64,000 bases of DNA, from the IMG/VR virus record IMGVR_UViG_2770939580_000003, positions 41,062-105,061 of that record. One strand, given 5' to 3'. The notes under the pieces are model-generated. The model was not told the origin of the DNA. It saw nothing but the letters and a program-made list of their open reading frames with translations, and made no database searches. Of this stretch, positions 1-64,000 are shown piece after piece. This stretch comes from a virus (taxonomy: Duplodnaviria > Heunggongvirae > Uroviricota > Caudoviricetes). Position 1 is the first letter of the stretch. Every line of letters begins with the position of its first letter. The translations under genes and the position numbers were made by a program.

Positions 1-300
1 TCTAATGATATGCGAAGCATAAATGACGCTACGTATGAATTGAAATCAGGGGAGGAGAAACCCATCGAGCCCATTAACAAAGCTATTCTATACCTAACCG
101 TCATAGAAATGATGTTCGAAGTGCTTCAATACAATGAAGTAGATCAATCGGAGCTTGTAGATGCTCTGATAATGCTAGGATTTGATCCTATGGAAATTCT
201 CTATGAGACGAATACGATTAGATCATTTCAGAAGATATGTAAAGCATTTTCCGAGCTTCATCTTACCGATGAAGAACTTACCACGTTTATTCAAACGTAA
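1..300 (+). CDS. hypothetical protein; likely 3' end of an ORF open from the window edge
   Basis: Reading frame open from nt 1 (track ORF 10..300); helical acidic protein; strong terminator follows at 339-394. Confidence 0.4.
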   Translation, partial: SNDMRSINDATYELKSGEEKPIEPINKAILYLTVIEMMFEVLQYNEVDQSELVDALIMLGFDPMEILYETNTIRSFQKICKAFSELHLTDEELTTFIQT

Positions 301-338
301 TTCGTCACCCCTAGCTAGAACATACTCCCATCTTTAAA

Positions 339-394
339 CAACAGCAGCAGAACCCTGTCTCTAACGACGTAGGGTTCTGCTGTTTATTATTTAT
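339..394 (+). terminator. rho-independent terminator (17-bp GC-rich stem AACAGCAGCAGAACCCT / AGGGTTCTGCTGTT followed by T-rich run)
   Basis: Perfect inverted repeat with 14-nt loop then TATTATTTAT, read directly from sequence. Confidence 0.7.
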
Positions 395-708
395 CGACTT
401 AACATTGTACAACCGAATTCGTATAACGTTTAAGAGCTACTTCTGATCAAATATTCAAAATAATAAATGTAGCTTCGTTATGAACAGAAAGGTTGACTTG
501 TGATCATGAATTTTACCTCACGAGGTGAAGAAACAAACTTGAATTCACTTCCGCTAGTTGGTATTCTGGATTTTCCCTCCGTACATTACCAATATGAGAC
601 AGAGCATCCCCAGAAGATTATTATTATTCAGAACTACTTCTTCCTTACAGATGCTCCTCACTTCAATGCCTGGTTAACAAACCAGATTGAACTTGCCAGA
701 GTCAAGTG

Positions 709-1497
709 TTAATCACTTTGACTCGGCTTCCCATTGCCCTTACGTCTACGTTCATCAATAATTACTTTTAACATCAGTAGCTCTCCGTAAGTCAATGCTC
801 TTTTCCGCACTTTTTCCACCCATGCCTGCTCATGGATAATTTGATCTTTATACGCATCACCAATATATTGGTTTAATTCTCTCCATGCCCATTCTGCATA
901 ATTCAATACTTGATTCATCTCATCATCCTCCGTTACTGTGTGCTCCACCAGCGAATTCAATTTTTTATGTACGTCCTGCTTAAACCTTTCATATTGTTCA
1001 GGTTCCTTGATCCATGGCAATGGACACTCCTTCCAGCCCACTACCTCCTTATGGGTGAAAAATATCTCTGGAAAACCTCTTTGTTGTATAAGATATACAG
1101 CCAAGTCGACCACTCGATTAAATGTATCCTCATGAATGCTTCCATCCTTTTCAATACACATCTCAATTCCTACAGTGCTATTGTTGGGATATGATCCCAA
1201 CTTCTTCAGAGCCTCTTCGGTGTATGTCTTGCTTCCACAATGATAAGCAACCTCGTCATCTGGGAGACTGCAATAAATAGATGTACGATCAACTGAAAAA
1301 TGAGCACTTGCGTAACGAGCTTTGGTACCCTTGCTCACATTCTGATGTGCAAGACCGGCAAAGTATTGGCTTATATTCCTAGCTGATGCCCCTGGAGAAG
1401 CTGTATAATGCATTACAATTCCACGTTTGGCTTTCAGCTTCAGCCCCGGCCGGCTATAGGGATTTAACGGAATATAGTCTTCAACTACATGAATCAT
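709..1497 (-). CDS. N-acetylmuramoyl-L-alanine amidase (PGRP/Amidase_2 catalytic domain + C-terminal wall-binding domain); endolysin
   Basis: MHYTASPGASARN..HFSVD..YHCG..THKEV..C motifs typical of zinc amidase_2; ATGA overlap with upstream holin. Confidence 0.85.
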   Translation of the reverse strand: MIHVVEDYIPLNPYSRPGLKLKAKRGIVMHYTASPGASARNISQYFAGLAHQNVSKGTKARYASAHFSVDRTSIYCSLPDDEVAYHCGSKTYTEEALKKLGSYPNNSTVGIEMCIEKDGSIHEDTFNRVVDLAVYLIQQRGFPEIFFTHKEVVGWKECPLPWIKEPEQYERFKQDVHKKLNSLVEHTVTEDDEMNQVLNYAEWAWRELNQYIGDAYKDQIIHEQAWVEKVRKRALTYGELLMLKVIIDERRRKGNGKPSQSD

Positions 1498-1919
1498 TGC
1501 GAATCCCCCCGATCGCCACTTTGCTGATTATTACCCCGAAGTTTGAATAATGCCGAAGCGATAAATTTAGGAACAGGAAGACCCATTTTCCCCATATTCT
1601 CCAATATACTAATTCCTTCTGTGCCGATAATAAACATTAACATTGCATCACGCATAAAATCATTTGAATTTCCAGCTACAATATCGAGTTGATGAGCAAT
1701 AATTACAAACACAAAAGTTAAAGATTTGCGTGCAAGTCCCCACCAGCCTACCCTGCTGGAAAGTTCCTTTTTGTACCAAGCAGCTAAAACTCCTGTAAAA
1801 TAATCCAATCCCACGAAAATCGTCACTGCAATTAACAGATGATTGATTCCTCCTACCAAATAAACTACAGCAGATAATGCCCATCCAAACATAATCATAA
1901 ATATCGTATCTTTCTGCAC
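1494..1919 (-). CDS. holin, phage_holin_4_1 (TcdE-like) family, 141 aa, 3-4 TM
   Basis: TM helices, VGLDYFTG motif characteristic of this holin family, charged C-terminus; immediately upstream of amidase. Confidence 0.8.
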   Translation of the reverse strand: MQKDTIFMIMFGWALSAVVYLVGGINHLLIAVTIFVGLDYFTGVLAAWYKKELSSRVGWWGLARKSLTFVFVIIAHQLDIVAGNSNDFMRDAMLMFIIGTEGISILENMGKMGLPVPKFIASALFKLRGNNQQSGDRGDSQ

Positions 1920-2029
1920 TGCCTTTCCCCCTTCATATCTGTTTGATGTCTAGGTTAGGCGGTTCACAGACTTCCTTCTCAACTTCCAATGAAACGTACC
2001 AAAAAACGATAAACTTTCGCAAAGCGAAC

Positions 2030-2080
2030 AGCAAAAATCCCTCTCGCCCTAAAGGGCAGGAAGGATTTTAATAAATTCAT
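2030..2080 (-). terminator. imperfect stem-loop terminator downstream of ytfJ-like fragment
   Basis: TCCTTCCTGCCC-TTTA-GGGCGAGAGGGA with G-U pairs followed by TTTTTG on minus strand. Confidence 0.4.
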
Positions 2081-2085
2081 TCTGT

Positions 2086-2505
2086 TTAGCTGTACGTCGA
2101 ATGGTCTGTTGGTGTTACCGGGATACCGGTTTCCGCTGCTGTATGGTTCCGATGGCGGAACATGTCCTGAATACGGTCGAGGACGTATGGAGTAGAATCA
2201 ATCAATTTTTCGAACAAGTGCGTCGAATTATCGAGTGGTACGATGTGCACGCCCTGTTTGCCTACAACCAGAAAGGCTATCGGACGGATAGATACACCAC
2301 CGCCACTACCGCCGCCGAACGGAGAAGCAACCTTGGCAGAATGCGCATGCTCTGTTGAGCTGGATGAATCGCTTCCTCTTTCAGTATTTACGTTAAAATC
2401 ACTTCCGCCTGCGGCAAAACCAAAGCCCACTTTACTGATCGGCAGAATAACGGTGCCATCCGGTGTTAGTAAAAGAACCAGTAGCTTGACTTAATTCATA
2501 AGCCT
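2086..2505 (-). pseudogene. ytfJ: 3' portion (about 115-140 codons) of a YtfJ/GerW-family sporulation protein gene lacking its 5' end; homology breaks near nt 2470
   Basis: VGFGFAAGGS...PFGGGSGGGVSIRPIAFLVVG...HLFEKLID matches Spore_YtfJ family; frame upstream of the listed Met stays open (..LTPDGTVILPISKVGFGF..) up to a TAA at about 2506 with no start codon. Confidence 0.55.
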
Positions 2506-2523
2506 TTTATACACATTAAATCC

Positions 2524-4011
2524 CTAAAGAAAATTTACAGTTACCATTGGCTTATCATCAAAGTCATTCTTAGTCCAAATTACATTATGAATGATACTTT
2601 TGTAAGCTCGATTAAGTTCTTTAGGGTCTTTCGTTTTTGTTATCTGATTCAGGACATCATTAACGCTGATAAGCATATCTTCATTTTTAGCATTCAGTGA
2701 ATTATCCAGTTGTGTCTTAATTACTCTATATTCTTCTTCAAGTTTATTGAGAATTTCATTTGCACGATTTAACCTCTCCAAGTACTTCTCTTTCGTGTAT
2801 GTTCCATCTTCTAAAAAATCATGGATTCGCTCAATAGCATTTTCTTGTTTTTTAATTTCTTGAATTTTGGTTTGAGCTATGTCAGCTAAGTTGCTCATAT
2901 CGGATGAACTTAAACCTTCAGCAATAGCATCTTCAATTTGTTTCTTTTTAATGATTAAAGCATTCAAAATGAAGTTTGTAACTACGTCTGACCTATCGCC
3001 TAAATTGCTGCATCTTTCACCAAACGGGTTTCGATGAGTACAAGATTTAAGCGTGTCATAACTTCTTCCTGTTCTTTTCTGGATAGACATCGTGTGATTG
3101 CATTTTCCACATATAACCAGTCCAGACAGGGCGTTTTTCCCAGAGCGACTTGCTTTTGGGGTTTTAATTTGAGAGCCAATTATAAACATTATCTTATCAT
3201 GTTCGAGTTGAGTTTTAACTGCTGTATGACAATTATTATAAATGATCCATTCATCTTTAGGTTTATAAACTAAGTCTCCCGTGTTGGACATTTTTCGTTT
3301 TTTCCCAACAATCACTTTTCCGAGATGAACTTCATCGCACAGTATCCTTCTAACAACCGCTGGATTCCACATTCCATCTCTTGGAGATTTAATACCCATC
3401 TTATTGAGCTCCCATGCAATGTCTGTACTAGACCATCCACTCATACATTTCTCTACCATAAATCTGTATGTAGGGAGGTTTTCTTCTACAGGTTCAGCTC
3501 TTCCAGTTTGAGCGTTTCTAATATACGGGAACGGTGGAACTCCGTTACTCCATAAGCCCTGTTTTGCATTTCTCGCTTTACCTTGTCTGAAACGTCTAGA
3601 TATTTGCTTATATTCCATTCGAGCCATCATGCCTTCGAATTCAGCCATAAGCATATCCGTGTCATTATTGTAATCGTATACTCTCTGAGGAGTAACCAAA
3701 AGTGTTTCTGATCTAGCAAATAATTTACTCAGTGTGGCTCTATCAACCTCATCACCACGACTCAGACGGTCAATGTGAATAACAAGTACAGCATCGAACA
3801 TCCCTTGTTCAATATCACTCATCAATTCAGTCATTTTAGGTCTTAGTGAAATTGAATCTGCTGTCCCAACCTCAGCATATTCAACATAAGCCCAACTATT
3901 CTGTTCGCACATAGAAAGTAATTCAGCTCTGTGCTTTTCCAAATCTTTTTCTTCGTCACCGCGCGATTTACGCAGATAAACTGCTACGTGCTTAATTACG
4001 TATTGACTCAA
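2524..4011 (-). CDS. large serine recombinase (resolvase catalytic domain + recombinase domain + zinc ribbon/coiled coil), 495 aa; integrase
   Basis: N-terminal VAVYLRKSRGDEE (catalytic Ser), ..DRLSRGDEVD.., size and C-terminal Cys cluster CGKCNH typical of SprA/phiC31-type integrases. Confidence 0.9.
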   Translation of the reverse strand: MSQYVIKHVAVYLRKSRGDEEKDLEKHRAELLSMCEQNSWAYVEYAEVGTADSISLRPKMTELMSDIEQGMFDAVLVIHIDRLSRGDEVDRATLSKLFARSETLLVTPQRVYDYNNDTDMLMAEFEGMMARMEYKQISRRFRQGKARNAKQGLWSNGVPPFPYIRNAQTGRAEPVEENLPTYRFMVEKCMSGWSSTDIAWELNKMGIKSPRDGMWNPAVVRRILCDEVHLGKVIVGKKRKMSNTGDLVYKPKDEWIIYNNCHTAVKTQLEHDKIMFIIGSQIKTPKASRSGKNALSGLVICGKCNHTMSIQKRTGRSYDTLKSCTHRNPFGERCSNLGDRSDVVTNFILNALIIKKKQIEDAIAEGLSSSDMSNLADIAQTKIQEIKKQENAIERIHDFLEDGTYTKEKYLERLNRANEILNKLEEEYRVIKTQLDNSLNAKNEDMLISVNDVLNQITKTKDPKELNRAYKSIIHNVIWTKNDFDDKPMVTVNFL

Positions 4012-4075
4012 ACTACGACCTCCATTCCGGTTTATATATGAACATCACACATTTAGTCGCACAATCAATTATAGT

Positions 4076-4105
4076 ACAAAAAAAGCCAAGTTGCCAAGTA
4101 GCAAC
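4076..4105 (-). terminator. weak stem-loop (GTTGC/GCAAC) plus T7 run after small ORF 4122..4313
   Basis: minus strand GTTGCtacttgGCAACttggcTTTTTTT. Confidence 0.3.
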
Positions 4106-4121
4106 ATGACTTCTATAGTAA

Positions 4122-4313
4122 TTATTTTCTTCTTTTGCTGTCCATTAAAATCTTAACAAACATCTTGCAATTCTCAACCGACGGCTCTCCATTTATAATT
4201 AAAGTTCCAAGGTTGGGAATGATATGTGTTTCGCTTCTCAATTTTTTCTCCAGATTTATCACCTCTATTATAACTTTTCCATTTTGGTCTACTTTATTCA
4301 TTTTCATTTCCAT
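4122..4313 (-). CDS. hypothetical small protein (63 aa) immediately upstream of recombinase
   Basis: ORF track; same strand tiling. Confidence 0.4.
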   Translation of the reverse strand: MEMKMNKVDQNGKVIIEVINLEKKLRSETHIIPNLGTLIINGEPSVENCKMFVKILMDSKRRK

Positions 4314-4429
4314 ATGTATTGATCGCTTCAGTAATGAAATCTTTTAAATAATAGTGCCATCTCGTTCTTGGTTTATATCCTCTAATCTCAATTCCAATTT
4401 CTTCGCAAATGGCTAGTGAAATACTACTT

Positions 4430-5023
4430 TTATTTACTTCTCATTTCTTTGAAGCTACTACAAACGTTATTTACTATCTCATCCTGAATAAATGCCTCTT
4501 TAGCAGCTTTCAGTATTGAGCAATTCCTTTTGTATCTGCTACATTCTTCGCATCTCTTAACAAAATCACCATACATCTGTTCGTCATCAAATATTCCTAT
4601 GTATTCTACGGGAGTAAAAACCAATTCAACCCTAGGATTCTTTTTGTCATATAATATGCGCTGAGTCCTTGTTAAAATTCTACTGTCGTTATCATATGCT
4701 ATCTTCTCTAGTGCATCGTTGTTGAGTTTGTAGATATTATTGTCATCCCTACCCTTGCGGTTAAAATAAATGATAGAATCCATGTACAAGTAGTGTGTTT
4801 TGGTGTACTCATAATCCCATTCTTGCTTGCTTACTTGGTCTGTAGCTGCCTCAATAATTTCTTTTTTAACTTTCTCACCTTCTTTACTAAGTATTCGTTT
4901 ACCTGTAGGCACTCTAGATCTGGTTTTCGGATTCCATGTGTATTGGTTTATGTATAAGTCATTTATTGAAACTGGTAATGGTAGTCTCAGTTGCAATTTC
5001 ATATCATGTTCAATAAGATTCAA
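4430..5023 (-). CDS. RusA-like Holliday junction resolvase with C-terminal Cys-rich extension
   Basis: LPVSINDLY...GKR...EGEK and RKGRDDNNIYKLNNDAL (Dx(D/N)N..K..D catalytic pattern of RusA family); C-terminal CEECSRYKRNC. Confidence 0.5.
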   Translation of the reverse strand: MNLIEHDMKLQLRLPLPVSINDLYINQYTWNPKTRSRVPTGKRILSKEGEKVKKEIIEAATDQVSKQEWDYEYTKTHYLYMDSIIYFNRKGRDDNNIYKLNNDALEKIAYDNDSRILTRTQRILYDKKNPRVELVFTPVEYIGIFDDEQMYGDFVKRCEECSRYKRNCSILKAAKEAFIQDEIVNNVCSSFKEMRSK

Positions 5024-5027
5024 TTAA

Positions 5028-5255
5028 TCATTCCTCTCCTGCAATTAATCTTTTAGCATGTACCGCTTTAATCAAACATTCATATGTATCGTGCACACAT
5101 GCTCCAAATACATCTAAAACTTCTTCTCCCACAATAATATCTTCCTTACAACCGTAACAGGTCGAATACTTCACCTCCTTTTCTTGTGAATCTGGATAAC
5201 GGATATCATGATAATCGCTATTAAATCTATCCATTTGATTTCTCAATTTTCTCAT
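5028..5255 (-). CDS. hypothetical Cys-rich small protein
   Basis: CYGC...C..H..C pattern. Confidence 0.4.
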   Translation of the reverse strand: MRKLRNQMDRFNSDYHDIRYPDSQEKEVKYSTCYGCKEDIIVGEEVLDVFGACVHDTYECLIKAVHAKRLIAGEE

Positions 5256-5361
5256 TCAGCAATTGATTAAGAACTGTTCCTACAACTTCTGTGTATTCTT
5301 CATTGGTCAACTTACGTCCAATAATTTGCTCAATCTTTTCTTTGCTAAGTTTGTTCTCCAT

Positions 5362-8300
5362 CTATGCATTCTCCTTATTCTTGTACTTGTTATAACCTGT
5401 GATCCAAACATCTGTCTGATCTGTGGCTCTGAAACCGCCATTTCCGTCTGGGACCTGTCTTGGTTTTTTCTTATGGCTCGTTATTTCAATTAAATCTCCT
5501 TTCTCAATTTTCAACGCTTTATCTTTGACGTTAAATGTTTTCTTGTCCATTTTAAAGACACGTTCATCGCCATTACGAAGATTGTATAAGGTAAGCTTGG
5601 GACTGTATTTAAGATCTAAATCGGTAACTACACACCAACCCGATTCTATATCGGGAAATACAGCTTCGGAGTACCCTAGCATTTCTTTTTGGAACATCAC
5701 TTCTTCGTTTGGCATAACTTTGGAGTAGTCATTTTCAGTGCGAATCCTATTTTCTTCATCAATTAGATCCGCTATCCTCTTAAGTTTAGTCTTCTCAACG
5801 TATGTTTTTTTATATTGAGATCTTCCACTTGAGAACTCTTTGTGCAATGTCACCAATAAACTAATGTCACCAAATTCTCTAAAGAACCCAAGACGAGTCA
5901 ATATATCAGTTTGACGACTGTTGACCGATGTTTTTTCGTTTAAATCCACTAGCAATTCAACAAATGATGCATATGTATTTTTACTTAAGGATAATAGTTC
6001 TTCTGCAATCTTTTCATTAAGGTATTTAATAGATTTTAAACCTTTGTAGATAGTATTATCGCCCTCACTAAATGAGTAATCAGCGTTAGACTTTCCAAAT
6101 TTTATTGGTGACACCTCAATACCTCTTGTTTTAGCATAGTTAATTATTTGACCCGTCTTTTCTATGTTGTCATTATTTATATTCAACATCACAGTAAGAA
6201 AGGCTAGAGGGTAGTAGTGTCTTAGATATCCATTTCCATAACCGATGTGAGAGTAAGGATTTGAGTGGTTATCGGAGAATCCATAACGCTGTGCATCATC
6301 TATGACCTGCAAAAAAGGCTCTAAGACAGCAAGCGCATCTTCTTCGGTCTCTCCGTAATCCATATTCATTTTTTGCACAAAACGCTTCCTTATCTCTGGC
6401 AGAAACTTCTCTGTTCCTTCTTTTTTACTCAATCCCCTTCGAACACTATCGCTTTCTGCCATTGTAAACTCGCAGAACTCTACTAGAAAGTTCATGATTT
6501 GTTCTTGATATACTAAGTATCCAATAGTACTCTTCAGAAAATTATTCAATGCTTCATGACCGTGATCTTTGAATATGCCATTTGCCAAAGCTTGTCTGTA
6601 TGAGTCTCCTGATGGTCTAATTGCTCCATTGCCAATTGAGAATAGCTCAATATAACTAAACATATCATTTTGTTCTTCTATCTTATGTATTGTTTCTTCG
6701 CTTAGTAGATCTTTTAGATATGCTTGGGCAGAATTACTTTCCCATTGGAATATTCCCAAACCAGACTCTCGTATGGAATTCCAGACATCTTTATCATCAA
6801 CATCCATATTGTCCGGTGTAAGCCGTTCAATTCCAGCTAGCTTACATGTCTCATTGATAATTTCATTGTTGTCCAAACCCAAAATATCCAACTTTACATA
6901 ATTGAGTCCATCGAGTTCTTTCATATTGATCTGACTTACTGGATACTTACTTTCTTTTGTATAACAAAGACCAATGTTATCTTCGAGACTTACTGGAGAA
7001 ACTATGTAGCCAGAAGGATGAGATCCTATGCTTACTATAACTCCTTGCACCAATTCAACATATTTGAATAATTCGGGATACATATCGAGATACTTCGGAT
7101 CTACTCTATCGACCTTCTTATCGTCTTTGAATACTGATTTAGCAATGGCGTCTACTATCGCAAGATCCATACCTAGAGCCCTTCCAACTTCTCTAATTGC
7201 TCCTTTTAGTGCCACAGTGTTAAAGGTGATAATCTCTGAGAAATGAATACCGGGAATTGTTGCTACGTAATCAATAACATCTTGCCTTTTAGATGGAGGC
7301 CAGTCCAAGTCAATATCGGCAAGCGAGATACGCTCTGGATTCAAGAACCGGAAAAAGTTCAGCTTATGTTTGATACTATCCATCTCAGTAATTTTCAATA
7401 AATACGCAATCAAGCTTCCGTTAACTGATCCACGACCATATCCTTGATAAATATCATTACTATGCGCCCAATCAACTACATCTTTCTGTAGGAGCATATA
7501 GTCAATTGCTCCAACCTTTTTATATGTATCAAACTCTTCTCTAATCCGTTTAAAATATGTATCTTTTTTTACTTTGTCAAACTTATTAATTCCTCGTTCG
7601 ATTACACCGACATTTATCTTTTCTTTAAACACTTTTTCTGAGTCGTCGTGCAGCTTAGGATACTTTGGCGACGAATCAATCTTAAATTCTTCGATCATAT
7701 CAGCCATAACGTTTGTATTATGTATAGCTTCAAGATAAACATTTCTAGGTAAAGCCGATTGCTCCTCAAACATTTTGACAACTTCAGGATATGTTTTAAA
7801 GGTTAGATCGAATGCATCTTCATCTCCATATGTCGCACCCTTAGCCTTCATTAGAATCTTACGTGCATCAGCATGAGATCTGTTTAAGGCGTGAGTGTCT
7901 GTTCCTGCAATAAGCGGTATACCTGTTTCAATTGATAAACTGTGTAGATGCTGGTTGAATAGCTTTTGCTCTGGGTGAGTGTGATATTGAATCTCAAAAA
8001 ACATTCTATGCTTATTGCTAACAAAGAAATCCATAAATTTGTTCATCATCTGCTTGTTGTCATTTTTAATAGCTCTCCATAACGGAGATGCTAGACAAGC
8101 AGATGTCATGATAATATTATCCGAAGTATTGAACAGTTCTTCAAAAGTAATCCTTGGATTATAATAATAATGTCCGTCATCTTTATTGTTCGAGAGTGAA
8201 GTCAGTTTGTTTAATTCCTGCGCTCCCTCAAGATTCTTTGCAATAAGCATGTAATGATAATTGTCGCGAATCAAACCACTTTCTTTGTCATTGTGCTCAG

Positions 8301-8505
8301 TGAGGTATACCTCATTCGCATGAATGTACTTCATACCTTTCTCTTCGATAGACTGCTTCTTCTTGACCCAATTAAAAACATTACCGTGTTCAGAGAAACA
8401 TATTGTTTGCATGTTAGCTTTTTCTGCTTCATCGATGTATTGTTGATATTTAGTCACAGAGTCTATAGCCATTGACGTTGATGGATTGCTAGTATCTGAA
8501 TGCAA
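5362..8505 (-). CDS. DNA polymerase III alpha (DnaE)-like replicative polymerase with N-terminal PHP domain, 1047 aa (SPbeta YorL-like)
   Basis: N-terminal PHP motifs (FSEHGNVF, HANEVY), long polymerase core; size; context with primase/helicase. Confidence 0.8.
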   Translation of the reverse strand: MHSDTSNPSTSMAIDSVTKYQQYIDEAEKANMQTICFSEHGNVFNWVKKKQSIEEKGMKYIHANEVYLTEHNDKESGLIRDNYHYMLIAKNLEGAQELNKLTSLSNNKDDGHYYYNPRITFEELFNTSDNIIMTSACLASPLWRAIKNDNKQMMNKFMDFFVSNKHRMFFEIQYHTHPEQKLFNQHLHSLSIETGIPLIAGTDTHALNRSHADARKILMKAKGATYGDEDAFDLTFKTYPEVVKMFEEQSALPRNVYLEAIHNTNVMADMIEEFKIDSSPKYPKLHDDSEKVFKEKINVGVIERGINKFDKVKKDTYFKRIREEFDTYKKVGAIDYMLLQKDVVDWAHSNDIYQGYGRGSVNGSLIAYLLKITEMDSIKHKLNFFRFLNPERISLADIDLDWPPSKRQDVIDYVATIPGIHFSEIITFNTVALKGAIREVGRALGMDLAIVDAIAKSVFKDDKKVDRVDPKYLDMYPELFKYVELVQGVIVSIGSHPSGYIVSPVSLEDNIGLCYTKESKYPVSQINMKELDGLNYVKLDILGLDNNEIINETCKLAGIERLTPDNMDVDDKDVWNSIRESGLGIFQWESNSAQAYLKDLLSEETIHKIEEQNDMFSYIELFSIGNGAIRPSGDSYRQALANGIFKDHGHEALNNFLKSTIGYLVYQEQIMNFLVEFCEFTMAESDSVRRGLSKKEGTEKFLPEIRKRFVQKMNMDYGETEEDALAVLEPFLQVIDDAQRYGFSDNHSNPYSHIGYGNGYLRHYYPLAFLTVMLNINNDNIEKTGQIINYAKTRGIEVSPIKFGKSNADYSFSEGDNTIYKGLKSIKYLNEKIAEELLSLSKNTYASFVELLVDLNEKTSVNSRQTDILTRLGFFREFGDISLLVTLHKEFSSGRSQYKKTYVEKTKLKRIADLIDEENRIRTENDYSKVMPNEEVMFQKEMLGYSEAVFPDIESGWCVVTDLDLKYSPKLTLYNLRNGDERVFKMDKKTFNVKDKALKIEKGDLIEITSHKKKPRQVPDGNGGFRATDQTDVWITGYNKYKNKENA

Positions 8506-8571
8506 ATGATAAATTACATAGTTATCCGTATGATCATCTCCTTACTTGCACACTTTTATAGAATTTGTTTC

Positions 8572-8600
8572 ATGTATTATATTTGTCTATTTGTGTTACA
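8572..8600 (-). repeat. variant copy of 21-bp intergenic motif (minus: ACACAAATAGACAAATATAATAC) upstream of DnaE-like gene
   Basis: sequence comparison. Confidence 0.4.
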
Positions 8601-8678
8601 TTATAATCACCTCCTCAAATCCTCCTATAAAGAGTCAATTATCCTTAATCTCATACTCTCTATAGGAGAACATTTCAT

Positions 8679-9701
8679 CTATAAGTTATAGACACCTTCA
8701 ACCTTCTTTGCTTCAGGTAGCTGAGATTCAATATCTCGTGCAGTAATTTCCATTAAGTTTTGACGTGACATCTTCTCGCGTCTCTTCATTAATCGAACCG
8801 CCTGATGTCTGATTGCCTTCTCGATAACATTTCTTACATATCTGGCATTACTAAAATGAATCCTCAGGTCTTTTTCATCTTGTATGATCTGTTTAAGTTT
8901 TAAACCTGCTTCATTTGTAAAGCTATAATCTTTCTCTGAAGACATCTTTAAAGCTATCAGCATTAATTCGTCTGTGGAATAATCATCAAAGTTAATCTGG
9001 ATAGGAAATCTTGAGGGCAATCCGGTATTAATCTGAAGGAAATCGTCCATCTCGATAGGATATCCAGCCAATATGATGATTAGATCGTCACTCTTATCTT
9101 CCATAACTTTTACAAGTGTATCTATAGCCTCTTTACCAAAGTCTTTTTCTCCTCCACGAGCAAGACTATACGCTTCATCAATGAAAAGTATCCCACCCAT
9201 AGCTTTTTTTACAAGGTCACGAGTCTTCAAGGCTGTATGACCAATGTACTCCCCCACTAAATCAGCACGTTCAACCTCAATCAAATGGCCTTTGCTTAGT
9301 ACACCCATTTTGTTGAGCATTTTGGATATTATTCTTGCTACTGTAGTTTTTCCTGTGCCGGGATTACCTTTGAAGATCATATGGTAAACCTGTTTGCTGT
9401 TCTTCAATCCCTCATCGCTTCGGTACTTGTTGATTTGGATTAATGAATAAATCTCATATATCAGATCCTTGACTTTATCAAGCCCAATCATTTCTTCCAT
9501 CTCATTAAAAATGTCTGCTGCGGATTCATTATTGTGATTACTTGTTAATGATATGTCCTCATTTTGCTCTAACGGCGCTCTGAGCCCACCATCAGCGTTG
9601 AATATAATATTGATCCTTGAATCATTAACAGTAATTTTCCTTAAACTTTCGTCCACAGTCATCACCTCGTTAAGACAGTATATGCTCCTGTGTTGGTGCA
9701 A
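8679..9701 (-). CDS. AAA+ ATPase, SpoVK/CbbX-like
   Basis: Walker A GNPGTGKTT, Walker B ILFIDEAYSL, sensor/arginine finger region; about 100-aa N-terminal extension. Confidence 0.75.
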   Translation of the reverse strand: MHQHRSIYCLNEVMTVDESLRKITVNDSRINIIFNADGGLRAPLEQNEDISLTSNHNNESAADIFNEMEEMIGLDKVKDLIYEIYSLIQINKYRSDEGLKNSKQVYHMIFKGNPGTGKTTVARIISKMLNKMGVLSKGHLIEVERADLVGEYIGHTALKTRDLVKKAMGGILFIDEAYSLARGGEKDFGKEAIDTLVKVMEDKSDDLIIILAGYPIEMDDFLQINTGLPSRFPIQINFDDYSTDELMLIALKMSSEKDYSFTNEAGLKLKQIIQDEKDLRIHFSNARYVRNVIEKAIRHQAVRLMKRREKMSRQNLMEITARDIESQLPEAKKVEGVYNL

Positions 9702-9756
9702 AATGCTTATCTGATTTTATTGATTATGATATATGTATAGTAGGCCGAAGCCTACA

Positions 9757-10029
9757 TTAAAATGAACCAAATAGTTCGTCCAGTTTGTCATCGTATACCT
9801 CTGAACTTTCCATTTGTTCCTCTTCGCTCTGCATGGAAAGTTCCGTATCCTCCTCAAAAGGGAGAGGCAATTCGTTTATGTTAAGGCTTGAACCAGTACC
9901 AAAAAACAATAGTCTCAATGCCCTCCTAACCACATCGCTTTTATCTTCGTGGGGAGGTAATCTTTTCCACGCTTCAATAAGATCCTCATCTTTATTGGGT
10001 CTAAGTCTTGCTCTAGCAGCTATTTCCAT
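9757..10029 (-). CDS. ribbon-helix-helix small protein with acidic tail; candidate ParR/AlfB-like adaptor for the upstream actin-like ATPase
   Basis: N-terminal KDEDLIEAWKRLPPHEDKSDVVRRALRLL (RHH-like), overlaps end of actin-like gene by 10 nt. Confidence 0.4.
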   Translation of the reverse strand: MEIAARARLRPNKDEDLIEAWKRLPPHEDKSDVVRRALRLLFFGTGSSLNINELPLPFEEDTELSMQSEEEQMESSEVYDDKLDELFGSF

Positions 10030-10997
10030 GATTTCTTTCCAATCTTTCCATATCCTCTAACTTGAGCGAGTTGATCCATCAAAATCTTGTTTGGAAGATC
10101 TAAGTATTCAAAAATAAATCGAGCGGCCCCACCAGCGATTAAGTAGATGTCAAAGTTGGTATTCAAACTTTCAATTTCATTTTTGATTTGTCTAGCTAAC
10201 GATTTAAATGCTTTTTGAATTAGTGGAACTATATTGTGTCCAAGGTAATTACCTGAGATAACATAAGTGTCTAATTCGTATATAGCTGGAGTATGCCCAG
10301 TTAGTTTTTGTATGTAAGTTTGTAATAGCGTGTACGCTTTCTCTACCCCCACTAAAACACTTTTGGATTCTTTTAATATACTGGATTTGCTGAATCCTAG
10401 TAAATTCAAAGTGTAAAATCCCAGATCGACAGTTAGTATCTTTTGTTTGGCTGCTTTTACTTTAGCGATTTTGCCATCGTCACCTAATAGATAGTCCATT
10501 GTAACACCTAATCCTTGAGGAACTATCTTGCATTCTTCAATAACAGGCTGGACAGTAATGTTGTTTCCCTTACCTTTACGAATCTTATATTCACCCTGAT
10601 CAGCCAATCCCAAAAGTTTTTGTTCAAATGGAGCTTTTTGTTTAAAGTAAAAGTCAATAGGAAGTCCACTTACTAATTTCACTTTTTCTTTTTTAGCTAA
10701 ATACCCCAGAGTAGTCTTCATGACCACTTCACTTGTCTCAGCCTCGGCTTTATTATTATTGAGAGAGAAGTATTTAACATCACTGTATTCTACGGCAGCA
10801 TTTCCTACGAACAACTCATCGTTGTAAATGAAGTGGTCTGATTTTATATTTTGTTCAAATAAGTCTTTAGCTTCCCCAGCTATAGTTGGTTGACGAAAGA
10901 ACTTTCCTCCTCTCTCACCTTTAGTCCATTTAAATCCAAGGTCTAAATTTAATGTGTTATACAAAATGGTACAACCTCCTTTTGAAGTCATGTACAC
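10020..10997 (-). CDS. actin-like ATPase (ParM/StbA family); true start probably the TTG at 10964 preceded by AAAGGAGG
   Basis: phosphate-1 NLDLGFKWTKGE, phosphate-2 VDLGFYT, adenosine IYLIAGGAARF motifs; RBS AAAGGAGG lies inside the annotated 5' end. Confidence 0.6.
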   Translation of the reverse strand: MYMTSKGGCTILYNTLNLDLGFKWTKGERGGKFFRQPTIAGEAKDLFEQNIKSDHFIYNDELFVGNAAVEYSDVKYFSLNNNKAEAETSEVVMKTTLGYLAKKEKVKLVSGLPIDFYFKQKAPFEQKLLGLADQGEYKIRKGKGNNITVQPVIEECKIVPQGLGVTMDYLLGDDGKIAKVKAAKQKILTVDLGFYTLNLLGFSKSSILKESKSVLVGVEKAYTLLQTYIQKLTGHTPAIYELDTYVISGNYLGHNIVPLIQKAFKSLARQIKNEIESLNTNFDIYLIAGGAARFIFEYLDLPNKILMDQLAQVRGYGKIGKKSWK

Positions 10998-11100
10998 AGA
11001 TATACCAGATTGAGATAGTCTGTTCCATTTGTGTACATTTGTGGCCTCTATAGATTGATTGTACCATTTATAATTGTTTATGTACAGTATTATCTTTGTA
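10990..11100 (-). promoter_or_regulatory. cluster of TGTACA hexamer repeats (4 copies) upstream of actin-like gene; candidate centromere/operator
   Basis: TGTACA at about 10990, 11033, 11069(GGTACA variant), 11090 read from sequence. Confidence 0.35.
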
Positions 11101-11106
11101 TTTTAA
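11086..11106 (-). repeat. 21-bp intergenic motif copy (plus AGTATTATCTTTGTATTTTAA)
   Basis: exact reading. Confidence 0.7.
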
Positions 11107-11159
11107 ATATCTACTTTACACCCCTGTATCACCCATGATCCTGTAAAATTGATGTTTCA

Positions 11160-11651
11160 TCAGGAATTTGCCTTCAAAAAAGGCTGATATCTCAAGGATA
11201 ATTCAGTTAGCCATTCTTCGTTATCACAATTTTCACTTCGAGTAACCAAAGCAAGATCAATCATTGAGGATATTTGCTCCCCAGTAAGTTCAACATCGTC
11301 TATTTCTACATCGCAGTAAAAATTCACTATCTCATGATACTTGTTTGGATTGGCAACAGCATTTAACTTGTTTTCTATGTATAATTCTAAGTTCACTTTA
11401 GCTTCAGGATACTCTTTCTTAATCATGTTGACTGCCTCATGGTATGTAAACTTTCTCAGATGATCTCCATCAAACTGAAAATTGATAATGAAACTATTGA
11501 AGTGAAGTCTTCTTAGTATGTAGTCATATGATACTGTTTTTTGATCGAAAATGTATTCCATGTTCAACTTCTTCTCTTTAAAAGCTGGATAGAATACTCT
11601 CAAATGCTTATCGAACAGCTTAAACAATTCTTTGTCATTTAGTTTTATCAT
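11160..11651 (-). CDS. hypothetical protein
   Basis: ORF track; tiling. Confidence 0.5.
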   Translation of the reverse strand: MIKLNDKELFKLFDKHLRVFYPAFKEKKLNMEYIFDQKTVSYDYILRRLHFNSFIINFQFDGDHLRKFTYHEAVNMIKKEYPEAKVNLELYIENKLNAVANPNKYHEIVNFYCDVEIDDVELTGEQISSMIDLALVTRSENCDNEEWLTELSLRYQPFLKANS

Positions 11652-11840
11652 ATATATTTACCTTTCTATTAATATGGGTCATTCTCAGACTGATAATATT
11701 CTAAGCCATAGTTCATTTGCCATTCAATCAGTTTTGCTATGTATTTATCGTACTTTACTTTCTCAATCAATCCATTTTCAAATCTTACATTTAATATTTT
11801 AGTGTAATTTTGTATTGGAATAACGTATCTCTCCTACTTT

Positions 11841-12068
11841 CTATTTAACTTTTAAAGGCGTATAACAATCAGAACAAACAATCCATGTACAAGTATCTAG
11901 ACGATTTGAAAACTGATACCATTTAGATGGCACAAACCATTCTTTAGTGGATATGAATCTAGCTATGGCTTCACAGTTACTACAATATAGAGAATCGGTG
12001 TTACTATGTATTCTTGCAGAAGGCTTGTATCCATATATGCCTAAATGCTTCTTTACTTTTTCACTCAT
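11841..12068 (-). CDS. hypothetical zinc-ribbon protein
   Basis: CSNC...CSDC. Confidence 0.45.
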   Translation of the reverse strand: MSEKVKKHLGIYGYKPSARIHSNTDSLYCSNCEAIARFISTKEWFVPSKWYQFSNRLDTCTWIVCSDCYTPLKVK

Positions 12069-12351
12069 GCTGACTCACGATTTTTGCGACACAGTATAGA
12101 TCGCCTTTTCTAAATACATTTGCATATTCCATAGCTTCTGTTTTTGTATCAAATTCATCAATCCTATATCCAGAATCTAACCTATGTTCCCAAAATGAAA
12201 TTACGATCCACTTATAATCTACATTTTCGTCCTCGTCTGACAATCTAATTGTTTTATCAAATTCACCCTGTCTGTAAGCCTCATTGTAGTAAGCTTGTCT
12301 GAGTGATTCCATTTCTTTTGAATAAAATAGCTCTTTAAGTGGTTGATTGTC
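12061..12351 (-). CDS. hypothetical protein (start re-set to MDNQPLK preceded by GGGGAGGGAA)
   Basis: RBS-supported internal start removes most of the overlap with 12335..12631. Confidence 0.4.
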   Translation of the reverse strand, partial: DNQPLKELFYSKEMESLRQAYYNEAYRQGEFDKTIRLSDEDENVDYKWIVISFWEHRLDSGYRIDEFDTKTEAMEYANVFRKGDLYCVAKIVSQHE

Positions 12352-12631
12352 CATTCTCAATTCCCTCCCCAAAATAATCATTAATTGCTTCCTCAATATA
12401 GCTTTTTCCAATATTCAATGAATAGTTAACATTAAAAACGGTTTGATATACTAATGGACATATTTTCTTTTTGATTTTTACATTGTGGCTGTGAATTACT
12501 CCTACTCTTTCGATCCACTCTGAATTATTCTTATAAATGATTTTATATGTAACATTATCACGTTCAATGTATTTAATGACTTTATTTCTGCTCAAAACGC
12601 TCCTCTTTTCTATGTAAAATATAAGTTTCAT
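12335..12631 (-). CDS. hypothetical protein
   Basis: ORF track. Confidence 0.4.
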   Translation of the reverse strand: MKLIFYIEKRSVLSRNKVIKYIERDNVTYKIIYKNNSEWIERVGVIHSHNVKIKKKICPLVYQTVFNVNYSLNIGKSYIEEAINDYFGEGIENGQSTT

Positions 12632-12643
12632 TTAAACTATGTA

Positions 12644-13282
12644 TTAAGAAAATGCTGGAGCCAACTTAGTAATACTACGCTTATATGCCTGATGAACTGC
12701 CTGACGACTCACCTTTAACTCTTTGCCGATATCTGTTAATGCATCGCCCTCAAAAAAGTACTTAAATGAAACAACTTTTTCTTTTTCGGTTAAACTAGAC
12801 TCAATTAAATTAGTTAGTTTATGATTAAACTCATCTTCTTCAACCTTGTCAAAATCGAGATGAGATTCATTTGATAAGACCTCCGCAATAGTCTTTTCAC
12901 TGCTTTGATCTGCTTTCCCAAGAGGTGTATCTAAACTAATCGAATCAAATGAGCCTCGACACTTCATGTGCTTATAGCGTTCAGCTTTCACAAACTCCAT
13001 CCATACAACTCGACCAGCATACGTAACAAACTTAATGTCCTTTGAGGTATCATATGTATCAAATGCAACAATCAAACCGTATAAACCCAAACTTACCAAG
13101 TCATCTAAATCGTCCGTGTACCCAGCTTTTTTCCATTTGTTTGCCAGTTTTACTGCGATACGAATATTATTGTTGATTACCTTATCCTTCAGCTCTTTAC
13201 TGTCAGTTTCTTTTGCTACCAAAATCATTGCCTCATTATCAAAATTCGGGTCATACTGTTGTAGCATCATATTAAAATTCAT
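12644..13282 (-). CDS. sigma-70 family RNA polymerase sigma factor (regions 2 and 4 only), phage-encoded
   Basis: region 2: DLVSLGLYGLIVAFDTYD...FVTYAGRVV; region 4 HTH: LTDIGKELKVSRQAVHQAYKRSITKL. Confidence 0.75.
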   Translation of the reverse strand: MNFNMMLQQYDPNFDNEAMILVAKETDSKELKDKVINNNIRIAVKLANKWKKAGYTDDLDDLVSLGLYGLIVAFDTYDTSKDIKFVTYAGRVVWMEFVKAERYKHMKCRGSFDSISLDTPLGKADQSSEKTIAEVLSNESHLDFDKVEEDEFNHKLTNLIESSLTEKEKVVSFKYFFEGDALTDIGKELKVSRQAVHQAYKRSITKLAPAFS

Positions 13283-13464
13283 TTTCTCTACCTATTGCAT
13301 ATGCAACTCTGGCACATGCCCTTATTATGTATTTGTGTTGACGATAATTTTTGTAAAACGTATAATGTAGTTACAATAGACTAAGGTTTAACCGGGAGCA
13401 GTCATTGCCTTAATTGGAGTGGCTGCTCTTTTTGATGAAGAAAGTGCTTCATTAAGACTATGTA

Positions 13465-14211
13465 TTAACTAAATGTTGGTTCAGGCTTCGCTTCGACCTC
13501 AACACAGTCTGAATCGGACTCAACATCGATAATCAAAGAAGTATAGTTCTGATTCAATTTCATTAGCAAGAGCTCAAAATCGTTTAAGTGTCTAAGAGAC
13601 TTCAAATCCTTTACTTCATGACGCTCAATGTCCCACCCTTTATCTTTACTGTCCTTCCAACGATGCAATCTGATGGATTGGTTCATCTCTTCATCTTTCT
13701 CACATTCAAAAATCAAGTTTGCATATTCGTAAGACCCCCAGTGTCTTTCTTCGCTGTACTCTACCTCTAATGTAACTTCAGCATATTCATAACTAACGCC
13801 ATCATCATAATCAACTTCTAATTTATTCGTATCAATATTCTTACCTACAAAGTCCATCCAATGTTTGTACAGATCTGATACATTTAAATGCTTTACTTTT
13901 TCGTCTGTAGTCATAAGATTCTTGAAATTACTAAGAAGTTGTTTATTCTCAAGTGCTGAGTTTTGGAGTACATCTACCAGTACCGCATCCAATTTAGTTA
14001 TGTATTGTGAATAGTCGTAAGTCTCAAGATAGGGAACCATTACCGATTTAACTTTATCCTCAATGATCTTTGTGACATCGCCGTATGAGCGGAATAGATT
14101 TTCAAGTGCATTTACTACACCTTTCTCCAGTTGTTGTTCAATCAACTTCTCTACAGTTCCATCCTCAAGCTTTCTAGTAATTGTATCTTTAATGCTATTT
14201 TCAAGTGTCAT
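13465..14211 (-). CDS. hypothetical acidic protein (248 aa)
   Basis: ORF track; between sigma factor and GHKL protein. Confidence 0.5.
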   Translation of the reverse strand: MTLENSIKDTITRKLEDGTVEKLIEQQLEKGVVNALENLFRSYGDVTKIIEDKVKSVMVPYLETYDYSQYITKLDAVLVDVLQNSALENKQLLSNFKNLMTTDEKVKHLNVSDLYKHWMDFVGKNIDTNKLEVDYDDGVSYEYAEVTLEVEYSEERHWGSYEYANLIFECEKDEEMNQSIRLHRWKDSKDKGWDIERHEVKDLKSLRHLNDFELLLMKLNQNYTSLIIDVESDSDCVEVEAKPEPTFS

Positions 14212-14254
14212 ATATTATATCTCCCTTTTATTTGAAGTGTTTTATAAAGAATGA

Positions 14255-16084
14255 TTAGGCCATCGCCAAACCGTCAATCAGACAGTCATACAGATCTTTC
14301 GGTCTTTCTACTTCGTCAAAATTCATTAGGTTAACTGCTCGAACAATCTCTTTCAAGTTCCGTAGGAGGAATTTATAGTCGCTTATATCTAGATTCTCTT
14401 CGTTACTTTCCCTAAGTTTACTGTCATCGATTACTGTTCTATCTATGTATACCTTGTTGTTAATGTAGTCATGCACAGCCACAAAGTCTTCTTCAATCTT
14501 TTCAATCGTGTGATTTAACACCTCAATTTGAGTTTGCTTTAGTACCATTACGTCGCCTATAGAGAATACATTTCTGCTGAACCCGATCATTCGACTAATC
14601 ATGTCCAGTAACATTAGGGCTCGGCTCTCTTTTTTACTTAGCTCAGTATTTGAGATAGATGCTTTAATCAACGTGTTCTCAGTTAGTTCTGAGATATGTA
14701 CAATGTTTTGATCCTTGCCCAATGTCTCTAATATTCCGCTTTCTATTTTGTTCCTCGATACAATCACTTTTAATTTGTAATGCTCTGCAATTTTAAATTT
14801 CTTCTCATGTTCGACAATTTGATCAAACGATAACCAAAATACTGGCTCAGAGCTAAAGTCGATCTGTTGTCCTTTTCTTTCTTCGATTTTATCCTCATCA
14901 ATTTCGGGTTCACTTCGTCCACCAGATGATCCTTCACTTCCATACCAAGTAGAAATACCTTCTGCTTCTGGGGCTTTGTTATTAACCTCTTGAGTGAATT
15001 CAATCTCTTTATGATTTGATTCAGATTGTTTGGCTGCTTCTGATTTAATAAAAACCTCATATTGATTGACGCTTCTGATTTCTGGATTCTTTCTTTTAGC
15101 TAAGGCGATGCTATTAAGATATTTCGAATCATCCTTATTCTCAGTATCAAACACTAGGAATGACATCTCATTTTTCAATTTTCCCTTGTCTGCATTCCAT
15201 GAGATAGCATCAATATGCTTCTCAATGTGTCTCTGCTCACCATGTAGAAAACCGTTATTGGCAAGCTCTTTGGTATACCCCGATACTTCCTTTAAGAATG
15301 CAGAGTATTTATCATCTCTAATGATGTCTTTGCGATCTGGAGAGGTTAGATTTAAGGTTTTGTCGTTGATATGTAAATCGCCTTTAACATAATAATAACT
15401 ATCAAGTTTAGTTACCAACCTACCTTTATAAAACACTTTTAGGTCTTGACTGAATCCTGAGTTCAATGCAATCCAACCTTGAATATTGTCTGATTCAATC
15501 ACACTAGAAAACACGCTGCCATCTGTGTCTGTCAAATTCTTTTTTGGTTGAAGTTTATCGTCACAATAGATATCTAATTCATGTATGTATTTTCCTAGCA
15601 ATTCGATTCTTTCACGAATCAATGATGCTGATACTTCCGTAAAGTCAAAATTGTTCAGTATCAATTTGAAACCTTCATATGTATTGTCTGTCTCAGTTAC
15701 TTCTATGTCTGTTTTGTTATTCTGAATCATCACACCAACATTAAAGATAATATGTTTATTCCCCGTAATCACTTCGATGTTGTCGCTCACAGTAATGTTA
15801 CTGAAGAATCCCATCCCAAACGGCGACTCTGATCTTTGAATGTCTTCATCCCACTCTGACTCAGCTATTGAAAATAGAGCTTGTGAATTCGTTAGTGTCT
15901 GACCATTGTTTTCAATTGTGACTTTATTGTTGTAGTAATCTACTGTTACTCTAACTTCGGTTGCTTTGGCTCGTTGGGCGTTCTGAATATCTTCATCAAG
16001 GAACGACAGTTTATCTTTGAAAGTGCTCTGTCTTAACAGTTTCAATTGGTTAATCACGTTAACTTTTACTTGGACATTATTCAA
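14255..16084 (-). CDS. GHKL (histidine-kinase/MutL/Hsp90-like) ATPase domain protein, 609 aa
   Basis: N-box EDIQNAQRAKATEV, G1 ENNGQTL, G2 FGMGFFS near N-terminus. Confidence 0.5.
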   Translation of the reverse strand: MNNVQVKVNVINQLKLLRQSTFKDKLSFLDEDIQNAQRAKATEVRVTVDYYNNKVTIENNGQTLTNSQALFSIAESEWDEDIQRSESPFGMGFFSNITVSDNIEVITGNKHIIFNVGVMIQNNKTDIEVTETDNTYEGFKLILNNFDFTEVSASLIRERIELLGKYIHELDIYCDDKLQPKKNLTDTDGSVFSSVIESDNIQGWIALNSGFSQDLKVFYKGRLVTKLDSYYYVKGDLHINDKTLNLTSPDRKDIIRDDKYSAFLKEVSGYTKELANNGFLHGEQRHIEKHIDAISWNADKGKLKNEMSFLVFDTENKDDSKYLNSIALAKRKNPEIRSVNQYEVFIKSEAAKQSESNHKEIEFTQEVNNKAPEAEGISTWYGSEGSSGGRSEPEIDEDKIEERKGQQIDFSSEPVFWLSFDQIVEHEKKFKIAEHYKLKVIVSRNKIESGILETLGKDQNIVHISELTENTLIKASISNTELSKKESRALMLLDMISRMIGFSRNVFSIGDVMVLKQTQIEVLNHTIEKIEEDFVAVHDYINNKVYIDRTVIDDSKLRESNEENLDISDYKFLLRNLKEIVRAVNLMNFDEVERPKDLYDCLIDGLAMA

Positions 16085-16116
16085 TTTGCCACTCTCTCCT
16101 TTATAAGTTGTTCAAA

Positions 16117-16490
16117 TTAAGATCTGTAGTGCTTCAATAGTTCCTCAACTCTGTTGTGTGAATGTCTGGCTGCTTCATTTCTTGCTAATTTCCAAGTGTC
16201 TTCATCTATATTTTTGTCTCTAAGGTCTTCAACTATTTTATTCATAAGACGTTTAGCATTTTGATTTATGCTTCCATATTCAACGGCGTTTAATGGTATC
16301 GCACTCTGAGTCTTCTCATTGAACCCAGTGCAGATTCTTCTATCATAGACTTCAGTCTGATAGTAGTATTCAAGCCATTTGATAAATGCATATTCGTATC
16401 TCTCTTGATCTGCTGATTTTATGGCTAAAAAATCACTATAATGGTCGATAAATCTTCGCCTCTTTTCTCTTTGAAACAGGTTTTGTCAAG
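16117..16490 (-). pseudogene. about 124-codon open frame with no ATG/GTG/TTG start after an in-frame TGA; possible gene remnant or non-canonical start
   Basis: Manual translation ..RRRFIDHYSDFLAIKSADQERYEYAFIKWLEYYYQ...LLKHYRS*; not in ORF track. Confidence 0.3.
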
Positions 16491-16502
16491 CATTAAGCAC
16501 TC

Positions 16503-16676
16503 TAAATGTGAAAATAGTCGCTTCCTTTATGGAAATTTATCGTCATTCCAACCAAGCCAAACATTTTTACGGATTCGCCATTATTAAATGGAGCACCTTT
16601 GTAATATTCGTCTTTTCTAAAATAAGTGCCACTATCAATCTTCCAATCTTTTATGCATAGATACTTTTGTTTCATA
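16503..16676 (-). CDS. hypothetical 57-aa protein (MKQKYLCIKDWKIDSGTYF...) with GGAGGAG RBS
   Basis: Manual translation; strong RBS 7 nt upstream. Confidence 0.45.
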
Positions 16677-16747
16677 GAGTAGCTCCTCCTTTTTTCTGTC
16701 TATATGAAACAGGTAATTTATCAAAACGCTTTCCTTAGCACATCATA

Positions 16748-16776
16748 GTGACTTTTGTCAAACTTGGTGTTATACT
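16748..16776 (+). promoter_or_regulatory. sigmaA-like promoter (GTGACT -35, 17 nt, TGtTATACT extended -10) for rightward small gene
   Basis: read from sequence. Confidence 0.35.
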
Positions 16777-16808
16777 TTACATACAAAATGATAAGGAGTG
16801 GTTGTTAT

Positions 16809-17006
16809 ATGCCAGCACCGAAACAATTTGTTAACGGCAAATGGGTACATGGTGGAGCAGCTCAACAGCACATTATAAAGAAAAACGGTGGCTGGGATCA
16901 GCATCACGAAGAGCTTATCGAAACAGCCATTAAAGATTTCGCTAAAGAGCAAGTTAGTCAGATGAACGAGAAAGCTAAGAAACCTAGATTAAAACGAGCC
17001 AAATAG
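16809..17006 (+). CDS. small Lys-rich protein (66 aa from MPAPKQF; RBS AAGGAGTG) on opposite strand to surrounding genes; moron-like
   Basis: Own promoter and terminator; opposite orientation. Confidence 0.5.
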   Translation: MPAPKQFVNGKWVHGGAAQQHIIKKNGGWDQHHEELIETAIKDFAKEQVSQMNEKAKKPRLKRAK

Positions 17007-17010
17007 TTTC

Positions 17011-17046
17011 TCTCCCCCCTAGTTGTATTGAGGGGGATTTTCTATA
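17011..17046 (+). terminator. rho-independent terminator CCCCCCT..AGGGGG + ATTTTCT
   Basis: read from sequence. Confidence 0.6.
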
Positions 17047-17095
17047 TAAAACTAGACTTTGATTAACTCTTCTTAAGGATTTCCGTCCATCTAAT

Positions 17096-17344
17096 CTACT
17101 TTCCGTATTTTAGAAGTAACATAAGACACCAGACTACAGGCCATAATAAAGTAACTCCAAGTACATTTTTCCATGTAAATCCTTTTAAATTGCGATCTTT
17201 CCAGATAGCATACAGTAAAGTGAACGTTCCTATGTAAAGATATAATGGGATAATCCAGCCAAATAGTAATGTTAGCAGACTACTCCACCTTCTTTGCTTT
17301 GATTGTAATCTCGAATTCATAATCAGTTTCGTCTTCATCAGCAA
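17096..17344 (-). CDS. small 2-TM membrane protein
   Basis: hydrophobic segments; start uncertain. Confidence 0.4.
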   Translation of the reverse strand: MLMKTKLIMNSRLQSKQRRWSSLLTLLFGWIIPLYLYIGTFTLLYAIWKDRNLKGFTWKNVLGVTLLWPVVWCLMLLLKYGK

Positions 17345-17522
17345 TACCTTCTAACAGGTCATTGGGGTAGACCATAAATCTTCCTTTGGTGAATCTGGCT
17401 TTTTCATGGCTCTTTGGTTTCCTTCCTGTGATAATAGCGTAGTCTTCTTTGCTCACATCCCAAACAAATGATTCATAATCTCCACTTGGCTTACCTTTAA
17501 ACGTAAATGTTTTTTCTTTCAT
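17280..17522 (-). CDS. hypothetical protein
   Basis: ORF track. Confidence 0.45.
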   Translation of the reverse strand: MKEKTFTFKGKPSGDYESFVWDVSKEDYAIITGRKPKSHEKARFTKGRFMVYPNDLLEGIADEDETDYEFEITIKAKKVE

Positions 17523-17524
17523 CT

Positions 17525-17956
17525 TTAGACCTCCAATAATTCAGGATTATCATGTATGTTTCCTATCTTATGTGGCATCCATTCAATGTCATAACCAGTC
17601 CAACCACCATTACCCGCATTAGCTAAATACATACTTAATGGCACTGCCTTATATTTTGATTGGTTTATGTCATAGCATATGACTTTTGCTTCGCGTTCCT
17701 TGATTGCCCAATTGGGAGAGAGGATGTCTCCCTCAAATAAATCTTCATTACTCACAACATCCGCCCTCCCAATACTTTTGCCTACTGTTAAAGGATCAAC
17801 CTTGTACCAATATTCAGTACAGAAATATTGTTCATCCCATTCAACAATGTCTCCAACAATCGCATCGTCACCGATTAAGTACCCGCAGATCCATTCCCCT
17901 GTTTCAATGTGTTTACCACGATGTTTATTGTTTGTCATCAATACATCCTCCTTCAA
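17525..17956 (-). CDS. YopX family protein
   Basis: C-terminal ...LFEGDIL...IGNIHDNPELLE signature of YopX family. Confidence 0.7.
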   Translation of the reverse strand: MKEDVLMTNNKHRGKHIETGEWICGYLIGDDAIVGDIVEWDEQYFCTEYWYKVDPLTVGKSIGRADVVSNEDLFEGDILSPNWAIKEREAKVICYDINQSKYKAVPLSMYLANAGNGGWTGYDIEWMPHKIGNIHDNPELLEV

Positions 17957-18167
17957 TTAGCTCAAAGCATTCTTCCAATTCAATTTCTCCGTTAAAATTT
18001 ATCTTTCCTACGTAAACATCTCTTCCTTTTGAGTCTGTCGCAAAATACTCTTCTGCTTCTTCGTAAAGTTCTGCCTGTAATTCTTCATCTTCTTGAACTT
18101 CACAAGTAATATTCCCGCGATTAAATTCTTGAAACGACTCTATGCATCTAACCATAATCTGATTCAT
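17925..18167 (-). CDS. hypothetical highly acidic protein
   Basis: ORF track. Confidence 0.45.
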   Translation of the reverse strand: MNQIMVRCIESFQEFNRGNITCEVQEDEELQAELYEEAEEYFATDSKGRDVYVGKINFNGEIELEECFELIEGGCIDDKQ

Positions 18168-18195
18168 TTTATTTACCTCCAGATAAATTAGATAT

Positions 18196-18435
18196 TCACT
18201 GACTCCCCAAACTAATTACTGCTTCCCATTCGCCCTTACGTTCAGAGTCAGTCATTCCACAGTTATTCATTGAAGCATAGTGTGATCCTATCCATCTCAC
18301 ATTTAACATGTCTGAAGAATAACGTTTGCCAGTGTTTGATATGACGGTGAATCCATGTACGCTGTACTGAGCTGCTTGTAGTAGATTCATATTTTCACCT
18401 CTAGTAATTTCCTGTTGCAATGGCATAGGCCACAC
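18196..18435 (-). CDS. hypothetical protein
   Basis: ORF track. Confidence 0.4.
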   Translation of the reverse strand: MWPMPLQQEITRGENMNLLQAAQYSVHGFTVISNTGKRYSSDMLNVRWIGSHYASMNNCGMTDSERKGEWEAVISLGSQ

Positions 18436-18976
18436 TTCTTTTTAATACTTGAACATCCTTGATTATGTTTTCTTCATGAAGGATCTCGTTTTGTAATTCT
18501 TTAATTCTTTTTCCGCACATCTCTTTTACATTCTCAGAGCGCGTAATGAGTTGCTTGTATTTAAGTGCAGCAATCTCAGCTTCATTTTTAGCTTTGGAAT
18601 ATTTAATCTTCTTGCGTTTTGCCAGTTCTGTTCTATGTATTTTTCTGAATTCTTTTTTGTATAACTCTTCAACCCTGTCTCGAAACGTAATCTTCTTATG
18701 TTCTTTTTCAATATCTCTTTCGATTGGATACACCGTAGTAATTTTCACAGGATCTAATCCAATATGGATAGCAACTGTATGATTAAAGACATACATGTGA
18801 GAATCAACTCCAAATTGATCTGGTACAATTCCAATGTATTCAGAACTTTTCAATAGCGATCTGACATAATCCGTAGCCATCTTTTTGTTTTTGCTGTATT
18901 CAGGGAATCTTTCTTGCATTCTTTCGAAGCCATGAGTAGACAGTTCAATAGTTTTAGGGTATTCCATTTGGATCAT
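18401..18976 (-). CDS. hypothetical protein with basic coiled-coil C-terminus
   Basis: ORF track. Confidence 0.5.
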   Translation of the reverse strand: MIQMEYPKTIELSTHGFERMQERFPEYSKNKKMATDYVRSLLKSSEYIGIVPDQFGVDSHMYVFNHTVAIHIGLDPVKITTVYPIERDIEKEHKKITFRDRVEELYKKEFRKIHRTELAKRKKIKYSKAKNEAEIAALKYKQLITRSENVKEMCGKRIKELQNEILHEENIIKDVQVLKRSVAYAIATGNY

Positions 18977-19040
18977 CTCCTTAAGTGTCGTTTATATATT
19001 GTTATATGCAGTGTATTTCTTGATGAAAGACGGCTTTTAT

Positions 19041-19328
19041 CTAAACCACTACTTTACCTTCCAACCGATCATAAGCAGCCTTTACTCGTTCAGAAACTTC
19101 TATGTATGTATTCTTATCTTGATACAAATCAATAACTTCACCATTCTCAACAATAAATCGATTGTAATAATATTGAATGTGCTTAGTACTTCCCTCAACT
19201 TTTACGACTTGTCCCAATGTTACACACTTCTTAATCTTATACTTTACTTCCTCAAAAGAATCGCAACTCAGATAGCTCTTCATGCACAGTTGGCTGTACT
19301 TTTCAATTACACTTGATTTAATTTTCAT
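19041..19328 (-). CDS. hypothetical protein
   Basis: ORF track. Confidence 0.5.
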   Translation of the reverse strand: MKIKSSVIEKYSQLCMKSYLSCDSFEEVKYKIKKCVTLGQVVKVEGSTKHIQYYYNRFIVENGEVIDLYQDKNTYIEVSERVKAAYDRLEGKVVV

Positions 19329-19504
19329 ATGTATTTTCGTTCCTCCTATTTTTCATACCGTTCATCAATATATGTATAACAAAACTCTCGTTCTTGATCA
19401 TATTTGCCTAACTCATAGCACATCTTCCTATGCGAGTCTCGAACTTTCTCAAATGATTTACTCCAAAACAAATAGTTGATTAACTTGCTTATCATATGTA
19501 TCCA

Positions 19505-20026
19505 TCACCCTTTCAGCGACATAATTAGTATAGTTGTGAAATTGAATAATGCATGGCTAAAGATTGGAATCAATAAGTTGTTACTCTTCTGGTAATACCA
19601 GCACCAGATGAATCCTACAAATACGTAGCCGATAAATCCACTTAGATTAAAATGTGGTATCGCGAACACTATTGAGCTTAACAGCGCAGAAAGCCTGAAA
19701 CTAAATTTGCTGCTAAGTTTCTTGAATATTATTCCTCGACATATGTACTCTTCGATGATGGGACTTATTGTTACACTATAGATGTAAAGCACGGGAATAT
19801 TGACGGGCAAACTTATTACCGTTGCTGTCCCAAAGTATTGACTTGTCAAGGAGTTGATAATATTGAATCCTATAAAAGCAAAACAAGTTGAGTAGAATAT
19901 ATTTTCTATATTATTTATGTGTTTAAAATTTTCCAATTCAAGCTTTATCCGATCTTTATTCTTAATTATAAACCATAACAAAATTGCTGGTGGTAGAACA
20001 ATTAGAGCCAGTTTTAAAATTATCAA
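19505..20026 (-). CDS. CPBP (CAAX/Abi) family intramembrane metalloprotease
   Basis: EEYICRGIIF (EExxxR), FAIPHF (FxxxH), HALFNF (HxxxN) motifs in a multi-TM protein. Confidence 0.7.
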   Translation of the reverse strand: MIILKLALIVLPPAILLWFIIKNKDRIKLELENFKHINNIENIFYSTCFAFIGFNIINSLTSQYFGTATVISLPVNIPVLYIYSVTISPIIEEYICRGIIFKKLSSKFSFRLSALLSSIVFAIPHFNLSGFIGYVFVGFIWCWYYQKSNNLLIPIFSHALFNFTTILIMSLKG

Positions 20027-20053
20027 TCACCTTCTCAACCATCTGATCCCTCC

Positions 20054-20089
20054 TAAAAGAAAAAGTACAGGTTCTTTATGACCTGTACT
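20054..20089 (-). terminator. rho-independent terminator after dfrA (AGTACAGGT/ACCTGTACT stem, T-run)
   Basis: read from sequence. Confidence 0.7.
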
Positions 20090-20118
20090 TAGTTTATCAT
20101 CTATTATGTTATTTGTCT

Positions 20119-20139
20119 AGTATTATCTTTGTGTTTTAA
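20119..20139 (-). repeat. 21-bp intergenic motif copy (plus AGTATTATCTTTGTGTTTTAA) overlapping dfrA stop
   Basis: exact reading. Confidence 0.7.
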
Positions 20140-20632
20140 TTTTCTTTATTAGATGTTTTGTTTTAATCTTATACACTGTTTTATCACCTGTTACTTCTAC
20201 GGTTTCTTCGGTGCATATATCCCAGTCATTCTCATCGTAAGAAGGAAAATATGAATCGCCTTTGAATGTATGCTGAATCAAGTTGATGTACATCTCATCT
20301 ACTAATGGAATAAATTGTTCATATAATGATGATCCTCCTATAATAAAGGATTCTATATCCGACTTATCTATGTATTGTAGAACATCTTCAATGTTATTTA
20401 CTACAATGCAGCCCTCTGATTTAAAATTGAGGTCAGAAGTAAGAACTATATTTGTCCGATTAGGCAGCACATTCCCTATTGATTCGTAAGTGTTTCTACC
20501 CATTACAATATTTTTAAACATAGTCTTTTCCTTAAAGTACTTCAGATCCCAAGGTATATACCATGGAAGTTTTCCATTATTGCCAATCAGCCTATTCTCG
20601 TCCATTGCTACAATGATTGATAATTTGCTCAT
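20123..20632 (-). CDS. dfrA: dihydrofolate reductase
   Basis: [18 protein letters not shown]...GRNTYES...LTSD...[12 protein letters not shown] signature; 4-nt overlap with thyA. Confidence 0.85.
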
Positions 20633-21423
20633 ACTGCAATTGGAGCTTTAATGCCCGGATGATGCTGATAGTTCTCAAACTCGAAATCTTCAAACTTGTA
20701 ATCAAAAATAGAATCCGGCTTGCGTTTGATTACCAGCTTAGGTAAAGCATAAGGTTCACGCTCCAGTTGAGTTTTAACCTGATCTACGTGGTTGGAGTAG
20801 ATGTGAACATCCCCTCCAGACCATATGAAATCACCCACCTCAAGATCACATTGCTGGGCAATCATATGAGTCAAGAGTGCATAACTCGCGATGTTAAACG
20901 GCAACCCGAGGAACGTATCCACGGAACGCATCGTAAGCATACATGATAATTTACCCTCTGCAACGTAAAACTGAAACGCAAAATGACAAGGTGGAAGCTT
21001 CATATTGTTGATCTCAGCCACATTCCATGCACTGACAAGGTGACGACGAGAATCTGGATTATTTTTAATCGAGTCAACTACTGCTGCAATTTGATCAACT
21101 TTGTCTCCGTTTGGAGTCTCCCATGTTCTCCACTGTGACCCATAAACTGGCCCCAAATCACCATTTTCGTCCGCCCAGTCCTCCCAGATATTCACACCGT
21201 TTTCTTTCAGATAAGATATATTGGTATCGCCACTCAAAAACCACAACAGTTCATGAATAACCGACTTGAGATGAATTCGTTTGGTTGTTACCAGCGGAAA
21301 TCCTTCGGAGAGATCATAGCGGAGTTGTCTGCCAAATACAGATTGTGTTCCTGTTCCGGTACGGTCTCCCTTATGCACACCGTTGTTCAGAATATCCTGT
21401 AATAAATCCAGATAGTTTTTCAT
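20629..21423 (-). CDS. thyA: thymidylate synthase (ThyA type)
   Basis: [35 protein letters not shown] motifs. Confidence 0.9.
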
Positions 21424-21642
21424 TTAAGATGCGCACCCTTCACAGGCAATGTAGTTATCTCCTACCTTTTTACTGATGGCAATAACTTTGCCCAGCTTGA
21501 TATCCGACTCATCTGTAAACTCCAGATCTGCAATACGTGCAACGATAAGTTCAGCAGCTTCCTCCTTACTTGTTGCCTCTTGGCTGAACTCGGATTTTTC
21601 GCCTGTTGATACAACCTCATATAAATACGTATATCTCATCAT
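21424..21642 (-). CDS. hypothetical protein (72 aa from MMRYTYL; RBS AAAGGAGAA)
   Basis: internal start with RBS. Confidence 0.45.
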   Translation of the reverse strand: MMRYTYLYEVVSTGEKSEFSQEATSKEEAAELIVARIADLEFTDESDIKLGKVIAISKKVGDNYIACEGCAS

Positions 21643-21735
21643 TGTATATTCTCCTTTTATTTTCTTATGTTGTCTTTTGCTGTTTCTCTTTATGTTCAAA
21701 TGAAAAGGCAGTGGATTAACCACCGCCCATATGTA

Positions 21736-22260
21736 TTAGTTAAATCGCAGTGTTCCCAAATCAATCTGACGCTTGATTTCTTTCTCAATCTTTGGCTCTG
21801 GTGCTTCCCATCCATCGGGTTTAATTACTTTACCAACTTCGTTATAGTGTGGCTTTCCGTCTGGGAAAATTTTAGATAGGTTTGCATTATGGACAATATC
21901 GAAAATCTCATCTGGAATAACTGATGCTTCTACAAGTCCACCTTCGGCAAAGTATTTGATGTCAATCAGAGCATCAACTTGTCCAATTAGTCGATCTTCA
22001 GGAAATGGTTTGGTTAGTTGCTTATCGTATGTATCATAAATTGAACTGATTAGATTATTTGTGAATTCACGAAATTTATCTTTGTCTCCATCAGAAGATG
22101 CATAGAGTAACTCAACCACTTCTTCCATGATAAAATTGGCTCTATTTGTAACCAACTTATCATCTAATGCTGTAGGTGTTTCTGGTGCTGGACAGTTAAA
22201 TGCTTTTTGGAACTCTCGTACTTTCATAAAATCAGTTTTAATATTAATTGAATTTGTCAT
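21736..22260 (-). CDS. hypothetical protein, possibly MazG/HisE-like all-alpha NTP pyrophosphohydrolase
   Basis: EEVVEL.. acidic helix pattern; position inside nucleotide-metabolism operon. Confidence 0.35.
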   Translation of the reverse strand: MTNSINIKTDFMKVREFQKAFNCPAPETPTALDDKLVTNRANFIMEEVVELLYASSDGDKDKFREFTNNLISSIYDTYDKQLTKPFPEDRLIGQVDALIDIKYFAEGGLVEASVIPDEIFDIVHNANLSKIFPDGKPHYNEVGKVIKPDGWEAPEPKIEKEIKRQIDLGTLRFN

Positions 22261-22281
22261 ATTTATGTGCCTATCTCCCTT

Positions 22282-23313
22282 TTACAAATCATCGAATCCG
22301 TTATCATCGCCAACTTTACCATAGTTGCGAGATTTTGCTTCAAAGAAATCAGTTTTTGTTGAGTTTAAAGCTTCATCTGAAAATGGCTTGATCCATGGCA
22401 TACAATTCACATCTACACCTTCATATAACTTCTCCATGCCCATTAACTTCAGACGTTTATTTGCTGTATATTTGATATAATCGCTCAACTCATCCAGATC
22501 AATACTTTGAATGTTTTTGAGAGTATAGTGACCCCAATTTGTTTCAAGTTTAACTGCTTGATCAATCGTATCATAGACATACTCAATGTTCTCAGGTGTG
22601 TCCAGTTCAGGGAAGTCTGCTAACAATTGCTTGTACACTTCCGCAAAGAAATAACAATGCTGATTCTCATCTCTTTGAATATACGAGACCATCTGACTTG
22701 TTGCCATCATCTTCTGGTCACGAGCTAGATTGTAGAAGAAGGCGAATGTGCTATAGAAGAAGATGCCTTCAAGAATTAAATCAGCAACCATTGACTTAAA
22801 GAACGTTTGTGGATTGGGGTTGTCACGGAATTCCTGATAGATATCTGAAATGAATTGGTTTCGTTCTAGTAATACAGGATCATGTTTCCAATACTCAAAG
22901 ATTTCTTTCTGTTCTTGATCAGATACAATTGAAGAAAGCACATAGGAATAAGACTGATTATGTACAACTTCTTGCTGTCCAATGATTGCTGAGATTGCTT
23001 CCAACGATGAATCTGTAAAATACCTTTTAACATCACCTACAAACATCGTCTGCATTGAGTCCAATACTGCAAGCAGAGAGATGTTGATTTTGAATGTGTC
23101 TTGTTCTACTTTGCTAAGTTGAGCGAACTGCGAAGCATCCTTGGACATTGGAATCTCATCTGCAATCCAATGATTAAGTAACAAAACTTTGTATAGTTTA
23201 TACATGTGAGGCATTCGGATATCGTTCCAGTTAAGGATACCCGAATTTTCCCCCTCGATAATACGTGTAGATTTATTTGGTGCTTCCGTGTTGAAGATTT
23301 TCTGAATTTTCAA
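22282..23313 (-). CDS. nrdF: ribonucleotide reductase class Ib beta subunit
   Basis: Ferritin-like R2 motifs, EQDTF..ISLLAVLDSMQ.., C-terminal DF tail. Confidence 0.9.
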   Translation of the reverse strand: MKIQKIFNTEAPNKSTRIIEGENSGILNWNDIRMPHMYKLYKVLLLNHWIADEIPMSKDASQFAQLSKVEQDTFKINISLLAVLDSMQTMFVGDVKRYFTDSSLEAISAIIGQQEVVHNQSYSYVLSSIVSDQEQKEIFEYWKHDPVLLERNQFISDIYQEFRDNPNPQTFFKSMVADLILEGIFFYSTFAFFYNLARDQKMMATSQMVSYIQRDENQHCYFFAEVYKQLLADFPELDTPENIEYVYDTIDQAVKLETNWGHYTLKNIQSIDLDELSDYIKYTANKRLKLMGMEKLYEGVDVNCMPWIKPFSDEALNSTKTDFFEAKSRNYGKVGDDNGFDDL

Positions 23314-23356
23314 TTACGTATTCTCCTTATATTTAACTAGCGCATGACTCGTAGCC

Positions 23357-25681
23357 TTAAACTGTTAAAGCTCTACTTCTAACATAATAAGTAGTTTTCA
23401 TGCCAACTCTCCATGCATGAAGATGAAGTTCTAAGAAATCAGTTGCTTTGATGTCCGGTCGAACGTAGAAGTTGAAGCTTTGTCCCTGATCTACATGACG
23501 CTGACGGGCAGCCGCCATATTAACGGAAGCATGTTGATCCACCATGAACGCCGTTTGGTAATAAGGGCTTGTTTTTTCGGACAGATCGGGAGCGGGATTA
23601 GCAATCTTATATGTGGTCTTTTCTTCATATGAAATTAATTCATATAGTGGATCAATCGATGCGGTTGAGCCAGCAATGATTGATGTAGATCCATTTGGGG
23701 CAATGGCGAACAGCCAAGCATTACGGATACCGTTTTGCTGTACTTCGGCTTGCAGTTCTTTCCACTGATCAGTAGTTACATATTGCCCTTCACGATCACC
23801 CGACACATAGTCTCGCTTAGCAAAGTACTCTCCTGTGTCCCAGTCAGAACCTTTAAATTTAGGATAGTGTCCTTTTTCTTTGGACAGTTCCATGCTGGCT
23901 TTTACAAGTAGATAATTAATCTTTTCATATAAGTTATCGTTATACGTTACGGCTTCTTCAGACTCCCAACTAATACCTTCGAGAGCAAGCAGATGATGCA
24001 GTCCGAATGTTCCTAATCCAACAGCTCTATACTGTGCATTCGTGTATTGTGCTTGCAGTACATCAATATTGTTGATGTCGATAACATTATCTAGCATACG
24101 AGTTTGAATTGGGACAAGCCGCTCAAGAACATTATCTAGCACTGCTTTAGACAAGTTAATGGAGTTAAGATTACATACCACAAAGTCGCCGGGAATTTTA
24201 GAGATAATGATACGCGTTTGACCGTCTTTGGTTACCAACTCTTCTTTTTCAACTACAGTAGGAGATTGATTTTGCATAATCTCTGTACAAAGATTCGAGG
24301 AAAATATCATTCCATGTACACCGTTAGTGTTTGCGCGATTCACTGTATCACGATAGAACATATACGGTGTTCCGGTCTCTAATTGAGATTTAAGTACACG
24401 CTTCATGATGTCAATCGCCTGAACAGTGATTCTCTGTAGTAGAGGATGGTTTACTGCTTCTTCATATTTTTCTCTGAAGGTTCCTTTGCCTAATTCCTCG
24501 TCATAGAAGTCTTCCAATCCAAGTGATCGTCCATTGCTATCTTTCCATCCCATAATAGACTTTACTTCATGTGGACAGAACAAACTCCATTCTCCTCGAC
24601 TCCCTACCCTTTCCATGAACAAGTCGGGAAGACAGACGCCATGGAAGATATCGTGTGCTCTCATTCGTTCATCGCCATTATTGAGTTTCAGATCAAGAAA
24701 AGCTAGAATGTCACGATGAAATACATCCAAATACACCGCAATCGCACCTTTGCGTGTACCGAGCTGATCTACACTAACCGCCGTATTGTTCAATTGACGA
24801 ATCCAAGGTACTACACCCGAGCTTGTATTTTTGTGTCCTCGAATATCAGAGCCTCTTGCTCTAACCTTGCCAAGATAGACTCCAATTCCTCCACCTGTTT
24901 TACTTAGTCGTGCTACATCAGTATTTGAATCAAAAATGCCTTCCAACGAGTCATCTACAGTGTCAATGAAGCAGCTAGACAATTGACCAGCAACTTTTTT
25001 ACCTGCATTGGACATTGTTGGTGTAGCAGCAGTCATATACAGGTTACTCATTGCCCAGTAGGATTCTTTGACTAGATCCATACGCTTATCTTCAGGTTCT
25101 TGATGCATTAGATACATCGCAATAACCATATATCTTTGTTGTGGCAACTCCATTAGCTTCCCATCAAAGTCATGTGTTAAATAACGCTCTGTAAGGGTGA
25201 GTAATCCAATATAATCGAATAGTAGATCATATTCTGGATTAATGTACTCTCCCAGCTCTTCAATCTGTTCCTTTGTATAACAGGTGAGAAGTTCTTCTCT
25301 GAAGATTCCTTTTTCAACAAGCGTTTGAATCAGAGGATAAAATGAACCGTATGGCTCATCAACATATGATTTATATTTTCGATTGTTTGCGGCCTTTTTA
25401 TAGAGCTTTGTCAGTAGCCCTCTTGCAGCAACAAACTTCCAGTTCGGTTCTTCTTTTGTAATCAAGTCTAGAGCTGTCATCGAGAATGCTTCACTGATCT
25501 CTTCTGCTGTTACCTCATCACGTCTTAGTTTACTATTAACACCTTTGACTAACTTCTCCTTGTCTAAGTCAAATCCACTCATTACTCTGTCTGCATACGT
25601 CTTAATTCTATTCTCATCAAAAGCTAGTTGTCTGTTATTCGGTTTGTTTACTAATCGGGGCATTAAAATCCTCACTTTCAA
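23357..25681 (-). CDS. nrdE: ribonucleotide reductase class Ib alpha subunit, apparently uninterrupted (no intein/intron)
   Basis: NLCTEI active site, C-terminal redox tail, 774 aa. Confidence 0.9.
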   Translation of the reverse strand: MKVRILMPRLVNKPNNRQLAFDENRIKTYADRVMSGFDLDKEKLVKGVNSKLRRDEVTAEEISEAFSMTALDLITKEEPNWKFVAARGLLTKLYKKAANNRKYKSYVDEPYGSFYPLIQTLVEKGIFREELLTCYTKEQIEELGEYINPEYDLLFDYIGLLTLTERYLTHDFDGKLMELPQQRYMVIAMYLMHQEPEDKRMDLVKESYWAMSNLYMTAATPTMSNAGKKVAGQLSSCFIDTVDDSLEGIFDSNTDVARLSKTGGGIGVYLGKVRARGSDIRGHKNTSSGVVPWIRQLNNTAVSVDQLGTRKGAIAVYLDVFHRDILAFLDLKLNNGDERMRAHDIFHGVCLPDLFMERVGSRGEWSLFCPHEVKSIMGWKDSNGRSLGLEDFYDEELGKGTFREKYEEAVNHPLLQRITVQAIDIMKRVLKSQLETGTPYMFYRDTVNRANTNGVHGMIFSSNLCTEIMQNQSPTVVEKEELVTKDGQTRIIISKIPGDFVVCNLNSINLSKAVLDNVLERLVPIQTRMLDNVIDINNIDVLQAQYTNAQYRAVGLGTFGLHHLLALEGISWESEEAVTYNDNLYEKINYLLVKASMELSKEKGHYPKFKGSDWDTGEYFAKRDYVSGDREGQYVTTDQWKELQAEVQQNGIRNAWLFAIAPNGSTSIIAGSTASIDPLYELISYEEKTTYKIANPAPDLSEKTSPYYQTAFMVDQHASVNMAAARQRHVDQGQSFNFYVRPDIKATDFLELHLHAWRVGMKTTYYVRSRALTV

Positions 25682-25730
25682 ATGTTTATATCTTTGTAAA
25701 AGAATTATTTCATTAAATCATATGTATTAT

Positions 25731-25976
25731 TTATGTGTACATCTCTTCAACTTCTACTACAATAATTCTGTCTCCAATGTTCAAAACATGATTTTGTTTA
25801 AAGAATCTAGTCATTGCGTATTCAACTGCAACCTGTTTCATCACATGAGTTGTAACTGGACTATCTCCTGCCATTTCATAACAATCTTCCTCGTCTACAT
25901 TCACGCAAAATTCTAAATCTTCATACTGCTCTCCAAAGTCGTGTTGCAAATATACATTATACTGCACTATCATCAC
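25731..25976 (-). CDS. hypothetical protein (not NrdH/NrdI)
   Basis: no CxxC or flavodoxin motif. Confidence 0.45.
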   Translation of the reverse strand: MMIVQYNVYLQHDFGEQYEDLEFCVNVDEEDCYEMAGDSPVTTHVMKQVAVEYAMTRFFKQNHVLNIGDRIIVVEVEEMYT

Positions 25977-26001
25977 CTCCTTGAATTAATCGTCCCAGAA
26001 C

Positions 26002-26181
26002 TCAATCAATTCTATAATGAAATTTACCAATAGTTAAACTGTATCTACCAAGATATATATTGACATATGACTCTCTTTCATTATCGCCCCATTCATCGTT
26101 GGCGTTGAAGTTCATACCAATAAGAAGGGTTCCTCTGTCGTAACAATGCTTCTCAATTCGCCATCCATATTTAGAATACAT
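26002..26181 (-). CDS. hypothetical 59-aa protein (MYSKYGWRIEKHCYD...) with AAGGTGA RBS
   Basis: manual translation. Confidence 0.4.
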   Translation of the reverse strand: MYSKYGWRIEKHCYDRGTLLIGMNFNANDEWGDNERESYVNIYLGRYSLTIGKFHYRID

Positions 26182-26205
26182 TTTTTCACCTTCTATGCAT
26201 TTTAT

Positions 26206-26403
26206 TTAACTGTCTCTGGTGTGGAATACTACTCGACTAAACTCATTCCAAGCATTACTCCACACCTCTTCACCATACTTATCAAACTCATCGAATTGCT
26301 TTTTTCCTATTTTCTTTTTCATTGTTTTGCTAACATAAGCATCTTCATGCAACAAGGGTTCATTATCTGTGCCAATGTCATCTTTAAAACATTCAATCAG
26401 CAC
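26206..26403 (-). CDS. hypothetical protein
   Basis: ORF track. Confidence 0.45.
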   Translation of the reverse strand: MLIECFKDDIGTDNEPLLHEDAYVSKTMKKKIGKKQFDEFDKYGEEVWSNAWNEFSRVVFHTRDS

Positions 26404-26413
26404 TCTGGATAAG

Positions 26414-26638
26414 CTAAGTGTTGCTTCGTTTAGTTGAATTACTTCTCCACTCCTTACTGCTCTCTTTTTCTCTTTTCATTTCGAGATAAGTTTTAACTTG
26501 AAAGTATTCTTTAACGCTTGTTTCCATCTTACTACTGCTGAGATGTTGTCGATCAATAGCCATATTCAAAGCATCCAAGCTCTTGTTTAACATATCTAGT
26601 GATTTTTGAAGCCGAGTATTTCTATTCATCTTCAACAC
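26414..26638 (-). CDS. hypothetical coiled-coil protein
   Basis: ORF track. Confidence 0.45.
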   Translation of the reverse strand: MLKMNRNTRLQKSLDMLNKSLDALNMAIDRQHLSSSKMETSVKEYFQVKTYLEMKREKESSKEWRSNSTKRSNT

Positions 26639-26693
26639 CTCTTCTTTGTTGTTGTTTACTCTCTTAGTATAAGTTGATAATCACGTTTTGTAA

Positions 26694-26714
26694 AGTATTA
26701 TCTTTGTCTTTTAA
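26694..26714 (-). repeat. 21-bp intergenic motif copy (plus AGTATTATCTTTGTCTTTTAA)
   Basis: exact reading. Confidence 0.7.
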
Positions 26715-26732
26715 AGATGTTTATTTGTTTAT

Positions 26733-27113
26733 TCAATCCCTAGGCGGTAGGTTGAATTTAATAATACCAAACAAAGTATCGTTTGCGCTTCCGGTAAAGT
26801 TATCCAATACGTGCTCACTCACTTTGTCTATGTGTTCAACAATTAGTACATTGTACTTTTGATCGTAGTGCATACCGCCCAATCTAAATACAACCGGAAT
26901 GCTTAATGAAGAAGCTGCTGTTGTAATTGCCTGAACCAATTCTGATTCGTGCTTTTCTCTAATGGTATTGTATGTTCCGTTCGACAGAGTAATTGTATAT
27001 GGAGTACCGTCTACACTAAATGTAAATGTATTGTTGCTTGCTGTGATTGTAACTTGATTATGGATATCTACAGATCCCCATGCTTGCTGTCCGTATGTAG
27101 CTATAATTCCCAT
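26733..27113 (-). CDS. hypothetical protein
   Basis: ORF track. Confidence 0.5.
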   Translation of the reverse strand: MGIIATYGQQAWGSVDIHNQVTITASNNTFTFSVDGTPYTITLSNGTYNTIREKHESELVQAITTAASSLSIPVVFRLGGMHYDQKYNVLIVEHIDKVSEHVLDNFTGSANDTLFGIIKFNLPPRD

Positions 27114-27335
27114 CTCCTCTAATATTCTAATGGTTTAATTCTTTGTGAAAGGTACACTTCATTTACTTATCAGTATCTATTTCAATTTTCCATCCACACT
27201 TACATGAACGAAAGAATGTATTGTCATCTATATTTAATACACCTTCCCCGTTCCCAACCTTATCATTTCCACATACCTTACAGTTTGAATACTTATCTAT
27301 CAATTCTGCTGCTTTTAATAGGTTCATATTTTCTC

Positions 27336-27611
27336 CTATAGTTGATATCGTTTAACTGTTTCTTTAACATGGGTGACTTCAAATGTGTCAAATCCTGCGA
27401 GCCTTACTTGTTCGGCAATGATATCTGGAGAAGGCAATTCCTCATGTTGTGTCACGATTGTATCTGCCTCTTCTCCATTCAAAGCAACATCTTCGGCGTT
27501 CATCATTTCAAGAAGAAGATATTCGTAAGTTTCTTCGTCAAAGAGTCTCATACAGTCCCTCCTACTCGTTACGAGCAATTCCAGCATTAGCCCAGAATAC
27601 AGCCTGTTCAA
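27336..27611 (-). CDS. hypothetical acidic protein
   Basis: ORF track. Confidence 0.4.
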   Translation of the reverse strand: MNRLYSGLMLELLVTSRRDCMRLFDEETYEYLLLEMMNAEDVALNGEEADTIVTQHEELPSPDIIAEQVRLAGFDTFEVTHVKETVKRYQL

Positions 27612-27918
27612 GATTTGTCATTGCCAAGGATTTCTCACGACTATATGGGACTGATTCTTCTAGCATATATGCCAGTTCCTTTGCTGCATTGCGAATCTGC
27701 TCATACTTCTGAGGTTGTCCTTCTTTTGGGGAATGGTAAGAAAAGTTGTTTTCAATAGTAACGTTGTATCTATTTTTTGTAAAGAAAGCTACTTCACCCA
27801 CAATCATGTGTCTAAACCTATAGGTAAAATCGTTATAGATGTGTTCAAAGTTCCCATTTGGAATACTCTCAACTTCACCAATTAAGTTTCCTGTACCTAG
27901 TTCAACGCATTTAATCAT
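27562..27918 (-). CDS. hypothetical protein
   Basis: ORF track. Confidence 0.45.
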   Translation of the reverse strand: MIKCVELGTGNLIGEVESIPNGNFEHIYNDFTYRFRHMIVGEVAFFTKNRYNVTIENNFSYHSPKEGQPQKYEQIRNAAKELAYMLEESVPYSREKSLAMTNLEQAVFWANAGIARNE

Positions 27919-27992
27919 TTATATTTCTCCTTTAATTGTTTTGATAAAATTTGACTTTCATGAACATTTTCACTTCTAAAAACCCTTATGTA

Positions 27993-28214
27993 TCAATACT
28001 TTTCTGACTCAAGCAAAGCTAAAATCTCATGATAAGCAGTCATTCGTCCAAATCTCCTTCCATGACTACATCCCATCTCATAGCAATCATCGAAGTTCCC
28101 ACCTGCCCATTCCTCAGGGTTGTAATCTTCTTCAATGTCCTTATTGATGTCATCGATATACTCTTGTAGTACATCAATCTTATTTCTTAGTACTTCAACA
28201 ATATCCATATACAC
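27993..28214 (-). CDS. hypothetical acidic protein
   Basis: ORF track. Confidence 0.45.
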   Translation of the reverse strand: MYMDIVEVLRNKIDVLQEYIDDINKDIEEDYNPEEWAGGNFDDCYEMGCSHGRRFGRMTAYHEILALLESEKY

Positions 28215-28220
28215 CTCTCC

Positions 28221-28634
28221 TTAGCTGTTCAACATCTCAGCAATCTCATTAAGTTCAAGTTCTACTTTCTTATCATCAGACAAAAGTTTATCAAGCTTCG
28301 ACTCCATAAGTTTAAGTTTTTGTTCTTCATCTTTACTATTAATGAAATCGAGTTTAGATTTTAAATCTCCGATCCAATCAGCAATATTGTATCCACTGAT
28401 AATGTATTGATCTAAAAGTTCCAATTCAATAGCTGAAGCAGCATACGAGTTAAGTTTAACTAGTAAAGAGATGAGTTGTTCTTTAGTCAAAGTTTGAATG
28501 TTAATTCTCACTCCATCTAACTCAATAGAACAATTAGTTACAGGAGTAAACTTTTTAGATTTACTTACTGATTTCTTCTTTTCTTCAATCTGCTTTTTCA
28601 ATTCAAGAATCTTGGAATCATTTAAATTTGCCAT
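28221..28634 (-). CDS. hypothetical coiled-coil protein
   Basis: ORF track. Confidence 0.5.
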   Translation of the reverse strand: MANLNDSKILELKKQIEEKKKSVSKSKKFTPVTNCSIELDGVRINIQTLTKEQLISLLVKLNSYAASAIELELLDQYIISGYNIADWIGDLKSKLDFINSKDEEQKLKLMESKLDKLLSDDKKVELELNEIAEMLNS

Positions 28635-29797
28635 TAATTTTCATCTCCGTTTTCGTGTAGTTTTCCATTTGTGAGATATTTGTTCCTGTATCTTGCTTGA
28701 AACTTATTCCAAATCTCTTCTAATGTTCCTCTGTAAAGTATATTTTCTTTTGTTTCATATCCGCTTCCCCATCTGGATGGTACTCTTGTCTTAGTTGCAA
28801 TAACATAGTTCTCGCTTTCGCGATTCTCTCTTTTCACTTCTGCCATACCGTCTTTATGGTTCTCGATGTAAACAGATGTGCCGTAAAACCAAGCACCTTC
28901 TTTCTCTTTTACCTTATCGATGAATCTGTTTTTATCATAAATAATATATTCATCTTTACTTTCATCGTAAGGAGAGTAATGACTACTTTTTTCTAACAAA
29001 TCGAACATTTCTGCGTAATCATCAGTGCACTCTTCTGTGATAACTTCAATGATTCGATCTCCTAGAGATTTTATATTCAATAGATATAAATCTTCTTTTT
29101 TGCGATAGTTGATTGTCTTTTTCGCAAAGATGTATTGTTTACCCTTGTTGACGTTCACGGTATAGCTACTCTGGCGAACATCTTCGGGGCTGACCCATTT
29201 TGTGTCCCAATATTCAAACCTACCCATATATACAAACTCTCGATTATCCTTGGTTCGATAAGTTGCTCCAATAATTAATTCTTTAGATTTTATATAACTT
29301 TTCTCATGTAGGATATTATTATACTTAGATATTTCTTTATAGTCTGGAGATTCTACGGGTAAAAGTACAAGGTCTTTACCATCCCATCCGTAAATGAATT
29401 CACCCTCAAGTCCCTTACCTTTAATTGAGTTGGCATTTTCTAGTATGTATAACAAGTTCTCAATTGTAATTTCAAACTCAAAACCTCTTGGATCATATAC
29501 ACGCACATACGCTTGACGATGGTTCCAGTCAGATACATAATCTCCAACTTTCTTATTCAACACAAATCCAGATGTTGGGATATTCTCGTGGTCAACAGGG
29601 TCAATTTTCTTATCTCGCCAATTCTCCCATGAAGTCTCTTTGCGAACCTTTCCTTTTACATCATAATAAGTAACGTAAGCCAACGTTTTGGTATATGTAT
29701 TTTCTCTATTCTGAAATCCTACTTTAATTTTCTGTGGTACGAATATGTTCGTTTTTATTGTTAGAACCTCCCCAATTTCCTCATTTACCCTGTTCAA
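28634..29797 (-). CDS. hypothetical protein (387 aa, beta-rich)
   Basis: ORF track. Confidence 0.55.
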   Translation of the reverse strand: MNRVNEEIGEVLTIKTNIFVPQKIKVGFQNRENTYTKTLAYVTYYDVKGKVRKETSWENWRDKKIDPVDHENIPTSGFVLNKKVGDYVSDWNHRQAYVRVYDPRGFEFEITIENLLYILENANSIKGKGLEGEFIYGWDGKDLVLLPVESPDYKEISKYNNILHEKSYIKSKELIIGATYRTKDNREFVYMGRFEYWDTKWVSPEDVRQSSYTVNVNKGKQYIFAKKTINYRKKEDLYLLNIKSLGDRIIEVITEECTDDYAEMFDLLEKSSHYSPYDESKDEYIIYDKNRFIDKVKEKEGAWFYGTSVYIENHKDGMAEVKRENRESENYVIATKTRVPSRWGSGYETKENILYRGTLEEIWNKFQARYRNKYLTNGKLHENGDEN

Positions 29798-30167
29798 TAA
29801 CTCTAATTATTTCAAAATATTTCTCGTTATCTCCCTTGTGATACTGCCCCTTACTAATCCAATCGCTACTAAACTTACCGTACTTTTTCTCATTGTAGAG
29901 CCACTTCATTTCAGTAATCGCTTCTTTAAAATTACTCAAACCTGCAAACAAAATGAGGACTGGAAACAATAATGTGGTCATTATAATTGCTTTTTTACTT
30001 GAAAACTGGTGCAACATTACTCTGTGCTCGTTATAAAAGTACTCATATGTTGTATTCCACTTTCTCTTCCTGTTGGGGAAAAGATGATTATGCTGTTTCT
30101 TAGTGATCTCGAATTTTTTATAGCCGCGCTCTTGAGGATCATCATATGTATATTCTTTTTTACTCAA
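29781..30167 (-). CDS. hypothetical membrane protein
   Basis: central TM helix. Confidence 0.5.
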   Translation of the reverse strand: MSKKEYTYDDPQERGYKKFEITKKQHNHLFPNRKRKWNTTYEYFYNEHRVMLHQFSSKKAIIMTTLLFPVLILFAGLSNFKEAITEMKWLYNEKKYGKFSSDWISKGQYHKGDNEKYFEIIRVIEQGK

Positions 30168-30416
30168 GTATTTATAAGCCTCCTTTCCTATGAAATACGC
30201 CTTTCATTGAGAATTCATAATTCGATTGAGATCGAAAAAACCCCCGACTAGAAAGAAAATAACATAATACCCTGCAACAGTAATTGTAATTCCAAATAGC
30301 TCATCCAAACCGCTTATGCAAATTTCATCAAATCCGACCAGCGATAAGACCCATGCCAATATTAGAGCACTAACACACTTCAGATAATTATCCTCCTTTT
30401 AATTGATAATCTATAT

Positions 30417-30863
30417 TTACCGACAGATATTAAGATATTTATTGATAAACTCAATCAGCATGTCCACATCTTGTTCTGTTGTTTGTTCATTAATTATAAA
30501 TTTATCAACGTTAATATATTTACTGTAATCTCCACCACCATGATATTCATCAGCAACAAGAATCTTCAACTGCAAGTTGTCTGTAATCTGTAGTAGATGG
30601 ATGTCACTGCCTTCTGAGATTGGGAAATCAATTTCATATTTATCAATTTTATTTTCATTAATGTATTCATTTATGGAATACAAAACATCATCACATTGAT
30701 CCTCATTAAAGTAAGAATTATATCCGGGCATTTTATTTCTAAAGTAGGCACTAAGTCTATTGTTTAACTCAGTTCGATTTCGCTCAACTACCCCATCCAT
30801 TGATGCAACTAAACCTACTTTTTCAGCCTCTCTCACATAGTACCAGTCAGCATATTTTGTCAT
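30417..30863 (-). CDS. hypothetical protein
   Basis: ORF track. Confidence 0.5.
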   Translation of the reverse strand: MTKYADWYYVREAEKVGLVASMDGVVERNRTELNNRLSAYFRNKMPGYNSYFNEDQCDDVLYSINEYINENKIDKYEIDFPISEGSDIHLLQITDNLQLKILVADEYHGGGDYSKYINVDKFIINEQTTEQDVDMLIEFINKYLNICR

Positions 30864-30898
30864 TTATTAATTCCCTTCATTATAAAATCTCACATTTA

Positions 30899-31261
30899 TC
30901 AACTTTCTTTGTTAACTTCAACGCTGATAGATAGTTGGCTTGCGACAATATCAGTCAAGTTGTCAGTCAAAACTTTAGACACTCGCTGTTTAAAAGCATC
31001 TCTTGACCAGTGGTCACTTCTAAATGAACCGTAGAGTTCTTGCTTAACAACATCTTCAATCGTTCGTTCAATATGAGCAACCTTGTTAATCTTGCTGATC
31101 TCTATTTGGACGGTTTCTTTTATGATTTGGAGAATATCATCTTTAGTGATTCCTAATTCATTATGTATGTAGTTCTTTACAGCATTGTATTCTGCTCTAA
31201 ATTCTTTAGGTGGTTTGCTAGGAACAGTCTGATTTTTTCTATCTACCGGGTTTTCATTCAT
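30899..31261 (-). CDS. hypothetical protein
   Basis: ORF track. Confidence 0.5.
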   Translation of the reverse strand: MNENPVDRKNQTVPSKPPKEFRAEYNAVKNYIHNELGITKDDILQIIKETVQIEISKINKVAHIERTIEDVVKQELYGSFRSDHWSRDAFKQRVSKVLTDNLTDIVASQLSISVEVNKES

Positions 31262-31544
31262 TCTTTAATTCTCCTTTTCTCCGTCAAATATATCTTTCAT
31301 AAGCTCTATAAGTGTTCAGTTAATTTTCTTCTGACTCTTCAAGCTCATCAATCTGTATGTTCAATTGATCAATCTCAATGTCCAATTCAGCTACAGTCGC
31401 AGCCATTAGTGCAATTTGTTGTGTTAGCCTATCCCTTTTTTCAACTTTACTGCCCAGTTCTTCAATGAGATCGTCGTATTCTTTCATATTGGACACTCCT
31501 TCTCAAATTGCTTGAGTAAATTGGGGAGATAAACTCCCCTCTTA

Positions 31545-32429
31545 TTATTTTACCCCTTCTGTCTTGGTTGTTGGCAGTTGAATCATTGGAGTATTTGAAC
31601 CACTTACATATGGAAGTGCTCCATCCCATTTCTTAATTGTCTCGTATTGAACGAGTTGATTAGAGAGTGATTGCTGAAGCTCATTATTTGCTTTAGCTTG
31701 ACCCTCCGCCTCGATTAAGAGTTTGTCTGCATTACCTTGTGCTTCTACTCGTTTGCGGTCTGCTTCTTTCTTGGCAATCTCTAGCTCAGTAGTCTTACGC
31801 TCTAGTTCCTGAGAAGCTTCGACTCGCTTATCAATTGCTTCCTGAGTCTTAGCATCTGGTTGAGGAACACCTACGGTTACGTTTGATACGATAAAGCCCA
31901 GTTCTTTAACGTCATCAGCGAAACGTTGTTGAACATCTACTCCTGCTTCAGATGACTTCTCACCATAAACATCAATTACAGTAAACTTAGAAATACCTTT
32001 ACGAGCTGCGTCACGGAAACGTGTTTTCAGATATGTATCCTCAATTTCTTGAATACCAATTGGCCCAAATGTATTAAAAATAGATGATACCTTGCTTGGC
32101 TCTACTTGATAGTTATAGGCAAAATCGATTGTGATGTTTTTACCGTCAGACGTAGCAATTTGAATATCTTTGTATTCAACGGTTTGAATTCGAATAGGAT
32201 ACTTTGTTACTTTGTCAAAAGCTCCAACCAATTTCCATCCTTGGCTGAGAGTACTATCCTTTACTCCTCCATTTGGTGAATATACGACACCAACATATCC
32301 ATTGGGAATTCTTGTTACAAAGAAACTCAATAGCGCTACTCCCAGAATAATTACCAATCCAACTGCAATTGCCCCTACTTTAAATGTCTTTAGTTTCTTC
32401 ATTTGCATTCTCCTCTTGTTTAAATTCAT
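31545..32429 (-). CDS. SPFH/band-7 (prohibitin/stomatin/HflC-like) membrane protein
   Basis: N-terminal TM, band-7 core, Ala/Glu-rich coiled-coil C-terminus. Confidence 0.75.
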   Translation of the reverse strand: MNLNKRRMQMKKLKTFKVGAIAVGLVIILGVALLSFFVTRIPNGYVGVVYSPNGGVKDSTLSQGWKLVGAFDKVTKYPIRIQTVEYKDIQIATSDGKNITIDFAYNYQVEPSKVSSIFNTFGPIGIQEIEDTYLKTRFRDAARKGISKFTVIDVYGEKSSEAGVDVQQRFADDVKELGFIVSNVTVGVPQPDAKTQEAIDKRVEASQELERKTTELEIAKKEADRKRVEAQGNADKLLIEAEGQAKANNELQQSLSNQLVQYETIKKWDGALPYVSGSNTPMIQLPTTKTEGVK

Positions 32430-32538
32430 TGTATTTGTTAATGATTCTGCTTCCTACTTTATTGAACACAGGGAACATGAGCGTCCACAAGCCAAAGCCT
32501 AGGATGAAGATTAAAATGAGTCCTCCAATGAACGGCAT
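32380..32538 (-). CDS. small (52 aa) membrane protein ORF overlapping start of SPFH gene; NfeD-like partner candidate
   Basis: manual translation MPFIGGLILIFILGFGLWTLMFPVF...; RBS GAGGAGGA 6 nt upstream. Confidence 0.4.
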   Translation of the reverse strand: MPFIGGLILIFILGFGLWTLMFPVFNKVGSRIINKYNEFKQEENANEETKDI

Positions 32539-32550
32539 TCTTTTCCTCCT

Positions 32551-32736
32551 CTATGGATGAATCCAAGCACAAATCTCATCTGCACGAAGTAGTTCACAAA
32601 GTTGATTTAGATTACACTTTCGTTTAACTGCATCCCACATAAGACCCTTATATCCAAACTCTTTCTCGCAAAATTCTACAGCTTCATCTACTTCCGTAAA
32701 CGATTCTTCTCCGTTCTCCAAATCAATAATCAACAT
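32551..32736 (-). CDS. hypothetical protein
   Basis: ORF track. Confidence 0.45.
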   Translation of the reverse strand: MLIIDLENGEESFTEVDEAVEFCEKEFGYKGLMWDAVKRKCNLNQLCELLRADEICAWIHP

Positions 32737-32925
32737 ATTTTCAAATCTCCCCAGTGTATAATTTGTTAATCTCCAACTGATCGTGAATAATATCTAATGC
32801 TTCCTGTAGGCCAAGAATTTCGCCTTCGTATGCTACGGGATCTGACTCTTTATAATAGTTAAGCGTAATCTCAATCTCTTCTTTGATCTTCTCAATCAAT
32901 GCATCCATATATGTATGCCTCCTTT

Positions 32926-33123
32926 CTAGAAACGAACAGTTGGATAAGGATCGTATATATCTTTCTTTCTGCTTTGATACAAGTTCCAGTTAATAAACTC
33001 TTCAGACAGTTTACGGCTCTTCATCTCTTCCAGATTGGCAATCTCAATATTGATTTGTCGCTGCTTTGTTCGTAGAACTTCAAGTTTCTTCGTAATATCG
33101 AGGTAGCTCAACTCAGGATACAT
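32926..33123 (-). CDS. hypothetical protein
   Basis: ORF track. Confidence 0.4.
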   Translation of the reverse strand: MYPELSYLDITKKLEVLRTKQRQINIEIANLEEMKSRKLSEEFINWNLYQSRKKDIYDPYPTVRF

Positions 33124-33273
33124 TTACTTACCTCCTTCATTTAATCTCTTCAAGATACTTTTCATTGCTTCTCCAAAAATTAACGCAGACTCTTTTGTGG
33201 ATTTCATTGCTTTATTCATCTGTAAGACCAATTCGTTCATCTCTCAATCTCCCTTCTCTGTGAAACCACTATT

Positions 33274-34050
33274 TTATAAACTTTCAATTCGCTTATTAGC
33301 TATTTCTATGTATTTTTCTTCTGTTTCAAATCCAATAAATGCTCTATTATTCTTTAAAGCTGCCACTGCAGTCGTTCCGCTTCCCATGCAATTATCTAGA
33401 ACAACTTCGCCCTCATTTGAATAGGTTTTAATCAAGTATTCAAACAGTGCTACAGGTTTTTGTGTGGGATGCAAAGCTTCTTTTTGCTTATCGGTAGCAA
33501 ACACCTGAACGCTCCTTGGATATCTTTCAGTGCTACCACCGCCACTAATGCCAATTTTAGTCTTGCCGTAATTACTTCCGTCCTCTTGATGCTTAGTGTA
33601 GGAGTGTACCGGAGTATGTCCTGTTGTTTTCTGAGGATTGTATGTAGGAAGATTCTTGTAGAACACTAGTACATTTTCATGGGCCTTCATAGGCATTTTC
33701 TTGGCATTTAAATGTCCAGTAGCAGTTGTTTTCTCCCAAATCCATTCATACTTGAGCATCTTTAAATTGCTGCAGCCAAGGATCTTATCAAATGGTGTTT
33801 GTGCGGTCAGTACAATAGCTCCGTTGTCTTTTATGATTCTGCAGTATTGTTCCCATAAGAGTTCCAAATTGATAATGGAGTCCCATTTGTTCTGTGTAGT
33901 ACCGTAAGGCAAATCACAAAGGATCATGTCAATTGACTTTTCAGGTAAGAGAGCCATACCTTCAAGACAATCCATTTGGTAAATTCTATTAAGCTCAATA
34001 CTACCTAATAGTTCTTTGTTCAAATAATCATCCTTCCTTTTTTTCATCAA
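33274..34050 (-). CDS. DNA methyltransferase (N4/N6 amino-methyltransferase, beta class), orphan
   Basis: motif IV-like CDLPYG then motif I DNCMGSGTTAVAA; no nuclease partner nearby. Confidence 0.65.
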   Translation of the reverse strand: MMKKRKDDYLNKELLGSIELNRIYQMDCLEGMALLPEKSIDMILCDLPYGTTQNKWDSIINLELLWEQYCRIIKDNGAIVLTAQTPFDKILGCSNLKMLKYEWIWEKTTATGHLNAKKMPMKAHENVLVFYKNLPTYNPQKTTGHTPVHSYTKHQEDGSNYGKTKIGISGGGSTERYPRSVQVFATDKQKEALHPTQKPVALFEYLIKTYSNEGEVVLDNCMGSGTTAVAALKNNRAFIGFETEEKYIEIANKRIESL

Positions 34051-34333
34051 ACTTGTATTTTATTTAAACTCAGCACTACCAGTTTTATCCTATATCAAAT
34101 ATCACAGTACCTTGGCATGTATTACTTGATAAGGTCTTCTCCCTATGAATAATGATTGAAAATATTCCACACAATCCTTCATAGAATTACCTTTATATCT
34201 GTAAGTACAGTTCGTTGTTAAATCCTCAATTTCAACTTCCACTTTTACAGGTTTACTGACAATCATGTTCTGACCCCTTTCTTTATGAAACAGTTCTTTT
34301 ACCTAGATATCTGGATTAAGAAAGCCTTATATA

Positions 34334-34519
34334 TCAAGGATTTTTAATTGTCCTGATCCGTCTTTCCATTAATCTATCCTTCAGATCATAAAATTTGTTC
34401 ATCCTGTCATATTCTTTATGTCGCTCTATATATCTGACTACAAATTCCGGTCTTTCATATGCTACTGGCCTACTAAATACGACTCTGCCAAAAATAAATT
34501 CTTGTGCTTCATTGTCCAT
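34334..34519 (-). CDS. hypothetical protein
   Basis: ORF track. Confidence 0.4.
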   Translation of the reverse strand: MDNEAQEFIFGRVVFSRPVAYERPEFVVRYIERHKEYDRMNKFYDLKDRLMERRIRTIKNP

Positions 34520-34538
34520 ATGATCACCTATCTATGTA

Positions 34539-34793
34539 TTAAAAAGTTGTACATCCTTTGCGATATCTCTTGCCTTTATATTTGAATCGAGCGATGAATG
34601 TACGAACTAGAATCAACCCTTCATTTACTCGCTCAATCACAATTACACCTTTTTCAGTCATCCATCTTAATTTGCCTTGTACATTTGGAATGGAGGATAT
34701 CATCTTAATGAGATATCCCACTCCAACATTGCTTTGTTCACATCTTACTCTTGCGTGTTCCGAAACCTTGATTCTTACCTTTTGGTTGCTCAT
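34539..34793 (-). CDS. hypothetical protein
   Basis: ORF track. Confidence 0.45.
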   Translation of the reverse strand: MSNQKVRIKVSEHARVRCEQSNVGVGYLIKMISSIPNVQGKLRWMTEKGVIVIERVNEGLILVRTFIARFKYKGKRYRKGCTTF

Positions 34794-34798
34794 ATGTA

Positions 34799-35017
34799 TT
34801 ACCGTTTATTAGACTTGCGTTGAGTACGTTGCTTCTTAAACTTTGTCAACACAGATCCTTCCTTCCGACCATTTTCTGCTGGCTTAACATATTGGAACGT
34901 GAAGCCTTTTTTAGCTGCTTGTTGTTTGGCTGCATTAACAGCACCAAGGTAGTCTGTAGGAAGGTTGTCGATTACCACGTTTTGATTGTTGTTAGTTGCG
35001 ATTCCGTAAAATTTCAT
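34799..35017 (-). CDS. hypothetical protein with basic tail
   Basis: ORF track. Confidence 0.45.
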   Translation of the reverse strand: MKFYGIATNNNQNVVIDNLPTDYLGAVNAAKQQAAKKGFTFQYVKPAENGRKEGSVLTKFKKQRTQRKSNKR

Positions 35018-35049
35018 ATGTATATTTCTCCATTCGTGTATGTATTATT

Positions 35050-36573
35050 TTATTGTTTAATTAATTCTCTGTAATCTTCAATGAACAATTGGCATGTCTT
35101 AATCACTTTCTTCTTTGGTCGATACTGAGTCCAAACGTTCATATTAAGTGAACCTACAGCTTCAACCTCGGTAAATACTGGTACTTGGTCATAATACTCT
35201 TCATCTGTTTTAAACTTCATCAACTGTAAACCTCCACAATCAATCTTTACTGTGTTATTGGTCTTACCCATCAGTTTCTTGTCTGAGATGAACAAGTCTT
35301 TAATTAAGAATGTTCCGGGCTTGAAGTTGTTGCCTGAGTATCTAAAAAACTCTGTGAGATAGTTGATTAGATTTTCATTAACACTGTCAGCACTAAACTC
35401 TAAGTCGTAATATAAGGTGTTATCAGGTACAAAATCTTTCAAATGATTATTCAACTCATCTTTTAGTTTTTGCAGATTCTCTTTCTTTAGACTTAATCCT
35501 CCAGCACCGGGATGACCTCCAGTATGTTCAGTACTATTACACTGATCCAGTAAATCTAACATTGAAAAATCATCTAAGCCACGGAAGCTTCCAGCGTATG
35601 TATACTCATCTTCACCATCACCTATTACAATTGCGGGTCTGCTAAATTTCTTTAATAGTTCTTGCGCTACTAGTCCGTTCAATCCCTTACCGATGGTTGT
35701 ATCGTAGATGATAGCCACTTTATCTTCATCTTTAATGCTGTCTTTATGCCTCTCTAATGCTTCAGCTTGAACTACTTTACGATGTTCGTTTAGTTTGATT
35801 AACTCTTTAACATATCCTTTTGTTTCTGGTGTAGCTTTGTCACACATCAGAAAGTCAATTGCCAACTTAATATTGTCTGCCCTCGTTGCTGCTGTGACTG
35901 CTGGACTTGCACCATACAGAAAGTCTGTTGATGTGAGATTCTTTAAGTCTGAGTTCATTGCTTCGAACAATAATTTCAAGCCTTCATGTCGCAACCCTTT
36001 CAGTGACACTTTTGCAAAATATCTATTTTCCATTTCCATCATCGACATCATGTCTGCCATCAAAGTGAATCCCGGTAAGTCGCTCAATTCAAGCGCATGT
36101 CGTGTATCCATATAGTCGTCTAATACTTGACACACTTTATAAACCAACAGTCCACCTGAAGCATTTTTATTCGGGTATTTGCAATCCTCTTGTTGTGGAT
36201 TCACTAGAATACAGTGTGGATTTTCGATATCAATTGAGTGATGATCGATAACCAGACAATCAATACCTTTATCAACCAGAAACTTAAGGGGTTCTATATC
36301 ATTACTGCTACTGTCTACTGCTATGTATAAATCTGTATCATCTTCAATCTGTTCAATGACGAACTTGGAACCGTGTCCTTGGCTGCGTTCAACATATTTG
36401 ATCTGAACATTATCAGTGAACCTCAACAAAATTTTATATAGTATTACTGCTGAAGAAATCCCGTCAAAATCGACGTCAGCAAAAATTACAATCTTCTCAC
36501 CGTTCTTAATCGCTCTCACAATCCGTTCAACCAATTTATCTATATTCTTTAGTAGATACGGACTGTGTACCAC
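35050..36573 (-). CDS. RecJ-like DHH family single-strand DNA exonuclease
   Basis: DHH motifs IFADVDFDG, VIDHHS, GGH..AGG (DHHA1). Confidence 0.75.
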   Translation of the reverse strand: MVHSPYLLKNIDKLVERIVRAIKNGEKIVIFADVDFDGISSAVILYKILLRFTDNVQIKYVERSQGHGSKFVIEQIEDDTDLYIAVDSSSNDIEPLKFLVDKGIDCLVIDHHSIDIENPHCILVNPQQEDCKYPNKNASGGLLVYKVCQVLDDYMDTRHALELSDLPGFTLMADMMSMMEMENRYFAKVSLKGLRHEGLKLLFEAMNSDLKNLTSTDFLYGASPAVTAATRADNIKLAIDFLMCDKATPETKGYVKELIKLNEHRKVVQAEALERHKDSIKDEDKVAIIYDTTIGKGLNGLVAQELLKKFSRPAIVIGDGEDEYTYAGSFRGLDDFSMLDLLDQCNSTEHTGGHPGAGGLSLKKENLQKLKDELNNHLKDFVPDNTLYYDLEFSADSVNENLINYLTEFFRYSGNNFKPGTFLIKDLFISDKKLMGKTNNTVKIDCGGLQLMKFKTDEEYYDQVPVFTEVEAVGSLNMNVWTQYRPKKKVIKTCQLFIEDYRELIKQ

Positions 36574-36921
36574 ATTAGAGAGTGGATTAAGAAACTCATC
36601 AATATTTTCAATTCCGTTTATCTTGGCTAACTTTGAATATGTATTATCGTATGGTTCAAACGGAATTTTAGGTTGCTTTTGTTTCCATGCTATGGCAAAA
36701 TCACTCCTTTGTCCGAATTTATTGAATAACTATTTTGAATTTTTCAGGCAATGTAATATTCTCACTATTATTCATCCAACTACTCGTCAACCACTTGTCT
36801 ACCAATCCTGTCTGTTTGTTGATGATTTTGATATTTACTTTTCTCAAATCAATCACTCTCCGTTTCAGGTTAATTGGATAGCATGTCGATCTAGCTTATT
36901 TGTTCTTGTGAAAGAGCAGTT

Positions 36922-37182
36922 TCATTTAAACCTTTTATTGATGTACTTGAAAGCAATCATCCACAATAGAAATGTGGTTGCACCATACATTGCCGACAAT
37001 TCAAAGACATGTGATGAATATGACTCAAGTACAGGTTTAGCGAGATTGTTCATCGTAACCAATCCAGCAAATAGAGCAAAACTAGCAATTATATTTTTCA
37101 AGTGAATTTCTCCTTTAGTAGAGTCTATAGTTTTCTGTTTCATGTCTGTATCCATACTTCTTAAATACATCTGATATAACAT
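36922..37182 (-). CDS. hypothetical membrane protein
   Basis: ORF track. Confidence 0.4.
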   Translation of the reverse strand: MLYQMYLRSMDTDMKQKTIDSTKGEIHLKNIIASFALFAGLVTMNNLAKPVLESYSSHVFELSAMYGATTFLLWMIAFKYINKRFK

Positions 37183-37966
37183 CTGCGGCTTGTAGCCTCA
37201 GTTCTAACAATTCAATCCCTGTCCCACACTCTATGTGGTTATCTTTTCTTTTCTTGAGTTCTTCTAGTTGCCACTCGTATTTCTTAATTTTCTTCTCGAT
37301 ACCTTCATTGACTTGTTTCATTCTGAAGGTATAGATTAATGTATCTTTCGCACAAAGGTACAATTTTCTTGAAATGCTCTTATTCTTCTGCATGTAGTAC
37401 TGAATCATCCATTTGTATGTAGCTTCTTTTGCTTTTTTCATATCTTCAAGTTTGCTATTTACTTCACTTGTCTCATTATTAAGTCGAGTCAACGTATTGT
37501 CATAGTCTTCTTGTAGCTGTTTAACAGTACGATAACTTCGTTGTCCATAAAACCTCTCATATGGATTAAAATGAACAAGTTGAGCATCGTCCATCATTAC
37601 GCAATACATTGAAGACGATGAGCTAGTTTTTACAGTTACATTCTTGTTGCTTAATTCTTGTTTGAAAAATGAATCCAGTAACTTACCTATGTATTCTGTA
37701 AGATCATGGGTGTCCATCTTTCTCTGCCCATCTTCGTAAACACTCATGATTTTGAAAAGTGAATCCTTTCTGCTGATAACTTCAGAAGCTTTCTCAAAAA
37801 ACAACTGAGGATTATTGGCTGCCTGTTCAAGTAATGTTCTTTGTCTTCGGAGTCTATCTTGTTCAATGTCTATTCGTTCGATGAAATCCAGATGCGTTCT
37901 AATCACTTTTTCACCACCTTTTCGGTTACCACTTAACACTTGGCAATCTATGTAGTTTTCTAACAT
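37115..37966 (-). CDS. hypothetical protein
   Basis: ORF track. Confidence 0.5.
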   Translation of the reverse strand: MLENYIDCQVLSGNRKGGEKVIRTHLDFIERIDIEQDRLRRQRTLLEQAANNPQLFFEKASEVISRKDSLFKIMSVYEDGQRKMDTHDLTEYIGKLLDSFFKQELSNKNVTVKTSSSSSMYCVMMDDAQLVHFNPYERFYGQRSYRTVKQLQEDYDNTLTRLNNETSEVNSKLEDMKKAKEATYKWMIQYYMQKNKSISRKLYLCAKDTLIYTFRMKQVNEGIEKKIKKYEWQLEELKKRKDNHIECGTGIELLELRLQAADVISDVFKKYGYRHETENYRLY

Positions 37967-38252
37967 ATCTTTTTACTAACCAGTAACTAATTGGATCGCG
38001 AATCTTCATTCCTTTATTTTCAAATTTAATGATACCTACATGAAAATAACACTTATGTTCTTCATTCTCAAAGAACTTCGGATAATGTCTTAATGGAGTC
38101 CATTCATACTTATTCCAGTTCTCCTTGAATTGTTGATAGTTTGCCCATCCACAGCTTTCCGTGCTGCTCTTAGTCATCGAAATGTGAGTCAACCATGGAA
38201 TAAATGGAATCGCAATTAGTACATAAATGACCAAGAAGCTTGTAATAATCAT
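37926..38252 (-). CDS. hypothetical protein with N-terminal TM
   Basis: ORF track. Confidence 0.45.
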   Translation of the reverse strand: MIITSFLVIYVLIAIPFIPWLTHISMTKSSTESCGWANYQQFKENWNKYEWTPLRHYPKFFENEEHKCYFHVGIIKFENKGMKIRDPISYWLVKRYVRKLHRLPSVKW

Positions 38253-38288
38253 TTCAAATTCTCCTTTTCAATGAAAGTATATTTTTAC

Positions 38289-38516
38289 TTAGATTTCAAT
38301 TGCGCCAGCATTTGAAACATGAAGTGCTCTAACGTATGTGCCATCACTGTTTTCACGGGTATTCCTGTAAAGCTTGGCTACTTTAATCACTTCTTCTTTA
38401 TCCAAGTATATTCTACCTTGGAAAACATCATTGATAAGTTGTCCCTTGTTATTCAAGTATCCCTTATCTCGAACTCCTATGACATAAATCTCTTCTATGC
38501 TATTTGTGATATGCAT
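38289..38516 (-). CDS. hypothetical protein
   Basis: ORF track. Confidence 0.45.
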   Translation of the reverse strand: MHITNSIEEIYVIGVRDKGYLNNKGQLINDVFQGRIYLDKEEVIKVAKLYRNTRENSDGTYVRALHVSNAGAIEI

Positions 38517-38540
38517 CTATGTATTCTCCTTTTGGTTTAA

Positions 38541-38822
38541 TTAATTTAGTTCAGGCACAAGAGTATAAAATGTGTCGAAATTATCGATCCTGGCATAATC
38601 AATAAATCCATCCGGGAACATAAGTTTGTATCTTGGAATAGATCGTGATTTCATCGACCCATTAACAGTAACTACTCCTACAATGACTGGACTTCCTCCA
38701 TGTGTATGATGAGACTCTTTGAGTGACCAAAGCGCATTATTAACCTCATACCCATGTTTCTCAGCAATATCTTTTCCTAGTAACGGCTCTTTGGGGACTA
38801 CCCTGACAATGCCTTCATTCAT
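38541..38822 (-). CDS. hypothetical protein
   Basis: ORF track. Confidence 0.5.
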   Translation of the reverse strand: MNEGIVRVVPKEPLLGKDIAEKHGYEVNNALWSLKESHHTHGGSPVIVGVVTVNGSMKSRSIPRYKLMFPDGFIDYARIDNFDTFYTLVPELN

Positions 38823-38862
38823 TCGTCTTCCTCCTATTCATAATAAAAGTTTTCCAAAATGT

Positions 38863-39144
38863 TTACTCAGCCAATTCGAGTGAGAATTTAACTTGGTCTT
38901 GCGTTACCCAGCCAGTTGCATTCTGATTAACATTGTGACAAAAATACAGATCAACAGGGAGATAGTCATCGCTTGCAGGCTTTGTGTCTAATATCCATAA
39001 CATATCTTCTTCTTCCCAATTGTAGCAATCTAATTGGTCGTCTTTTACCCAGCAGATTCCGTCCAGAACAAGTTTGTTTTCTTCATTGTGTCGGATATTA
39101 GGTTTATAAAAACTTACGCCCTTTTCGCTAATTTCAGTCAACAT
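38863..39144 (-). CDS. hypothetical protein
   Basis: ORF track. Confidence 0.5.
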   Translation of the reverse strand: MLTEISEKGVSFYKPNIRHNEENKLVLDGICWVKDDQLDCYNWEEEDMLWILDTKPASDDYLPVDLYFCHNVNQNATGWVTQDQVKFSLELAE

Positions 39145-39740
39145 ATTTGTCCCTCCTTATCTTAGTAAAACTCTTCTTTTATTAAATCACTGCAATGAGT
39201 CAATAATTGTCTGAACAAATTCATCAAGCTCATATGCTGTTTCTGTGTCATTTGTTTTCTCAGCAATCTCATTCAACTTGTTTGCTACTGCTATAAGAAA
39301 CTCATTATCTGCTCGCAATTCTATCTCTCCTATTCCTTATGAAATTCAAATTTCAAATAGATTTTTACTTCTCTGTCAAACTGACTGTGATTTGACCAGT
39401 AGAGTATGTTGAATCTTGATTGATGATCAAATTTGATAACCCGTGTTCATCACGTAACTCTTTCGCAATTCCAAATATCTTCTCATCGAGCAATTCAGTA
39501 AATTTTTCAATGTCCAATTATTATCGCCTCCTCGGTACTGTGTTGTTATTCAGTTTCACTCAAAGGTTTATCAGGATAAAATCTATCATCTTCGCTATGA
39601 GTATCACAGGCATTTACAGGAATGAAGCTGTCTTTATTATCAGAGCCACTTACGCGTCCATAGATATGTCCCGTATATATTGCTTGCTTGTCGCAATTAA
39701 TGTGGTCGCAAGTTTTCATTTTTGTGTCTCTCCCTTAGTA

Positions 39741-40004
39741 TTATTTTTTATAAACTCGCAACTTTTCTTCCAAGTCCCCAAATGTAGTAGATGTTTTAAT
39801 TACAGCCAACCGAATCTCTTCTAAAAGCTCGACAGGAATATTGGCATGATCTAAAACCGTCAACGCCCAAGAAAGATGGTGTGAGGCGTTCTGCATGTGA
39901 ACCAGTGACTGGTATGCATAATCATCAAGTTTTCCGTTTTCTTTGAACGCTTCATAGTTTGGTTGATGAGCAGTGTAACTTCCGAATTCTGCTTGTTTAT
40001 TCAT
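39741..40004 (-). CDS. hypothetical protein
   Basis: ORF track. Confidence 0.5.
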   Translation of the reverse strand: MNKQAEFGSYTAHQPNYEAFKENGKLDDYAYQSLVHMQNASHHLSWALTVLDHANIPVELLEEIRLAVIKTSTTFGDLEEKLRVYKK

Positions 40005-40061
40005 TTCTCATAACTCCTTGGTTTTTATATAATACAAAATTTGTTTAATTATTTTTGTGTT

Positions 40062-40307
40062 TTACTTGATTTTGTAAAATTCTTTTTTACAGCACATCCA
40101 GAATGAATGGTTCTCATTTCCGTTGTCGTCTTCTATGTATGTTTCCTCATCTATCGCAGCACAATCGTCGTATCTTTTTAACCTCAGCTCGTACATTCCC
40201 CCAACAGTGACTGGAACATTTCTAAGCTTGTCTACGATTTTAACATAGGTGGCTTCCTCCTCATTTGTTGTTGGCACTAAATCAGATTCGCTTATCTCAA
40301 CATACAT
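40062..40307 (-). CDS. hypothetical protein
   Basis: ORF track. Confidence 0.45.
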   Translation of the reverse strand: MYVEISESDLVPTTNEEEATYVKIVDKLRNVPVTVGGMYELRLKRYDDCAAIDEETYIEDDNGNENHSFWMCCKKEFYKIK

Positions 40308-40363
40308 TCGACCATCCCTTTCGATCTGATATTCATATTATAACTCTATAACAACATAAGTCA

Positions 40364-40384
40364 AGTATTATATTTGTGTTTATT
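40364..40384 (-). repeat. 21-bp intergenic motif copy, variant (plus AGTATTATATTTGTGTTTATT)
   Basis: exact reading. Confidence 0.6.
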
Positions 40385-40591
40385 ATTTTGAATGAAAACT
40401 ATATTTTATCAACTCACACATCAGTCAAAATATCCATCATCTTTTCAATAGTTTCATCATTCAAACCATTGACCTCTTTCCAATCATTCACTAAGAACTT
40501 TAATGGTGGACACTCTAGATCCCACCAAGATAGAAAGCTAAGCTGTTCAAGTTGCTTTACAGTAAACATTTAACACCCCTTATAATTAGTT

Positions 40592-41659
40592 TCATTTGGA
40601 AAATGTGCAAATACAATCATCCAAAAACGTATTGAATTGTTCTTTGCCCTTATCAACAGGCGACATCTTGTCTGCAAATATATCTTTATTATCATACACA
40701 TAATAGACTCGTCTACCCTTAATCTGCCTCAATTGATTTAAAACAAACTCTTCATCCTTACCTTTATCCCACAAAAACACTAAATCAATATCAATCCCTA
40801 AATCTTTGAGAAGTTTAACCTGAACAGGAGACAGTCTATCTCCCTCTATGGATACAGAGTTTTTAATTCCCCATCCCCATAAGGTCATTGCTGTTTTTGC
40901 ACCCTCAACAATGTACACTTTTTTCTTATCTTGAATATGAGCTCTAGATCTGTGTAAATTAAATAGTTCAATAGCTTTGCTACAAGGGTAAATATACGAA
41001 TATTTTTTATGGGCAAGTAATTCTTTATCTTGACCGACATATCTACCTTTAACGCCTATTAATTTCCCCATTGAGTTATGAATAGGTATACTCACTCTGT
41101 TCGTGGGTAAATGGTATCCAATACCAAACTCTCTTTGGGTATGAACATCTATTCCTTCACCAATCCAATCGTACCACCCATCTAAAATGAATTCATTTAA
41201 AACTCTGTCGTCTAGAACTGGATTGCTTGTCACTTCATAGATTTTAGGACGTTGCTTTTGTATATCCCTAAGCCACCAATTCCAATCGGTCTTCGGTTTC
41301 TCGTTAGGAAAGTTTGTTTCAGTGTGTTCATAACCTAGAGAGTTACATATGTAAGTTTTAATTTGATACAGTTTAGACCTGACTTCATCGAAGTTTTTAC
41401 ATTCGTATAAAACAAATCCAACCAGAGCATATATGTCTCCACTTATACCTTCTCCAACCAGTTCTGTATGAAGTGTCTCATTCAGGTAAATCTGTGCTCC
41501 CCGTGGATTTTTCGATCCGGGTAGTCTAGCTGTGACTAGATCGTCTCCGCTGCGTCCTGATTTAATCTTTATATCTAAACAGCCCAACTCTTCTAATAGC
41601 TGCCCAATTGTGCCTTCATCATATATTCGTTCTTTTAATAGTTTGAGCGAGTCAGACAC
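40592..41659 (-). CDS. DNA primase (TOPRIM domain)
   Basis: VYIVEGAKTAMTLW...DIDLVFLWDKG (E..D..D TOPRIM acidic residues); adjacent to helicase. Confidence 0.65.
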   Translation of the reverse strand: MSDSLKLLKERIYDEGTIGQLLEELGCLDIKIKSGRSGDDLVTARLPGSKNPRGAQIYLNETLHTELVGEGISGDIYALVGFVLYECKNFDEVRSKLYQIKTYICNSLGYEHTETNFPNEKPKTDWNWWLRDIQKQRPKIYEVTSNPVLDDRVLNEFILDGWYDWIGEGIDVHTQREFGIGYHLPTNRVSIPIHNSMGKLIGVKGRYVGQDKELLAHKKYSYIYPCSKAIELFNLHRSRAHIQDKKKVYIVEGAKTAMTLWGWGIKNSVSIEGDRLSPVQVKLLKDLGIDIDLVFLWDKGKDEEFVLNQLRQIKGRRVYYVYDNKDIFADKMSPVDKGKEQFNTFLDDCICTFSK

Positions 41660-41673
41660 ATAACCTCCCCCTG

Positions 41674-43173
41674 TTAGTAATTATGATCATCGTAAACCGT
41701 TGTGAATCCAACTTCATACCATGTATTGATTCCAAAGTAAGGTTTTAACACCAATACCTTTTGCCCAGTTTTGTTATCTGCTCCACGTCTATTCTTTCCA
41801 TAGAATAGCAAGTAATATTGATGTCCCTTATCTCGTTTAAGAGGTTTATCTATGTATGTTTGAGTAAAATCATCCCACTGATTTACTAATAACTCATGTT
41901 TACCACCTTCGTATTCATCATCCCACATAAACCTGCCCAAAATTAACACAGATGCTTCGTTCTTGATTTTCTTTGCATCTCCTAAAGCATATTCATTGAG
42001 GAATCTCATCTTTAATGCTGTGTCTGCGAGTTGGACATTGATCCATACAGCTAGGTTCAACCCGCCACCATTAGGACGTGCAAGTTTATATATCTCCTTC
42101 ATGTCTTCCACAAAACGTTCCCAACGAGCCATGCTTGCATCGCCTTCAGATGGCTTACCTGTATCTATGATGATCCGCTTAAGTCCTCTTGCTGCATAAT
42201 GTTTAACAAGTTTTTTCACATCGTCCATGATGTAATTTTCCATGAAGACAAAAGTAATTAATTTTTCATCCCCGTCACACAGATCTTTTACCCATCTTAC
42301 GGCCTTACGAAGTCTTTCTTTTTCATCATCACTAAATCCGCCTTCATTAAGTTTTTGCCTATCGACATATTCTTTCGTTCCTACACCCATCGCTGTAACA
42401 ATTAACGCTTTTTTAAACTCAGAGATCGACTGCTCATTTGCTATAACTAAAAGTTTTTCTTTGTGCTGAATACATGACATGATAACTTTGTTTACAGTAA
42501 GACTCGTCTTACCACTACCACCGAATCCACCATACATATAAACATGCCCATAATCCCATCCAGTGGTAATCTTAGTCATTCGCTTACTCTCATAGAATGG
42601 TAACCCAACCGTAGGATTCTCATCCCAGTCTGCAATTTCTTCGTCTAATCCTTCTAGCAAAAAATGCTCATCATATTTGTTATCACCGTCAATCCCTAAT
42701 TGAAGAATCTTATCATTCCAATATGTATGTAATTGCTCTTTGGTCATCTTTTTGTAGTTGTACTTACCCTCATCCGTAATGACTCTTTCTCCAAAGTATT
42801 CAATCAGTTTATTGATCAGATTGTACTTTTTCACTTCGCCATAGTAAGCATCTAAATTATCCTCTTTGTCTCTTACCTCCGAAGATAGTTCGTGTATTGT
42901 TTCGAATCCTCCATATTTTTCATAGGTGGTAGAAGTATTTGTTTCGGCAACTACCTGTGAGACTGATATGTCGTCAAAAACCTTGATTCCTTTTTCAGAA
43001 AGCTTTCTTCCCAATGTAAAAAAGAATCCGTAGGCCGTGTTCATAAACGATTTATAATTTAGCTTTTCTTCAGAATAAAAATTATAGTTATCAGGATTTC
43101 TCCAGAACAAACCAGTTAGGTATCCTTCGGCTGCAACGATTTCTCTACTTAATCTCTCTTTGATACTTGACAC
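41674..43173 (-). CDS. DnaB-like replicative DNA helicase (RecA-fold)
   Basis: Walker A GGFGGSGKTS, Walker B region, about 500 aa. Confidence 0.75.
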   Translation of the reverse strand: MSSIKERLSREIVAAEGYLTGLFWRNPDNYNFYSEEKLNYKSFMNTAYGFFFTLGRKLSEKGIKVFDDISVSQVVAETNTSTTYEKYGGFETIHELSSEVRDKEDNLDAYYGEVKKYNLINKLIEYFGERVITDEGKYNYKKMTKEQLHTYWNDKILQLGIDGDNKYDEHFLLEGLDEEIADWDENPTVGLPFYESKRMTKITTGWDYGHVYMYGGFGGSGKTSLTVNKVIMSCIQHKEKLLVIANEQSISEFKKALIVTAMGVGTKEYVDRQKLNEGGFSDDEKERLRKAVRWVKDLCDGDEKLITFVFMENYIMDDVKKLVKHYAARGLKRIIIDTGKPSEGDASMARWERFVEDMKEIYKLARPNGGGLNLAVWINVQLADTALKMRFLNEYALGDAKKIKNEASVLILGRFMWDDEYEGGKHELLVNQWDDFTQTYIDKPLKRDKGHQYYLLFYGKNRRGADNKTGQKVLVLKPYFGINTWYEVGFTTVYDDHNY

Positions 43174-43183
43174 TTAATCCCCC

Positions 43184-43843
43184 CTATAAGAAGTCTGAAA
43201 TATCATTACTGTTTGTCTTTTTAGGAGTGTAAGATATCTCTTCAATAATCGTAACTTCTTTGTTTAGCTTTTGCTCTTGAACTTGTCTTTCTCTATTTCT
43301 ACGTCTTACAAATGCTTCGTTTAATTTACCAATCATTATGCTTATACAGTAATTTATTGATTTAACATCATTTGAACCGTCTAGTTTGTTCTTTAAGCTA
43401 TTTCTAATCGTAAGTTCTGATAGGACATAGGCATCTAACATAAGTGAGAAATCTGGGCCAGTTCTCCACTTTCTAATTCTTTCTCCATTTTTAGTTTCGA
43501 ATCCAGCCCTCAAATCTTTAAGCCTAGTAATATTTGATTTCGGGATTACAGTTAAATCATGAAGTTTTTCTATGTATTTGCATAATACATCCCAATTTTC
43601 ATTTTCAATTTTGGTGTCTTCTACTTTCTTTTGAAACAAAGTAGCACATTTCTTATGAACTTTATTTTTCTTACTGTATGTTTCACCTTTCTTGCGTATT
43701 TTTTTACCATCAGGATCAAATTTATCTTTTGCATATTTATGTTGTGTTTCCACTATAGTCATACTATCATCTAACATTGAGAATTCATTGCAATATTTGC
43801 ACTTAACTGGTCTAGCCAGTTTAATCACCTCCTTAGAATACAA
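43184..43843 (-). CDS. hypothetical zinc-finger protein
   Basis: CKYC near N-terminus. Confidence 0.5.
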   Translation of the reverse strand: MYSKEVIKLARPVKCKYCNEFSMLDDSMTIVETQHKYAKDKFDPDGKKIRKKGETYSKKNKVHKKCATLFQKKVEDTKIENENWDVLCKYIEKLHDLTVIPKSNITRLKDLRAGFETKNGERIRKWRTGPDFSLMLDAYVLSELTIRNSLKNKLDGSNDVKSINYCISIMIGKLNEAFVRRRNRERQVQEQKLNKEVTIIEEISYTPKKTNSNDISDFL

Positions 43844-44669
43844 AACTTTCGAACTCAGGTAATCTTAGCAAGTTGTTTTTGGTGTATCCTCGGTGTTTAA
43901 CTACACACTTAATGACAGGATCAATGTAAACTGTATCCTCTGTCTCTTTCTTTTTAAGTTGCTGGAATACTCTATATCCCGCTTTTCTCTCGTTTGTACC
44001 AACAGCTAAACTCATTACTCCTACTATTCGTTTACCATCAGATAAAAGCCATCCAAATTCATTTTTCTTGTATCCAGCAATGTAGTATTCGCCTACCTCA
44101 TACGCAATTACCTTCAACCATTTATCAGATCGCTTATCAACTTCATATTTTGAGCTGATATCCTTCAAAACTACTCCTTCAAGTTTTTGCTGCTTAGCGA
44201 GGTTGAAGTACTTAATTCCATTTCCTCTTATATAGATCGATTTCGCATAGTAATCATTGTTTACGAAGGCATTAGATAGTATTTCTTTGCGCTCTATAAG
44301 AGGTTTGGAAATCACACTTTCACCTTCAAAGTTGATGATATCGAAAGCACAGAATGCAACCCTATGCTTACTCTTCTTTGCCATGAACCGTTCCATGACA
44401 AATTCAAAGTTCGGCTTACCATCTGAATCAGTAACGATCAGTTCTCCATCAAGCGTTGTTCCTTTTTGAATTGGTATGTTTTCAACCAACTCAGGGAACT
44501 TGGCAGTAACATCATTGTTATGTCTTGTGTAGACTTTTACCTTATCCCTGTAATCGATGATAAGGCGTATGCCATCGAGTTTAAGCTCTGTTAAGTGCAA
44601 ATCACTATCGAATGGCAAGTTGTTTGGTGCTTTGTATAGTAACATTGGAGAAGTAAACATATTAATCAC
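43833..44669 (-). CDS. ATP-dependent DNA ligase (minimal, 278 aa)
   Basis: motif I ELKLDGIRL (KxDG), adenylation-domain layout. Confidence 0.8.
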   Translation of the reverse strand: MINMFTSPMLLYKAPNNLPFDSDLHLTELKLDGIRLIIDYRDKVKVYTRHNNDVTAKFPELVENIPIQKGTTLDGELIVTDSDGKPNFEFVMERFMAKKSKHRVAFCAFDIINFEGESVISKPLIERKEILSNAFVNNDYYAKSIYIRGNGIKYFNLAKQQKLEGVVLKDISSKYEVDKRSDKWLKVIAYEVGEYYIAGYKKNEFGWLLSDGKRIVGVMSLAVGTNERKAGYRVFQQLKKKETEDTVYIDPVIKCVVKHRGYTKNNLLRLPEFESFVF

Positions 44670-44862
44670 CCATTTAAGTATATCAAACGGGATTATACAG
44701 TTTCATCGGTAATATATGTATAGTTTTATATACTACACTTACTCACTTTTCTCCATAACTTCGTGATCCTTATTTTCTTTATCTTTATTATTATAGTGTT
44801 TTAATATATCGTCTACTGTTTTAAACTCTACTTCCACTTACAATCAATCCAATCTTTGTTTA

Positions 44863-45090
44863 TTAATTTTCTTCGCATTCATTTATTTCTACAAATCGCT
44901 TTGTGCCATCATCTGTATGACCGAAAAACATGTTTGCTGGTCTAGCCCATACAAGGTCATCCTCACCAATGTAGACAACTAGCACCTCTCTGGTTTCAGT
45001 GTGTCTTGCTAGTCTTATAAGTTTGTATAATCCACCCTTATAATGTCTAAATGACTGACCCTTGTTTTCCTCGAAACTCAACAAAATCAC
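44863..45090 (-). CDS. DUF1653 family protein
   Basis: FRHYKGGLYKL...HTET...VVY pattern. Confidence 0.55.
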   Translation of the reverse strand: MILLSFEENKGQSFRHYKGGLYKLIRLARHTETREVLVVYIGEDDLVWARPANMFFGHTDDGTKRFVEINECEEN

Positions 45091-45194
45091 CTCCCTTATG
45101 ATCTTCCATTCTCCGTATATCTTCCATTTCCTTATCCTATATTCTGATGAAACTGTACTTTTACTTAGAACTTCTCTCAGAACGTTTTTTTATA

Positions 45195-45623
45195 TCATTG
45201 CTCTACCCACTTGTGCTTCAGTGCACCTTTACGCTTCAATCGCAACGCATTTTCACTTGGCTTGACAAACTCTTTCATCATAGACATCTTTCCATACTTG
45301 TCGTATTGCCAGCCATCCTTACCTGTACCTCTGCAATCGGGACAAGCGTAACCTGTATCCCAAATGCTTGCTCGTTCAACCCCTCCGCCGTTGCACCATT
45401 TGCAGTCCGGAAGGATCGAGAGGAGATAATCTTCCGACTCCTTGAAAAGTTCCCATTGTGTATACCAGTACTTTTTTAATTCTTTTTTTGTTTTGCGTGA
45501 TGTCAATTGAATATCCCCGTTATTACGTTCATAATACTTCCAGTGTTTATCTATGTATGTGGTATTATTGATAATTAGCTCCTCCTTTAATTTTATGTTA
45601 CCATACATATTTTTATTCTTCAA
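45195..45623 (-). CDS. hypothetical Cys-rich protein (TTG start in track; CKWC..CPDC)
   Basis: ORF track. Confidence 0.5.
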   Translation of the reverse strand: MKNKNMYGNIKLKEELIINNTTYIDKHWKYYERNNGDIQLTSRKTKKELKKYWYTQWELFKESEDYLLSILPDCKWCNGGGVERASIWDTGYACPDCRGTGKDGWQYDKYGKMSMMKEFVKPSENALRLKRKGALKHKWVEQ

Positions 45624-45643
45624 GTATTATTTTTGTCTTATTA
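45623..45643 (-). repeat. 21-bp intergenic motif copy, variant (plus AGTATTATTTTTGTCTTATTA)
   Basis: exact reading. Confidence 0.55.
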
Positions 45644-45916
45644 AATAATCTTCAGTTCCATGTCCAATGCTAACGCTAACTTAATTAACACCTCAATACT
45701 GGGAACATTATCATCCTCAGTTAAATCGACAATTGATTTTTCACTAACTTGAGCTTTCAGTGCGAGATCTGTATTACTAATCCCCTCGTCTGTTTGTTTT
45801 CTCAATATAGCCACACATAGTTTGGCAGACAGTGCGATCATCTTCTTTCTAACTTCTGAATCATAATCAAGCGATTCTTTAATTTCAGTCCATCTTTTAA
45901 GGTTTTTAACTTCCAC
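45641..45916 (-). CDS. XRE-family helix-turn-helix transcriptional regulator
   Basis: ISNTDLALKAQVSEKSIVDLTE HTH segment. Confidence 0.5.
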   Translation of the reverse strand: MEVKNLKRWTEIKESLDYDSEVRKKMIALSAKLCVAILRKQTDEGISNTDLALKAQVSEKSIVDLTEDDNVPSIEVLIKLALALDMELKII

Positions 45917-46155
45917 TCTTCATCCTCATTTCTATATGAATTCAACCTTTTATAGATATCTTCTTTAAAGTACTAAACGGATTCTTTTCTTGCTCTGTTG
46001 AAATGCGTTCTGAACCGATCTAAAACCCAATCTCGGTCATAATGATTATCGTCAGCGACTTCATTACATGTCTGCAATACTTCATCTACAAGTTCGTCGA
46101 TACGCTCTATAGCTTTTTTGTATAGTTTTTTATCGTCATCCAAACCAGCCACTCC

Positions 46156-46602
46156 CTACTTTTTGTCTTTAATCTTCAAGTTTCTATGTAACTCCAAATC
46201 AAGAGCTCCAAATACTTCTGATTCAATCTCATATTTCTTAGGCAATAAATCTTTGGGAGACCAATTTGAATAAACGTTTCTCATATGATCGCCAAAAATC
46301 GAATACATTTTCCACCCGAAACGTTCCATCTTTGCCATTGAGCCATAGTCAATCTTAACAATTGCAGGGAAAACATCTACGTCTTGTTCCTCCTTAATCC
46401 TCTTGGCTAGTTTGTATGAAGTTTTAGTAATTAAAGCCTTATTCCCTCTGCTCATATTCTGATTGACCAGAAGTTCCATGACTGGCTTCCACTTGTCGTT
46501 GTCATACTCTTGTCTAATTTCTTCCCATAATTCATCATCTTCATCACTGTGCCAATCCCACGAATCCGCTTTGAGCTTCTTGAATAAATGGTAATGCTGC
46601 AT
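46156..46602 (-). CDS. hypothetical protein
   Basis: ORF track. Confidence 0.5.
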   Translation of the reverse strand: MQHYHLFKKLKADSWDWHSDEDDELWEEIRQEYDNDKWKPVMELLVNQNMSRGNKALITKTSYKLAKRIKEEQDVDVFPAIVKIDYGSMAKMERFGWKMYSIFGDHMRNVYSNWSPKDLLPKKYEIESEVFGALDLELHRNLKIKDKK

Positions 46603-46634
46603 ATTATCTCCTCATCTCTTGAATAATGCTTAAT

Positions 46635-46916
46635 TTATCTTCTGTCTACCAAATAAATTGTATGGCCTATTTTCTCCAATTCATCTTTCATATGTATCGC
46701 GAACTTCTCTGCAATCGCTCCAGACATACCATATGAACCACTCAACCATATAGCATACTCATCCTTGATTACTACATCTACCGCTGTCGACCATCCCCAA
46801 GGTTGCTTGCTGTTACCCAGAGCAAATGACATTTCTTGAGGTAGATTGCTCACTAGCTTATCAACTTCTTCTTCTGTTATCTTTCTATCTGAAATCAAAT
46901 CAATGCTCCAACCCAT
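46635..46916 (-). CDS. hypothetical protein
   Basis: ORF track. Confidence 0.5.
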   Translation of the reverse strand: MGWSIDLISDRKITEEEVDKLVSNLPQEMSFALGNSKQPWGWSTAVDVVIKDEYAIWLSGSYGMSGAIAEKFAIHMKDELEKIGHTIYLVDRR

Positions 46917-47151
46917 ATTCGCCTAATCTCCTTTCTGTAAAAGTAAACTTTCATTTGATTATTTCAACAGAGATTTGGCATAAGATAAGCTTTCCACCAC
47001 ATTTCCTGCTCGTTCTCCTGCTAGTACTTTTTCAAATTGATCAGTAATCCATTTTAACGCATCCTTAAGTTCATCTACGCGCGGCTGAACTTCATGTGTT
47101 TCACTTACTGAAAATGACTTTAGATCTTCCACAGCTTCACCCCCGTAAAAC

Positions 47152-47337
47152 CTATTTGCGTATCGATTTCAGTACCTCTTCTTCAGACCATCCCAACTTA
47201 TAAAGAGTCAATGCTCCTATTGCTGCATCCATGTCACCATAAGTTACAATTGCTATTTCTTTTGCGAAATCGTACTCTAGCTCATGTGTCCCCGTTAAAA
47301 ATTCTAATACATCTGCCTGTTTTTCATTCAAACTCAT
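47152..47337 (-). CDS. hypothetical protein
   Basis: ORF track. Confidence 0.4.
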   Translation of the reverse strand: MSLNEKQADVLEFLTGTHELEYDFAKEIAIVTYGDMDAAIGALTLYKLGWSEEEVLKSIRK

Positions 47338-47372
47338 TTATACTCTCCCCTATTCTATGTAAAAGAAAGATT

Positions 47373-47612
47373 TTAAATAAACTTAAAGTCACTCATTTTG
47401 AATGTGAAACCGCCATATGAGCTGCTAAGTTGTTTTGTTACGGCATCGTCAAACTCCACCAAATACAAGTCTTCAGAATTGCTTGTTCGGATCGGACTCC
47501 CTTTTATCGTTCCTGATTTACCAATAGCATCTTTCCAAACTGTTGAATCGTTAATTATAACTCTTTTGTTCATCCCTACCTCACCCTTTTCTCCGTGAAA
47601 GGAAAATTTCAT
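47373..47612 (-). CDS. hypothetical protein
   Basis: ORF track. Confidence 0.45.
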   Translation of the reverse strand: MKFSFHGEKGEVGMNKRVIINDSTVWKDAIGKSGTIKGSPIRTSNSEDLYLVEFDDAVTKQLSSSYGGFTFKMSDFKFI

Positions 47613-47620
47613 ATTGATTC

Positions 47621-47884
47621 TTAATGTTTTTTGTCTTTAGGTAGCGCCAATACAACCAAAATACCAACTACAAATGTCAGTGCCATCACTTTCAGCATTT
47701 GAGACTCAAATGTATCAGAAGGATATACTGATCCCATATATATCTCTTGCTCCAACTCTTCTAAAAAACGTTCATTCAGTCGAAATAACTCCGCACCAAA
47801 TATATAAAGTAGTCCTTCAATAGTGATTAATCCAGCTAAAACAATGAGTCCTATCGACTTTGCTTTACTCATTTCAAACCTCAC
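47621..47884 (-). CDS. hypothetical 2-TM membrane protein
   Basis: ORF track. Confidence 0.45.
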   Translation of the reverse strand: MRFEMSKAKSIGLIVLAGLITIEGLLYIFGAELFRLNERFLEELEQEIYMGSVYPSDTFESQMLKVMALTFVVGILVVLALPKDKKH

Positions 47885-47912
47885 TCTCCAAGAATTGTAC
47901 GTTTCATATTAA

Positions 47913-48311
47913 CTAGCTAAATAGAGCTCCTTTTGTGACTTCAACCAATAAAGACTTGGTTAACTCATAAGGTAAGTTTAAAAAGTCGAGTCCTTTCTTT
48001 TTTGCGATTTCTTTTGCTTCGCTTACCACTGCCTCGCTTCTAGCGGCATCAAGAAAGTCATGACCTTCCCATGTAATTCTTGTTGGAGTAAAAGTAGTTT
48101 CTTTACCGAGAGAATGAAAATCTTGAGTTTCAATTAAGCCAAAATCCCTAGTAAGCCATACATTATGCCAAAAATGATAATCCTCAACTTCTGCAAAGTA
48201 TTCTTCAAAATTTTCCTCCCATCCTTCTTCGATACATTTAAGTATATTAATTATCAGTTCCATATCTCTTTTCATGTTTGTCTCCCCGTTTCCATAAAGT
48301 ATTTGTTTCAT
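47913..48311 (-). CDS. hypothetical protein
   Basis: ORF track. Confidence 0.5.
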   Translation of the reverse strand: MKQILYGNGETNMKRDMELIINILKCIEEGWEENFEEYFAEVEDYHFWHNVWLTRDFGLIETQDFHSLGKETTFTPTRITWEGHDFLDAARSEAVVSEAKEIAKKKGLDFLNLPYELTKSLLVEVTKGALFS

Positions 48312-48312
48312 C

Positions 48313-48564
48313 TCAATATAATTTTTGCCCTTTGCCCACTGTCATTTTCCAAGCGCTGATACATGGATACTCAAGTTCTTGACTCTCTGTAAAGCATTCA
48401 TTGCATTCTCCAGCCTTATAAATCTCGCATTTCTCACTAACTATTCTTCTCAATAGTTTTTTCGAAATTACCCTTGCTGTAGGGCCACTTATGTATCTGT
48501 CATCAGTATGAACAGTAATGTATTTTGGATCTAATGTCAGTTCATGTGCTTTCTTCTTTGGCAT
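48313..48564 (-). CDS. hypothetical protein
   Basis: ORF track. Confidence 0.45.
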   Translation of the reverse strand: MPKKKAHELTLDPKYITVHTDDRYISGPTARVISKKLLRRIVSEKCEIYKAGECNECFTESQELEYPCISAWKMTVGKGQKLY

Positions 48565-48607
48565 AGTCTAACTCCTTTCTCCAAGAAAGTCATATTTTAC
48601 AGAGTTT

Positions 48608-48931
48608 TTATATATACCTTTTAACTCGTAATTCAAATTCTTCTAGAGCAAGCTTACGCTCATGAGGATCTCGCCAATCATTAATCATACTAAGTTCTTC
48701 GCTGATTGATTTTTGTACAGCCGCTTTTATATCGTCATCTAATCTGCTTTGGTACTTCATCTGTACATCAGCAATACACAGAATCGACCAATTGTCTTGA
48801 AAATACCAACTGTCTCTATACTCAGCTATAGCAGCATCGACACTTAATCCCGATTTTAACGATTCTTCAAAATCCATATAAAAATCCTGAGCTGTGTCAT
48901 TATCTTCTATTTTAGAACCCCACGCACCCAT
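48608..48931 (-). CDS. hypothetical protein
   Basis: ORF track. Confidence 0.5.
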   Translation of the reverse strand: MGAWGSKIEDNDTAQDFYMDFEESLKSGLSVDAAIAEYRDSWYFQDNWSILCIADVQMKYQSRLDDDIKAAVQKSISEELSMINDWRDPHERKLALEEFELRVKRYI

Positions 48932-48965
48932 CTTTTACATCTCCCCTTTTTATCAAACTCACATT

Positions 48966-49148
48966 TCATTCAACCAGTTCCCATCGTTCATTTGAGGAGT
49001 TAAAAATCAATTCCTCTGTTGTGTACCATGTTTTCCCTTCGTTTTCTGAATCAACTAGAACATTACCTTCTTTTTTAAACCAAGTGCCATCATTGTCTTT
49101 TACTATGTGTCCCAAACTCATCATACTGAAGGCTTCAAAGATATTCAT
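48966..49148 (-). CDS. small protein, possibly DUF2829 (Tad2-like) fold
   Basis: MNIFEAFSMMSLGHIVK..GTWFKK ... ERWELVE resembles DUF2829 N-terminal F/EA..A.K.G..V.R..W and C-terminal DWE(I/L)V pattern; by memory only. Confidence 0.3.
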   Translation of the reverse strand: MNIFEAFSMMSLGHIVKDNDGTWFKKEGNVLVDSENEGKTWYTTEELIFNSSNERWELVE

Positions 49149-49174
49149 ATGACTCTCCTTATAAAAGATTCGTG

Positions 49175-49456
49175 TTATTGTCTTGCTTCATATACATAGA
49201 CCCAATTCGGATAATCATATCCAAGTCCATGAATACTAATCCTACTTCTATTTAAGATGTTGTCATTGTAAAGCGTTGATAGCATCTTACCGAGCTCCTT
49301 GCATTTATTTGCTCCGAATGGCTGGATTGCATGTTTAGGATTGAACTCATCTATGTATGCATCCACAAATTTAACATCTAAAATGTTAACTGGGCCATTC
49401 TTCTCAACATAATCCTTAATCCATTCTTCTTTGATAATAGTTCCTTTCTTTTTCAA
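49175..49456 (-). CDS. hypothetical protein
   Basis: ORF track. Confidence 0.5.
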   Translation of the reverse strand: MKKKGTIIKEEWIKDYVEKNGPVNILDVKFVDAYIDEFNPKHAIQPFGANKCKELGKMLSTLYNDNILNRSRISIHGLGYDYPNWVYVYEARQ

Positions 49457-49496
49457 TTTATCACCTCTTTATGAAACTACTCTTTCACTTGAACTT

Positions 49497-49679
49497 CTAA
49501 AACACAATTATCCTGTCGTTAAAATATACTCCGATCTCACCATCTTCGAATTTTAAAGATACAAAACCACCTGTCTTATCAATTTCAACCACAACGCCTT
49601 CGTAATTCGCTAAATGACCCATAACAGGTCTGGCGGTAGCTCCCATATGTATCACTTTATCGTTATAATCTCTAAGCAT
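49497..49679 (-). CDS. hypothetical protein
   Basis: ORF track. Confidence 0.4.
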   Translation of the reverse strand: MLRDYNDKVIHMGATARPVMGHLANYEGVVVEIDKTGGFVSLKFEDGEIGVYFNDRIIVF

Positions 49680-49933
49680 ATTCCTGTCTCCTTATAACCA
49701 TATCCTACCTGTTCCCCATCAATGTAGCGTTTTAATTCATCAAAAAAGTGCTCAGCGGAGTCGAACTCGTTATAGCCAATTCTGGCTGCTATTGCATCTG
49801 CAAACTCGTTAGTACTTGTATCGATCCCTTGATCAGACATCCATTTATAAAGTTCGCTCATTAGTTTGTGTTCCTTATTTTTAACTGCCATATACTGTTC
49901 AAAAGTTTTCATAATTCCTTTGGTGACCTTCAA
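49652..49933 (-). CDS. hypothetical protein
   Basis: ORF track. Confidence 0.45.
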   Translation of the reverse strand: MKVTKGIMKTFEQYMAVKNKEHKLMSELYKWMSDQGIDTSTNEFADAIAARIGYNEFDSAEHFFDELKRYIDGEQVGYGYKETGICLEIITIK

Positions 49934-50057
49934 GAAATCTACCTCCTTTCTTCATGAAAGACTAATTTTACTTACTCATATTCATTGCAATCCAAGATAA
50001 ACTAAGTTGGTTAATCCCTCCTTTCTTTTATTAATGAAGTTAACTTCATTGTTTAAT

Positions 50058-50693
50058 TTAAAGAGAATCCCAAACATCCCCAATTCTTTCTTTCATTTGC
50101 TCCTGTTTAATTTTTTCAATCTCTTTTCTTAAACTGATTGCTTTTTTGTGCACTTCAGAGTAGTGATTGAGTTCTTCTTTTATATCCTTACTCAATTCGA
50201 ACCCGTAAGAGAATCTGACCTTTCCGCCTTTTCTATTGAAATTATTGTCTATTCCCCTAGCTGCTCCATATTCTGAATCATGAACTGTAATCATTTTGTG
50301 ATTGGCAAATATAGTGCCGAGTTCTCCATAAATGTACCGACATTCCTCATCTAAAAACTCAGGTATACGATGCTCACTATAATGCGTATACGTATGACTA
50401 TTTTCCTTCAGATGCCACCATAGCACTTCCTTTTCAATGTGTTTTTCTACCACATCTGAAACGTTAGACACTAGAGTTTGAACATCTTTTTTCAGCAATC
50501 TCAATTTTTCTTCTCCTAGCTCCGCAGCCTTCTCAGCATGTTCAATAACTAGTTTTTTAGACTCTGTATTATACAAATCTCTAAAAAAAGAGATAAGTTT
50601 TTCTTTAAATATTCCCTGTATTTTTTTTAATTCAACTTTTAAACCTTCGACTTCTGCATTTTTAGTTTGGATTTCTTCATTAAAGTTTCTCAT
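50058..50693 (-). CDS. hypothetical protein
   Basis: ORF track. Confidence 0.5.
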   Translation of the reverse strand: MRNFNEEIQTKNAEVEGLKVELKKIQGIFKEKLISFFRDLYNTESKKLVIEHAEKAAELGEEKLRLLKKDVQTLVSNVSDVVEKHIEKEVLWWHLKENSHTYTHYSEHRIPEFLDEECRYIYGELGTIFANHKMITVHDSEYGAARGIDNNFNRKGGKVRFSYGFELSKDIKEELNHYSEVHKKAISLRKEIEKIKQEQMKERIGDVWDSL

Positions 50694-50780
50694 GGTTTCG
50701 CCCCCTACATATTATCAATTAATTATTCAACAAATATGTCTCCATTTCCTGCTGTCATTCCATTTATATCATACTATTAT

Positions 50781-50801
50781 TATATTATCTTTGTGTATTA
50801 A
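50781..50801 (-). repeat. 21-bp intergenic motif copy (plus TATATTATCTTTGTGTATTAA); here flanked on minus strand by TTGACT(-35)...TATAAT(-10)
   Basis: exact reading. Confidence 0.65.
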
Positions 50802-50814
50802 AGTCAACACCCTT

Positions 50815-51198
50815 CTATTTTAATTGTGTTATATCAATTCTTAAATATTCAGTCAGAATCAGAGTTACATCTACCTTCACTTTACTCCACAGCAAAACCA
50901 TCTTATGAGTGTAACCTCTAATTGAATATTCTACATTTAGACTGTCGCTTGTCTTCGCTGCTTCAATGATTTTAATACCATTACTTTTAAAGTAGTTTTT
51001 CAACTTATATATCTCGACAGTTACTTTTCCCTGTATCTCATCGAGGTGATTAGTGTACACAGACTTCATCCTCATATCTGAATCGGATATTTTCTTCTTA
51101 TCGTTTTCAATTATGGTCATTAGATATGGAAGTTCAACATATCTTTTCACAGCTTCTAACTCCTCATGCGTCTGTCTCAAACGGATCTCCACCTTCAA
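50815..51198 (-). CDS. hypothetical protein
   Basis: ORF track. Confidence 0.5.
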   Translation of the reverse strand: MKVEIRLRQTHEELEAVKRYVELPYLMTIIENDKKKISDSDMRMKSVYTNHLDEIQGKVTVEIYKLKNYFKSNGIKIIEAAKTSDSLNVEYSIRGYTHKMVLLWSKVKVDVTLILTEYLRIDITQLK

Positions 51199-51529
51199 TG
51201 ATTTTTACAGAAACCAAGTCATCAAAATTGAGAAGTTCATAGCCTGTTTCTGTTTCCAATTTTATTCTCTTTCCCGAAGCACTAACGGACGCTACTATAC
51301 CCTTAATTATCCTATTACCATACTCATTAAAAATTTCAATGTCTGTCTCCAAAGTATAACTTAACGACATACGCAAGTTAAGAGAAATAATCTCAACTTC
51401 GTCTTCGTGTAAAGTTGGTCTTGTTGTAACATTATCCTTGGATCGATGCTCAATAATTCTTTCTTTATGTTGTGGCAACATCATGCGACTTGATTCCCAT
51501 AGTCCATTTGCTTGCAATTTTTTACTCAT
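51164..51529 (-). CDS. yolD: YolD-like protein (accessory to Y-family polymerase)
   Basis: about 120 aa, immediately downstream of and overlapping uvrX as in SPbeta uvrX-yolD. Confidence 0.55.
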   Translation of the reverse strand: MSKKLQANGLWESSRMMLPQHKERIIEHRSKDNVTTRPTLHEDEVEIISLNLRMSLSYTLETDIEIFNEYGNRIIKGIVASVSASGKRIKLETETGYELLNFDDLVSVKIIEGGDPFETDA

Positions 51530-52767
51530 CTGTAGTGTCCTCCAATTTTATTTGATCTGTCTATGGCTTGACCAGCAGAGGTAATAGAACTTGCTCTGAG
51601 TATAGCTATATCTCCATAACGATCTTTGATATCATCCATTACTTTATCTATGGCTCTCTTCTGTTCTTGATCATCAAATAATGACATTTGATATGTCTCA
51701 GCATTAGAAAGATTGGACAATGATATCCCCACTCGTCTCACAGGTTGACCATCCCAATGTTGCCGAAAGATCTGTTTAGCTATCTTACATACATCTACGG
51801 TTATATTAGTGGGATCTGGCAATTTGACCTGTCTGCTAAATCCAGTTGGATGATCAAAGTCTGCACCCGATAAACTCATAGTAACTACGCTGCCCATCAA
51901 TCCCTTTTTCCGCGCGCGTCTGCAAACTTCCGTACATATATCTTGTATTAAAACATCGATCTCCCACTGTTCTGTATAGTCTCTAGGGAGCGTCATGCCA
52001 TTGCCAATATCCTTTTGCACACTATGGGTATTTATGGTTACAGGAGAGTCATCAAGTCCATTTGCCACTCTCCAAATAACCTCACCATTTACACCCCATT
52101 TGCTTCTCAGTTTTGACAGTGGAGTATTCGCAAGTTGTTTTATTGTACGAACTCCCATTTTCCACAAATGTTTTTCCATTCTCGATCCAATACCCCACAT
52201 GTCACGAATTGGCTTATCTCCTATGTGCTGATGAAGTTCTTCTTTTCTAAGAAAGAATACTCCACCTTCTATTTTCTTCGCGATCATATCGCAGCAAAGT
52301 TTACTCATCACTTTGTTGGTCGAGATACCAGCTCTCGCATATACACCCGTTTCATTGTAAATCTTATCTTGAATTTGTCTTGCTAAATCAATTGGGTCAT
52401 TACCGAAAAGATGTAGAGATCCGGTCACATCACAAAACAGCTCATCGATGCTATAAGGCTCAACTAAATCGGTAAACTCCTCAATAATGCTCATAATTTG
52501 AGTCGAAACCTCTATATATTCTTGCATATGTGGTCTCACAATGATCAACTCAGGACACTTTTGAAGTGATTGCCATAATGGTTCAGCGGTTGACACACCT
52601 TTTGCTTTAGCTAGAGGACATGCAGCAAGTATTATTCCCGAACGTCTTGCTGGATCTCCTGCAACCGCCAATGGTTTGTTTTTGTACTGTGGCATTTTAG
52701 CCTTTTCAACACTGGCGTAAAACGACTGCATGTCAATTAACATAATTGTCCGTTCTTTCTTCGCCAT
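51526..52767 (-). CDS. uvrX: Y-family (UmuC/DinB-like) translesion DNA polymerase; start set at MAKKERTIMLIDMQSFYASVE (RBS GGGAGTGA)
   Basis: LIDMQSFYASVE motif (DMDxFFAxVE of Y-family), little-finger C-terminus. Confidence 0.85.
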   Translation of the reverse strand: MAKKERTIMLIDMQSFYASVEKAKMPQYKNKPLAVAGDPARRSGIILAACPLAKAKGVSTAEPLWQSLQKCPELIIVRPHMQEYIEVSTQIMSIIEEFTDLVEPYSIDELFCDVTGSLHLFGNDPIDLARQIQDKIYNETGVYARAGISTNKVMSKLCCDMIAKKIEGGVFFLRKEELHQHIGDKPIRDMWGIGSRMEKHLWKMGVRTIKQLANTPLSKLRSKWGVNGEVIWRVANGLDDSPVTINTHSVQKDIGNGMTLPRDYTEQWEIDVLIQDICTEVCRRARKKGLMGSVVTMSLSGADFDHPTGFSRQVKLPDPTNITVDVCKIAKQIFRQHWDGQPVRRVGISLSNLSNAETYQMSLFDDQEQKRAIDKVMDDIKDRYGDIAILRASSITSAGQAIDRSNKIGGHYR

Positions 52768-52790
52768 TACTATCACTCCCATAATTAAAT

Positions 52791-52836
52791 AAGAACGTCT
52801 GTTTGTATATGTATTATACACCGAACAGACGTTCTT
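52791..52836 (-). promoter_or_regulatory. two Cheo/LexA (SOS) boxes (GAACGTCTGTTC and AAACAGACGTTC on minus strand) flanking an extended -10 TGTATAAT of the uvrX promoter
   Basis: 15-bp inverted repeat AAGAACGTCTGTTTG / CGAACAGACGTTCTT; matches B. subtilis LexA consensus CGAAC-N4-GTTCG. Confidence 0.6.
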
Positions 52837-52925
52837 TATGCAACAGGAAATTTTTGTAGTTCGATTAAACATTAAATTGTATAATACAAAAGGTATTCTA
52901 TTTCACATAACAAGGGAGAGTTAAA

Positions 52926-53411
52926 ATGAAGGACAAGTTAAAGGGACTAGTAATAGGTATCTTGATCGGTTCCACAATTACAGGAGCAACTGCTTTTGCA
53001 GCAAGTGGAACATCGGTTAAGGCAGTGATTCAGAAGATTAACTTATATGTAGATGGGACAAAGAAAACAACGGCAAACGTAATTACATACAATAACACTA
53101 CATATGTGCCAGTTAGAAGCATGAGCAGTGCATTGGGGCAAAACGTAGCTTTACGCGATAATAACCTTTATATTGGGAAGATTCCTAAGTTAAACATTAC
53201 GGAGAAAGAAGCAGTAAAACTTGTTAAGAACAAATATGGCTATAATAGTTCATATTTAATCGTTGAAGTTGATAATGAAGTAGATAATCAATATGTAGTT
53301 CATGTTTATGAAATAGTTATTGATGATGAGAAAACTGGCGAAGGTCATACAGCAACATATGGCTGGTATTATGTCGATAAATCAAGCGGGAAAATATCAT
53401 CAATGTTCTAA
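52926..53411 (+). CDS. secreted protein with signal peptide, Cu-amine-oxidase-N1-like stalk domain and PepSY-like C-terminal domain
   Basis: signal peptide ...ATAFAASG; stalk motif KINLYVDG..YNNTTYVPVRSMSSALG; PepSY-like ITEKEAVKLVKNKYG...YGWYYVDKSSGKI; RBS AAGGGAGAG. Confidence 0.55.
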   Translation: MKDKLKGLVIGILIGSTITGATAFAASGTSVKAVIQKINLYVDGTKKTTANVITYNNTTYVPVRSMSSALGQNVALRDNNLYIGKIPKLNITEKEAVKLVKNKYGYNSSYLIVEVDNEVDNQYVVHVYEIVIDDEKTGEGHTATYGWYYVDKSSGKISSMF

Positions 53412-53467
53412 ACAAAAAAAGGGCTCTTTAATGAGTCCTCTCTCTTTAAAACTTGTCTTTCATCAAG

Positions 53468-53752
53468 TTATTTCTCTGTAATTCCTTTAATAAAACCTCC
53501 ATATGTAGTGATGGTTTCTAGTGTAACCTCAATATCATAAGTTTCGTTTTTAACTGGATTAAATGAATCAGATGGATCTAGAATCCAACCATACTTATGT
53601 CCATCTGAGTTTTTAAACATCATTATATCTCCCTTTTGTGTGCTGATTGTTTCTATGTATGTCTGATTAAAAACTATCTTTCTGTCTTTTTCGCAACCAG
53701 TAAGCATTATCATTGCTGCTACCAATAATAAAACACAAATTCTATTCTTCAT
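53468..53752 (-). CDS. lipoprotein (lipobox LTGC)
   Basis: MKNRICVLLLVAAMIMLTGC signal. Confidence 0.5.
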   Translation of the reverse strand: MKNRICVLLLVAAMIMLTGCEKDRKIVFNQTYIETISTQKGDIMMFKNSDGHKYGWILDPSDSFNPVKNETYDIEVTLETITTYGGFIKGITEK

Positions 53753-53764
53753 TTTTTATCTCCT

Positions 53765-54385
53765 CTATCCGTTAAACCCATATGTAATGTCTAGTTCAAA
53801 GTCATATTGCGGCCTCAAATTGTATAATGTCTTACCTACTTTTCTAATATATCTACAGCAATTGCCCGTACCGCCTTTTGTCCCATCCCAAGTTGAAACG
53901 ATAATCCTGCTCTTATCTACCATATACTCATTACGTTTCTGCATCTTTGCTACATGATAATCACCAATGGGTACACCTTCGACTTTATATTCGGGCAACT
54001 CGTCCACATAAACAACCTCATCGGCTACTTCAATCATCTTTTTATACCAGTGTTGAGTCTCACGATCAGTCCATTTAATTGCTTGGTTCTTAAAAGGAAC
54101 AGCTACAACATTTTTGATACTTGAATGTACTGTGTTTTTTAATCCCTGAACAGTCCAAAATGCTATCTGGTCAAAACCGATTGCTCCACCAGATACAAAT
54201 CTTTCGATTCCATCATTCTTAATCAGCTCTATCAGAACTGGTTTTAACTTTTTACTTATGTATTTGGATCTTTCATCTGCGAGACTGTAGCAATTCCCTA
54301 GCTTATTCGGTCTATGTCCTGTAAATGAAACAGTTTTACGTTCTAGTTCTTCCTCTGCTTTCCTTTCCTCTCGTCTTCTATACAT
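53765..54385 (-). CDS. YpsA/YoqJ-like (UPF0398, SLOG fold) protein
   Basis: VSFTGHRPNKL ... GGAIGFDQIA pattern of DUF1273. Confidence 0.5.
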   Translation of the reverse strand: MYRRREERKAEEELERKTVSFTGHRPNKLGNCYSLADERSKYISKKLKPVLIELIKNDGIERFVSGGAIGFDQIAFWTVQGLKNTVHSSIKNVVAVPFKNQAIKWTDRETQHWYKKMIEVADEVVYVDELPEYKVEGVPIGDYHVAKMQKRNEYMVDKSRIIVSTWDGTKGGTGNCCRYIRKVGKTLYNLRPQYDFELDITYGFNG

Positions 54386-54667
54386 TTCTTCTTTTCCTTC
54401 AGGAGAATTTAAGTATACGAAATCAACTATTTCCCTCAGCCCCTTTTAAATAACATTGAATCTTTGTAGTACCGCAATCAAAATAAAGGAGATCATCATT
54501 ACATAAAAATATGCCTTATGTGAGAACTTTGACTTGTTTGTAAAACTTATAAAGCGACTAGGAAGATATACTAATGCCATCATTCCCAACATACTCAATG
54601 CTGTATTAAAGTAGTTAGCCAGAATAATTTAAATCTCCTTTCTCTTCGAAATGTTCATTTGATCAAT

Positions 54668-54925
54668 TCAATCGTAATACTTATAGTGCATAATTACCTC
54701 CCGATAAATAAGTATTCCAAACAATCGTCTTACAACTACATCTTCTCCGGTATAAACTTTTTTTGTTTTTATTTTATTAATTACATAATACTCCCCATGA
54801 TCCAAGTCTAAGTAATCAGTCATCACGAAATTTTTCAATGACCGCTTAACATAAACAGGTTCATGATAAGGGAATATGTTTCGTTCACGGTATGTAGTTG
54901 TTAAATTGACCAACAATAAATTCAC
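54668..54925 (-). CDS. hypothetical protein
   Basis: ORF track. Confidence 0.4.
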   Translation of the reverse strand: MNLLLVNLTTTYRERNIFPYHEPVYVKRSLKNFVMTDYLDLDHGEYYVINKIKTKKVYTGEDVVVRRLFGILIYREVIMHYKYYD

Positions 54926-55035
54926 CTTCTACGGCTGTCCTATATTCAAGTTTATATTTTTCCTGTCCAAGTATGAACTGTCCTTTTTCATTAATGTAAC
55001 CTGCTCCCATGGCATATCTCCTTAAAATATGTATT

Positions 55036-55353
55036 TCAAATAGATTCTAATAATATACTAAACTCTTTAGATAATTCGGTCTCGCTGCCGTAAATGTTTT
55101 CGTATTGAAGTAGTAACTCAGATCCAGTAGCTTTAATTTTAGCTAAAAGGATTCTCGTCTCAGTCAATTCTCTAATTGTCCGACTAATTAGCATGTCATC
55201 ATCGTTTGGAGATGCAGGAATACTCAGCCTACCTTTGCCGTTTATAAATCTCGTTAGTGCTGAGTCTGCTGAATGTAGATTAACGGGTGAATAGAATTGC
55301 TCATCAAATTCCGCTTTGTTCATTTTCAACCTCCTCCCCACTGTCCAAATCAT
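55036..55353 (-). CDS. hypothetical protein
   Basis: ORF track. Confidence 0.45.
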   Translation of the reverse strand: MIWTVGRRLKMNKAEFDEQFYSPVNLHSADSALTRFINGKGRLSIPASPNDDDMLISRTIRELTETRILLAKIKATGSELLLQYENIYGSETELSKEFSILLESI

Positions 55354-55552
55354 TCAATTCACAACTTGAATCAACATAAAGATCAAAGCTCCGCAAGAAA
55401 ACTGCTTCTGCATCGGTCAATTCTTCGTCCTCTTCTAATCTATCGTGTAACTCATTGGCTAGATCAAATAGGGAGTTCATCATTCCATCAAAACATTGAT
55501 AGTTGTAATCTTCTTTCTCCTTCATTAGCAGCTCTTCCTGTTCTTTGTTCAT
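55304..55552 (-). CDS. hypothetical very acidic protein
   Basis: ORF track. Confidence 0.45.
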   Translation of the reverse strand: MNKEQEELLMKEKEDYNYQCFDGMMNSLFDLANELHDRLEEDEELTDAEAVFLRSFDLYVDSSCELNDLDSGEEVENEQSGI

Positions 55553-55568
55553 AGTTTCATCCTCCTAA

Positions 55569-55802
55569 TTATATGTATTTATTTATTGTGAATCCTTTGC
55601 ACTCATTAATCTCATAGTTATCTTCGAAAGTATACTGAATGTTATTGTCTGGATTGCTACATGTCTCAAAGCAGCCATATTCTTCTTGTTGAGATGAGTC
55701 TCCGCATTCATGCCAAAAATATTTACACTTTAGACAGACGCTGTCAGTATTTACTTTCATTAAGTTTCTCCTTATAAAAATAGTGTTCTTCTCCATTTGC
55801 AT
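55569..55802 (-). CDS. hypothetical Cys-rich protein
   Basis: ORF track. Confidence 0.45.
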   Translation of the reverse strand: MQMEKNTIFIRRNLMKVNTDSVCLKCKYFWHECGDSSQQEEYGCFETCSNPDNNIQYTFEDNYEINECKGFTINKYI

Positions 55803-56166
55803 GAGTCCATCGATATATCCATCCGTCTTTTTCTAGCAAACCGATAACTTTATTAAATGACGTATACTCACTGAAACGGCAAAGTATTTGCTCCCTATTA
55901 TCAGTTGAAAATCTCCAAACTTCATCATCTAAGAAAACCGTGGCTGAAGTCTGTTTTGGTTTATTTTGTATGTCTAACTCATTGGCTACTAACAACAATT
56001 CCTTGGAGAGACTTCTCAAAGTTTCTGATGACCAATGACTTTGGCTAAACCGCAATTCATTAAATAGGTAGGGTAGATTATATAAGCTTTCGTCAGCGCG
56101 CTGTTTACTTATTTTCCCTCGTACGAAGTCACCATTAAAATCAGTAATACTGTTATTTGTAAACAT
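55744..56166 (-). CDS. hypothetical protein
   Basis: ORF track. Confidence 0.5.
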   Translation of the reverse strand: MFTNNSITDFNGDFVRGKISKQRADESLYNLPYLFNELRFSQSHWSSETLRSLSKELLLVANELDIQNKPKQTSATVFLDDEVWRFSTDNREQILCRFSEYTSFNKVIGLLEKDGWIYRWTHANGEEHYFYKEKLNESKY

Positions 56167-56207
56167 AATGTCTCCTTCCCATTGTTAGTGAAACACGCAT
56201 TTCATTA

Positions 56208-56441
56208 TCAAATTTCTTTTTGTTCAAATATAACAGAATTATTTCTTTCAACCTTTGCAATGAAGTATTTATTAACGAATTGACTCCATCCATCACCGTA
56301 AACCACGACACCTTCTAAATAAGGATTTTTTTCTTTAACCTCACCCTTATCTATAAAGAATTTCCCTTCGTTTTGGTTGTAGTAGTGAACCCAATCTCCT
56401 TTAGATAGAATGGTAGTATCCACACAGTTATATTCTCTCAT
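56208..56441 (-). CDS. hypothetical protein
   Basis: ORF track. Confidence 0.45.
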   Translation of the reverse strand: MREYNCVDTTILSKGDWVHYYNQNEGKFFIDKGEVKEKNPYLEGVVVYGDGWSQFVNKYFIAKVERNNSVIFEQKEI

Positions 56442-56473
56442 TTCCCTCTCCCTTTCTCACTGAAATAGACCTT

Positions 56474-56677
56474 TTACAAGATCGTATAACTTGCCTCTAG
56501 GTTGCTTTCAGTTAGTTTAATAACTTCGTCAGAATGTTTGCCATGCTGATCGCAGTATACTATTGCCCCGTCCCCATGTCTCCTTGTCACATACCACTCA
56601 TCGTCTTGTGCGTAATCCACCCTTGCAACTTCTCCCGTAGGAAGTAAATCTAGTAGCCCAGATAAAGTCAACATCAA
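56474..56677 (-). CDS. hypothetical protein
   Basis: ORF track. Confidence 0.4.
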   Translation of the reverse strand: MMLTLSGLLDLLPTGEVARVDYAQDDEWYVTRRHGDGAIVYCDQHGKHSDEVIKLTESNLEASYTIL

Positions 56678-56855
56678 AATTATTCACTCCTTCTCAATCT
56701 CCCATTAATTATCTCCTGATACTCCACTATTAGTTCGTCTGGATTTTCAAAATACTTTATAGAATCAGTGTCATGTAAATCCACAATCAATTGCTCCTCT
56801 GAGGCATTGGCAAAATATCTTTCAATTGATTTCTTCATCTCTTCGGCATTTAACT

Positions 56856-57101
56856 TCATTGTTTTCCTCTCTTCCTATCGCTGACAAAAGTTCCTTTAGG
56901 AGCAATTTCAATTTGAACAATAAAGTCTCTCTTTTCTAAATACTTAATATCAAGTTTGCTCCAGTATCCAATCAATCCATCAACGACAGGAGATACATAT
57001 GCCACGATACCTAATTTATTTAGCACTCTTTCACACTTTTCATAATCTTCTGAAAGTCTAACTATGTATTCCATGTTAACCTCCTTTTTAGTTTCCCACA
57101 A
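56856..57101 (-). CDS. hypothetical protein
   Basis: ORF track. Confidence 0.45.
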   Translation of the reverse strand: MWETKKEVNMEYIVRLSEDYEKCERVLNKLGIVAYVSPVVDGLIGYWSKLDIKYLEKRDFIVQIEIAPKGTFVSDRKRGKQ

Positions 57102-57336
57102 AACAATCTTGAATACTTTCCCGCACTTGTTTTTTCAAGTCTATACCTGAGTCTTCGTCCCACTGGTTTATGTAAATACATTTCCAACCAATGAGGTATT
57201 TTCTTTTCTCAAAAATCTTTAACTTTTGAACATTTTTATAGTAAGTCGTCTGACCTTTCGTATCTGTGACTACCTTAACATCGTTGATTTTCACCATGTA
57301 TCTCTTGCCATCTTCATTCCAGTATTTTTTATACAT
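57088..57336 (-). CDS. hypothetical protein
   Basis: ORF track. Confidence 0.45.
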   Translation of the reverse strand: MYKKYWNEDGKRYMVKINDVKVVTDTKGQTTYYKNVQKLKIFEKRKYLIGWKCIYINQWDEDSGIDLKKQVRESIQDCFVGN

Positions 57337-57352
57337 TTCGCTCCCCCTCTTG

Positions 57353-57697
57353 TCACTGCATTCGCAATAACCATGTGATTACATTTTTTATCGACTCATC
57401 ATTTTCACTCAACTCATAATCATATTGATTCTGTTTTAAAAATTGAATCACTCTATTAGTGTTAAATCCGTCACTATATGTATCCTTAGTTTGATCTCCG
57501 CTGCTTGGTGGTTGAATTGTGGTCTTAGATTCATCTCTCATGTTATCTCTATGATGTTCCTCTACCATGGATTCAGGTATTAAGTATCCCCTGCAAATTG
57601 GACATCTATCGAGATCTACACTGAATTTTTCACCACAACCGATAGAACTAGAGAAATGCATGAAATTCCTTTTTGGTACTCCAATACATTGATACAT
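57353..57697 (-). CDS. hypothetical zinc-ribbon protein
   Basis: CGEK...CPICRGY. Confidence 0.45.
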   Translation of the reverse strand: MYQCIGVPKRNFMHFSSSIGCGEKFSVDLDRCPICRGYLIPESMVEEHHRDNMRDESKTTIQPPSSGDQTKDTYSDGFNTNRVIQFLKQNQYDYELSENDESIKNVITWLLRMQ

Positions 57698-57880
57698 TGC
57701 TCATTCTCCTCCTTTCTTTTTGGCGGTATAAAAATATTCTTCATAGATAAATTTAAACGCTGCCTCTTCTTGATCTATAAGGCTCTCTTCGCCATCTATA
57801 CCGTATCCCGCATTACATCCTTGAGCGAAAAAATAACGGAGCATTTCTTTCAAACTGTCCCTCTTTATATATGGCATAAA

Positions 57881-58069
57881 TCATGGCTCCCATCTATATA
57901 GTTCATAGTCGTTATCGACCAATTCATAGTAATCAGAACTATGATCACCTGATAATTTCTCATTTAGGATATCAACTATCATATTCCCATAATATTCACT
58001 TACATTTTCACAAATTAAATTGTCATTTTCTGACTCTCTATTAAAGTTATCTTTGCAAATGATCTTCAT
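57881..58069 (-). CDS. hypothetical protein
   Basis: ORF track. Confidence 0.4.
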   Translation of the reverse strand: MKIICKDNFNRESENDNLICENVSEYYGNMIVDILNEKLSGDHSSDYYELVDNDYELYRWEP

Positions 58070-58290
58070 TTTAACTCCTCCAGCACTTCTTCAATATTTT
58101 TAAAGTTGCCCCATACCTCATCATAGTAATAGTTAACATTTCCATCTATACTATCGACCGATATTTTGCAACAATCCTTCCCCTCTTCGTCACAGTAATT
58201 GTTCCATCGTACATTTACTTCTGGGCTGCCACTGTGCTTCTGAAAATATGTAACCATATATGTGGGAAGTCTACTTATTTGAACAATCAT
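58066..58290 (-). CDS. hypothetical protein
   Basis: ORF track. Confidence 0.4.
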   Translation of the reverse strand: MIVQISRLPTYMVTYFQKHSGSPEVNVRWNNYCDEEGKDCCKISVDSIDGNVNYYYDEVWGNFKNIEEVLEELK

Positions 58291-58332
58291 AATTATTTCG
58301 CCTCTTCCTATGAAACGTGCCTTTTACTTAGA

Positions 58333-58698
58333 CTATGATTGCAAATCATCTACTCGAACTAAGCCCCACTTCTCTTCGTCCTCTGGCGTTGCTTCTCGTA
58401 TGAATGTCGCTTCAACATGAGGACATAAGCATCCACCTTCTCCTCGTACAATCATTTCAATCAGGTTATCTGCACACCATGAACCTTTATTGTATCTGAA
58501 CTCAATATCTTCATCCTTCCAATGCTCTGGCACGTTTATTACCATCCTGACAGTAAAATCCATTACAACTGTTCTACTCCGAATTACACATTCGGAAGTA
58601 TGCGACTCTCCAATCAAGCTATGGCAATAAAAACAACGATCAGGCTTACCTGCTGGTCTTGCTGCATATTCGGTTACAATCCAGTCTTCTCTTTTCAT
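58333..58698 (-). CDS. hypothetical Cys-rich protein
   Basis: ORF track. Confidence 0.5.
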   Translation of the reverse strand: MKREDWIVTEYAARPAGKPDRCFYCHSLIGESHTSECVIRSRTVVMDFTVRMVINVPEHWKDEDIEFRYNKGSWCADNLIEMIVRGEGGCLCPHVEATFIREATPEDEEKWGLVRVDDLQS

Positions 58699-58743
58699 TT
58701 AGATACCTCCAATTTTGATGAAACAGATCTTTTATGTAATTCC

Positions 58744-58932
58744 TTAATGCTTATCTCTTAGCTCAGGAAATAGGAATATAATAACGTCTATAACTTCAAC
58801 TTTCTTTCTTGTGACATCAATAGTTGAATGCAACTTAGGCGATCTATTTCTTGCTGCAACACTAATGCTCAGTTCCTCTGCTAATCCCAACATTCTCTCT
58901 ATTCTGTTCCCTTGCTGCACTCTATGTATCAC
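58744..58932 (-). CDS. hypothetical protein
   Basis: ORF track. Confidence 0.4.
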   Translation of the reverse strand: MIHRVQQGNRIERMLGLAEELSISVAARNRSPKLHSTIDVTRKKVEVIDVIIFLFPELRDKH

Positions 58933-59004
58933 ATCCTTTCATAAGAAAAACGGCGATGTAACAACTCGTTAAAGTCATTATATCACCGTTTTCACCAAAT
59001 GTAT

Positions 59005-59025
59005 AGTATTATCTTTGTGTTTTAA
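59005..59025 (-). repeat. 21-bp intergenic motif copy (plus AGTATTATCTTTGTGTTTTAA) overlapping stop of Gp157 gene
   Basis: exact reading. Confidence 0.7.
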
Positions 59026-59534
59026 GAGATTCTAATGTGTTTTTTATCTGTTACAAGAACCGCACCGTCGACTTCTACCCCATTCTTAACATCCTTAAGC
59101 AAAGCCTTACTGTCGATTTTAGGATCTTGAGCAGTCTTGTATTTATCAGGAATCTTCTTGGGATCAATAATATTGATTGAAGGTGGGTTAGTCTGTAGTT
59201 TAACCTTAAACGTACCAGCATTGACCTTATCGATATTGCTAACCTCAAGTGTGGTCTGCATATAATTCTTCAGCCCATCAAATTTGTTCTGTAGATATTT
59301 GCGCTTCTTCTCAAGTCGCTTTTCTTCATTCTTGAAAGCCTCAATATCGCCCTCAATATTCTTCATAAACTTAACAATGTTCTCAACCTTTACGCTAACT
59401 TCATCTTCAATCGACTCCAGAGTCTCAATGTACATTTGCAAATCATCTTCAGTCAGATCCTCGTCATCCCATGCTGTATCAACAAAGTCATTAAAGCGTC
59501 TGTACTGTTCACCAAGCTCATAAAGTTTACTCAT
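59022..59534 (-). CDS. Siphovirus Gp157-family protein
   Basis: MSKLYELGEQY...coiled coil...KKIPDKYK...GVEVDGAVLVTDKKHIRIS layout typical of Sipho_Gp157. Confidence 0.6.
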   Translation of the reverse strand: MSKLYELGEQYRRFNDFVDTAWDDEDLTEDDLQMYIETLESIEDEVSVKVENIVKFMKNIEGDIEAFKNEEKRLEKKRKYLQNKFDGLKNYMQTTLEVSNIDKVNAGTFKVKLQTNPPSINIIDPKKIPDKYKTAQDPKIDSKALLKDVKNGVEVDGAVLVTDKKHIRIS

Positions 59535-59575
59535 TAAACATTCTCCTCTTTTGTGTATATGTTATGGTCAGTTCT

Positions 59576-59812
59576 CTAAATCAGTACTTCATGTATCTGT
59601 AATCTTTTATCGTATTGAGTTTTAGTTAATTCATACAGAACATAGTAATTGGGGGTATCAATAACATATCCAGTAACTAAATAGTATCTCAACTTTCCAC
59701 CTTCGGGCACAATAACATGACTATTCAATTCGGTAGAAATCATTCGCTCCGTAAGACCTCTTGAAGTCATACCCTTAATTTCTTCCTTGGTTAAATGATT
59801 AACAAATTTCAT
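59576..59812 (-). CDS. hypothetical protein
   Basis: ORF track. Confidence 0.45.
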   Translation of the reverse strand: MKFVNHLTKEEIKGMTSRGLTERMISTELNSHVIVPEGGKLRYYLVTGYVIDTPNYYVLYELTKTQYDKRLQIHEVLI

Positions 59813-59860
59813 ATTTAATCACACTTCTTACTATGTATTTTTCATAAAATCTATGTTTCA

Positions 59861-60142
59861 TTAAATCTCGCTTTCTAACTTATCCAACTCTGACACAGCT
59901 CGTTTAATTTGCTTATTTAAACTTTCAATGCGCTCATTTAATTCTGCCTTTTCTTTTGCGATTACTATTTCAAATGCTTCTGTACTATACGCTTGATCGT
60001 TATAAATAACCCAATCATTACGTAGTTCCGAACCAGACATAACACAACTTCCTTCTTCAAACTGTTGTTTATAGAAGAGAAACTGTTCTTCAATCGATTT
60101 ACTATCCATCTCTTTGGCTCTGATTATAATAACATTCACCAT
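59861..60142 (-). CDS. hypothetical protein
   Basis: ORF track. Confidence 0.45.
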   Translation of the reverse strand: MVNVIIIRAKEMDSKSIEEQFLFYKQQFEEGSCVMSGSELRNDWVIYNDQAYSTEAFEIVIAKEKAELNERIESLNKQIKRAVSELDKLESEI

Positions 60143-61227
60143 CCTTCCTCAAATTCCAGATGTTCTTGAACAGTTTGATAATCTTTGTATAGTTGAGGAT
60201 CTTCTTTAGCTGCTATACTGTAAATTACACTGTAGTTATGTTCACAGTCTCTAAACACTCGACCATCTCCATCCCATTTATCGTAAATGTATGAAGAAAT
60301 GTTGTCATATATTTTATAGTCTAAATCTGATTCGGTTACGAAATCACTCAAACCAGACTCCGCATAACTATACCCATCAGTCCAATCATTCCGATTCGCC
60401 TCTAGACAGTGAGCTAATCTTAAATATTTATTTCTGTCTATGATTGCTTCATTAAGTTCCTTCCAAGAATCTGTGAGCTCAAGATCGTATTTAGCTAATA
60501 ACAAAGCCAACATTTTATTGTACTCTTTTTCCTTTTCTTCCTTCTCCTTTTTAACCCTCGCTTGTTTCATTTTATAGACCTCATCGTTCCAGATCTTTTT
60601 AATCTGATCAATCAAGGATTTTTTCAGTTCCTCTAATCTATTTTCTGAATATTGGGTTGGAATCTGCTTTCTAATTTCTGTAGGGAAATTGTAATATAAT
60701 TCAGTCGTTTGTCTTGATCGTCCAGTTTTATAGCCATAGTAACTATTCCTGATGCCAACTTGCTTTAATAAATCAAAAACTTTGGTTTCAGTTTCTTTGT
60801 TACTTTTTACCCTTTCAACGTTCTTAAGATGGATGTCTTTATCTGTATCTGCAATTGCACAAATAAAACTAATCATTTTCTCAAGAGCATCATTTTTATT
60901 CTCATCAAAAAATACATATGTATAATGCCAGTTTTCTTTATAGTTTACTCCGTTGAGTAATCCTCCTTGTTGGACGAGCTTATCAATGTCGGAGCTATTC
61001 CATTCAACTCTGAGAATTGGCTTATCATTATACCAACCATCTCGATGCTCTGATCGTCTTACACAGAATTCGCTAAGTTTGAGTGGTACAAGATGCTTGA
61101 TTTTCGCCAATCCTGTTGACTCCTCCAACTTCTTAAACTTTGAAGTTGTTAGATCCTTCATTTTCTCAATTTCTTGAACGATCTCATCAAAATTCTTCTC
61201 AATACTTGATGATTCCCATACTCCCAC
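60136..61227 (-). CDS. hypothetical protein (363 aa)
   Basis: ORF track. Confidence 0.55.
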   Translation of the reverse strand: MGVWESSSIEKNFDEIVQEIEKMKDLTTSKFKKLEESTGLAKIKHLVPLKLSEFCVRRSEHRDGWYNDKPILRVEWNSSDIDKLVQQGGLLNGVNYKENWHYTYVFFDENKNDALEKMISFICAIADTDKDIHLKNVERVKSNKETETKVFDLLKQVGIRNSYYGYKTGRSRQTTELYYNFPTEIRKQIPTQYSENRLEELKKSLIDQIKKIWNDEVYKMKQARVKKEKEEKEKEYNKMLALLLAKYDLELTDSWKELNEAIIDRNKYLRLAHCLEANRNDWTDGYSYAESGLSDFVTESDLDYKIYDNISSYIYDKWDGDGRVFRDCEHNYSVIYSIAAKEDPQLYKDYQTVQEHLEFEEGW

Positions 61228-61280
61228 TCACATTTCTCCTCTTCTCAGTAAAATTTACATTTTATAAAGTATTCTATGTA

Positions 61281-61868
61281 TTAGTCTAGTGATTGCATTT
61301 GACTATTCAATCTATCGATTTGTTCTTGAATGTATCTTTTATGAGCTTCTTTTTGTTGGGCTTCAGAATCATTTTGATCTCCATTCCAATTATCTTGAAG
61401 TCTCCACATGTCTTTTTCGTACCCATCAAATGAATCTGCTGCCACGGTCTCATGTCTTTTTACGATGACACTGGGAACATACCAATCGCACCCTACTCCG
61501 CAACATTTATGTCTATAATCAAATCCAGTATCAGTTTCTTCGCAAGTACAATAGCTGCCACGCATATCGTCACTCAATTCGATCGTATAAATAAAGTTTA
61601 GTTCTTTATTCCATTCGTAGGGATCGCTATCTCCATCACCCTTTTCGAAAAAGTTAATAACTATTCTTTCGGGCTCATAATATGAATAATATCCTTCAGG
61701 AGGATCATAGAATACGAACGAAAAATCATATTTATCACATTCTTCAAACAATTGTTTCAATTTTTCATTTAGCTGTTCTATGGTGCGATAATATCCCGCC
61801 ACTTTTGAATTGTCTAAGTCTTTACACTCAACCATGAATTTTTTCAGTTTGGTGAAGAATAATTCCAT
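61281..61868 (-). CDS. hypothetical Cys-rich protein
   Basis: ORF track. Confidence 0.5.
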   Translation of the reverse strand: MELFFTKLKKFMVECKDLDNSKVAGYYRTIEQLNEKLKQLFEECDKYDFSFVFYDPPEGYYSYYEPERIVINFFEKGDGDSDPYEWNKELNFIYTIELSDDMRGSYCTCEETDTGFDYRHKCCGVGCDWYVPSVIVKRHETVAADSFDGYEKDMWRLQDNWNGDQNDSEAQQKEAHKRYIQEQIDRLNSQMQSLD

Positions 61869-61901
61869 CTAAACATACCCCTCACAATATTATTTGTTGT
61901 A

Positions 61902-62270
61902 TTAGCAATATGATCCAATCTTCCGTCTAACCGTGAATCCTCGTGTTTCTAAATACTCATTCAATTCGCGCGCGCTAATGTTTCCATTATATTTACTCTC
62001 AATATCATCAATCAAAATGTCTACTGCCTTGTCTGGCTTCTTAAATGGTTCTGTTGGTTCTGACACTAATATGTATTTGGTTATTCCACCGTCTAATTCT
62101 TCACTATGTATTTTATATCCACGAACATACAACTCTTGAATACGTGCATTGTATCGTAAAGCAATCTTATTTAGTTCTACATTGGTTACACCAGAATCTC
62201 CAGCTCGTTTTAAGGCAGCAATAATCTTATCCCTCTGAGTCTCGGTTCTTTTTTTTGTCTCTTGGTTCAT
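61902..62270 (-). CDS. hypothetical protein
   Basis: ORF track. Confidence 0.5.
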   Translation of the reverse strand: MNQETKKRTETQRDKIIAALKRAGDSGVTNVELNKIALRYNARIQELYVRGYKIHSEELDGGITKYILVSEPTEPFKKPDKAVDILIDDIESKYNGNISARELNEYLETRGFTVRRKIGSYC

Positions 62271-62546
62271 CTATACTCCTTTCTTTGATCTTGCTTCTTT
62301 AAGGCGTTCAGCAGCAGCCTGTTTCTGTTCTTCCGTCCACGCTCTACCACCACTCTTGGCACGAAATGACACTTGCCCATATTCACCTTTAAAATAATGG
62401 CCTCCATGCTCGTCTACACGCAACAGTTCCAATCCAGCCTTTTTGATCTTTGTAATTGTTTTAGGCGAACAGCTATAAACTTCCCACTCATTTGTTTCAT
62501 CATTACATACACATACCGTTTCTCTTTCCTCTGCCGTATAACTCAA
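62271..62546 (-). CDS. hypothetical protein
   Basis: ORF track. Confidence 0.45.
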   Translation of the reverse strand: MSYTAEERETVCVCNDETNEWEVYSCSPKTITKIKKAGLELLRVDEHGGHYFKGEYGQVSFRAKSGGRAWTEEQKQAAAERLKEARSKKGV

Positions 62547-62839
62547 TCGACATCAACTCCCTGTTCCTTCAAATAGTCTTCAGCTTCAATTATGTAGTCC
62601 ATCAACTCTTCATATCTATTGCCTGTCATACTAGCACCTTCTTTGATACCTCTACTGCAAATTGTACAGAGTTCAGAATCTAACTCATTAGCAGCTATGA
62701 CGAGATTTTTTAATATATTTATCAATTTATTGTCGAGTATTATACCTCTTTCGAAGTTCAATTCTCGCCCTGTAGGAGAAAGCAAACTTTCCAAGGCTTT
62801 GGTGTAACTATTGGATTCTTCCTTAGTAAAATCTCTCAC
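62543..62839 (-). CDS. hypothetical protein
   Basis: ORF track. Confidence 0.45.
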   Translation of the reverse strand: MRDFTKEESNSYTKALESLLSPTGRELNFERGIILDNKLINILKNLVIAANELDSELCTICSRGIKEGASMTGNRYEELMDYIIEAEDYLKEQGVDVD

Positions 62840-63156
62840 TCAAATCAACTCCCACAACAATAATCTCTTCTGTTGAACATCTTCAAAACAATTCATCAGG
62901 TTCTTCCTTTGCATTCGTGTTATTTTTAGAACTAAAATAATCTTCCCCGGAAACCTCTCTTCCCGTTGATTGTCTGCATCTCAAACATCTACTTAGAGAT
63001 TCTGACTCATAGATTTCTCCATCACACTTAGCGCATTTGTCTGTCAATATTGCAACGCTCCTTTTTGATCAAAGTTTCATTTCATACCTTTTTATAATTA
63101 ATATAAATACTACTTTTTTCCGATATAGTTACTATTAATCAGAGAGTGGTGAGCTA

Positions 63157-63750
63157 ATGTTAGATAGTTTAAACGATATTGATTTACAGTCTTTAATTTC
63201 CTACCTTTCACCTGTATTAATTCTAATTACTTCTGGAATTTTACTGTTGTTGGCAAACAAACATGAAAGAATTTTATTTACTCCAAAAAGAAACCTTTAT
63301 AGGGTAATAACTAAAATTCTTATCTTATCGATGGTCGGTACTGTATTGGCTACAGTATTAGTTCTATTTGCCACAACATTAGTGAACGATGATACTTTTA
63401 AAGTCACATTGACCTATTTGCTAATTGTTTTTATAGTGTACTTTGTAGTCATGGCTTTGGTTAATGGATGGGTAGAGAAGAACGTTAAGGTCTACCACTG
63501 GGTCTACCTTGAAAAGTATGATTGCAAACCACTACTAATACACAAAGTAACTTTCAATAACAAGTTAATGCTTTCATCAGCACCATCTCCCCAAGACAAG
63601 CTTGATCAAGGTTTAATAATTATTGAGGATGTATCCATTCTAGATAATCAAGAAATCCATTTTATAGGGCCGAAGAAAAGAAACTTTATCTTAACCAACA
63701 GACCAAAAACAGAAGATTTATTGCAGGCGATAGACAATTGCAGACCTTAA
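63157..63750 (+). CDS. membrane protein (3 N-terminal TM helices + soluble C-terminal domain) on the opposite strand; moron-like
   Basis: hydrophobic helices at about aa 20-40, 55-80, 85-110; preceded by TATAAT at about 63092 and GGTGAG RBS. Confidence 0.5.
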   Translation: MLDSLNDIDLQSLISYLSPVLILITSGILLLLANKHERILFTPKRNLYRVITKILILSMVGTVLATVLVLFATTLVNDDTFKVTLTYLLIVFIVYFVVMALVNGWVEKNVKVYHWVYLEKYDCKPLLIHKVTFNNKLMLSSAPSPQDKLDQGLIIIEDVSILDNQEIHFIGPKKRNFILTNRPKTEDLLQAIDNCRP

Positions 63751-63817
63751 ATAAATTAGAGGGAGATCAGTGGTCTTCCTCTTTATATCTGCGTCAAATG
63801 CTGATTTTATTAAAATA

Positions 63818-64000
63818 TTATCGTTCCCAAGACTCTTTAACCCGTTCAATTTGGAGATTTTCTTCATCTTTAATGTCAAAGTCTAGCCTTGCACATTTTT
63901 CAACCTCAACATATTCCTGTTTAAACTCATACTTTCCATCACAACAAGGGCAGCGCAACCAAACTTTCTGCCCATCATTATCAGAATCAAATAGATTCAA
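63818..64000 (-). CDS. hypothetical zinc-ribbon protein, truncated by window edge
   Basis: CPCC near N-terminus; ORF runs off window. Confidence 0.4.
   Translation of the reverse strand: MNLFDSDNDGQKVWLRCPCCDGKYEFKQEYVEVEKCARLDFDIKDEENLQIERVKESWER

Follow-up and report, generated by a model that had tools for sequence, protein, structure and literature searches.

The established intervening elements of sporulation genes, skin and SPbeta among them, reside in mother-cell genes and are excised only in the mother cell, while the spore keeps the element (PMC4191935). SPbeta of Bacillus subtilis, a very large temperate siphovirus, has the gene for its large serine recombinase, SprA (YokA), beside the att site (PMC4191935, PMC5499854); its attB lies within the coding sequence of the sporulation-related gene spsM, which is split by the insertion, and its att sites combine a short shared core with inverted-repeat arms. 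The targets known for SPbeta-like phages are spsM, kamA and spoVK, and phi3T (kamA), Goe14 (spoVK) and skin (sigK) illustrate how related recombinases retarget to conserved sporulation-phase genes, disrupting the coding sequence (PMC6957869; bioRxiv 10.1101/2021.11.22.469490). Skin, SPbeta, vfbin and gin all lie within the reading frame of a sporulation gene, as does the element described here, in which codon 36 is the point of entry. An attP that carries a copy of the 3′ end of the target gene, on the other hand, is typical of tyrosine integrases that target tRNA or tmRNA genes.

The target in the present case is gerW (ytfJ). It belongs to the sigmaF-transcribed, forespore-specific genes of B. 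subtilis and B. megaterium, and gerW mutants have no germination defect (PMC4366231); the gene is also among those present in most spore formers (preprint 10.1101/2022.02.25.481979). We conclude, with a probability of roughly 0.9, that positions 2456-2526 of the window, by which we mean the whole stretch of 64,000 nt that was analysed, are the attR of a large temperate phage that was inserted by its integrase at codon 36 of gerW/ytfJ, splitting the gene.

The traits of SPbeta listed above have their likeness in this element. The two differ in the expression of the target, a mother-cell gene for SPbeta and a sigmaF-dependent forespore gene here, in the host, B. subtilis as against Paenibacillus, and in that SPbeta has SprB, whereas no SprB-like factor was identified here. 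A forespore-expressed target gene is the one unusual aspect of the locus. The preliminary description had likened the element to SPbeta and skin, and this was borne out as regards a large serine recombinase in a sporulation gene, with SprA as the nearest structure, but not as regards the phage itself, which has no close relative in the SPbeta group. Compared with phi3T, Goe14 and skin, the distinguishing feature is that one codon is used by recombinases down to 51% identity in several Paenibacillus species. The tRNA- and tmRNA-type elements share with this one an attP arm that repeats 9-10 nt of the target, but here ~12 bp and not a gene segment are shared, the target stays split, and the integrase is a serine enzyme.

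The recombinase gene and the prophage

The recombinase gene (2524-4011, reverse strand, including the TAG stop codon at 2524-2526) is intact and encodes 495 aa. It matches three Pfam domains of large serine recombinases: the N-terminal catalytic domain Resolvase (PF00239, E 7e-21, residues 9-153), with the nucleophile motif YLRKSRGD containing Ser16, and the C-terminal domains Recombinase (PF07508, E 1e-12) and Zn_ribbon_recom (PF13408, E 2e-08). The nearest solved structure is that of the SPbeta integrase YokA/SprA (E 3e-38, residues 3-478 aligned), the sequence identity to integrases of the SPbeta group (phi3T, Goe11 and SprA) being only ~30%. Domain content and att-site anatomy place the enzyme in the large serine recombinase family, and its integrase activity is predicted on this sequence basis. 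A scan of IMG/VR with the recombinase found no relatives.

The region from 2458 to 64000, in which nearly all ORFs lie on the reverse strand, the GC content is ~36%, and Pfam and PHROG matches are found, is the left ~61.5 kb of a prophage that continues past the window. Its genes for replication and nucleotide metabolism encode a RusA-like protein, DNA polymerase III alpha, a clamp-loader-like protein and ribonucleotide reductase, together with a RecJ-like exonuclease, a DnaB helicase, a primase and a second DNA polymerase. In amino acid sequence, the DNA polymerase of the prophage is 54-57% identical to those of FADO, PJN02, PBC2 and Kirov, which are Bacillus siphoviruses of 160-168 kb, and by this measure the phage is grouped with the large siphoviruses of the FADO/PBC2 type, not with Spbetavirus. 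The prophage is probably ~165 kb in size, and the polymerase kinship to phages of 160-168 kb fits a 167-kb prophage of P. spiritus that occupies the same gene (see below). Positions 1-6000 of the window had no nucleotide match, near or distant, among 50,697 phage records, and tRNA and Rfam scans of the window gave no matches.

The ytfJ fragment, its flank and the empty site

Downstream of the recombinase gene, and separated from its frame by two in-frame stops, an open frame (2089-2490, reverse strand) contains no ATG, the first canonical start codon being a GTG at 2430. It matches the Pfam family Spore_YtfJ (PF09579) with an E-value of 1.7e-26 and 92.7 bits, against a curated cut-off of 25, over profile positions 3-81 of 81. 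On the evidence of this match, of GC content and of near-identity to an intact gene described below, we assign 2086-2457 (reverse strand) to the 3′ portion of the host gerW/ytfJ gene, beginning with codon 36 and closing with the stop codon at 2086-2088. An intrinsic-terminator-like hairpin of the host gene (2056-2039, reverse strand) stands directly after the stop codon and is followed by the T-run ATTTTTGCTG. The fragment lacks the first 32 residues of intact YtfJ, which read MSDHPIQGLMETAMENIKAMVDVNTIVGDAVE in relatives; neither these residues nor the host DNA upstream of them was found anywhere in the window, and no promoter, ribosome-binding site or ATG was found upstream of the fragment. 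The GC content is 50.4% in the ytfJ part and 35.8% in everything to the right of it. The preliminary description had identified a recombinase gene ending at 2524 and a start-less frame that runs to the C-terminus of a YtfJ/GerW-type protein with its own terminator, and both observations, as well as the comparison with PF09579 that it proposed, agree with these results.

A scan of species-representative genomes with the ytfJ fragment found matches in ~80 loci. Paenibacillus accounts for nearly all of them, the best match being P. silvae with 91% aa identity. In every locus the homology begins at nt 2466-2467, that is, at the T of TPDG, the ninth residue of the open frame, close to the position of 2470 given in the preliminary description and ~10 nt from the likely crossover. 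The gene is intact in 79 of 80 loci, the exception being Paenibacillus sp. QZ-Y1 (L020), and in relatives it sits between ytfI (DUF2953) and downstream host genes.

The stretch beyond the fragment (1-2085, reverse strand) is host chromosome outside the element, as indicated by synteny in 14 Paenibacillus loci and by 99.9% identity to a prophage-free contig. By Pfam it encodes a holin (Phage_holin_4_1; 1494-1919, reverse strand) and an N-acetylmuramoyl-L-alanine amidase (Amidase_2; 709-1497, reverse strand), and a 96-aa ORF lies at 10-300 on the forward strand. The amidase, holin and recombinase of the window are exact matches to PYE51424.1, PYE51425.1 and PYE51426.1 of Paenibacillus barcinonensis, respectively, the recombinase being 100% identical, and we identify the window as chromosome of this species with an integrated prophage.

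The prophage-free contig (L090), which comes from a separate sequencing run, encodes an amidase identical to that of the window and an intact ytfJ gene of 158 aa in the order scpA-scpB-ytfI-ytfJ-holin-amidase. It is 99.88% identical to window positions 1-2466 (2463 of 2466 nt), and the identity stops exactly at 2466. Upstream of this point the contig continues into the 5′ end of ytfJ (..GCTGTAGAG) and the window into phage DNA (..TTTTACTA). The last 126 residues of the YtfJ protein of this contig are identical to the window fragment. By this comparison the contig represents the empty attB of the same species, and the search for an intact, alignable ytfJ that the preliminary description had called for thus had a direct result.

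Further afield, the 14 Paenibacillus loci are collinear downstream of intact ytfJ with window positions 2467-740 and 272-51 at 71-78% nucleotide identity, and they keep the order and orientation of the holin (81-88% aa identity), the amidase (76-80%) and the 96-aa ORF. In the interrupted QZ-Y1 locus the recombinase is 96% identical to that of the window and the ytfJ fragment only 79%, so that the fragment follows the host and not the phage; the downstream flank is also different there, and for 3.9 kb it is collinear with relatives of that host that lack the prophage. As the prophage-free P. barcinonensis contig is 99.88% identical to window 1-2466, with identity ending at 2466, the ytfJ 3′ portion, the holin and the amidase are assigned to the host. 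The holin and amidase had been considered as phage lysis genes, which was rejected in view of their 99.9% identity in the prophage-free contig; at E<1e-10 they had no match in the regions that flank attP or attL in two related phages, L084 and L086.

Att sites and the probable crossover point

To define the att sites, centre-aligned sequences were compared from the attR of five lysogens (the window, L020, L082, L087 and L088), two attP, one attL and several attB. The recombinases of the five lysogens are 51-100% identical, and the same junction is found in L020, L081/L082, L087 and L088; compared with the recombinase of the window, theirs are 51-96% identical. The dinucleotide GG is the sole sequence common to all the attP, attB, attL and attR sites compared. 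It occupies positions 23-24 of a quasi-palindromic attP of 46 bp that has GGTTC..GAACC ends and imperfect inverted-repeat arms around the non-palindromic GG. In the window, comparison and symmetry place the probable central dinucleotide at 2456-2457 (reverse strand), where it forms the first two bases of the Gly36 codon of YtfJ, and GG (2457-2456) is most likely the crossover dinucleotide. We infer this position, like the att core of the window, from the relatives.

On the phage-derived side, attR extends over 2458-2526 (reverse strand) when aligned with the attR of L020, L082 and L087 and the attP of L084 and L083. It includes the P half-site GGTTCTTTTACTAACACCGGAT (2479-2458) and an outer repeat TAGGGATTTAATGT (2526-2513) that overlaps the integrase stop codon, both on the reverse strand. 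Within the half-site, the 9-nt phage arm ACACCGGAT (2466-2458, reverse strand) is by chance identical to the host ytfJ sequence, and for this reason the homology seems to begin ~10 nt before the likely crossover. On the host-derived side, the B′ half-site CACCGTTATTCTGCCGATCAGT (2434-2455, reverse strand) matches the attB of L090, L035, L006 and L022, with one synonymous difference only from the P. barcinonensis attB of L090.

Metagenomic phage contigs supply the attP form. In L084 and L085, with a recombinase 82% identical to that of the window, and in L083 (70%), a short intergenic region with the 46-bp att site separates the recombinase gene from the phage genes that come next. The first of these encodes a protein of ~235 aa with homology to CapR and zinc-ribbon repeats; after it come holin, amidase and tail genes on the other strand. 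The attP of L084 reads GGTTCTTTCACTAACACCAGAT GG GTGTAGAGTTGATAAAAGAACC, 46 bp with inverted ends, inside an outer inverted repeat TAGGGGTTTAATGT .. ACATTAAACCCCTAA that overlaps the stop codon of the integrase gene. With ytfJ this attP has only AACACCAGATGG in common, the attP forms in general sharing ~12 bp.

A peptide encoded by the ytfJ 5′ stub was predicted from the L084 attP and then used as a protein search query. This recovered at least 10 clusters of stub peptides of 40-64 aa, consisting of YtfJ residues 1-36 (..VETPDG) and differing short tails, and all of them break after ..TPDG. The stub of P. barcinonensis (P0122, PYE51677.1) has 50 aa, MSDHPIQ...VETPDG|CVVNIITRKAALNP, and stands 251 accession numbers after the recombinase; from this spacing, ~250 genes would lie between the two P. 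barcinonensis junctions. The P′ arm of its attL is predicted to end ..AAACCCCTAA. The preliminary description had expected a complementary junction made up of the ytfJ 5′ end and a displaced 3′ end. The former was thus recovered, as the P. barcinonensis stub; of the latter there was no trace in the stubs, which consist of YtfJ 1-36 and a phage tail.

In P. spiritus, attL and attR are on one contig, 166.9 kb apart, and share only ACGG. The attL flank is ribDEAH-scpAB-ytfI, and the attR flank has a dacB-type (Peptidase_S11) gene and two spmA/spmB-type (Gate-domain) genes. This core was read by eye and then confirmed by centre-aligned comparison; TGTATT, the longest common substring of the P. spiritus attL and attR, had been considered as the core and is irrelevant, the centre-aligned comparison giving ACGG with GG at its centre. 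At the attL of relatives, the gerW promoter side and the first phage gene, which encodes a CapR-homology/zinc-ribbon protein, have the same orientation, the former ~50 bp upstream of the latter. The CapR-homology protein encoded near attP and attL was considered as an SprB-like factor, but it had no meaningful match in the PDB, and a literature search linking CapR to recombination directionality factors returned nothing relevant by title or abstract.

The interruption of gerW and its possible meaning

The observed junction, the empty site, the attP form of related phages, the stub from the far end and the recurrent break point bear out the claim of the preliminary description that a serine-integrase att junction lies inside a ytfJ/gerW-family sporulation gene, the identity to the prophage-free contig ending at 2466 and the attP and attL forms being in agreement. 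In the model that we propose, the ~46-bp attP, which lies immediately 3′ of the integrase gene, would be recombined by the integrase with an attB in gerW/ytfJ, with strand exchange at the GG of the Gly36 codon. The resulting attL, at the far end and outside the window, keeps codons 1-36 with their ribosome-binding site and the sigmaF-type promoter, giving the 50-aa stub. The attR, downstream of the integrase gene, receives codons 36-158 (122 codons beyond the 36 of the stub) and the host terminator without promoter, ribosome-binding site or start codon. Because the fragment has none of these three, the lysogen is most likely without a working gerW; if transcription ran on from the integrase gene, a start at GTG 2430 may give a protein without part of the conserved domain. 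Precise excision would be the sole way to restore gerW. A tolerated knock-out of gerW, at a target that is highly conserved and thus reliably available, is what we consider most likely.

Quite different roles can be imagined for the fragment. According to the preliminary description, the element brings a replacement 3′ segment that re-completes the gene; the phage would then carry the 3′ four-fifths of ytfJ beside attP, and integration would swap it for the host 3′ end and leave the gene whole. With a holin and an amidase beyond it the fragment does look phage-internal, and 9-10 nt of the attP arm are identical to ytfJ. However, all three genes are 99.9% identical in the prophage-free contig and syntenic in 14 genomes, the attP-form contigs have no ytfJ sequence beyond ~12 bp, the attL stub joins phage sequence directly with no displaced copy, and the fragment tracks the phylogeny of the host, not of the phage. 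Nor is there a continuous gene at the junction, the 5′ part being >61 kb away. The comparison with the prophage-free contig refutes this origin of the fragment, which we regard as extremely improbable. It is unlikely, though by a good deal less so, that the junction is without present function and belongs to a decaying, immobile prophage or to a chance deletion. Such a remnant would suit the occupation of only 1 of the 80 species-representative loci, but the recombinase has its complete length and every domain, the ORFs for replication are long and uninterrupted, and related phages exist in attP form in metagenomes. A non-lysogenic sibling with a 99.9% identical flank, the source of SRR26562353, speaks for recent integration or excision, and the matching attL stub excludes a chance deletion.

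A more active part for the insertion would be that of an SPbeta/skin-type element, in which a sporulation-controlled directionality factor brings about excision at sporulation time and rebuilds gerW. The insertion of an SprA-like recombinase's element within a conserved sporulation gene would be in keeping with this, as would the use of one site by diverged recombinases in several species, a pattern read by Mageeney et al. as regulated gene integrity (PMC7192596), and the co-orientation at attL of the gerW promoter side with the first phage gene ~50 bp away. Yet gerW is forespore-specific (PMC4366231) and all established cases are in mother-cell genes (PMC4191935), so that excision of the SPbeta/skin type, confined to the mother cell, could not bring it back, whereas excision in the forespore would leave the germ line without the prophage. 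No directionality factor was identified, and as gerW mutants germinate normally (PMC4366231), selection for a restored gene may be weak. Regulated excision is therefore judged quite improbable. It is also doubtful, and in our estimate improbable, that the gerW sigmaF promoter and 36-codon stub at attL, aimed at the CapR-homology/zinc-ribbon gene, wire a phage function to forespore transcription. If true, this could concern excision, a lysogeny-control switch or spore-associated carriage of the phage genome, and it would be a new kind of coupling between phage and sporulation and not a passive knock-out.

Returning to the preferred reading, an integrase-mediated split of gerW at codon 36, its target gene and integrase clade appear to be new, while the mechanism is already known. 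No paper on prophage integration into ytfJ/gerW was found in the full-text literature or in the supplements of PMC7192596, subscription literature and integrase catalogues being outside the scope of the search, and the phi3T, Goe14 and skin papers were absent from the full-text matches for ytfJ with prophage. The suggestion of the preliminary description that ytfJ is unreported as a target for this phage group consequently stands, on a provisional footing, with no contrary paper found.

With this locus, gerW/ytfJ joins the sporulation genes into which large serine integrases insert, the entry point being codon 36 in the conserved motif VETPDGTVILP, and a Paenibacillus integrase clade (51-100% identity) is defined that has a well-delimited attP/attB pair, potentially another orthogonal set of integrase and att sites. 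The junctions should also assist the annotation of prophages, in which the 3′ fragment would otherwise be read as a pseudogene and the 50-aa stub as a hypothetical protein. For the biology of the spore formers themselves, the lysogens are natural gerW-disrupted strains, which could help to settle the role of a gene that is conserved and yet phenotypically silent.

Junction of the integrase gene with ytfJ

The integrase and the host ytfJ fragment share one reading frame, and only two stop codons within window 2491-2526 keep them apart: a TAG (2526-2524) and a TAA (2493-2491). As no terminator-like hairpin lies between integrase and ytfJ fragment, transcripts of the integrase gene probably run on to the terminator of host ytfJ (2056-2039) and stop there. 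The holin and recombinase have consecutive protein accessions in the Paenibacillus barcinonensis draft genome (PYE51425 and PYE51426), and the ytfJ 3' fragment (window 2086-2430) is therefore not annotated there as a protein. The 50-residue 5' stub is listed as a hypothetical protein. Searches of window 1-64000, including the 61.5 kb of prophage shown, identified neither tRNA genes nor matches to Rfam families.

The first phage gene beyond attP/attL

In related phages, the first phage gene past attP/attL, outside the window (L086 10001-10908, L084 5463-6176 and L083 11653-12351), encodes a product of about 235 residues with three CapR-homology (PF21817) zinc-ribbon repeats and no relative in the PDB. 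In lysogens the gerW promoter and the 36-codon stub lie about 50 bp upstream of this gene, and all three point the same way.

Host DNA 3' of ytfJ

Directly downstream of ytfJ, the host holin-amidase pair (window 709-1919) has a GC content of 38-42%, low compared with 50% for ytfJ. Of 80 Paenibacillus loci, 14 have such a pair immediately after ytfJ; it is missing from others, such as L035 and L020. In L090 (3465-14675), the prophage-free contig of the same species, the DNA past the pair, beyond the left end of the window, contains glycosyltransferases, a 1270-residue ORF and a tail-tube gene of the YomU type. What adjoins the 3' side of ytfJ seems to be a second, older phage-derived island.

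Apparent limit of the ytfJ-targeting recombinases

A Priestia flexa recombinase (locus L089, 4001-7470), 42% identical to that of the window, lies behind a similar RusA gene and is followed not by ytfJ but by a 620-residue thioredoxin-domain (DsbH-type) gene. The boundary of the ytfJ-targeting recombinase clade appears to fall somewhere between 51% and 42% identity.

Follow-up and report, generated by a model that had tools for sequence, protein, structure and literature searches.

A dispersed promoter-associated box in an SPbeta-related Paenibacillus phage, a probable operator of its lysogeny repressor

Distribution and sequence of the repeated box

The window analyzed here (a 64,000-nucleotide stretch of phage DNA) belongs to a phage that is borne by Paenibacillus and is distantly related to Bacillus phage SPbeta; approximately ten proteins are common to the window and SPbeta, in a broadly similar order, and they are only 20-50% identical. 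Across 50 kb of the window lies an array of seven to eight copies of a 21-bp box, each located in an intergenic region or across the stop codon of the upstream gene. The consensus of the box, read on the minus strand, is TTAAAACACAAAGATAATACT. It is non-palindromic, rich in A-tracts and devoid of dyad symmetry. The conserved block is contiguous (approx. 21-22 bp), its C and G positions are kept, and the flanks of the copies are unrelated apart from promoter elements. The individual sites are as follows.

59005-59025, minus strand: box, exact consensus; promoter unit 58977..59025, with −35 TATACA (59000-59005), 17-nt spacer and TGn plus −10 TATAAT (58977-58982); overlaps the stop codon of a Gam-like gene (59022-59534); first gene downstream 58744-58932
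50781-50801, minus strand: box TTAATACACAAAGATAATATA, 3 mismatches; unit 50779..50807, with TTGACT (50802-50807), 17 nt and TATAAT (50779-50784); the box occupies the 17-nt spacer and extends into the −10; first gene downstream 50058-50693
45623-45643, minus strand: box TAATAAGACAAAAATAATACT, 4 mismatches; unit 45595..45643, with −35 TTGAAG (45618-45623), 17-nt spacer and TGn plus −10 TAACAT (45595-45600), only 8/12 consensus matches; overlaps the stop codon of gene 45641-45916
40364-40384, minus strand: box AATAAACACAAATATAATACT, 4 mismatches; unit 40337..40384, with −35 TTGACT (40359-40364), 16-nt spacer and −10 TATAAT (40337-40342); first gene downstream 40062-40307
26694-26714, minus strand: box TTAAAAGACAAAGATAATACT, 1 mismatch; unit 26666..26714, with −35 TTTACA (26689-26694), 17-nt spacer and −10 TATACT (26666-26671); heads an operon leading into nrdE/nrdF
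20119-20139, minus strand: box, exact consensus; unit 20091..20139, with −35 TAGACA (20114-20119), 17-nt spacer and TGn plus −10 TAAACT (20091-20096); overlaps the stop codon of a DHFR gene (20123-20632)
11086-11106, minus strand: box TTAAAATACAAAGATAATACT, 1 mismatch; unit 11058..11106, with −35 TGTACA (11081-11086), 17-nt spacer and TGn plus −10 TACAAT (11058-11063); promoter of an actin-like (ALP) gene (10020-10997)
8573-8593, minus strand: probable diverged box CAAATAGACAAATATAATACA, preceding the gene for DNA polymerase III alpha (5362-8505)

The seven main coordinates had been proposed in an earlier, sequence-only reading of this DNA, and they proved to be right. These copies are the top seven matches when the window is scanned with a position weight matrix (PWM). 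Their enrichment is real, since five copies with no more than three mismatches were found against 0.01 expected, and none of 100 shuffles reached five. The single orientation described in that reading was also borne out, all PWM matches of at least 10 bits lying on the minus strand, which is the coding strand. The copies are less uniform than had been stated, as only two are exact and the others differ from the consensus at one to four positions. Six of the seven lie 55-92 bp from the next start codon to the left (50-110 bp had been given previously), the start following the 45623 copy being ambiguous; and the stop codon of the upstream gene is overlapped by three boxes (59005, 20119 and 45623), not two.

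Position of the box relative to promoters

Six of the seven boxes share their final T with a sigma-A-type −35 hexamer, which begins at that base and is followed by a spacer of 16-17 nt and a −10 hexamer; four of these six promoters have a TGn extension on the −10. In five of the seven cases (six under relaxed conditions), the terminal base of the box coincides with the start of a sigma-A promoter that matches the consensus at 9 or more of 12 positions. Given a T at that position, the background rate of such a promoter is 0.0043, which yields P ~3e-11 for five out of seven. Two of the box promoters (26694 and 20119) were recovered independently by a promoter scan. A terminator-like hairpin (20063-20090) lies directly after the −10 of the promoter at 20119.

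The seventh copy (50781) is arranged differently: as the sequence-only reading had noticed, the box forms the spacer between TTGACT and TATAAT, in a promoter with 11/12 consensus matches and a 17-nt spacer. The same reading had suggested that GATAATACT could serve as a −10 in the other copies; this is unsupported, because no −35 is present at the right distance upstream (3-5/12 matches). Nor does the motif appear to be a promoter in itself, as its length cannot accommodate two sigma elements and a canonical sigma-A −35/−10 comes after it at a fixed offset.

The promoters bearing the box head early operons of replication or nucleotide metabolism. Their association with the box, together with the genome-specific variants described below, supports the view that the box is a promoter-associated regulatory element common to many transcription units and read by one phage-specific factor, as the earlier reading had supposed.

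Box variants in related phages

The closest available relative, here called R (IMGVR_UViG_2879469214_000003, a 127.8-kb IMG/VR contig), is a prophage of P. xylanexedens which carries boxes at orthologous, syntenic promoters. Its box variant is TAATTACACTAAAATAATACT. Orthologues of the copies at 59005, 26694, 20119 and 11086 are located in R at 54339, 25348, 18042 and 10309, respectively; the orthologue of the 40364 copy, at 36199, is an exact match to the R-type consensus, and at 46201 the box lies within the spacer (TTGACT-box-TACAAT), as it does at 50781. The region orthologous to the 45623 box was not found in the parts of R that were examined.

Compared with the window, the same substitutions (positions 2, 4, 5, 10 and 13) occur in five to six of six orthologous boxes, while the −35 and −10 elements are conserved despite these changes. 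Parallel substitution of the boxes at conserved promoters points to a DNA-binding protein specific to each genome. Four further relatives each have a box variant of their own, with few sites detected in them.

The comparison with R also bears on two diverged copies proposed earlier. The one at 8573-8593 is a credible box, probably genuine judging by its orthologue in R (at 7806, TAATTAGACTAATATAATATA), which displays R-type bases; no convincing promoter was found at the usual offset from it. The candidate near 25723-25733 is a weak one, without a conserved equivalent in R.

A gene pair related to yopQ and mrpR

No homologue of MrpR is encoded within the 64-kb window. In R, a pair of genes for YopQ-like and MrpR/SroF-like proteins is located approximately 10 kb past the position that matches the right end of the window. 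The YopQ-like protein shows 28% identity (E = 1e-40). The MrpR-like protein contains the Pfam domains MrpR_N_CB (1.6e-24) and MrpR_C_cat (5.8e-13), is 24% identical to YopR (E = 4e-27), and matches the PDB entries 9rd5 (6e-32) and 8a0a (3.5e-25). A repressor of the MrpR/SroF family is encoded in R and in the four further relatives. In R, boxes occur at the promoter of the mrpR operon and just 3′ of mrpR, the copy after mrpR being inverted in the relatives. In total, 35 MrpR-like homologues were found; all those for which a source names the organism come from Paenibacillus, and several bear the NCBI label ‘phage lytic cycle repressor MrpR family’. In this Paenibacillus clade the repressor operon starts with a gene for a phage-borne MazF-like toxin and is followed by an AgrB/AgrD-like peptide module, at the place where Bacillus phages carry arbitrium.

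From these homologies we infer that the window phage has a repressor of the MrpR (YopR)/SroF family, whose gene would lie about 10 kb past the right end of the window. Other products of the lysogeny module (the Myb-like, YopQ-like, 215-aa and AgrB-like proteins) diverge in parallel among the relatives, and the phage sigma factors of the window and R share only 58% identity; covariation by itself therefore cannot distinguish MrpR from these proteins.

Interpretation of the box array

The best explanation of these observations is that the boxes are dispersed operators of the master lysogeny repressor of the phage, presumably a member of the MrpR/SroF family, which would recognize an asymmetric site abutting the −35. 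We estimate the probability of this reading at roughly 0.7. That the MrpR homologue is the protein that binds the box, and that its binding represses, is deduced from the related systems. Repressors of this family are monomers with a tyrosine-recombinase fold. When bound in the lysogen, the repressor would keep RNA polymerase off the −35/UP region or, at 50781, off the spacer and −10, so that all box-bearing early operons would be silenced together; upon induction, release of the repressor would allow them to fire simultaneously.

The position of most boxes is also that of a classical activator site, which counts against repression: six of the seven lie immediately upstream of the −35 and touch it, centred near −47. 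A phage-encoded activator or dual regulator could recruit host RNA polymerase at weak −35s (class I/II, about −37 to −57) and repress at 50781. Several −35 hexamers are imperfect (TATACA, TAGACA, TGTACA), the single in-spacer copy creates the two-geometry pattern known for dual regulators, and genome-specific variants of the box would suit any sequence-specific protein. Early promoters, however, have to fire on naked incoming DNA before phage proteins exist; four of them already possess a TGn-extended −10, the homologous systems of SPbeta and phi3T repress with the same geometry, and no candidate activator was found within the window, all of which makes activation improbable. We assign a similarly low likelihood to repression by another DNA-binding protein of the lysogeny module, such as the divergently transcribed Myb-like protein. 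Among the relatives this protein is no less divergent than MrpR (53-57% versus 66-80% identity), and the relatives with the most similar box variants are also the most similar pair for it; yet an asymmetric, A-tract-rich box of 21-22 bp fits the monomeric read-out of the SroF type, small Myb/HTH domains typically read much shorter sites, and the link between MrpR and its box is experimental in related phages (PMC10516654).

Explanations that dispense with a regulator of this kind fare worse. A strong phage-typical UP element, boosting early promoters through contact with the C-terminal domain of the alpha subunit and without a dedicated binder, would match the location (−37 to −57) and the A/T richness of the box. 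It is very unlikely given that C and G positions are kept to 21/21 identity over 39 kb, that the same five substitutions occur at five to six dispersed orthologous sites between two related phages, and that one copy lies in a promoter spacer and another, in the relatives, is inverted downstream of a gene. Slightly less credible still is the suggestion of the earlier reading that the box is a promoter, or part of one, for the phage sigma factor encoded at 12644-13282. The window does encode this sigma-70 family protein with regions 2 and 4, and its divergence noted above separates the two phages whose boxes differ, but nothing else points to it as the reader: a conserved block of 21 uninterrupted bases cannot contain two sigma elements spaced by at least 14 nt, no pair of conserved elements with 14-18 nt between them and unlike sigma-A was found (the only elements besides the box being the sigma-A-like −35/−10), one copy forms the spacer of a near-consensus sigma-A promoter, and the homologous boxes of SPbeta and phi3T are repressor sites. 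Finally, the idea that the box is a short mobile or selfish element of the MITE type, or a low-complexity repeat that arose by chance, has nothing in its favour beyond repetition itself, and its likelihood is close to negligible. The box is only 21 bp long, shows neither terminal inverted repeats nor target-site duplications, has unrelated flanks except for the promoter elements, and occupies orthologous, syntenic sites in R. Scans for the exact 21-mer in IMG/VR and in JGI metagenomes gave one match each, with identical flanking sequence and with proteins unlike those of the window, and related copies were absent from both collections.

If the boxes are indeed operators of an MrpR-type repressor, they and this repressor may, as a more tentative and rather doubtful extension, form interchangeable immunity types within the Paenibacillus SPbeta-like clade. 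Positions 2, 4, 5, 10 and 13 would then represent the specificity code of a monomeric recombinase-fold repressor, and the same repressor/operator core would be connected to another form of cell-cell signalling.

Comparison with known operator systems

The sequence-only reading had vaguely linked the box with a repeated element of SPbeta. This lead was right in that the phage is a distant relative of SPbeta, its relatives encode MrpR/SroF and the geometry matches that of the phi3T SroF boxes; the sequence of the box, on the other hand, is not that of the SPbeta element. The SPbeta repeated element (SPBRE) is the operator of MrpR/YopR (Lazarevic et al. 1999, cited in PMC10516654; Kohm et al. 2023, PMC10516654). 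In SPbeta this element is bound by MrpR, whose ChAP-seq peaks fall on it at ten promoters, and PaimR and PyosX are repressed by the protein (PMC10516654). As in the window, an A/T-rich box recurs there at about ten scattered sigma-A promoters serving early and lysogeny-control operons of a phage of approximately 130 kb, in one orientation relative to transcription and in two geometries (within the promoter, or immediately before its −35), and the YopQ-MrpR gene pair is encoded in the phage lineage. The systems differ in sequence (TAGACAAATACAAAWAATATGTATATAAT in SPbeta versus TTAAAACACAAAGATAATACT(−35) in the window), in the preferred location (most SPbeta copies lie within the spacer/−10, whereas most window copies abut the −35) and in the host (Bacillus versus Paenibacillus). 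The best matches of the window box anywhere in SPbeta have at least 5/21 mismatches, and those in the ten SPBRE promoter regions have 6-9. The window box thus does not match the SPBRE consensus, which is a weak criterion, as the boxes of phi3T and SPbeta also differ from each other.

The SroF box of phi3T is a 26-bp sequence (CAGTAATTTTATTTTTATTCTTAATG) for which a co-crystal structure is available; SroF, bound as a monomer, reads 24 base pairs of this non-palindromic A-tract box and has many sites genome-wide (bioRxiv 10.1101/2025.11.27.690993). Asymmetry, richness in A-tracts and many dispersed copies are common to this box and that of the window, the monomeric read-out being known for phi3T. 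Read in the direction of the genes, the phi3T box reads ...AAAAATAAAATTACTA and is directly followed by the −35 hexamer at 76028, 90120 and 58066; at 68771 the hexamer begins one base later. This junction (box end ...AAAATAAAATTACTA plus −35) resembles the ...AAAGATAATACT plus TGACTT of the window, although the resemblance (AAAATAA..TAC(T) beside the −35) is modest for A/T-rich DNA. Shortly after the repressor gene of phi3T there is a copy of the box (74808), and the Paenibacillus relatives have one in the same place, though inverted. Furthermore, the conserved block comprises approx. 21-22 bp in the window but 26 bp in phi3T, its register to the −35 is shifted by about 2 bp, and the 5′ halves are unrelated.

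The array also recalls the CI/operator systems of lambda-type phages, in which repressor and operator set change together between related phages and operator variants are specific for the immunity type. In contrast to these, the putative operators of the window are non-palindromic and occur at many promoters across more than 50 kb instead of in one or two clustered regions, and the putative repressor would have a recombinase fold and not that of an HTH dimer. Taken as a repeated, dispersed, non-palindromic, A/T-rich box which abuts sigma-A promoters in a fixed orientation in an SPbeta-like phage, the array most likely belongs to the known SPBRE/SroF-box kind of operator array, of which it would be an additional member.

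Repeated boxes and their promoters

On the minus strand, which is the coding one, the repeated 21-bp box has the consensus TTAAAACACAAAGATAATACT. With up to three mismatches allowed, a search of the window yielded five sites (11086, 20119, 26694, 50781 and 59005), where 0.01 would be expected by chance, and none of 100 shuffles gave five. Two more divergent copies (40364 and 45623) are the sixth and seventh best hits of a position weight matrix (PWM) in the window, and all PWM hits of at least 10 bits lie on the minus strand. The sequence-only reading had reported a conserved motif at seven named sites; all seven were recovered on one strand, but the copies differ, departing from the consensus by 0 to 4 mismatches.

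11086, minus strand: box, one mismatch
20119, minus strand: box, exact consensus
26694, minus strand: box, one mismatch
40364, minus strand: box, four mismatches
45623, minus strand: box, four mismatches
50781, minus strand: box, three mismatches
59005, minus strand: box, exact consensus

Each box is either intergenic or overlaps the preceding gene's stop codon. Information content drops beyond a block of approx. 21–22 bp, and the only further conserved bases are those of promoter hexamers. Six of the seven boxes end in a T that also opens a −35-like hexamer (TATACA, TAGACA, TTTACA, TGTACA, TTGAAG, TTGACT), separated by 16 or 17 nt from a −10 hexamer (TATAAT, TAAACT, TATACT, TACAAT, TAACAT, TATAAT), with a TGn extended −10 in four of these promoters. 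Under strict criteria, a promoter tool placed a promoter starting exactly at the final base of the box in five of the seven cases; given the T and the same strand, the background rate is 0.0043, which corresponds to P ~3e-11. A general promoter scan also reported the promoters at 26694 and 20119, with no overall enrichment in this A/T-rich DNA (71 observed vs 74.8 expected). Since promoter-like sites are not enriched overall, the fixed-offset test is the informative one.

Box 50781 supplies the 17-nt spacer and some of the −10 bases of a near-consensus promoter (TTGACT-17-TATAAT), exactly where the sequence-only reading had placed it. The companion suggestion, that the remaining copies use GATAATACT as their −10, had to be abandoned, as no −35 is located at the proper distance upstream.

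Two hairpins were observed at box promoters:

20063-20090, minus strand: terminator-like hairpin and T-run, starting directly after the −10 of the 20119 promoter
58950-59000, minus strand: conserved 8-bp stem ACGGTGAT...ATCGCCGT and T-run, across the −10 of the 59005 promoter

At both sites the next promoter appears to be interleaved with the terminator of the upstream operon, so that an RNA initiated at that promoter would not include the hairpin's 5′ arm.

Gene content and affiliation of the phage

Transcription of the window is almost wholly leftward. The encoded proteins include (i) those of replication and nucleotide metabolism (DNA polymerase III alpha, DnaB-like helicase, Toprim and RecJ-like proteins, LigB, NrdEF, ThyA, DHFR, MazG-like and Gam-like proteins), (ii) an actin-like protein (ALP), a sigma-70-family protein, a UvrX/YolD pair and an Acb2/Tad1-like protein, and (iii) at the left end, a holin, an amidase and a serine recombinase. 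Scanning the window for tRNAs and Rfam families gave no matches. About ten proteins match those of SPbeta, with 20–50% identity and in broadly the same order. At the DNA level, megablast of 20 kb of the window against GenBank phages revealed no close match, and a distant blastn search found only the RNR genes. Relatives reached through the ALP gene include one Paenibacillus sp. genome and three IMG/VR contigs. Taken with the SPbeta-like proteins and gene order, this indicates that the window is part of a large Paenibacillus prophage, distant from SPbeta.

Several other loci of the window were recorded:

10020-10997, minus strand: ALP gene (ALP_N/MreB-like_C protein) after box 11086, followed by a 90-aa ORF (9757-10029)
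9757-11085, minus strand: ALP region, with three TGTACA palindromes in promoter and leader, kept in four relatives
27562-27918, minus strand: Acb2/Tad1 hairpin-domain protein (Pfam 6.9e-22)
51164-51529 and 51526-52872: yolD-like and uvrX-like genes, forming one operon
52822-52835: LexA (Cheo)-like box CGAACAGACGTTCT heading this operon, one mismatch to CGAAC-N4-GTTCG
52926-53411, plus strand: divergent gene opposite the LexA-like box

The 325-aa product of the gene that follows box 11086 was considered as a YopR homologue and rejected, as it is the ALP protein; its locus looks like a ParM/ParR/parC-type DNA-positioning module within the prophage. The Acb2/Tad1-domain protein is likely an anti-CBASS/anti-Thoeris sponge.

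Parallel change of the box in the closest relative

The closest relative, IMGVR_UViG_2879469214_000003 (127,851 bp; R below), was compared over 72.8 kb. Its box variant, TAATTACACTAAAATAATACT, is present in at least ten copies in the same relation to the −35, plus one inverted copy; among the matches listed, R has seven occurrences of a 17-mer from this variant and every other IMG/VR contig has one. For six of the window boxes, R has an orthologous box at the corresponding promoter. From window to R, the changes T2A, A4T, A5T and A10T recur in five of the six pairs and position 13 becomes A in all six, while eleven positions are invariant and the −35 and −10 elements are in place. Such parallel change at dispersed boxes is expected if a single sequence-specific protein, encoded by the phage genome, reads them all and has a different specificity in each of the two phages. 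Four further relatives each have their own variant at the few sites detected, with a common promoter-proximal half (AAAATAATACT plus −35) and a varying distal half.

Other PWM candidates were discarded. Sites 40045, 25723 and 19907 show no box-type switch in R or are unconserved there; 19907 is also inside an ORF, and 25723 is the diverged copy that had been proposed near 25733. Candidate 4634 lies inside an ORF, 38520 is a ribosome-binding site, and 44784 has neither a promoter at the usual offset nor an orthologue in the 72.8 kb of R compared. A further box-like sequence was set aside:

35041-35061, minus strand: ATTAAACAATAAAATAATACA, same sequence in R

This element lies approx. 23 nt ahead of a start codon and, irrespective of box type, is found again before YorF-like genes in four other relatives. 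Because it is unchanged when the box type changes, it is separate from the boxes.

The window and R are also mosaic on the minus strand:

12644-13282: mosaic segment, sigma factor gene
22282-25681: mosaic segment
40592-43173: mosaic segment

Identity is 58% for the sigma factor, 36–40% for NrdF/NrdE and 24–29% for the Toprim and DnaB-like proteins, against 85–97% for their neighbours. To judge from these alignments, replication and transcription modules may have been swapped by allelic replacement, with the box-bearing promoters staying put.

The MrpR-like protein and the lysogeny module

No mrpR gene is present within the 64-kb window. In R, approx. 10 kb past the point matching the right end of the window, an operon encodes a MazF-like toxin, a 68-aa protein, a YopQ-like protein (28% identity to YopQ, E = 1e-40) and an MrpR-like protein. 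The last has an identical counterpart in P. xylanexedens, matches MrpR_N_CB (1.6e-24) and MrpR_C_cat (5.8e-13) in Pfam and SPbeta YopR (24% identity, E = 4e-27), and in PDB finds 9rd5/9rgl (6e-32), MrpR 8a0a (3.5e-25) and YopR 8bj6. We found 35 homologues; all those that a source names to organism are from Paenibacillus, and several are labelled 'phage lytic cycle repressor MrpR family' by NCBI. The gene order is kept in four more loci. In R and relatives, a box is located at the promoter of the MrpR-like operon and an inverted box immediately 3′ of mrpR. Residues aligned to the DNA-reading residues T22..Y26 (CB domain) and K233-R238 (helix alpha-13) of SroF, the phi3T homologue of MrpR, are part conserved and part variable in the Paenibacillus homologues, a pattern no more than compatible with a predicted MrpR-type binder.

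The surrounding module has further features:

R contig 70469-79369: lysogeny module, similar in four loci of further relatives (L077-L080); the MrpR-like operon precedes genes for a 215-aa protein, an AgrB-like protein and an AgrD-like peptide of 36-44 aa (...ASWTVIHNEPVPEEMK)
L080, approx. 13640-13720: apparent tRNA-like insert (by eye), in this one relative only, in the long leader between a box-bearing promoter and a 296-aa gene

Nature of the regulator

The boxes of the window are most likely operators for one MrpR/SroF-type repressor. In this phage the binder would be an MrpR homologue and the regulation repression: the protein would clamp approx. 22–26 bp taking in the −35 (spacer and −10 at 50781) and keep host RNA polymerase off every early operon in the lysogen, and its loss would release these operons jointly.

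It is unlikely that the box is bound instead by an activator or dual regulator, and we consider a different protein of the lysogeny module similarly improbable as the reader. Covariation does not single out MrpR, because the Myb-like, YopQ-like, 215-aa and AgrB-like proteins and the sigma factor diverge between relatives together with it. The sigma factor (12644-13282) had been put forward as the reader of the motif; a phage sigma-factor promoter is, in our opinion, highly improbable, as the box is a single contiguous block followed by sigma-A −35 and −10 elements. A plain UP element is very unlikely, since five positions switch in parallel at dispersed orthologous boxes. An origin as a mobile repeat seems exceedingly improbable: the exact 21-mer has only one match each in IMG/VR and the JGI metagenomes, with identical flanking sequence in the two and no protein similarity to the window, and a 15-mer scan gave single chance matches only, among the matches listed.

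With an MrpR/SroF-type repressor as the reader, SPBRE/MrpR-SroF lysogeny control (SPBRE, the SPbeta repeated element) would reach beyond the Bacillus arbitrium phages into a distant Paenibacillus lineage, as a control style in which one monomeric recombinase-fold repressor acts on many dispersed promoter-attached boxes. The boxes would also chart the early transcription units of a 64-kb region otherwise unannotated. The window and R constitute a natural experiment: the parallel switch of five box positions between orthologous promoters could help to decode SroF-type DNA reading and the origin of new immunity types.

Comparison with SPbeta and phi3T

SPBRE was predicted in 1999, as cited in PMC10516654, and is the MrpR site at ten SPbeta promoters by ChAP-seq, EMSA and reporters (PMC10516654). 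Extraction of those ten promoters gave TAGACAAATACAAAWAATATGTATATAAT; the conserved 15-mer is situated mostly in the spacer/−10, whereas at aimR and yonX it precedes a −35 that is distinct from it. The box is not the SPBRE sequence itself, to which it has no exact match. According to a 2025 preprint, SroF binds as a monomer, reads 24/26 bp of a non-palindromic box with two A-tracts, and has numerous sites dispersed over the phi3T genome (bioRxiv 10.1101/2025.11.27.690993). Our scan of phi3T gave ...AAAATAAAATTACTA as the end of the SroF box in gene direction. The −35 directly follows the box at 76028 (TTTACA-17-TATAAT), 90120 (TTGACG) and 58066, and begins one base after it at 68771, upstream of aimR. 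The window boxes share this geometry, and their promoter-proximal halves (...AAAGATAATACT + TGACTT) resemble the SroF box end. The modules differ in that the relatives combine Agr-type peptide signalling with a phage-borne MazF, whereas Bacillus SPbeta-like phages use arbitrium, acting on host MazF.

The literature searched contained nothing on MrpR in Paenibacillus phages. The tentative pointer of the sequence-only reading to a repeated element of SPbeta was well founded. The class of element and the repressor family are already known from Bacillus SPbeta-like phages. New details are the sequence of the box, the genus of the host and the clear change of box type, in parallel, from one relative to another; the mechanism is not new.

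Follow-up and report, generated by a model that had tools for sequence, protein, structure and literature searches.

What does an operon that resembles a plasmid partition system do in the genome of a phage? This question is raised by two overlapping genes, alp and the gene for a small adaptor, in the 64,000-nucleotide stretch of viral DNA analyzed here (the window). As had been reported in a preliminary description of this DNA, the pair lies between the genes for a DnaE-like polymerase (8505..5362) and a sigma factor (13282..12644); several small ORFs and a gene for an AAA+ ATPase (9701..8679) share this interval. The element that carries the pair is an integrating temperate phage of Paenibacillus barcinonensis, present as a large integrated prophage: A large serine integrase (PHROG 95, 7e-86) is encoded 6 kb from the pair, the surrounding gene content is that of a phage (endolysin, serine integrase, RusA, DnaE, sigma factor, RNR, RecJ), and a 6.39-Mb P. 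barcinonensis contig carries an identical adaptor, with relatives being located on chromosomal contigs of 6-8.5 Mb. In the prophages of IMG/VR, alp is found 2-15 kb from one prophage end. No phage record matched the alp region in a megablast search. Since the element integrates, as judged from the serine integrase and the chromosomal contigs of 6-8 Mb, the plasmid-like maintenance that had been suggested for this system is unlikely. Moreover, carriage by an extrachromosomal replicon, which is a criterion for type II partition systems, was not observed at the alp locus. An extrachromosomal phase of the phage is possible after excision. Among the related Bacillus phages of 160 kb, FADO has a ParA cassette near DnaE, and Kirov encodes a pair of ParM-like and ParG-like proteins (PMC10454425).

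The larger gene, alp (10020..10964, minus strand), encodes a ParM/Alp-family actin-like ATPase (ALP) of 314 amino acids with the two-domain fold of actin and Hsp70. The open frame 10020..10997 on this strand contains all three nucleotide-binding motifs that had been noticed before, DLGFKWTKG, VDLGFYT, and IAGGAARF. The coding region extends from a TTG codon at 10964 to the stop codon TAG (10022..10020), and the Shine-Dalgarno sequence AAAGGAGG (10982..10975, minus strand), in which GGAGG is kept in all relatives, is located 10 nt before this in-frame TTG. The same start, already proposed earlier, was chosen by an independent gene caller, all relatives begin there, and an identical 314-residue product is called in a public contig. 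The protein matches the Pfam families ALP_N (PF17989; 2.9e-19, 70.2 bits, cutoff 26.3) and MreB-like_C (3.8e-6, 27.9 bits, cutoff 27.8) as well as PHROG 691, annotated as partition protein (5e-35), and sequence searches of the PDB returned Dh-cParM1 (3.7e-10) and the ParM of pCBH (6e-8). Structure prediction, which had been named as a check, placed the protein inside the actin/Hsp70 fold with ParM as the nearest relative: The AlphaFold model (pLDDT 92.9, pTM 0.89) is most similar in Foldseek to pCBH ParM (E 6e-21), Dh-cParM1 (TM 0.85), and pSK41 ParM, and the top 26 PDB matches are all ParM, Alp12, Alp7A, CorM, or Ta0583 (E 6e-21 to 1e-12). Alp7A and AlfA were also found, below the ParMs (E 6.5e-14 and about 1e-10, respectively). 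Of the residues in the nucleotide-binding motifs, G182, T185, G278, and G279 are invariant in the alignments A3 and A6, and for D8 and G10 this holds in A3, with a conservation of at least 90% in A6. The protein would be expected to polymerize with ATP. Proteins of this family are already annotated as ParM/StbA, the two genes represent an ordinary, known type of gene pair, and the alp locus overturns no current understanding.

The second gene (9757..10029, minus strand) encodes the alpR-like adaptor, a protein of 90 amino acids, and its ATG overlaps the alp stop codon region by 10 nt, exactly as had been stated; translation of the adaptor would be coupled to that of alp via this overlap. An overlapping small ORF was present in 21 of 21 directly inspected loci (overlap 4-31 nt), and tblastn placed the adaptor beside the ALP in the majority of the loci fetched (more than 40), even where ALP identity had fallen to 41%. 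The gene order known from parM-parR and alfA-alfB, a motor followed by a small overlapping partner of the DNA-binding type, is therefore found here as well. The adaptor consists of a probable ribbon-helix-helix (RHH) region (residues 1-44), a variable acidic linker (45-76), and a conserved C-terminal helix ending in KLDELFGSF (77-90). In the alignments A1, A4, and A8, R8, R10, D14, D16, R35, and R39 are invariant, and the tail follows the pattern LDxLLxxF. ParR and other filament adaptors are characterized by just such an arrangement, with a conserved C-terminal amphipathic tail beyond a variable linker. Of the earlier proposal of an RHH partner with an acidic tail, the small partner, the acidic region, and the conserved C-terminal tail were recovered, whereas the RHH fold is probable, with matches below threshold: With the family profile, the best matches in the PDB were RHH proteins throughout, at weak values (CopG 0.026, NikR 0.058, ParD about 1), and 18 of the 71 family members matched Pfam RHH_1 below the curated threshold (best E 0.0015). 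The window adaptor alone matched neither Pfam nor PHROG families, the adaptor matches no ParR family of Pfam, and tblastn of the adaptor against phages was likewise without a match. The AlphaFold monomer (pLDDT 63) is disordered at residues 52-74 and contains four helices (2-9, 15-22, 30-46, and 77-88), the first of them where an RHH fold would have a strand; since an RHH fold needs a dimer, this model and the Foldseek search of the PDB with it are uninformative for the fold. The family, comprising about 78 clusters, is previously unannotated. SPO1 gp27.8 was considered as a homologue of the adaptor and rejected because the two proteins are not homologous. At the 3' end of the operon, 2 nt past the adaptor stop codon, a GTAGGC-UUCG-GCCUAC stem-loop (9740..9755, minus strand) that is not followed by a U-run is either a stabilizer or a weak terminator.

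The region upstream of alp had been regarded as an array of four TGTACA-type hexamers accompanied by a 21-bp motif. These sequences are present: Exact copies of TGTACA are located at 10991-10996, 11032-11037, and 11081-11086, i. e. three copies in 96 bp, and the variants TGGTACA (11066..11060) and TGTACCA (10973..10967) belong to an exact 11-nt inverted pair, AAATGGTACAA. However, they probably do not represent an iterated centromere: The first hexamer is a predicted -35 region, the second a predicted extended -10 region, and the third and fourth face each other as arms of an inverted repeat that is enclosed in a long hairpin. A tandem array of at least four direct iterons was not found in the leader; the candidates for centromere repeats are two exact inverted 12-mers and partial copies, and the latter fall on the -35 region, the -10 region, and the start region. 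Over the complete window, TGTACA is not enriched (22 observed versus 17.8 expected in 64 kb), and neither is AAATGGTACAA, whereas three or more TGTACA copies in 100 bp occurred in 2% of 400 Markov-simulated windows. It is thus only the local cluster and its conservation, not the overall abundance, that is meaningful. The TGTACA array appears to be mostly a promoter and a long conserved hairpin rather than a classical centromere array.

The promoter, P_alp (11058..11086, minus strand), was predicted in a promoter scan as sigma-A-type with a TG extension. It consists of the -35 region TGTACA (11086..11081), a 17-nt spacer, and the extended -10 region TGGTACAAT (11066..11058), and transcription is predicted to start near 11051. 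The arrangement T(G/A)TACA-17-TGnTAnAAT is kept in all 23 scored Paenibacillus loci, many of which have a perfect TGnTATAAT -10 region. Between the upstream gene and P_alp, no terminator was predicted. The 21-bp motif TTAAAATACAAAGATAATACT (11086..11106, minus strand) would be a promoter-upstream element, either UP-like or bound by a regulator. Other copies lie near 20139, 26714, 59025, and 50801, and the first three of these are directly followed by a TnnACA -35 region, 17 nt, and a (TGn)TAnAnT -10 region; the relatives have an A-rich sequence where the window has the motif. The idea that the motif is itself a promoter, with GATAAT as the -10 region, was rejected because a -35 region at the proper distance is missing and because the motif is always located just upstream of TnnACA-17-TAnAnT. 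As judged from these positions, it is a generic upstream element common to at least four promoters of the phage and not specific for the operon. Together, the UP-like motif, the -35 region, and the extended -10 region would drive the synthesis of a bicistronic mRNA with a leader.

The leader contains two copies of a conserved box in inverted orientation. Box A, ATGTACACAAAT (11027..11038, minus strand), comes directly after two units of 10 bp in tandem, CACAAATGTA and CACAAATGGA, and represents a candidate half of an operator or centromere; box B, ATGTACACAGAT (10990..11001, plus strand), is located just upstream of the Shine-Dalgarno sequence. The centers of the boxes are 41 bp apart, the inverted repeat around them has 20-nt arms with 80% complementarity, and the 12-mer occurs in exact form only twice in 64 kb, both times in the alp leader. 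A TGTA-N1-2-ACA box is present 10-25 nt past the predicted transcription start in about 17 of the 23 loci, and distant relatives have a compact palindrome just upstream of the Shine-Dalgarno sequence, at the position of box B. By sequence, the two boxes are a possible centromere or operator, and pairing in the RNA would account for them as well.

The boxes are part of a nested imperfect hairpin of about 110 nt (10961..11072, minus strand) that extends from the -10 region to the start codon. In its outer stem, AAATGGTACAA (11069..11059) pairs with TTGTACCATTT (10974..10964), so that the TTGTACC box at the alp start codon is one hairpin arm; in the middle the discriminator pairs with the Shine-Dalgarno sequence, and the two ATGTACACARAT boxes pair to give the inner stem, with box A as the 5' arm and box B as the 3' arm. 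The predicted RNA fold of the window sequence has a minimum free energy of -34.6 kcal/mol (z -4.2), and over the 23 related loci z averages -4.0 and is below -1.5 in 20 of them; the hairpin is not stable in three loci (L008, z -0.95; L011, z -1.6; L015, z +0.97). The outer stem is supported by covariation: 96.6% of the cells are paired as compared to 92.8% after shuffling (0/500), 12 cells carry double changes versus 4.2 in the shuffled sets (0/500), slid controls reach only 22-61% pairing, and the duplex energy of arms from the same locus is -16.7 kcal/mol versus -12.2 kcal/mol for cross-locus pairs (p<5e-5). A U-G pair is present at the junction of the -10 region and the Shine-Dalgarno sequence in 17 of 19 sequences, and further wobbles occur elsewhere in the stem. 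Identical adaptor N-termini (in the window, L005, L006, and L008) accompany different arm sequences, which suggests that the covariation of the arms reflects base pairing rather than protein specificity. Rfam contained no credible family for the leader, the sole match being a chance snoRNA (E 0.47).

The position of the outer stem suggests what the hairpin does. The stem covers the Shine-Dalgarno sequence, the spacer, and the start codon; in essentially every locus, the predicted transcription start follows shortly after the end of the 5' arm. An RNA reading through from upstream genes would contain both arms, and therefore its ribosome-binding site would be sequestered, whereas an RNA initiated at P_alp would lack the 5' arm and be translatable. 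Accordingly, the predicted accessibility of the ribosome-binding site is 0.14 in the read-through RNA versus 0.44 in the RNA from the predicted start, and this relation is seen in 21 of 23 loci; in the short RNA of the window the Shine-Dalgarno sequence is still partly paired, and the inner hairpin persists in the promoter-initiated RNA. Thus, the hairpin probably blocks the translation of read-through transcripts.

A comparison of related loci revealed that the promoter, the leader, alp, and the adaptor gene are inherited together, as an exchangeable cassette that is bordered by conserved flanks: The flanks share 76-84% nucleotide identity, whereas the ALP and the adaptor share 54% and 49% protein identity, respectively. 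Conservation of the gene pair as such extends to more than 40 of the loci that were fetched. Nucleotide similarity ends at 11143 in the comparisons with L046 and L022 and at 11139 with L006, and a copy of the dispersed motif ATGAAAC-N5-TTTTAC (11143..11160, minus strand) is located exactly at this upstream boundary. The motif occurs 13 times in the window versus 0.29 expected, and the copies are non-coding; the possibility that it marks the start of a small-protein family (MKxxFY) was rejected, as the corresponding ORFs comprise only 2-36 codons. The AAA+ ATPase was considered as a third component and discarded because its gene lies outside the cassette and is missing in about half of the loci. 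The exchange of the unit as one cassette is consistent with a cis-acting site inside it, and the sharp boundaries point to where this site should be sought.

Taken together, we consider it reasonably probable that alp and the adaptor gene form a two-gene DNA-positioning operon of type II, i. e. similar to ParM/ParR, in an integrating temperate phage, with a fold-back leader superimposed on it. The adaptor would be a small RHH dimer that binds phage DNA and captures the ALP filament by its C-terminal LDELFGSF helix. It would most likely bind to the ATGTACACARAT boxes, the inverted pair in the leader of its operon, and repress the operon at the same time. Because of the integration, the system is most likely to act once the phage has been induced or has infected a cell, when it would move or organize the excised, replicating phage genomes. 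The positioning or replication of phage DNA after induction is our best functional guess, and it seems to fit better than plasmid maintenance; that the family resides in large integrating prophages also supports a role in lytic DNA replication or positioning over one in plasmid inheritance. It is tempting to speculate further, and we do so tentatively, that P_alp resides within its own translational switch: With a stem over the Shine-Dalgarno sequence and the start codon, one arm of which is the -10 region and discriminator, ALP and adaptor would be made only from promoter-initiated, adaptor-controlled RNA and never from read-through RNA. The complete units might then be interchangeable specificity cassettes among giant Paenibacillus prophages which, similar to plasmid incompatibility types, prevent cross-talk of co-resident phage genomes during their positioning for replication.

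These ideas have to be weighed against other explanations of the same features. If the locus were a classical parMRC system for plasmid partition, the TGTACA boxes and the 21-bp motif would be the centromere, and the phage would be a low-copy plasmid prophage. The gene architecture, the ParM fold, and the clustering of TGTACA agree with this, and plasmid prophages of Bacillus reportedly often carry ParM systems (PMC8026635, PMC6669507). This explanation is nevertheless quite improbable given the large serine integrase 6 kb away, the location of the element within chromosome-sized contigs, the recurrence of the 21-bp motif at unrelated promoters, and the fact that two of the supposed repeats are the -35 and -10 regions and that direct iterons do not form an array. 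A different possibility is that the palindrome acts as DNA and that RNA pairing is incidental. It could extrude as a cruciform, or it could be a symmetric operator or centromere to which several adaptor dimers bind, their sites being the -10 box, the start box, and the boxes A and B. All these boxes share the core ATG(G)TACA, the TGTA-N-ACA box after the predicted start is conserved in most clades, and the adaptor of the prophage CGP3 binds its leader. Moreover, ParR-type proteins autoregulate by covering their own promoter, as in R1 parC and pSK41, which would suit such an operator. We regard this possibility as rather unlikely, since the arms covary where the adaptor N-termini are identical, G-U type pairs are tolerated (the U-G pair in 17/19 sequences at the junction), and pairing runs through the discriminator and the Shine-Dalgarno sequence, where the common box is absent.

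The small protein might also be nothing but a repressor of the operon, in which case the target of the ALP would be the host (cell shape, division, or takeover) and not the phage DNA. Repression is the typical function of RHH proteins, any centromere array here is putative, and the strictly lytic phages SPO1, CP-51, and 0305phi8-36 encode ALPs as well. However, a plain repressor has no obvious need for a conserved tail past a variable linker, and the nearest structures are partition ParMs, not MreB, which makes this explanation very improbable. Finally, the hairpin could be an element of RNA processing or stability, for instance a 5' stabilizer or a site at which RNase III cuts the alp message off from the cistrons before it. 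Long imperfect double-stranded stems in polycistronic phage RNAs are classical RNase III substrates, as known from T7 and lambda N, and the inner hairpin would remain in the promoter-initiated RNA. Yet the placement of the outer stem, which covers the Shine-Dalgarno sequence, the spacer, and the start codon with a 5' arm ending before the predicted start, is specific for fold-back inhibition, and a processing element is thus an improbable explanation. We therefore prefer the DNA-positioning operon with a fold-back leader.

To our knowledge, phage actin-like systems are widespread but almost unstudied, and the AlpAC system of CGP3 is essentially the sole worked-out example. In CGP3, the adaptor AlpA binds repeats (alpS) in the promoter and leader, and both AlpA and the actin-like AlpC are needed for efficient replication of the phage DNA (PMC4446434, PMC5539076). 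The locus studied here resembles CGP3 in being part of an integrated prophage, in the location of the pair near one prophage end, and in the combination of an ALP with a small adaptor, with co-transcription being predicted here. The putative adaptor sites are again in the operon's own promoter and leader, as suggested by the cassette boundaries and the uniqueness of the boxes, and the proposed role in the transport or replication of phage DNA after induction is the same, a likeness drawn from organization and context. The systems differ in gene order, which is alpA-alpC in CGP3 (PMC4446434, PMC5539076) whereas the ALP gene comes first here, and in the host phylum; moreover, alpS is a loose TTAAnnG repeat, and a fold-back hairpin has not been described for CGP3. 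The closest folds of the ALP are those of the ParM/ParR/parC systems of R1, pSK41, pCBH of C. botulinum, and the chromosomal Dh-cParM1 (Foldseek E to 6e-21, TM 0.78-0.85). With these systems, the locus shares the order of motor and adaptor and a putative cis region upstream that overlaps the promoter, and like R1 ParR (PDB 4a62) the adaptor combines a probably RHH-type N-terminus with a C-terminal peptide, whose docking on the filament is putative here. Unlike them, it has only 20-23% identity, lacks an array of 4-10 direct iterons, and resides in an integrating phage rather than on a plasmid. AlfA/AlfB of pLS32 and Alp7A/Alp7R of pLS20 are also actin-like operons of Firmicutes with a small downstream adaptor, which autoregulates in these cases; however, they are plasmid-borne and have tandem-repeat centromeres.

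Among phages, the plasmid segregation protein of Bacillus phage vB_BboS-125 is a 44% identical ALP with the same overlapping adaptor (32%, E 4e-10), and PHROG 691 is common to alp and the annotated ALPs of vB_BboS-125, SPO1 (gp27.9), CP-51, 0305phi8-36 (ORF207), and the Kirov pair. We know of no functional study of any of these proteins. In SPO1, the ORF downstream of the ALP is unrelated to the adaptor, and vB_BboS-125 and a Sporolactobacillus group are without the long promoter-embedded hairpin, the latter having a short palindrome by the Shine-Dalgarno sequence. Our work adds a well-defined and strongly conserved Firmicute family with an ALP, an RHH-like adaptor, and a defined cis region. 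For the leader, the closest parallel is IS10/Tn10, for which Davis, Simons and Kleckner reportedly described in 1985 that fold-back of externally initiated transcripts inhibits transposase translation. In both cases, the 5' arm of the stem that sequesters the ribosome-binding site is located upstream of the element's own transcription start, as predicted for alp, and therefore only read-through RNAs would be blocked. The analogy is one of design only: The alp 5' arm is the promoter's own -10 box and discriminator, and the gene that it would control belongs to a par-like operon. The promoter-embedded fold-back hairpin may thus provide a compact and testable way to insulate a dosage-sensitive operon from read-through transcription.

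The minus-strand ORF 10997..10020 does carry the actin-fold motifs quoted in the preliminary description, and the TTG codon proposed as its start at 10964 is in frame, 10 nt past AAAGGAGG (10982..10975), at a position common to all homologues; the identical 314-aa product of this gene, alp (10964..10020), was also called independently on a public contig. The encoded actin-like ATPase (ALP) matches the Pfam families ALP_N (2.9e-19) and MreB-like_C (3.8e-6), PHROG 691 'partition protein' (5e-35) and, in the PDB, Dh-cParM1 (3.7e-10) and pCBH ParM (6e-8). Structure prediction places the protein inside the actin/Hsp70 fold: the AlphaFold model, based on 39 homologues (pLDDT 92.9, pTM 0.89), retrieved pCBH ParM (E 6e-21, TM 0.78), Dh-cParM1 (TM 0.85) and pSK41 ParM as top Foldseek matches in the PDB, with R1 ParM, Alp12, Alp7A, AlfA and MreB ranking below. 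The NCBI name of its relatives is already 'ParM/StbA family protein'. The nearest isolated phage is vB_BboS-125 (44% identity, annotated 'plasmid segregation protein'), and SPO1 gp27.9, CP-51 and 0305phi8-36 provide remoter relatives.

The 90-aa adaptor ORF (10029..9757, minus strand) starts 10 nt ahead of the alp stop, so that the two genes overlap as had been claimed. A small overlapping ORF of 78-105 aa follows ALP in all 21 loci inspected directly, from Paenibacillus, Halalkalibacter, Evansella, Sporolactobacillus, Bacillus and phage vB_BboS-125, and in tblastn searches the adaptor adjoins ALP in most of the more than 40 fetched loci. A hypothetical protein encoded on a 6.39-Mb contig of Paenibacillus barcinonensis has the same sequence (100% identity). 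The adaptor has 18 close homologues, almost all named ones from Paenibacillus; its family comprises 78 clusters in a library of 1.84 billion proteins. The assignment to the ribbon-helix-helix (RHH) fold fared less simply. The adaptor sequence alone had no match in Pfam, PHROG or tblastn against phages. When the family profile was compared with the PDB, the weak top matches were all RHH proteins (a CopG family member, 0.026; NikR, 0.058; another CopG, a CopG/Arc/MetJ chimera and ParD), aligned in register across helices A and B, and Pfam RHH_1 was the most recurrent family (18 of 71 members, best E 0.0015), but none of these matches lies above the curated threshold. The alignments reveal a conserved N-terminus, RLRxxKDxDL...DKSDvvRxALRxxxF, with R8, R10, D14, D16, R35 and R39 invariant, a variable, mainly acidic linker and a conserved C-terminal LDxLLxxF tail. 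In the AlphaFold monomer (pLDDT 63), helices span residues 15-22, 30-46 and 77-88 and disorder residues 52-74; a Foldseek search with this model gave no useful information, which is not surprising for an obligate dimer. The RHH fold can be regarded as probable with some confidence, and by its architecture the C-terminal helix may dock on the filament as that of R1 ParR does in PDB 4a62.

Four TGTACA-type hexamers and a copy of a 21-bp motif upstream of alp had been taken for a centromere-like repeat array. The cluster itself is real: three exact TGTACA copies lie within 96 bp (10991, 11032, 11081), out of 22 in the 64 kb, and at least three per 100 bp occurred in 2% of 400 simulated windows. 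Together, these elements do not form an iteron array. One TGTACA is the -35 box of the predicted alp promoter (11086..11081, minus strand) and TGGTACAAT its extended -10 box (11066..11058, minus strand), and T(G/A)TACA-17-TGnTAnAAT is kept in 23 of 23 scored Paenibacillus loci, often with a perfect TGnTATAAT. The 21-bp motif (TTAAAAyACAAAGATAATACT), confirmed in front of alp at 11106..11086 on the minus strand, is a promoter-upstream element for one class of phage promoters: the copies at 20113-20139, 26688-26714 and 58999-59025, all read on the minus strand, each directly precede TnnACA, a 17-nt spacer and (TGn)TAnAnT. A further minus-strand copy (50778-50801) lies instead within the spacer of a TTGACT-17-TATAAT promoter. 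With at least four promoters involved, the motif resembles a UP-like or regulator element common to one promoter class of the prophage; relatives have A-rich sequence in its place. The supposed array is thus largely re-explained by promoter elements and a conserved fold-back hairpin.

The remaining two TGTACA copies form the cores of two inverted leader boxes (11038..11027 and 10990..11001) with the sequence ATGTACACARAT, which has just these two exact copies in 64 kb. In addition, AAATGGTACAA at the -10 box recurs in inverted orientation, without mismatch, between the Shine-Dalgarno (SD) sequence and the start codon. The RNA 11072..10961 is predicted to fold into a single nested hairpin (MFE -34.6 kcal/mol, z -4.2), in which the -10 box and discriminator pair with SD, spacer and start codon around an inner stem in the leader; despite differing sequences, related loci have the same design (mean z -4.0, 23 loci). 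Complementarity between the -10 box and start region averages 6.8 nt within loci and 4.9 nt between loci, and the outer-stem duplex energy is -16.7 kcal/mol for a locus's own arms as compared to -12.2 kcal/mol for cross-locus pairs (both p<5e-5). RNAalifold recovered the outer stem from an unfitted MAFFT alignment of 19 distinct loci, with 96.6% of cells paired versus 92.8% after shuffling and 12 double-change cells versus 4.2 (each 0/500), and 22-61% paired in slid registers. Two positions exchange A-U, G-C and U-A or C-G, and G-U pairs are tolerated. The arms might also covary as recognition sites of the adaptor; since loci with identical adaptor N-termini carry different arms, the sequence comparison suggests that base pairing accounts for the covariation better than protein specificity does.

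The predicted alp transcription start lies about 7 nt past the -10 box, near 11051, just 3' of the 5' arm, and the complete stem is therefore expected only in read-through RNA; promoter-initiated RNA would lack it. In 21 of 23 loci the region from SD to start was predicted to be less accessible in read-through RNA, with unpaired probabilities of 0.14 as compared to 0.44 in promoter-initiated RNA. The stretch from the upstream gene to the alp promoter contains no predicted terminator. Fold-back inhibition in IS10 follows the same logic as the predicted alp hairpin. The Paenibacillus vulneris locus L015 lacks the long hairpin (z +0.97); upstream of its promoter, about 120-90 nt ahead of the alp SD, lies a stem resembling a terminator, GTAAGGAGG...CCTCCTTAC. 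This single case would agree with another means of insulation against read-through.

In comparison with four related loci (L046, L022, L006, L016), whose flanks are 76-84% identical at the nucleotide level, similarity ends at 11143/11139 and restarts at about 9792/9760, which delimits a divergent, exchangeable cassette of exactly promoter, leader, alp and adaptor. Inside, identity amounts to 54% for ALP and 49% for the adaptor, as compared to 91% for the neighbouring AAA+ ATPase. This mosaicism at 9760-11143, with protein alleles about 50% and flanks 76-91% identical, recalls the incompatibility or specificity types of partition systems. Its breakpoints, at an ATGAAAC motif and near the adaptor 3' end, are sharp. 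As promoter, leader and both genes are exchanged as a unit, cognate cis sites are expected within 11143-10965. In about 17 of 23 loci, the predicted transcription start is followed after 10-25 nt by a TGTA-N1-2-ACA box, and remoter relatives have a compact palindrome directly upstream of the SD, which makes the two leader boxes the best sequence-based candidates for operator or centromere. To this extent the proposed upstream site may still hold; its other parts are the -35 box, the -10 box and a generic promoter motif. Distant loci from Sporolactobacillus, Evansella and related viral contigs (L019, L021, L050-L053, L020, L018) have neither an own promoter nor the long hairpin, and their palindromes beside the alp SD (such as TGTGGT-N7-ACCACA, GTGGCAC-N3-GTGCCAC, TGTCATAC-N3-GTATGACA) are good candidates for the adaptor operator there.

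The ATGAAAC-N5-TTTTAC motif, one copy of which is the upstream cassette breakpoint (11143-11160, minus strand), occurs 13 times on both strands versus 0.29 expected (0/100 shuffles), including 12614-12631 (minus), 34285-34302, 45147-45164 and 58310-58327 (all plus) and eight more. As a coding signal it was discarded: ORFs starting from it have 2-36 codons in all but two cases. In the 14-codon mini-ORF 11116-11160 (minus strand, MKHQFYRIMGDTGV), the ATG overlaps with the stop codon of the 163-aa gene upstream (TGATG); this ORF is probably not a gene but a by-product of the motif. Several plus-strand copies lie, as GTAAAA-N5-GTTTCAT, about 20 nt upstream of minus-strand gene SDs; this distribution points to a promoter or regulator site specific to the phage, perhaps for the phage sigma factor. 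At the other end of the cassette, 2 nt past the adaptor stop, a GTAGGC-UUCG-GCCUAC tetraloop hairpin without U-run (9740-9755, minus strand) is probably the 3' end or a stabiliser of the bicistronic mRNA. The AAA+ ATPase of the SpoVK/CbbX type (8679-9701, minus strand; AAA and AAA_lid_6, PHROG 4339), present in about half of the related prophages, lies between adaptor and DnaE, outside the cassette.

The window belongs to a large integrating temperate phage rather than a plasmid prophage, as indicated by a large serine integrase (2524-4011; PHROG 95, 7e-86) and by the places where ALP relatives occur: Paenibacillus contigs of 6-8.5 Mb, and predicted IMG/VR prophages of 100-220 kb, in which the gene usually lies 2-15 kb from an end. 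It also encodes an endolysin (709-1497), RusA, a DnaE-like polymerase, a sigma factor, ribonucleotide reductase and RecJ; its DnaE shares 57% identity with the polymerase of the Bacillus siphophages FADO, PK-3 and Kirov (160 kb). The integrated status speaks against the plasmid-like maintenance that had been considered.

Both proteins are of a known, already annotated kind, and novelty is mild and confined to the design of the hairpin and the exchange of the cassette. The related Bacillus phage Kirov has a ParM-like and ParG-like pair (PMC10454425). In the related phage FADO (L003, 165 kb), a ParA-type ATPase gene and an overlapping 125-aa ORF (534-1686) lie about 7.6 kb upstream of DnaE; no ALP was found in the stretch examined, and the ParA cassette may stand in for the positioning module as a non-orthologous replacement. 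Together, the Kirov pair and the FADO cassette suggest that an active DNA-positioning module next to the replication genes is a general requirement in this phage group. The best-supported functional analogy is to AlpC, AlpA and alpS of the integrated prophage CGP3, in which the adaptor binds repeats in the promoter/leader of the operon and ties phage DNA to the filaments, and in which efficient phage DNA replication requires both AlpC and AlpA (PMC4446434, PMC5539076).
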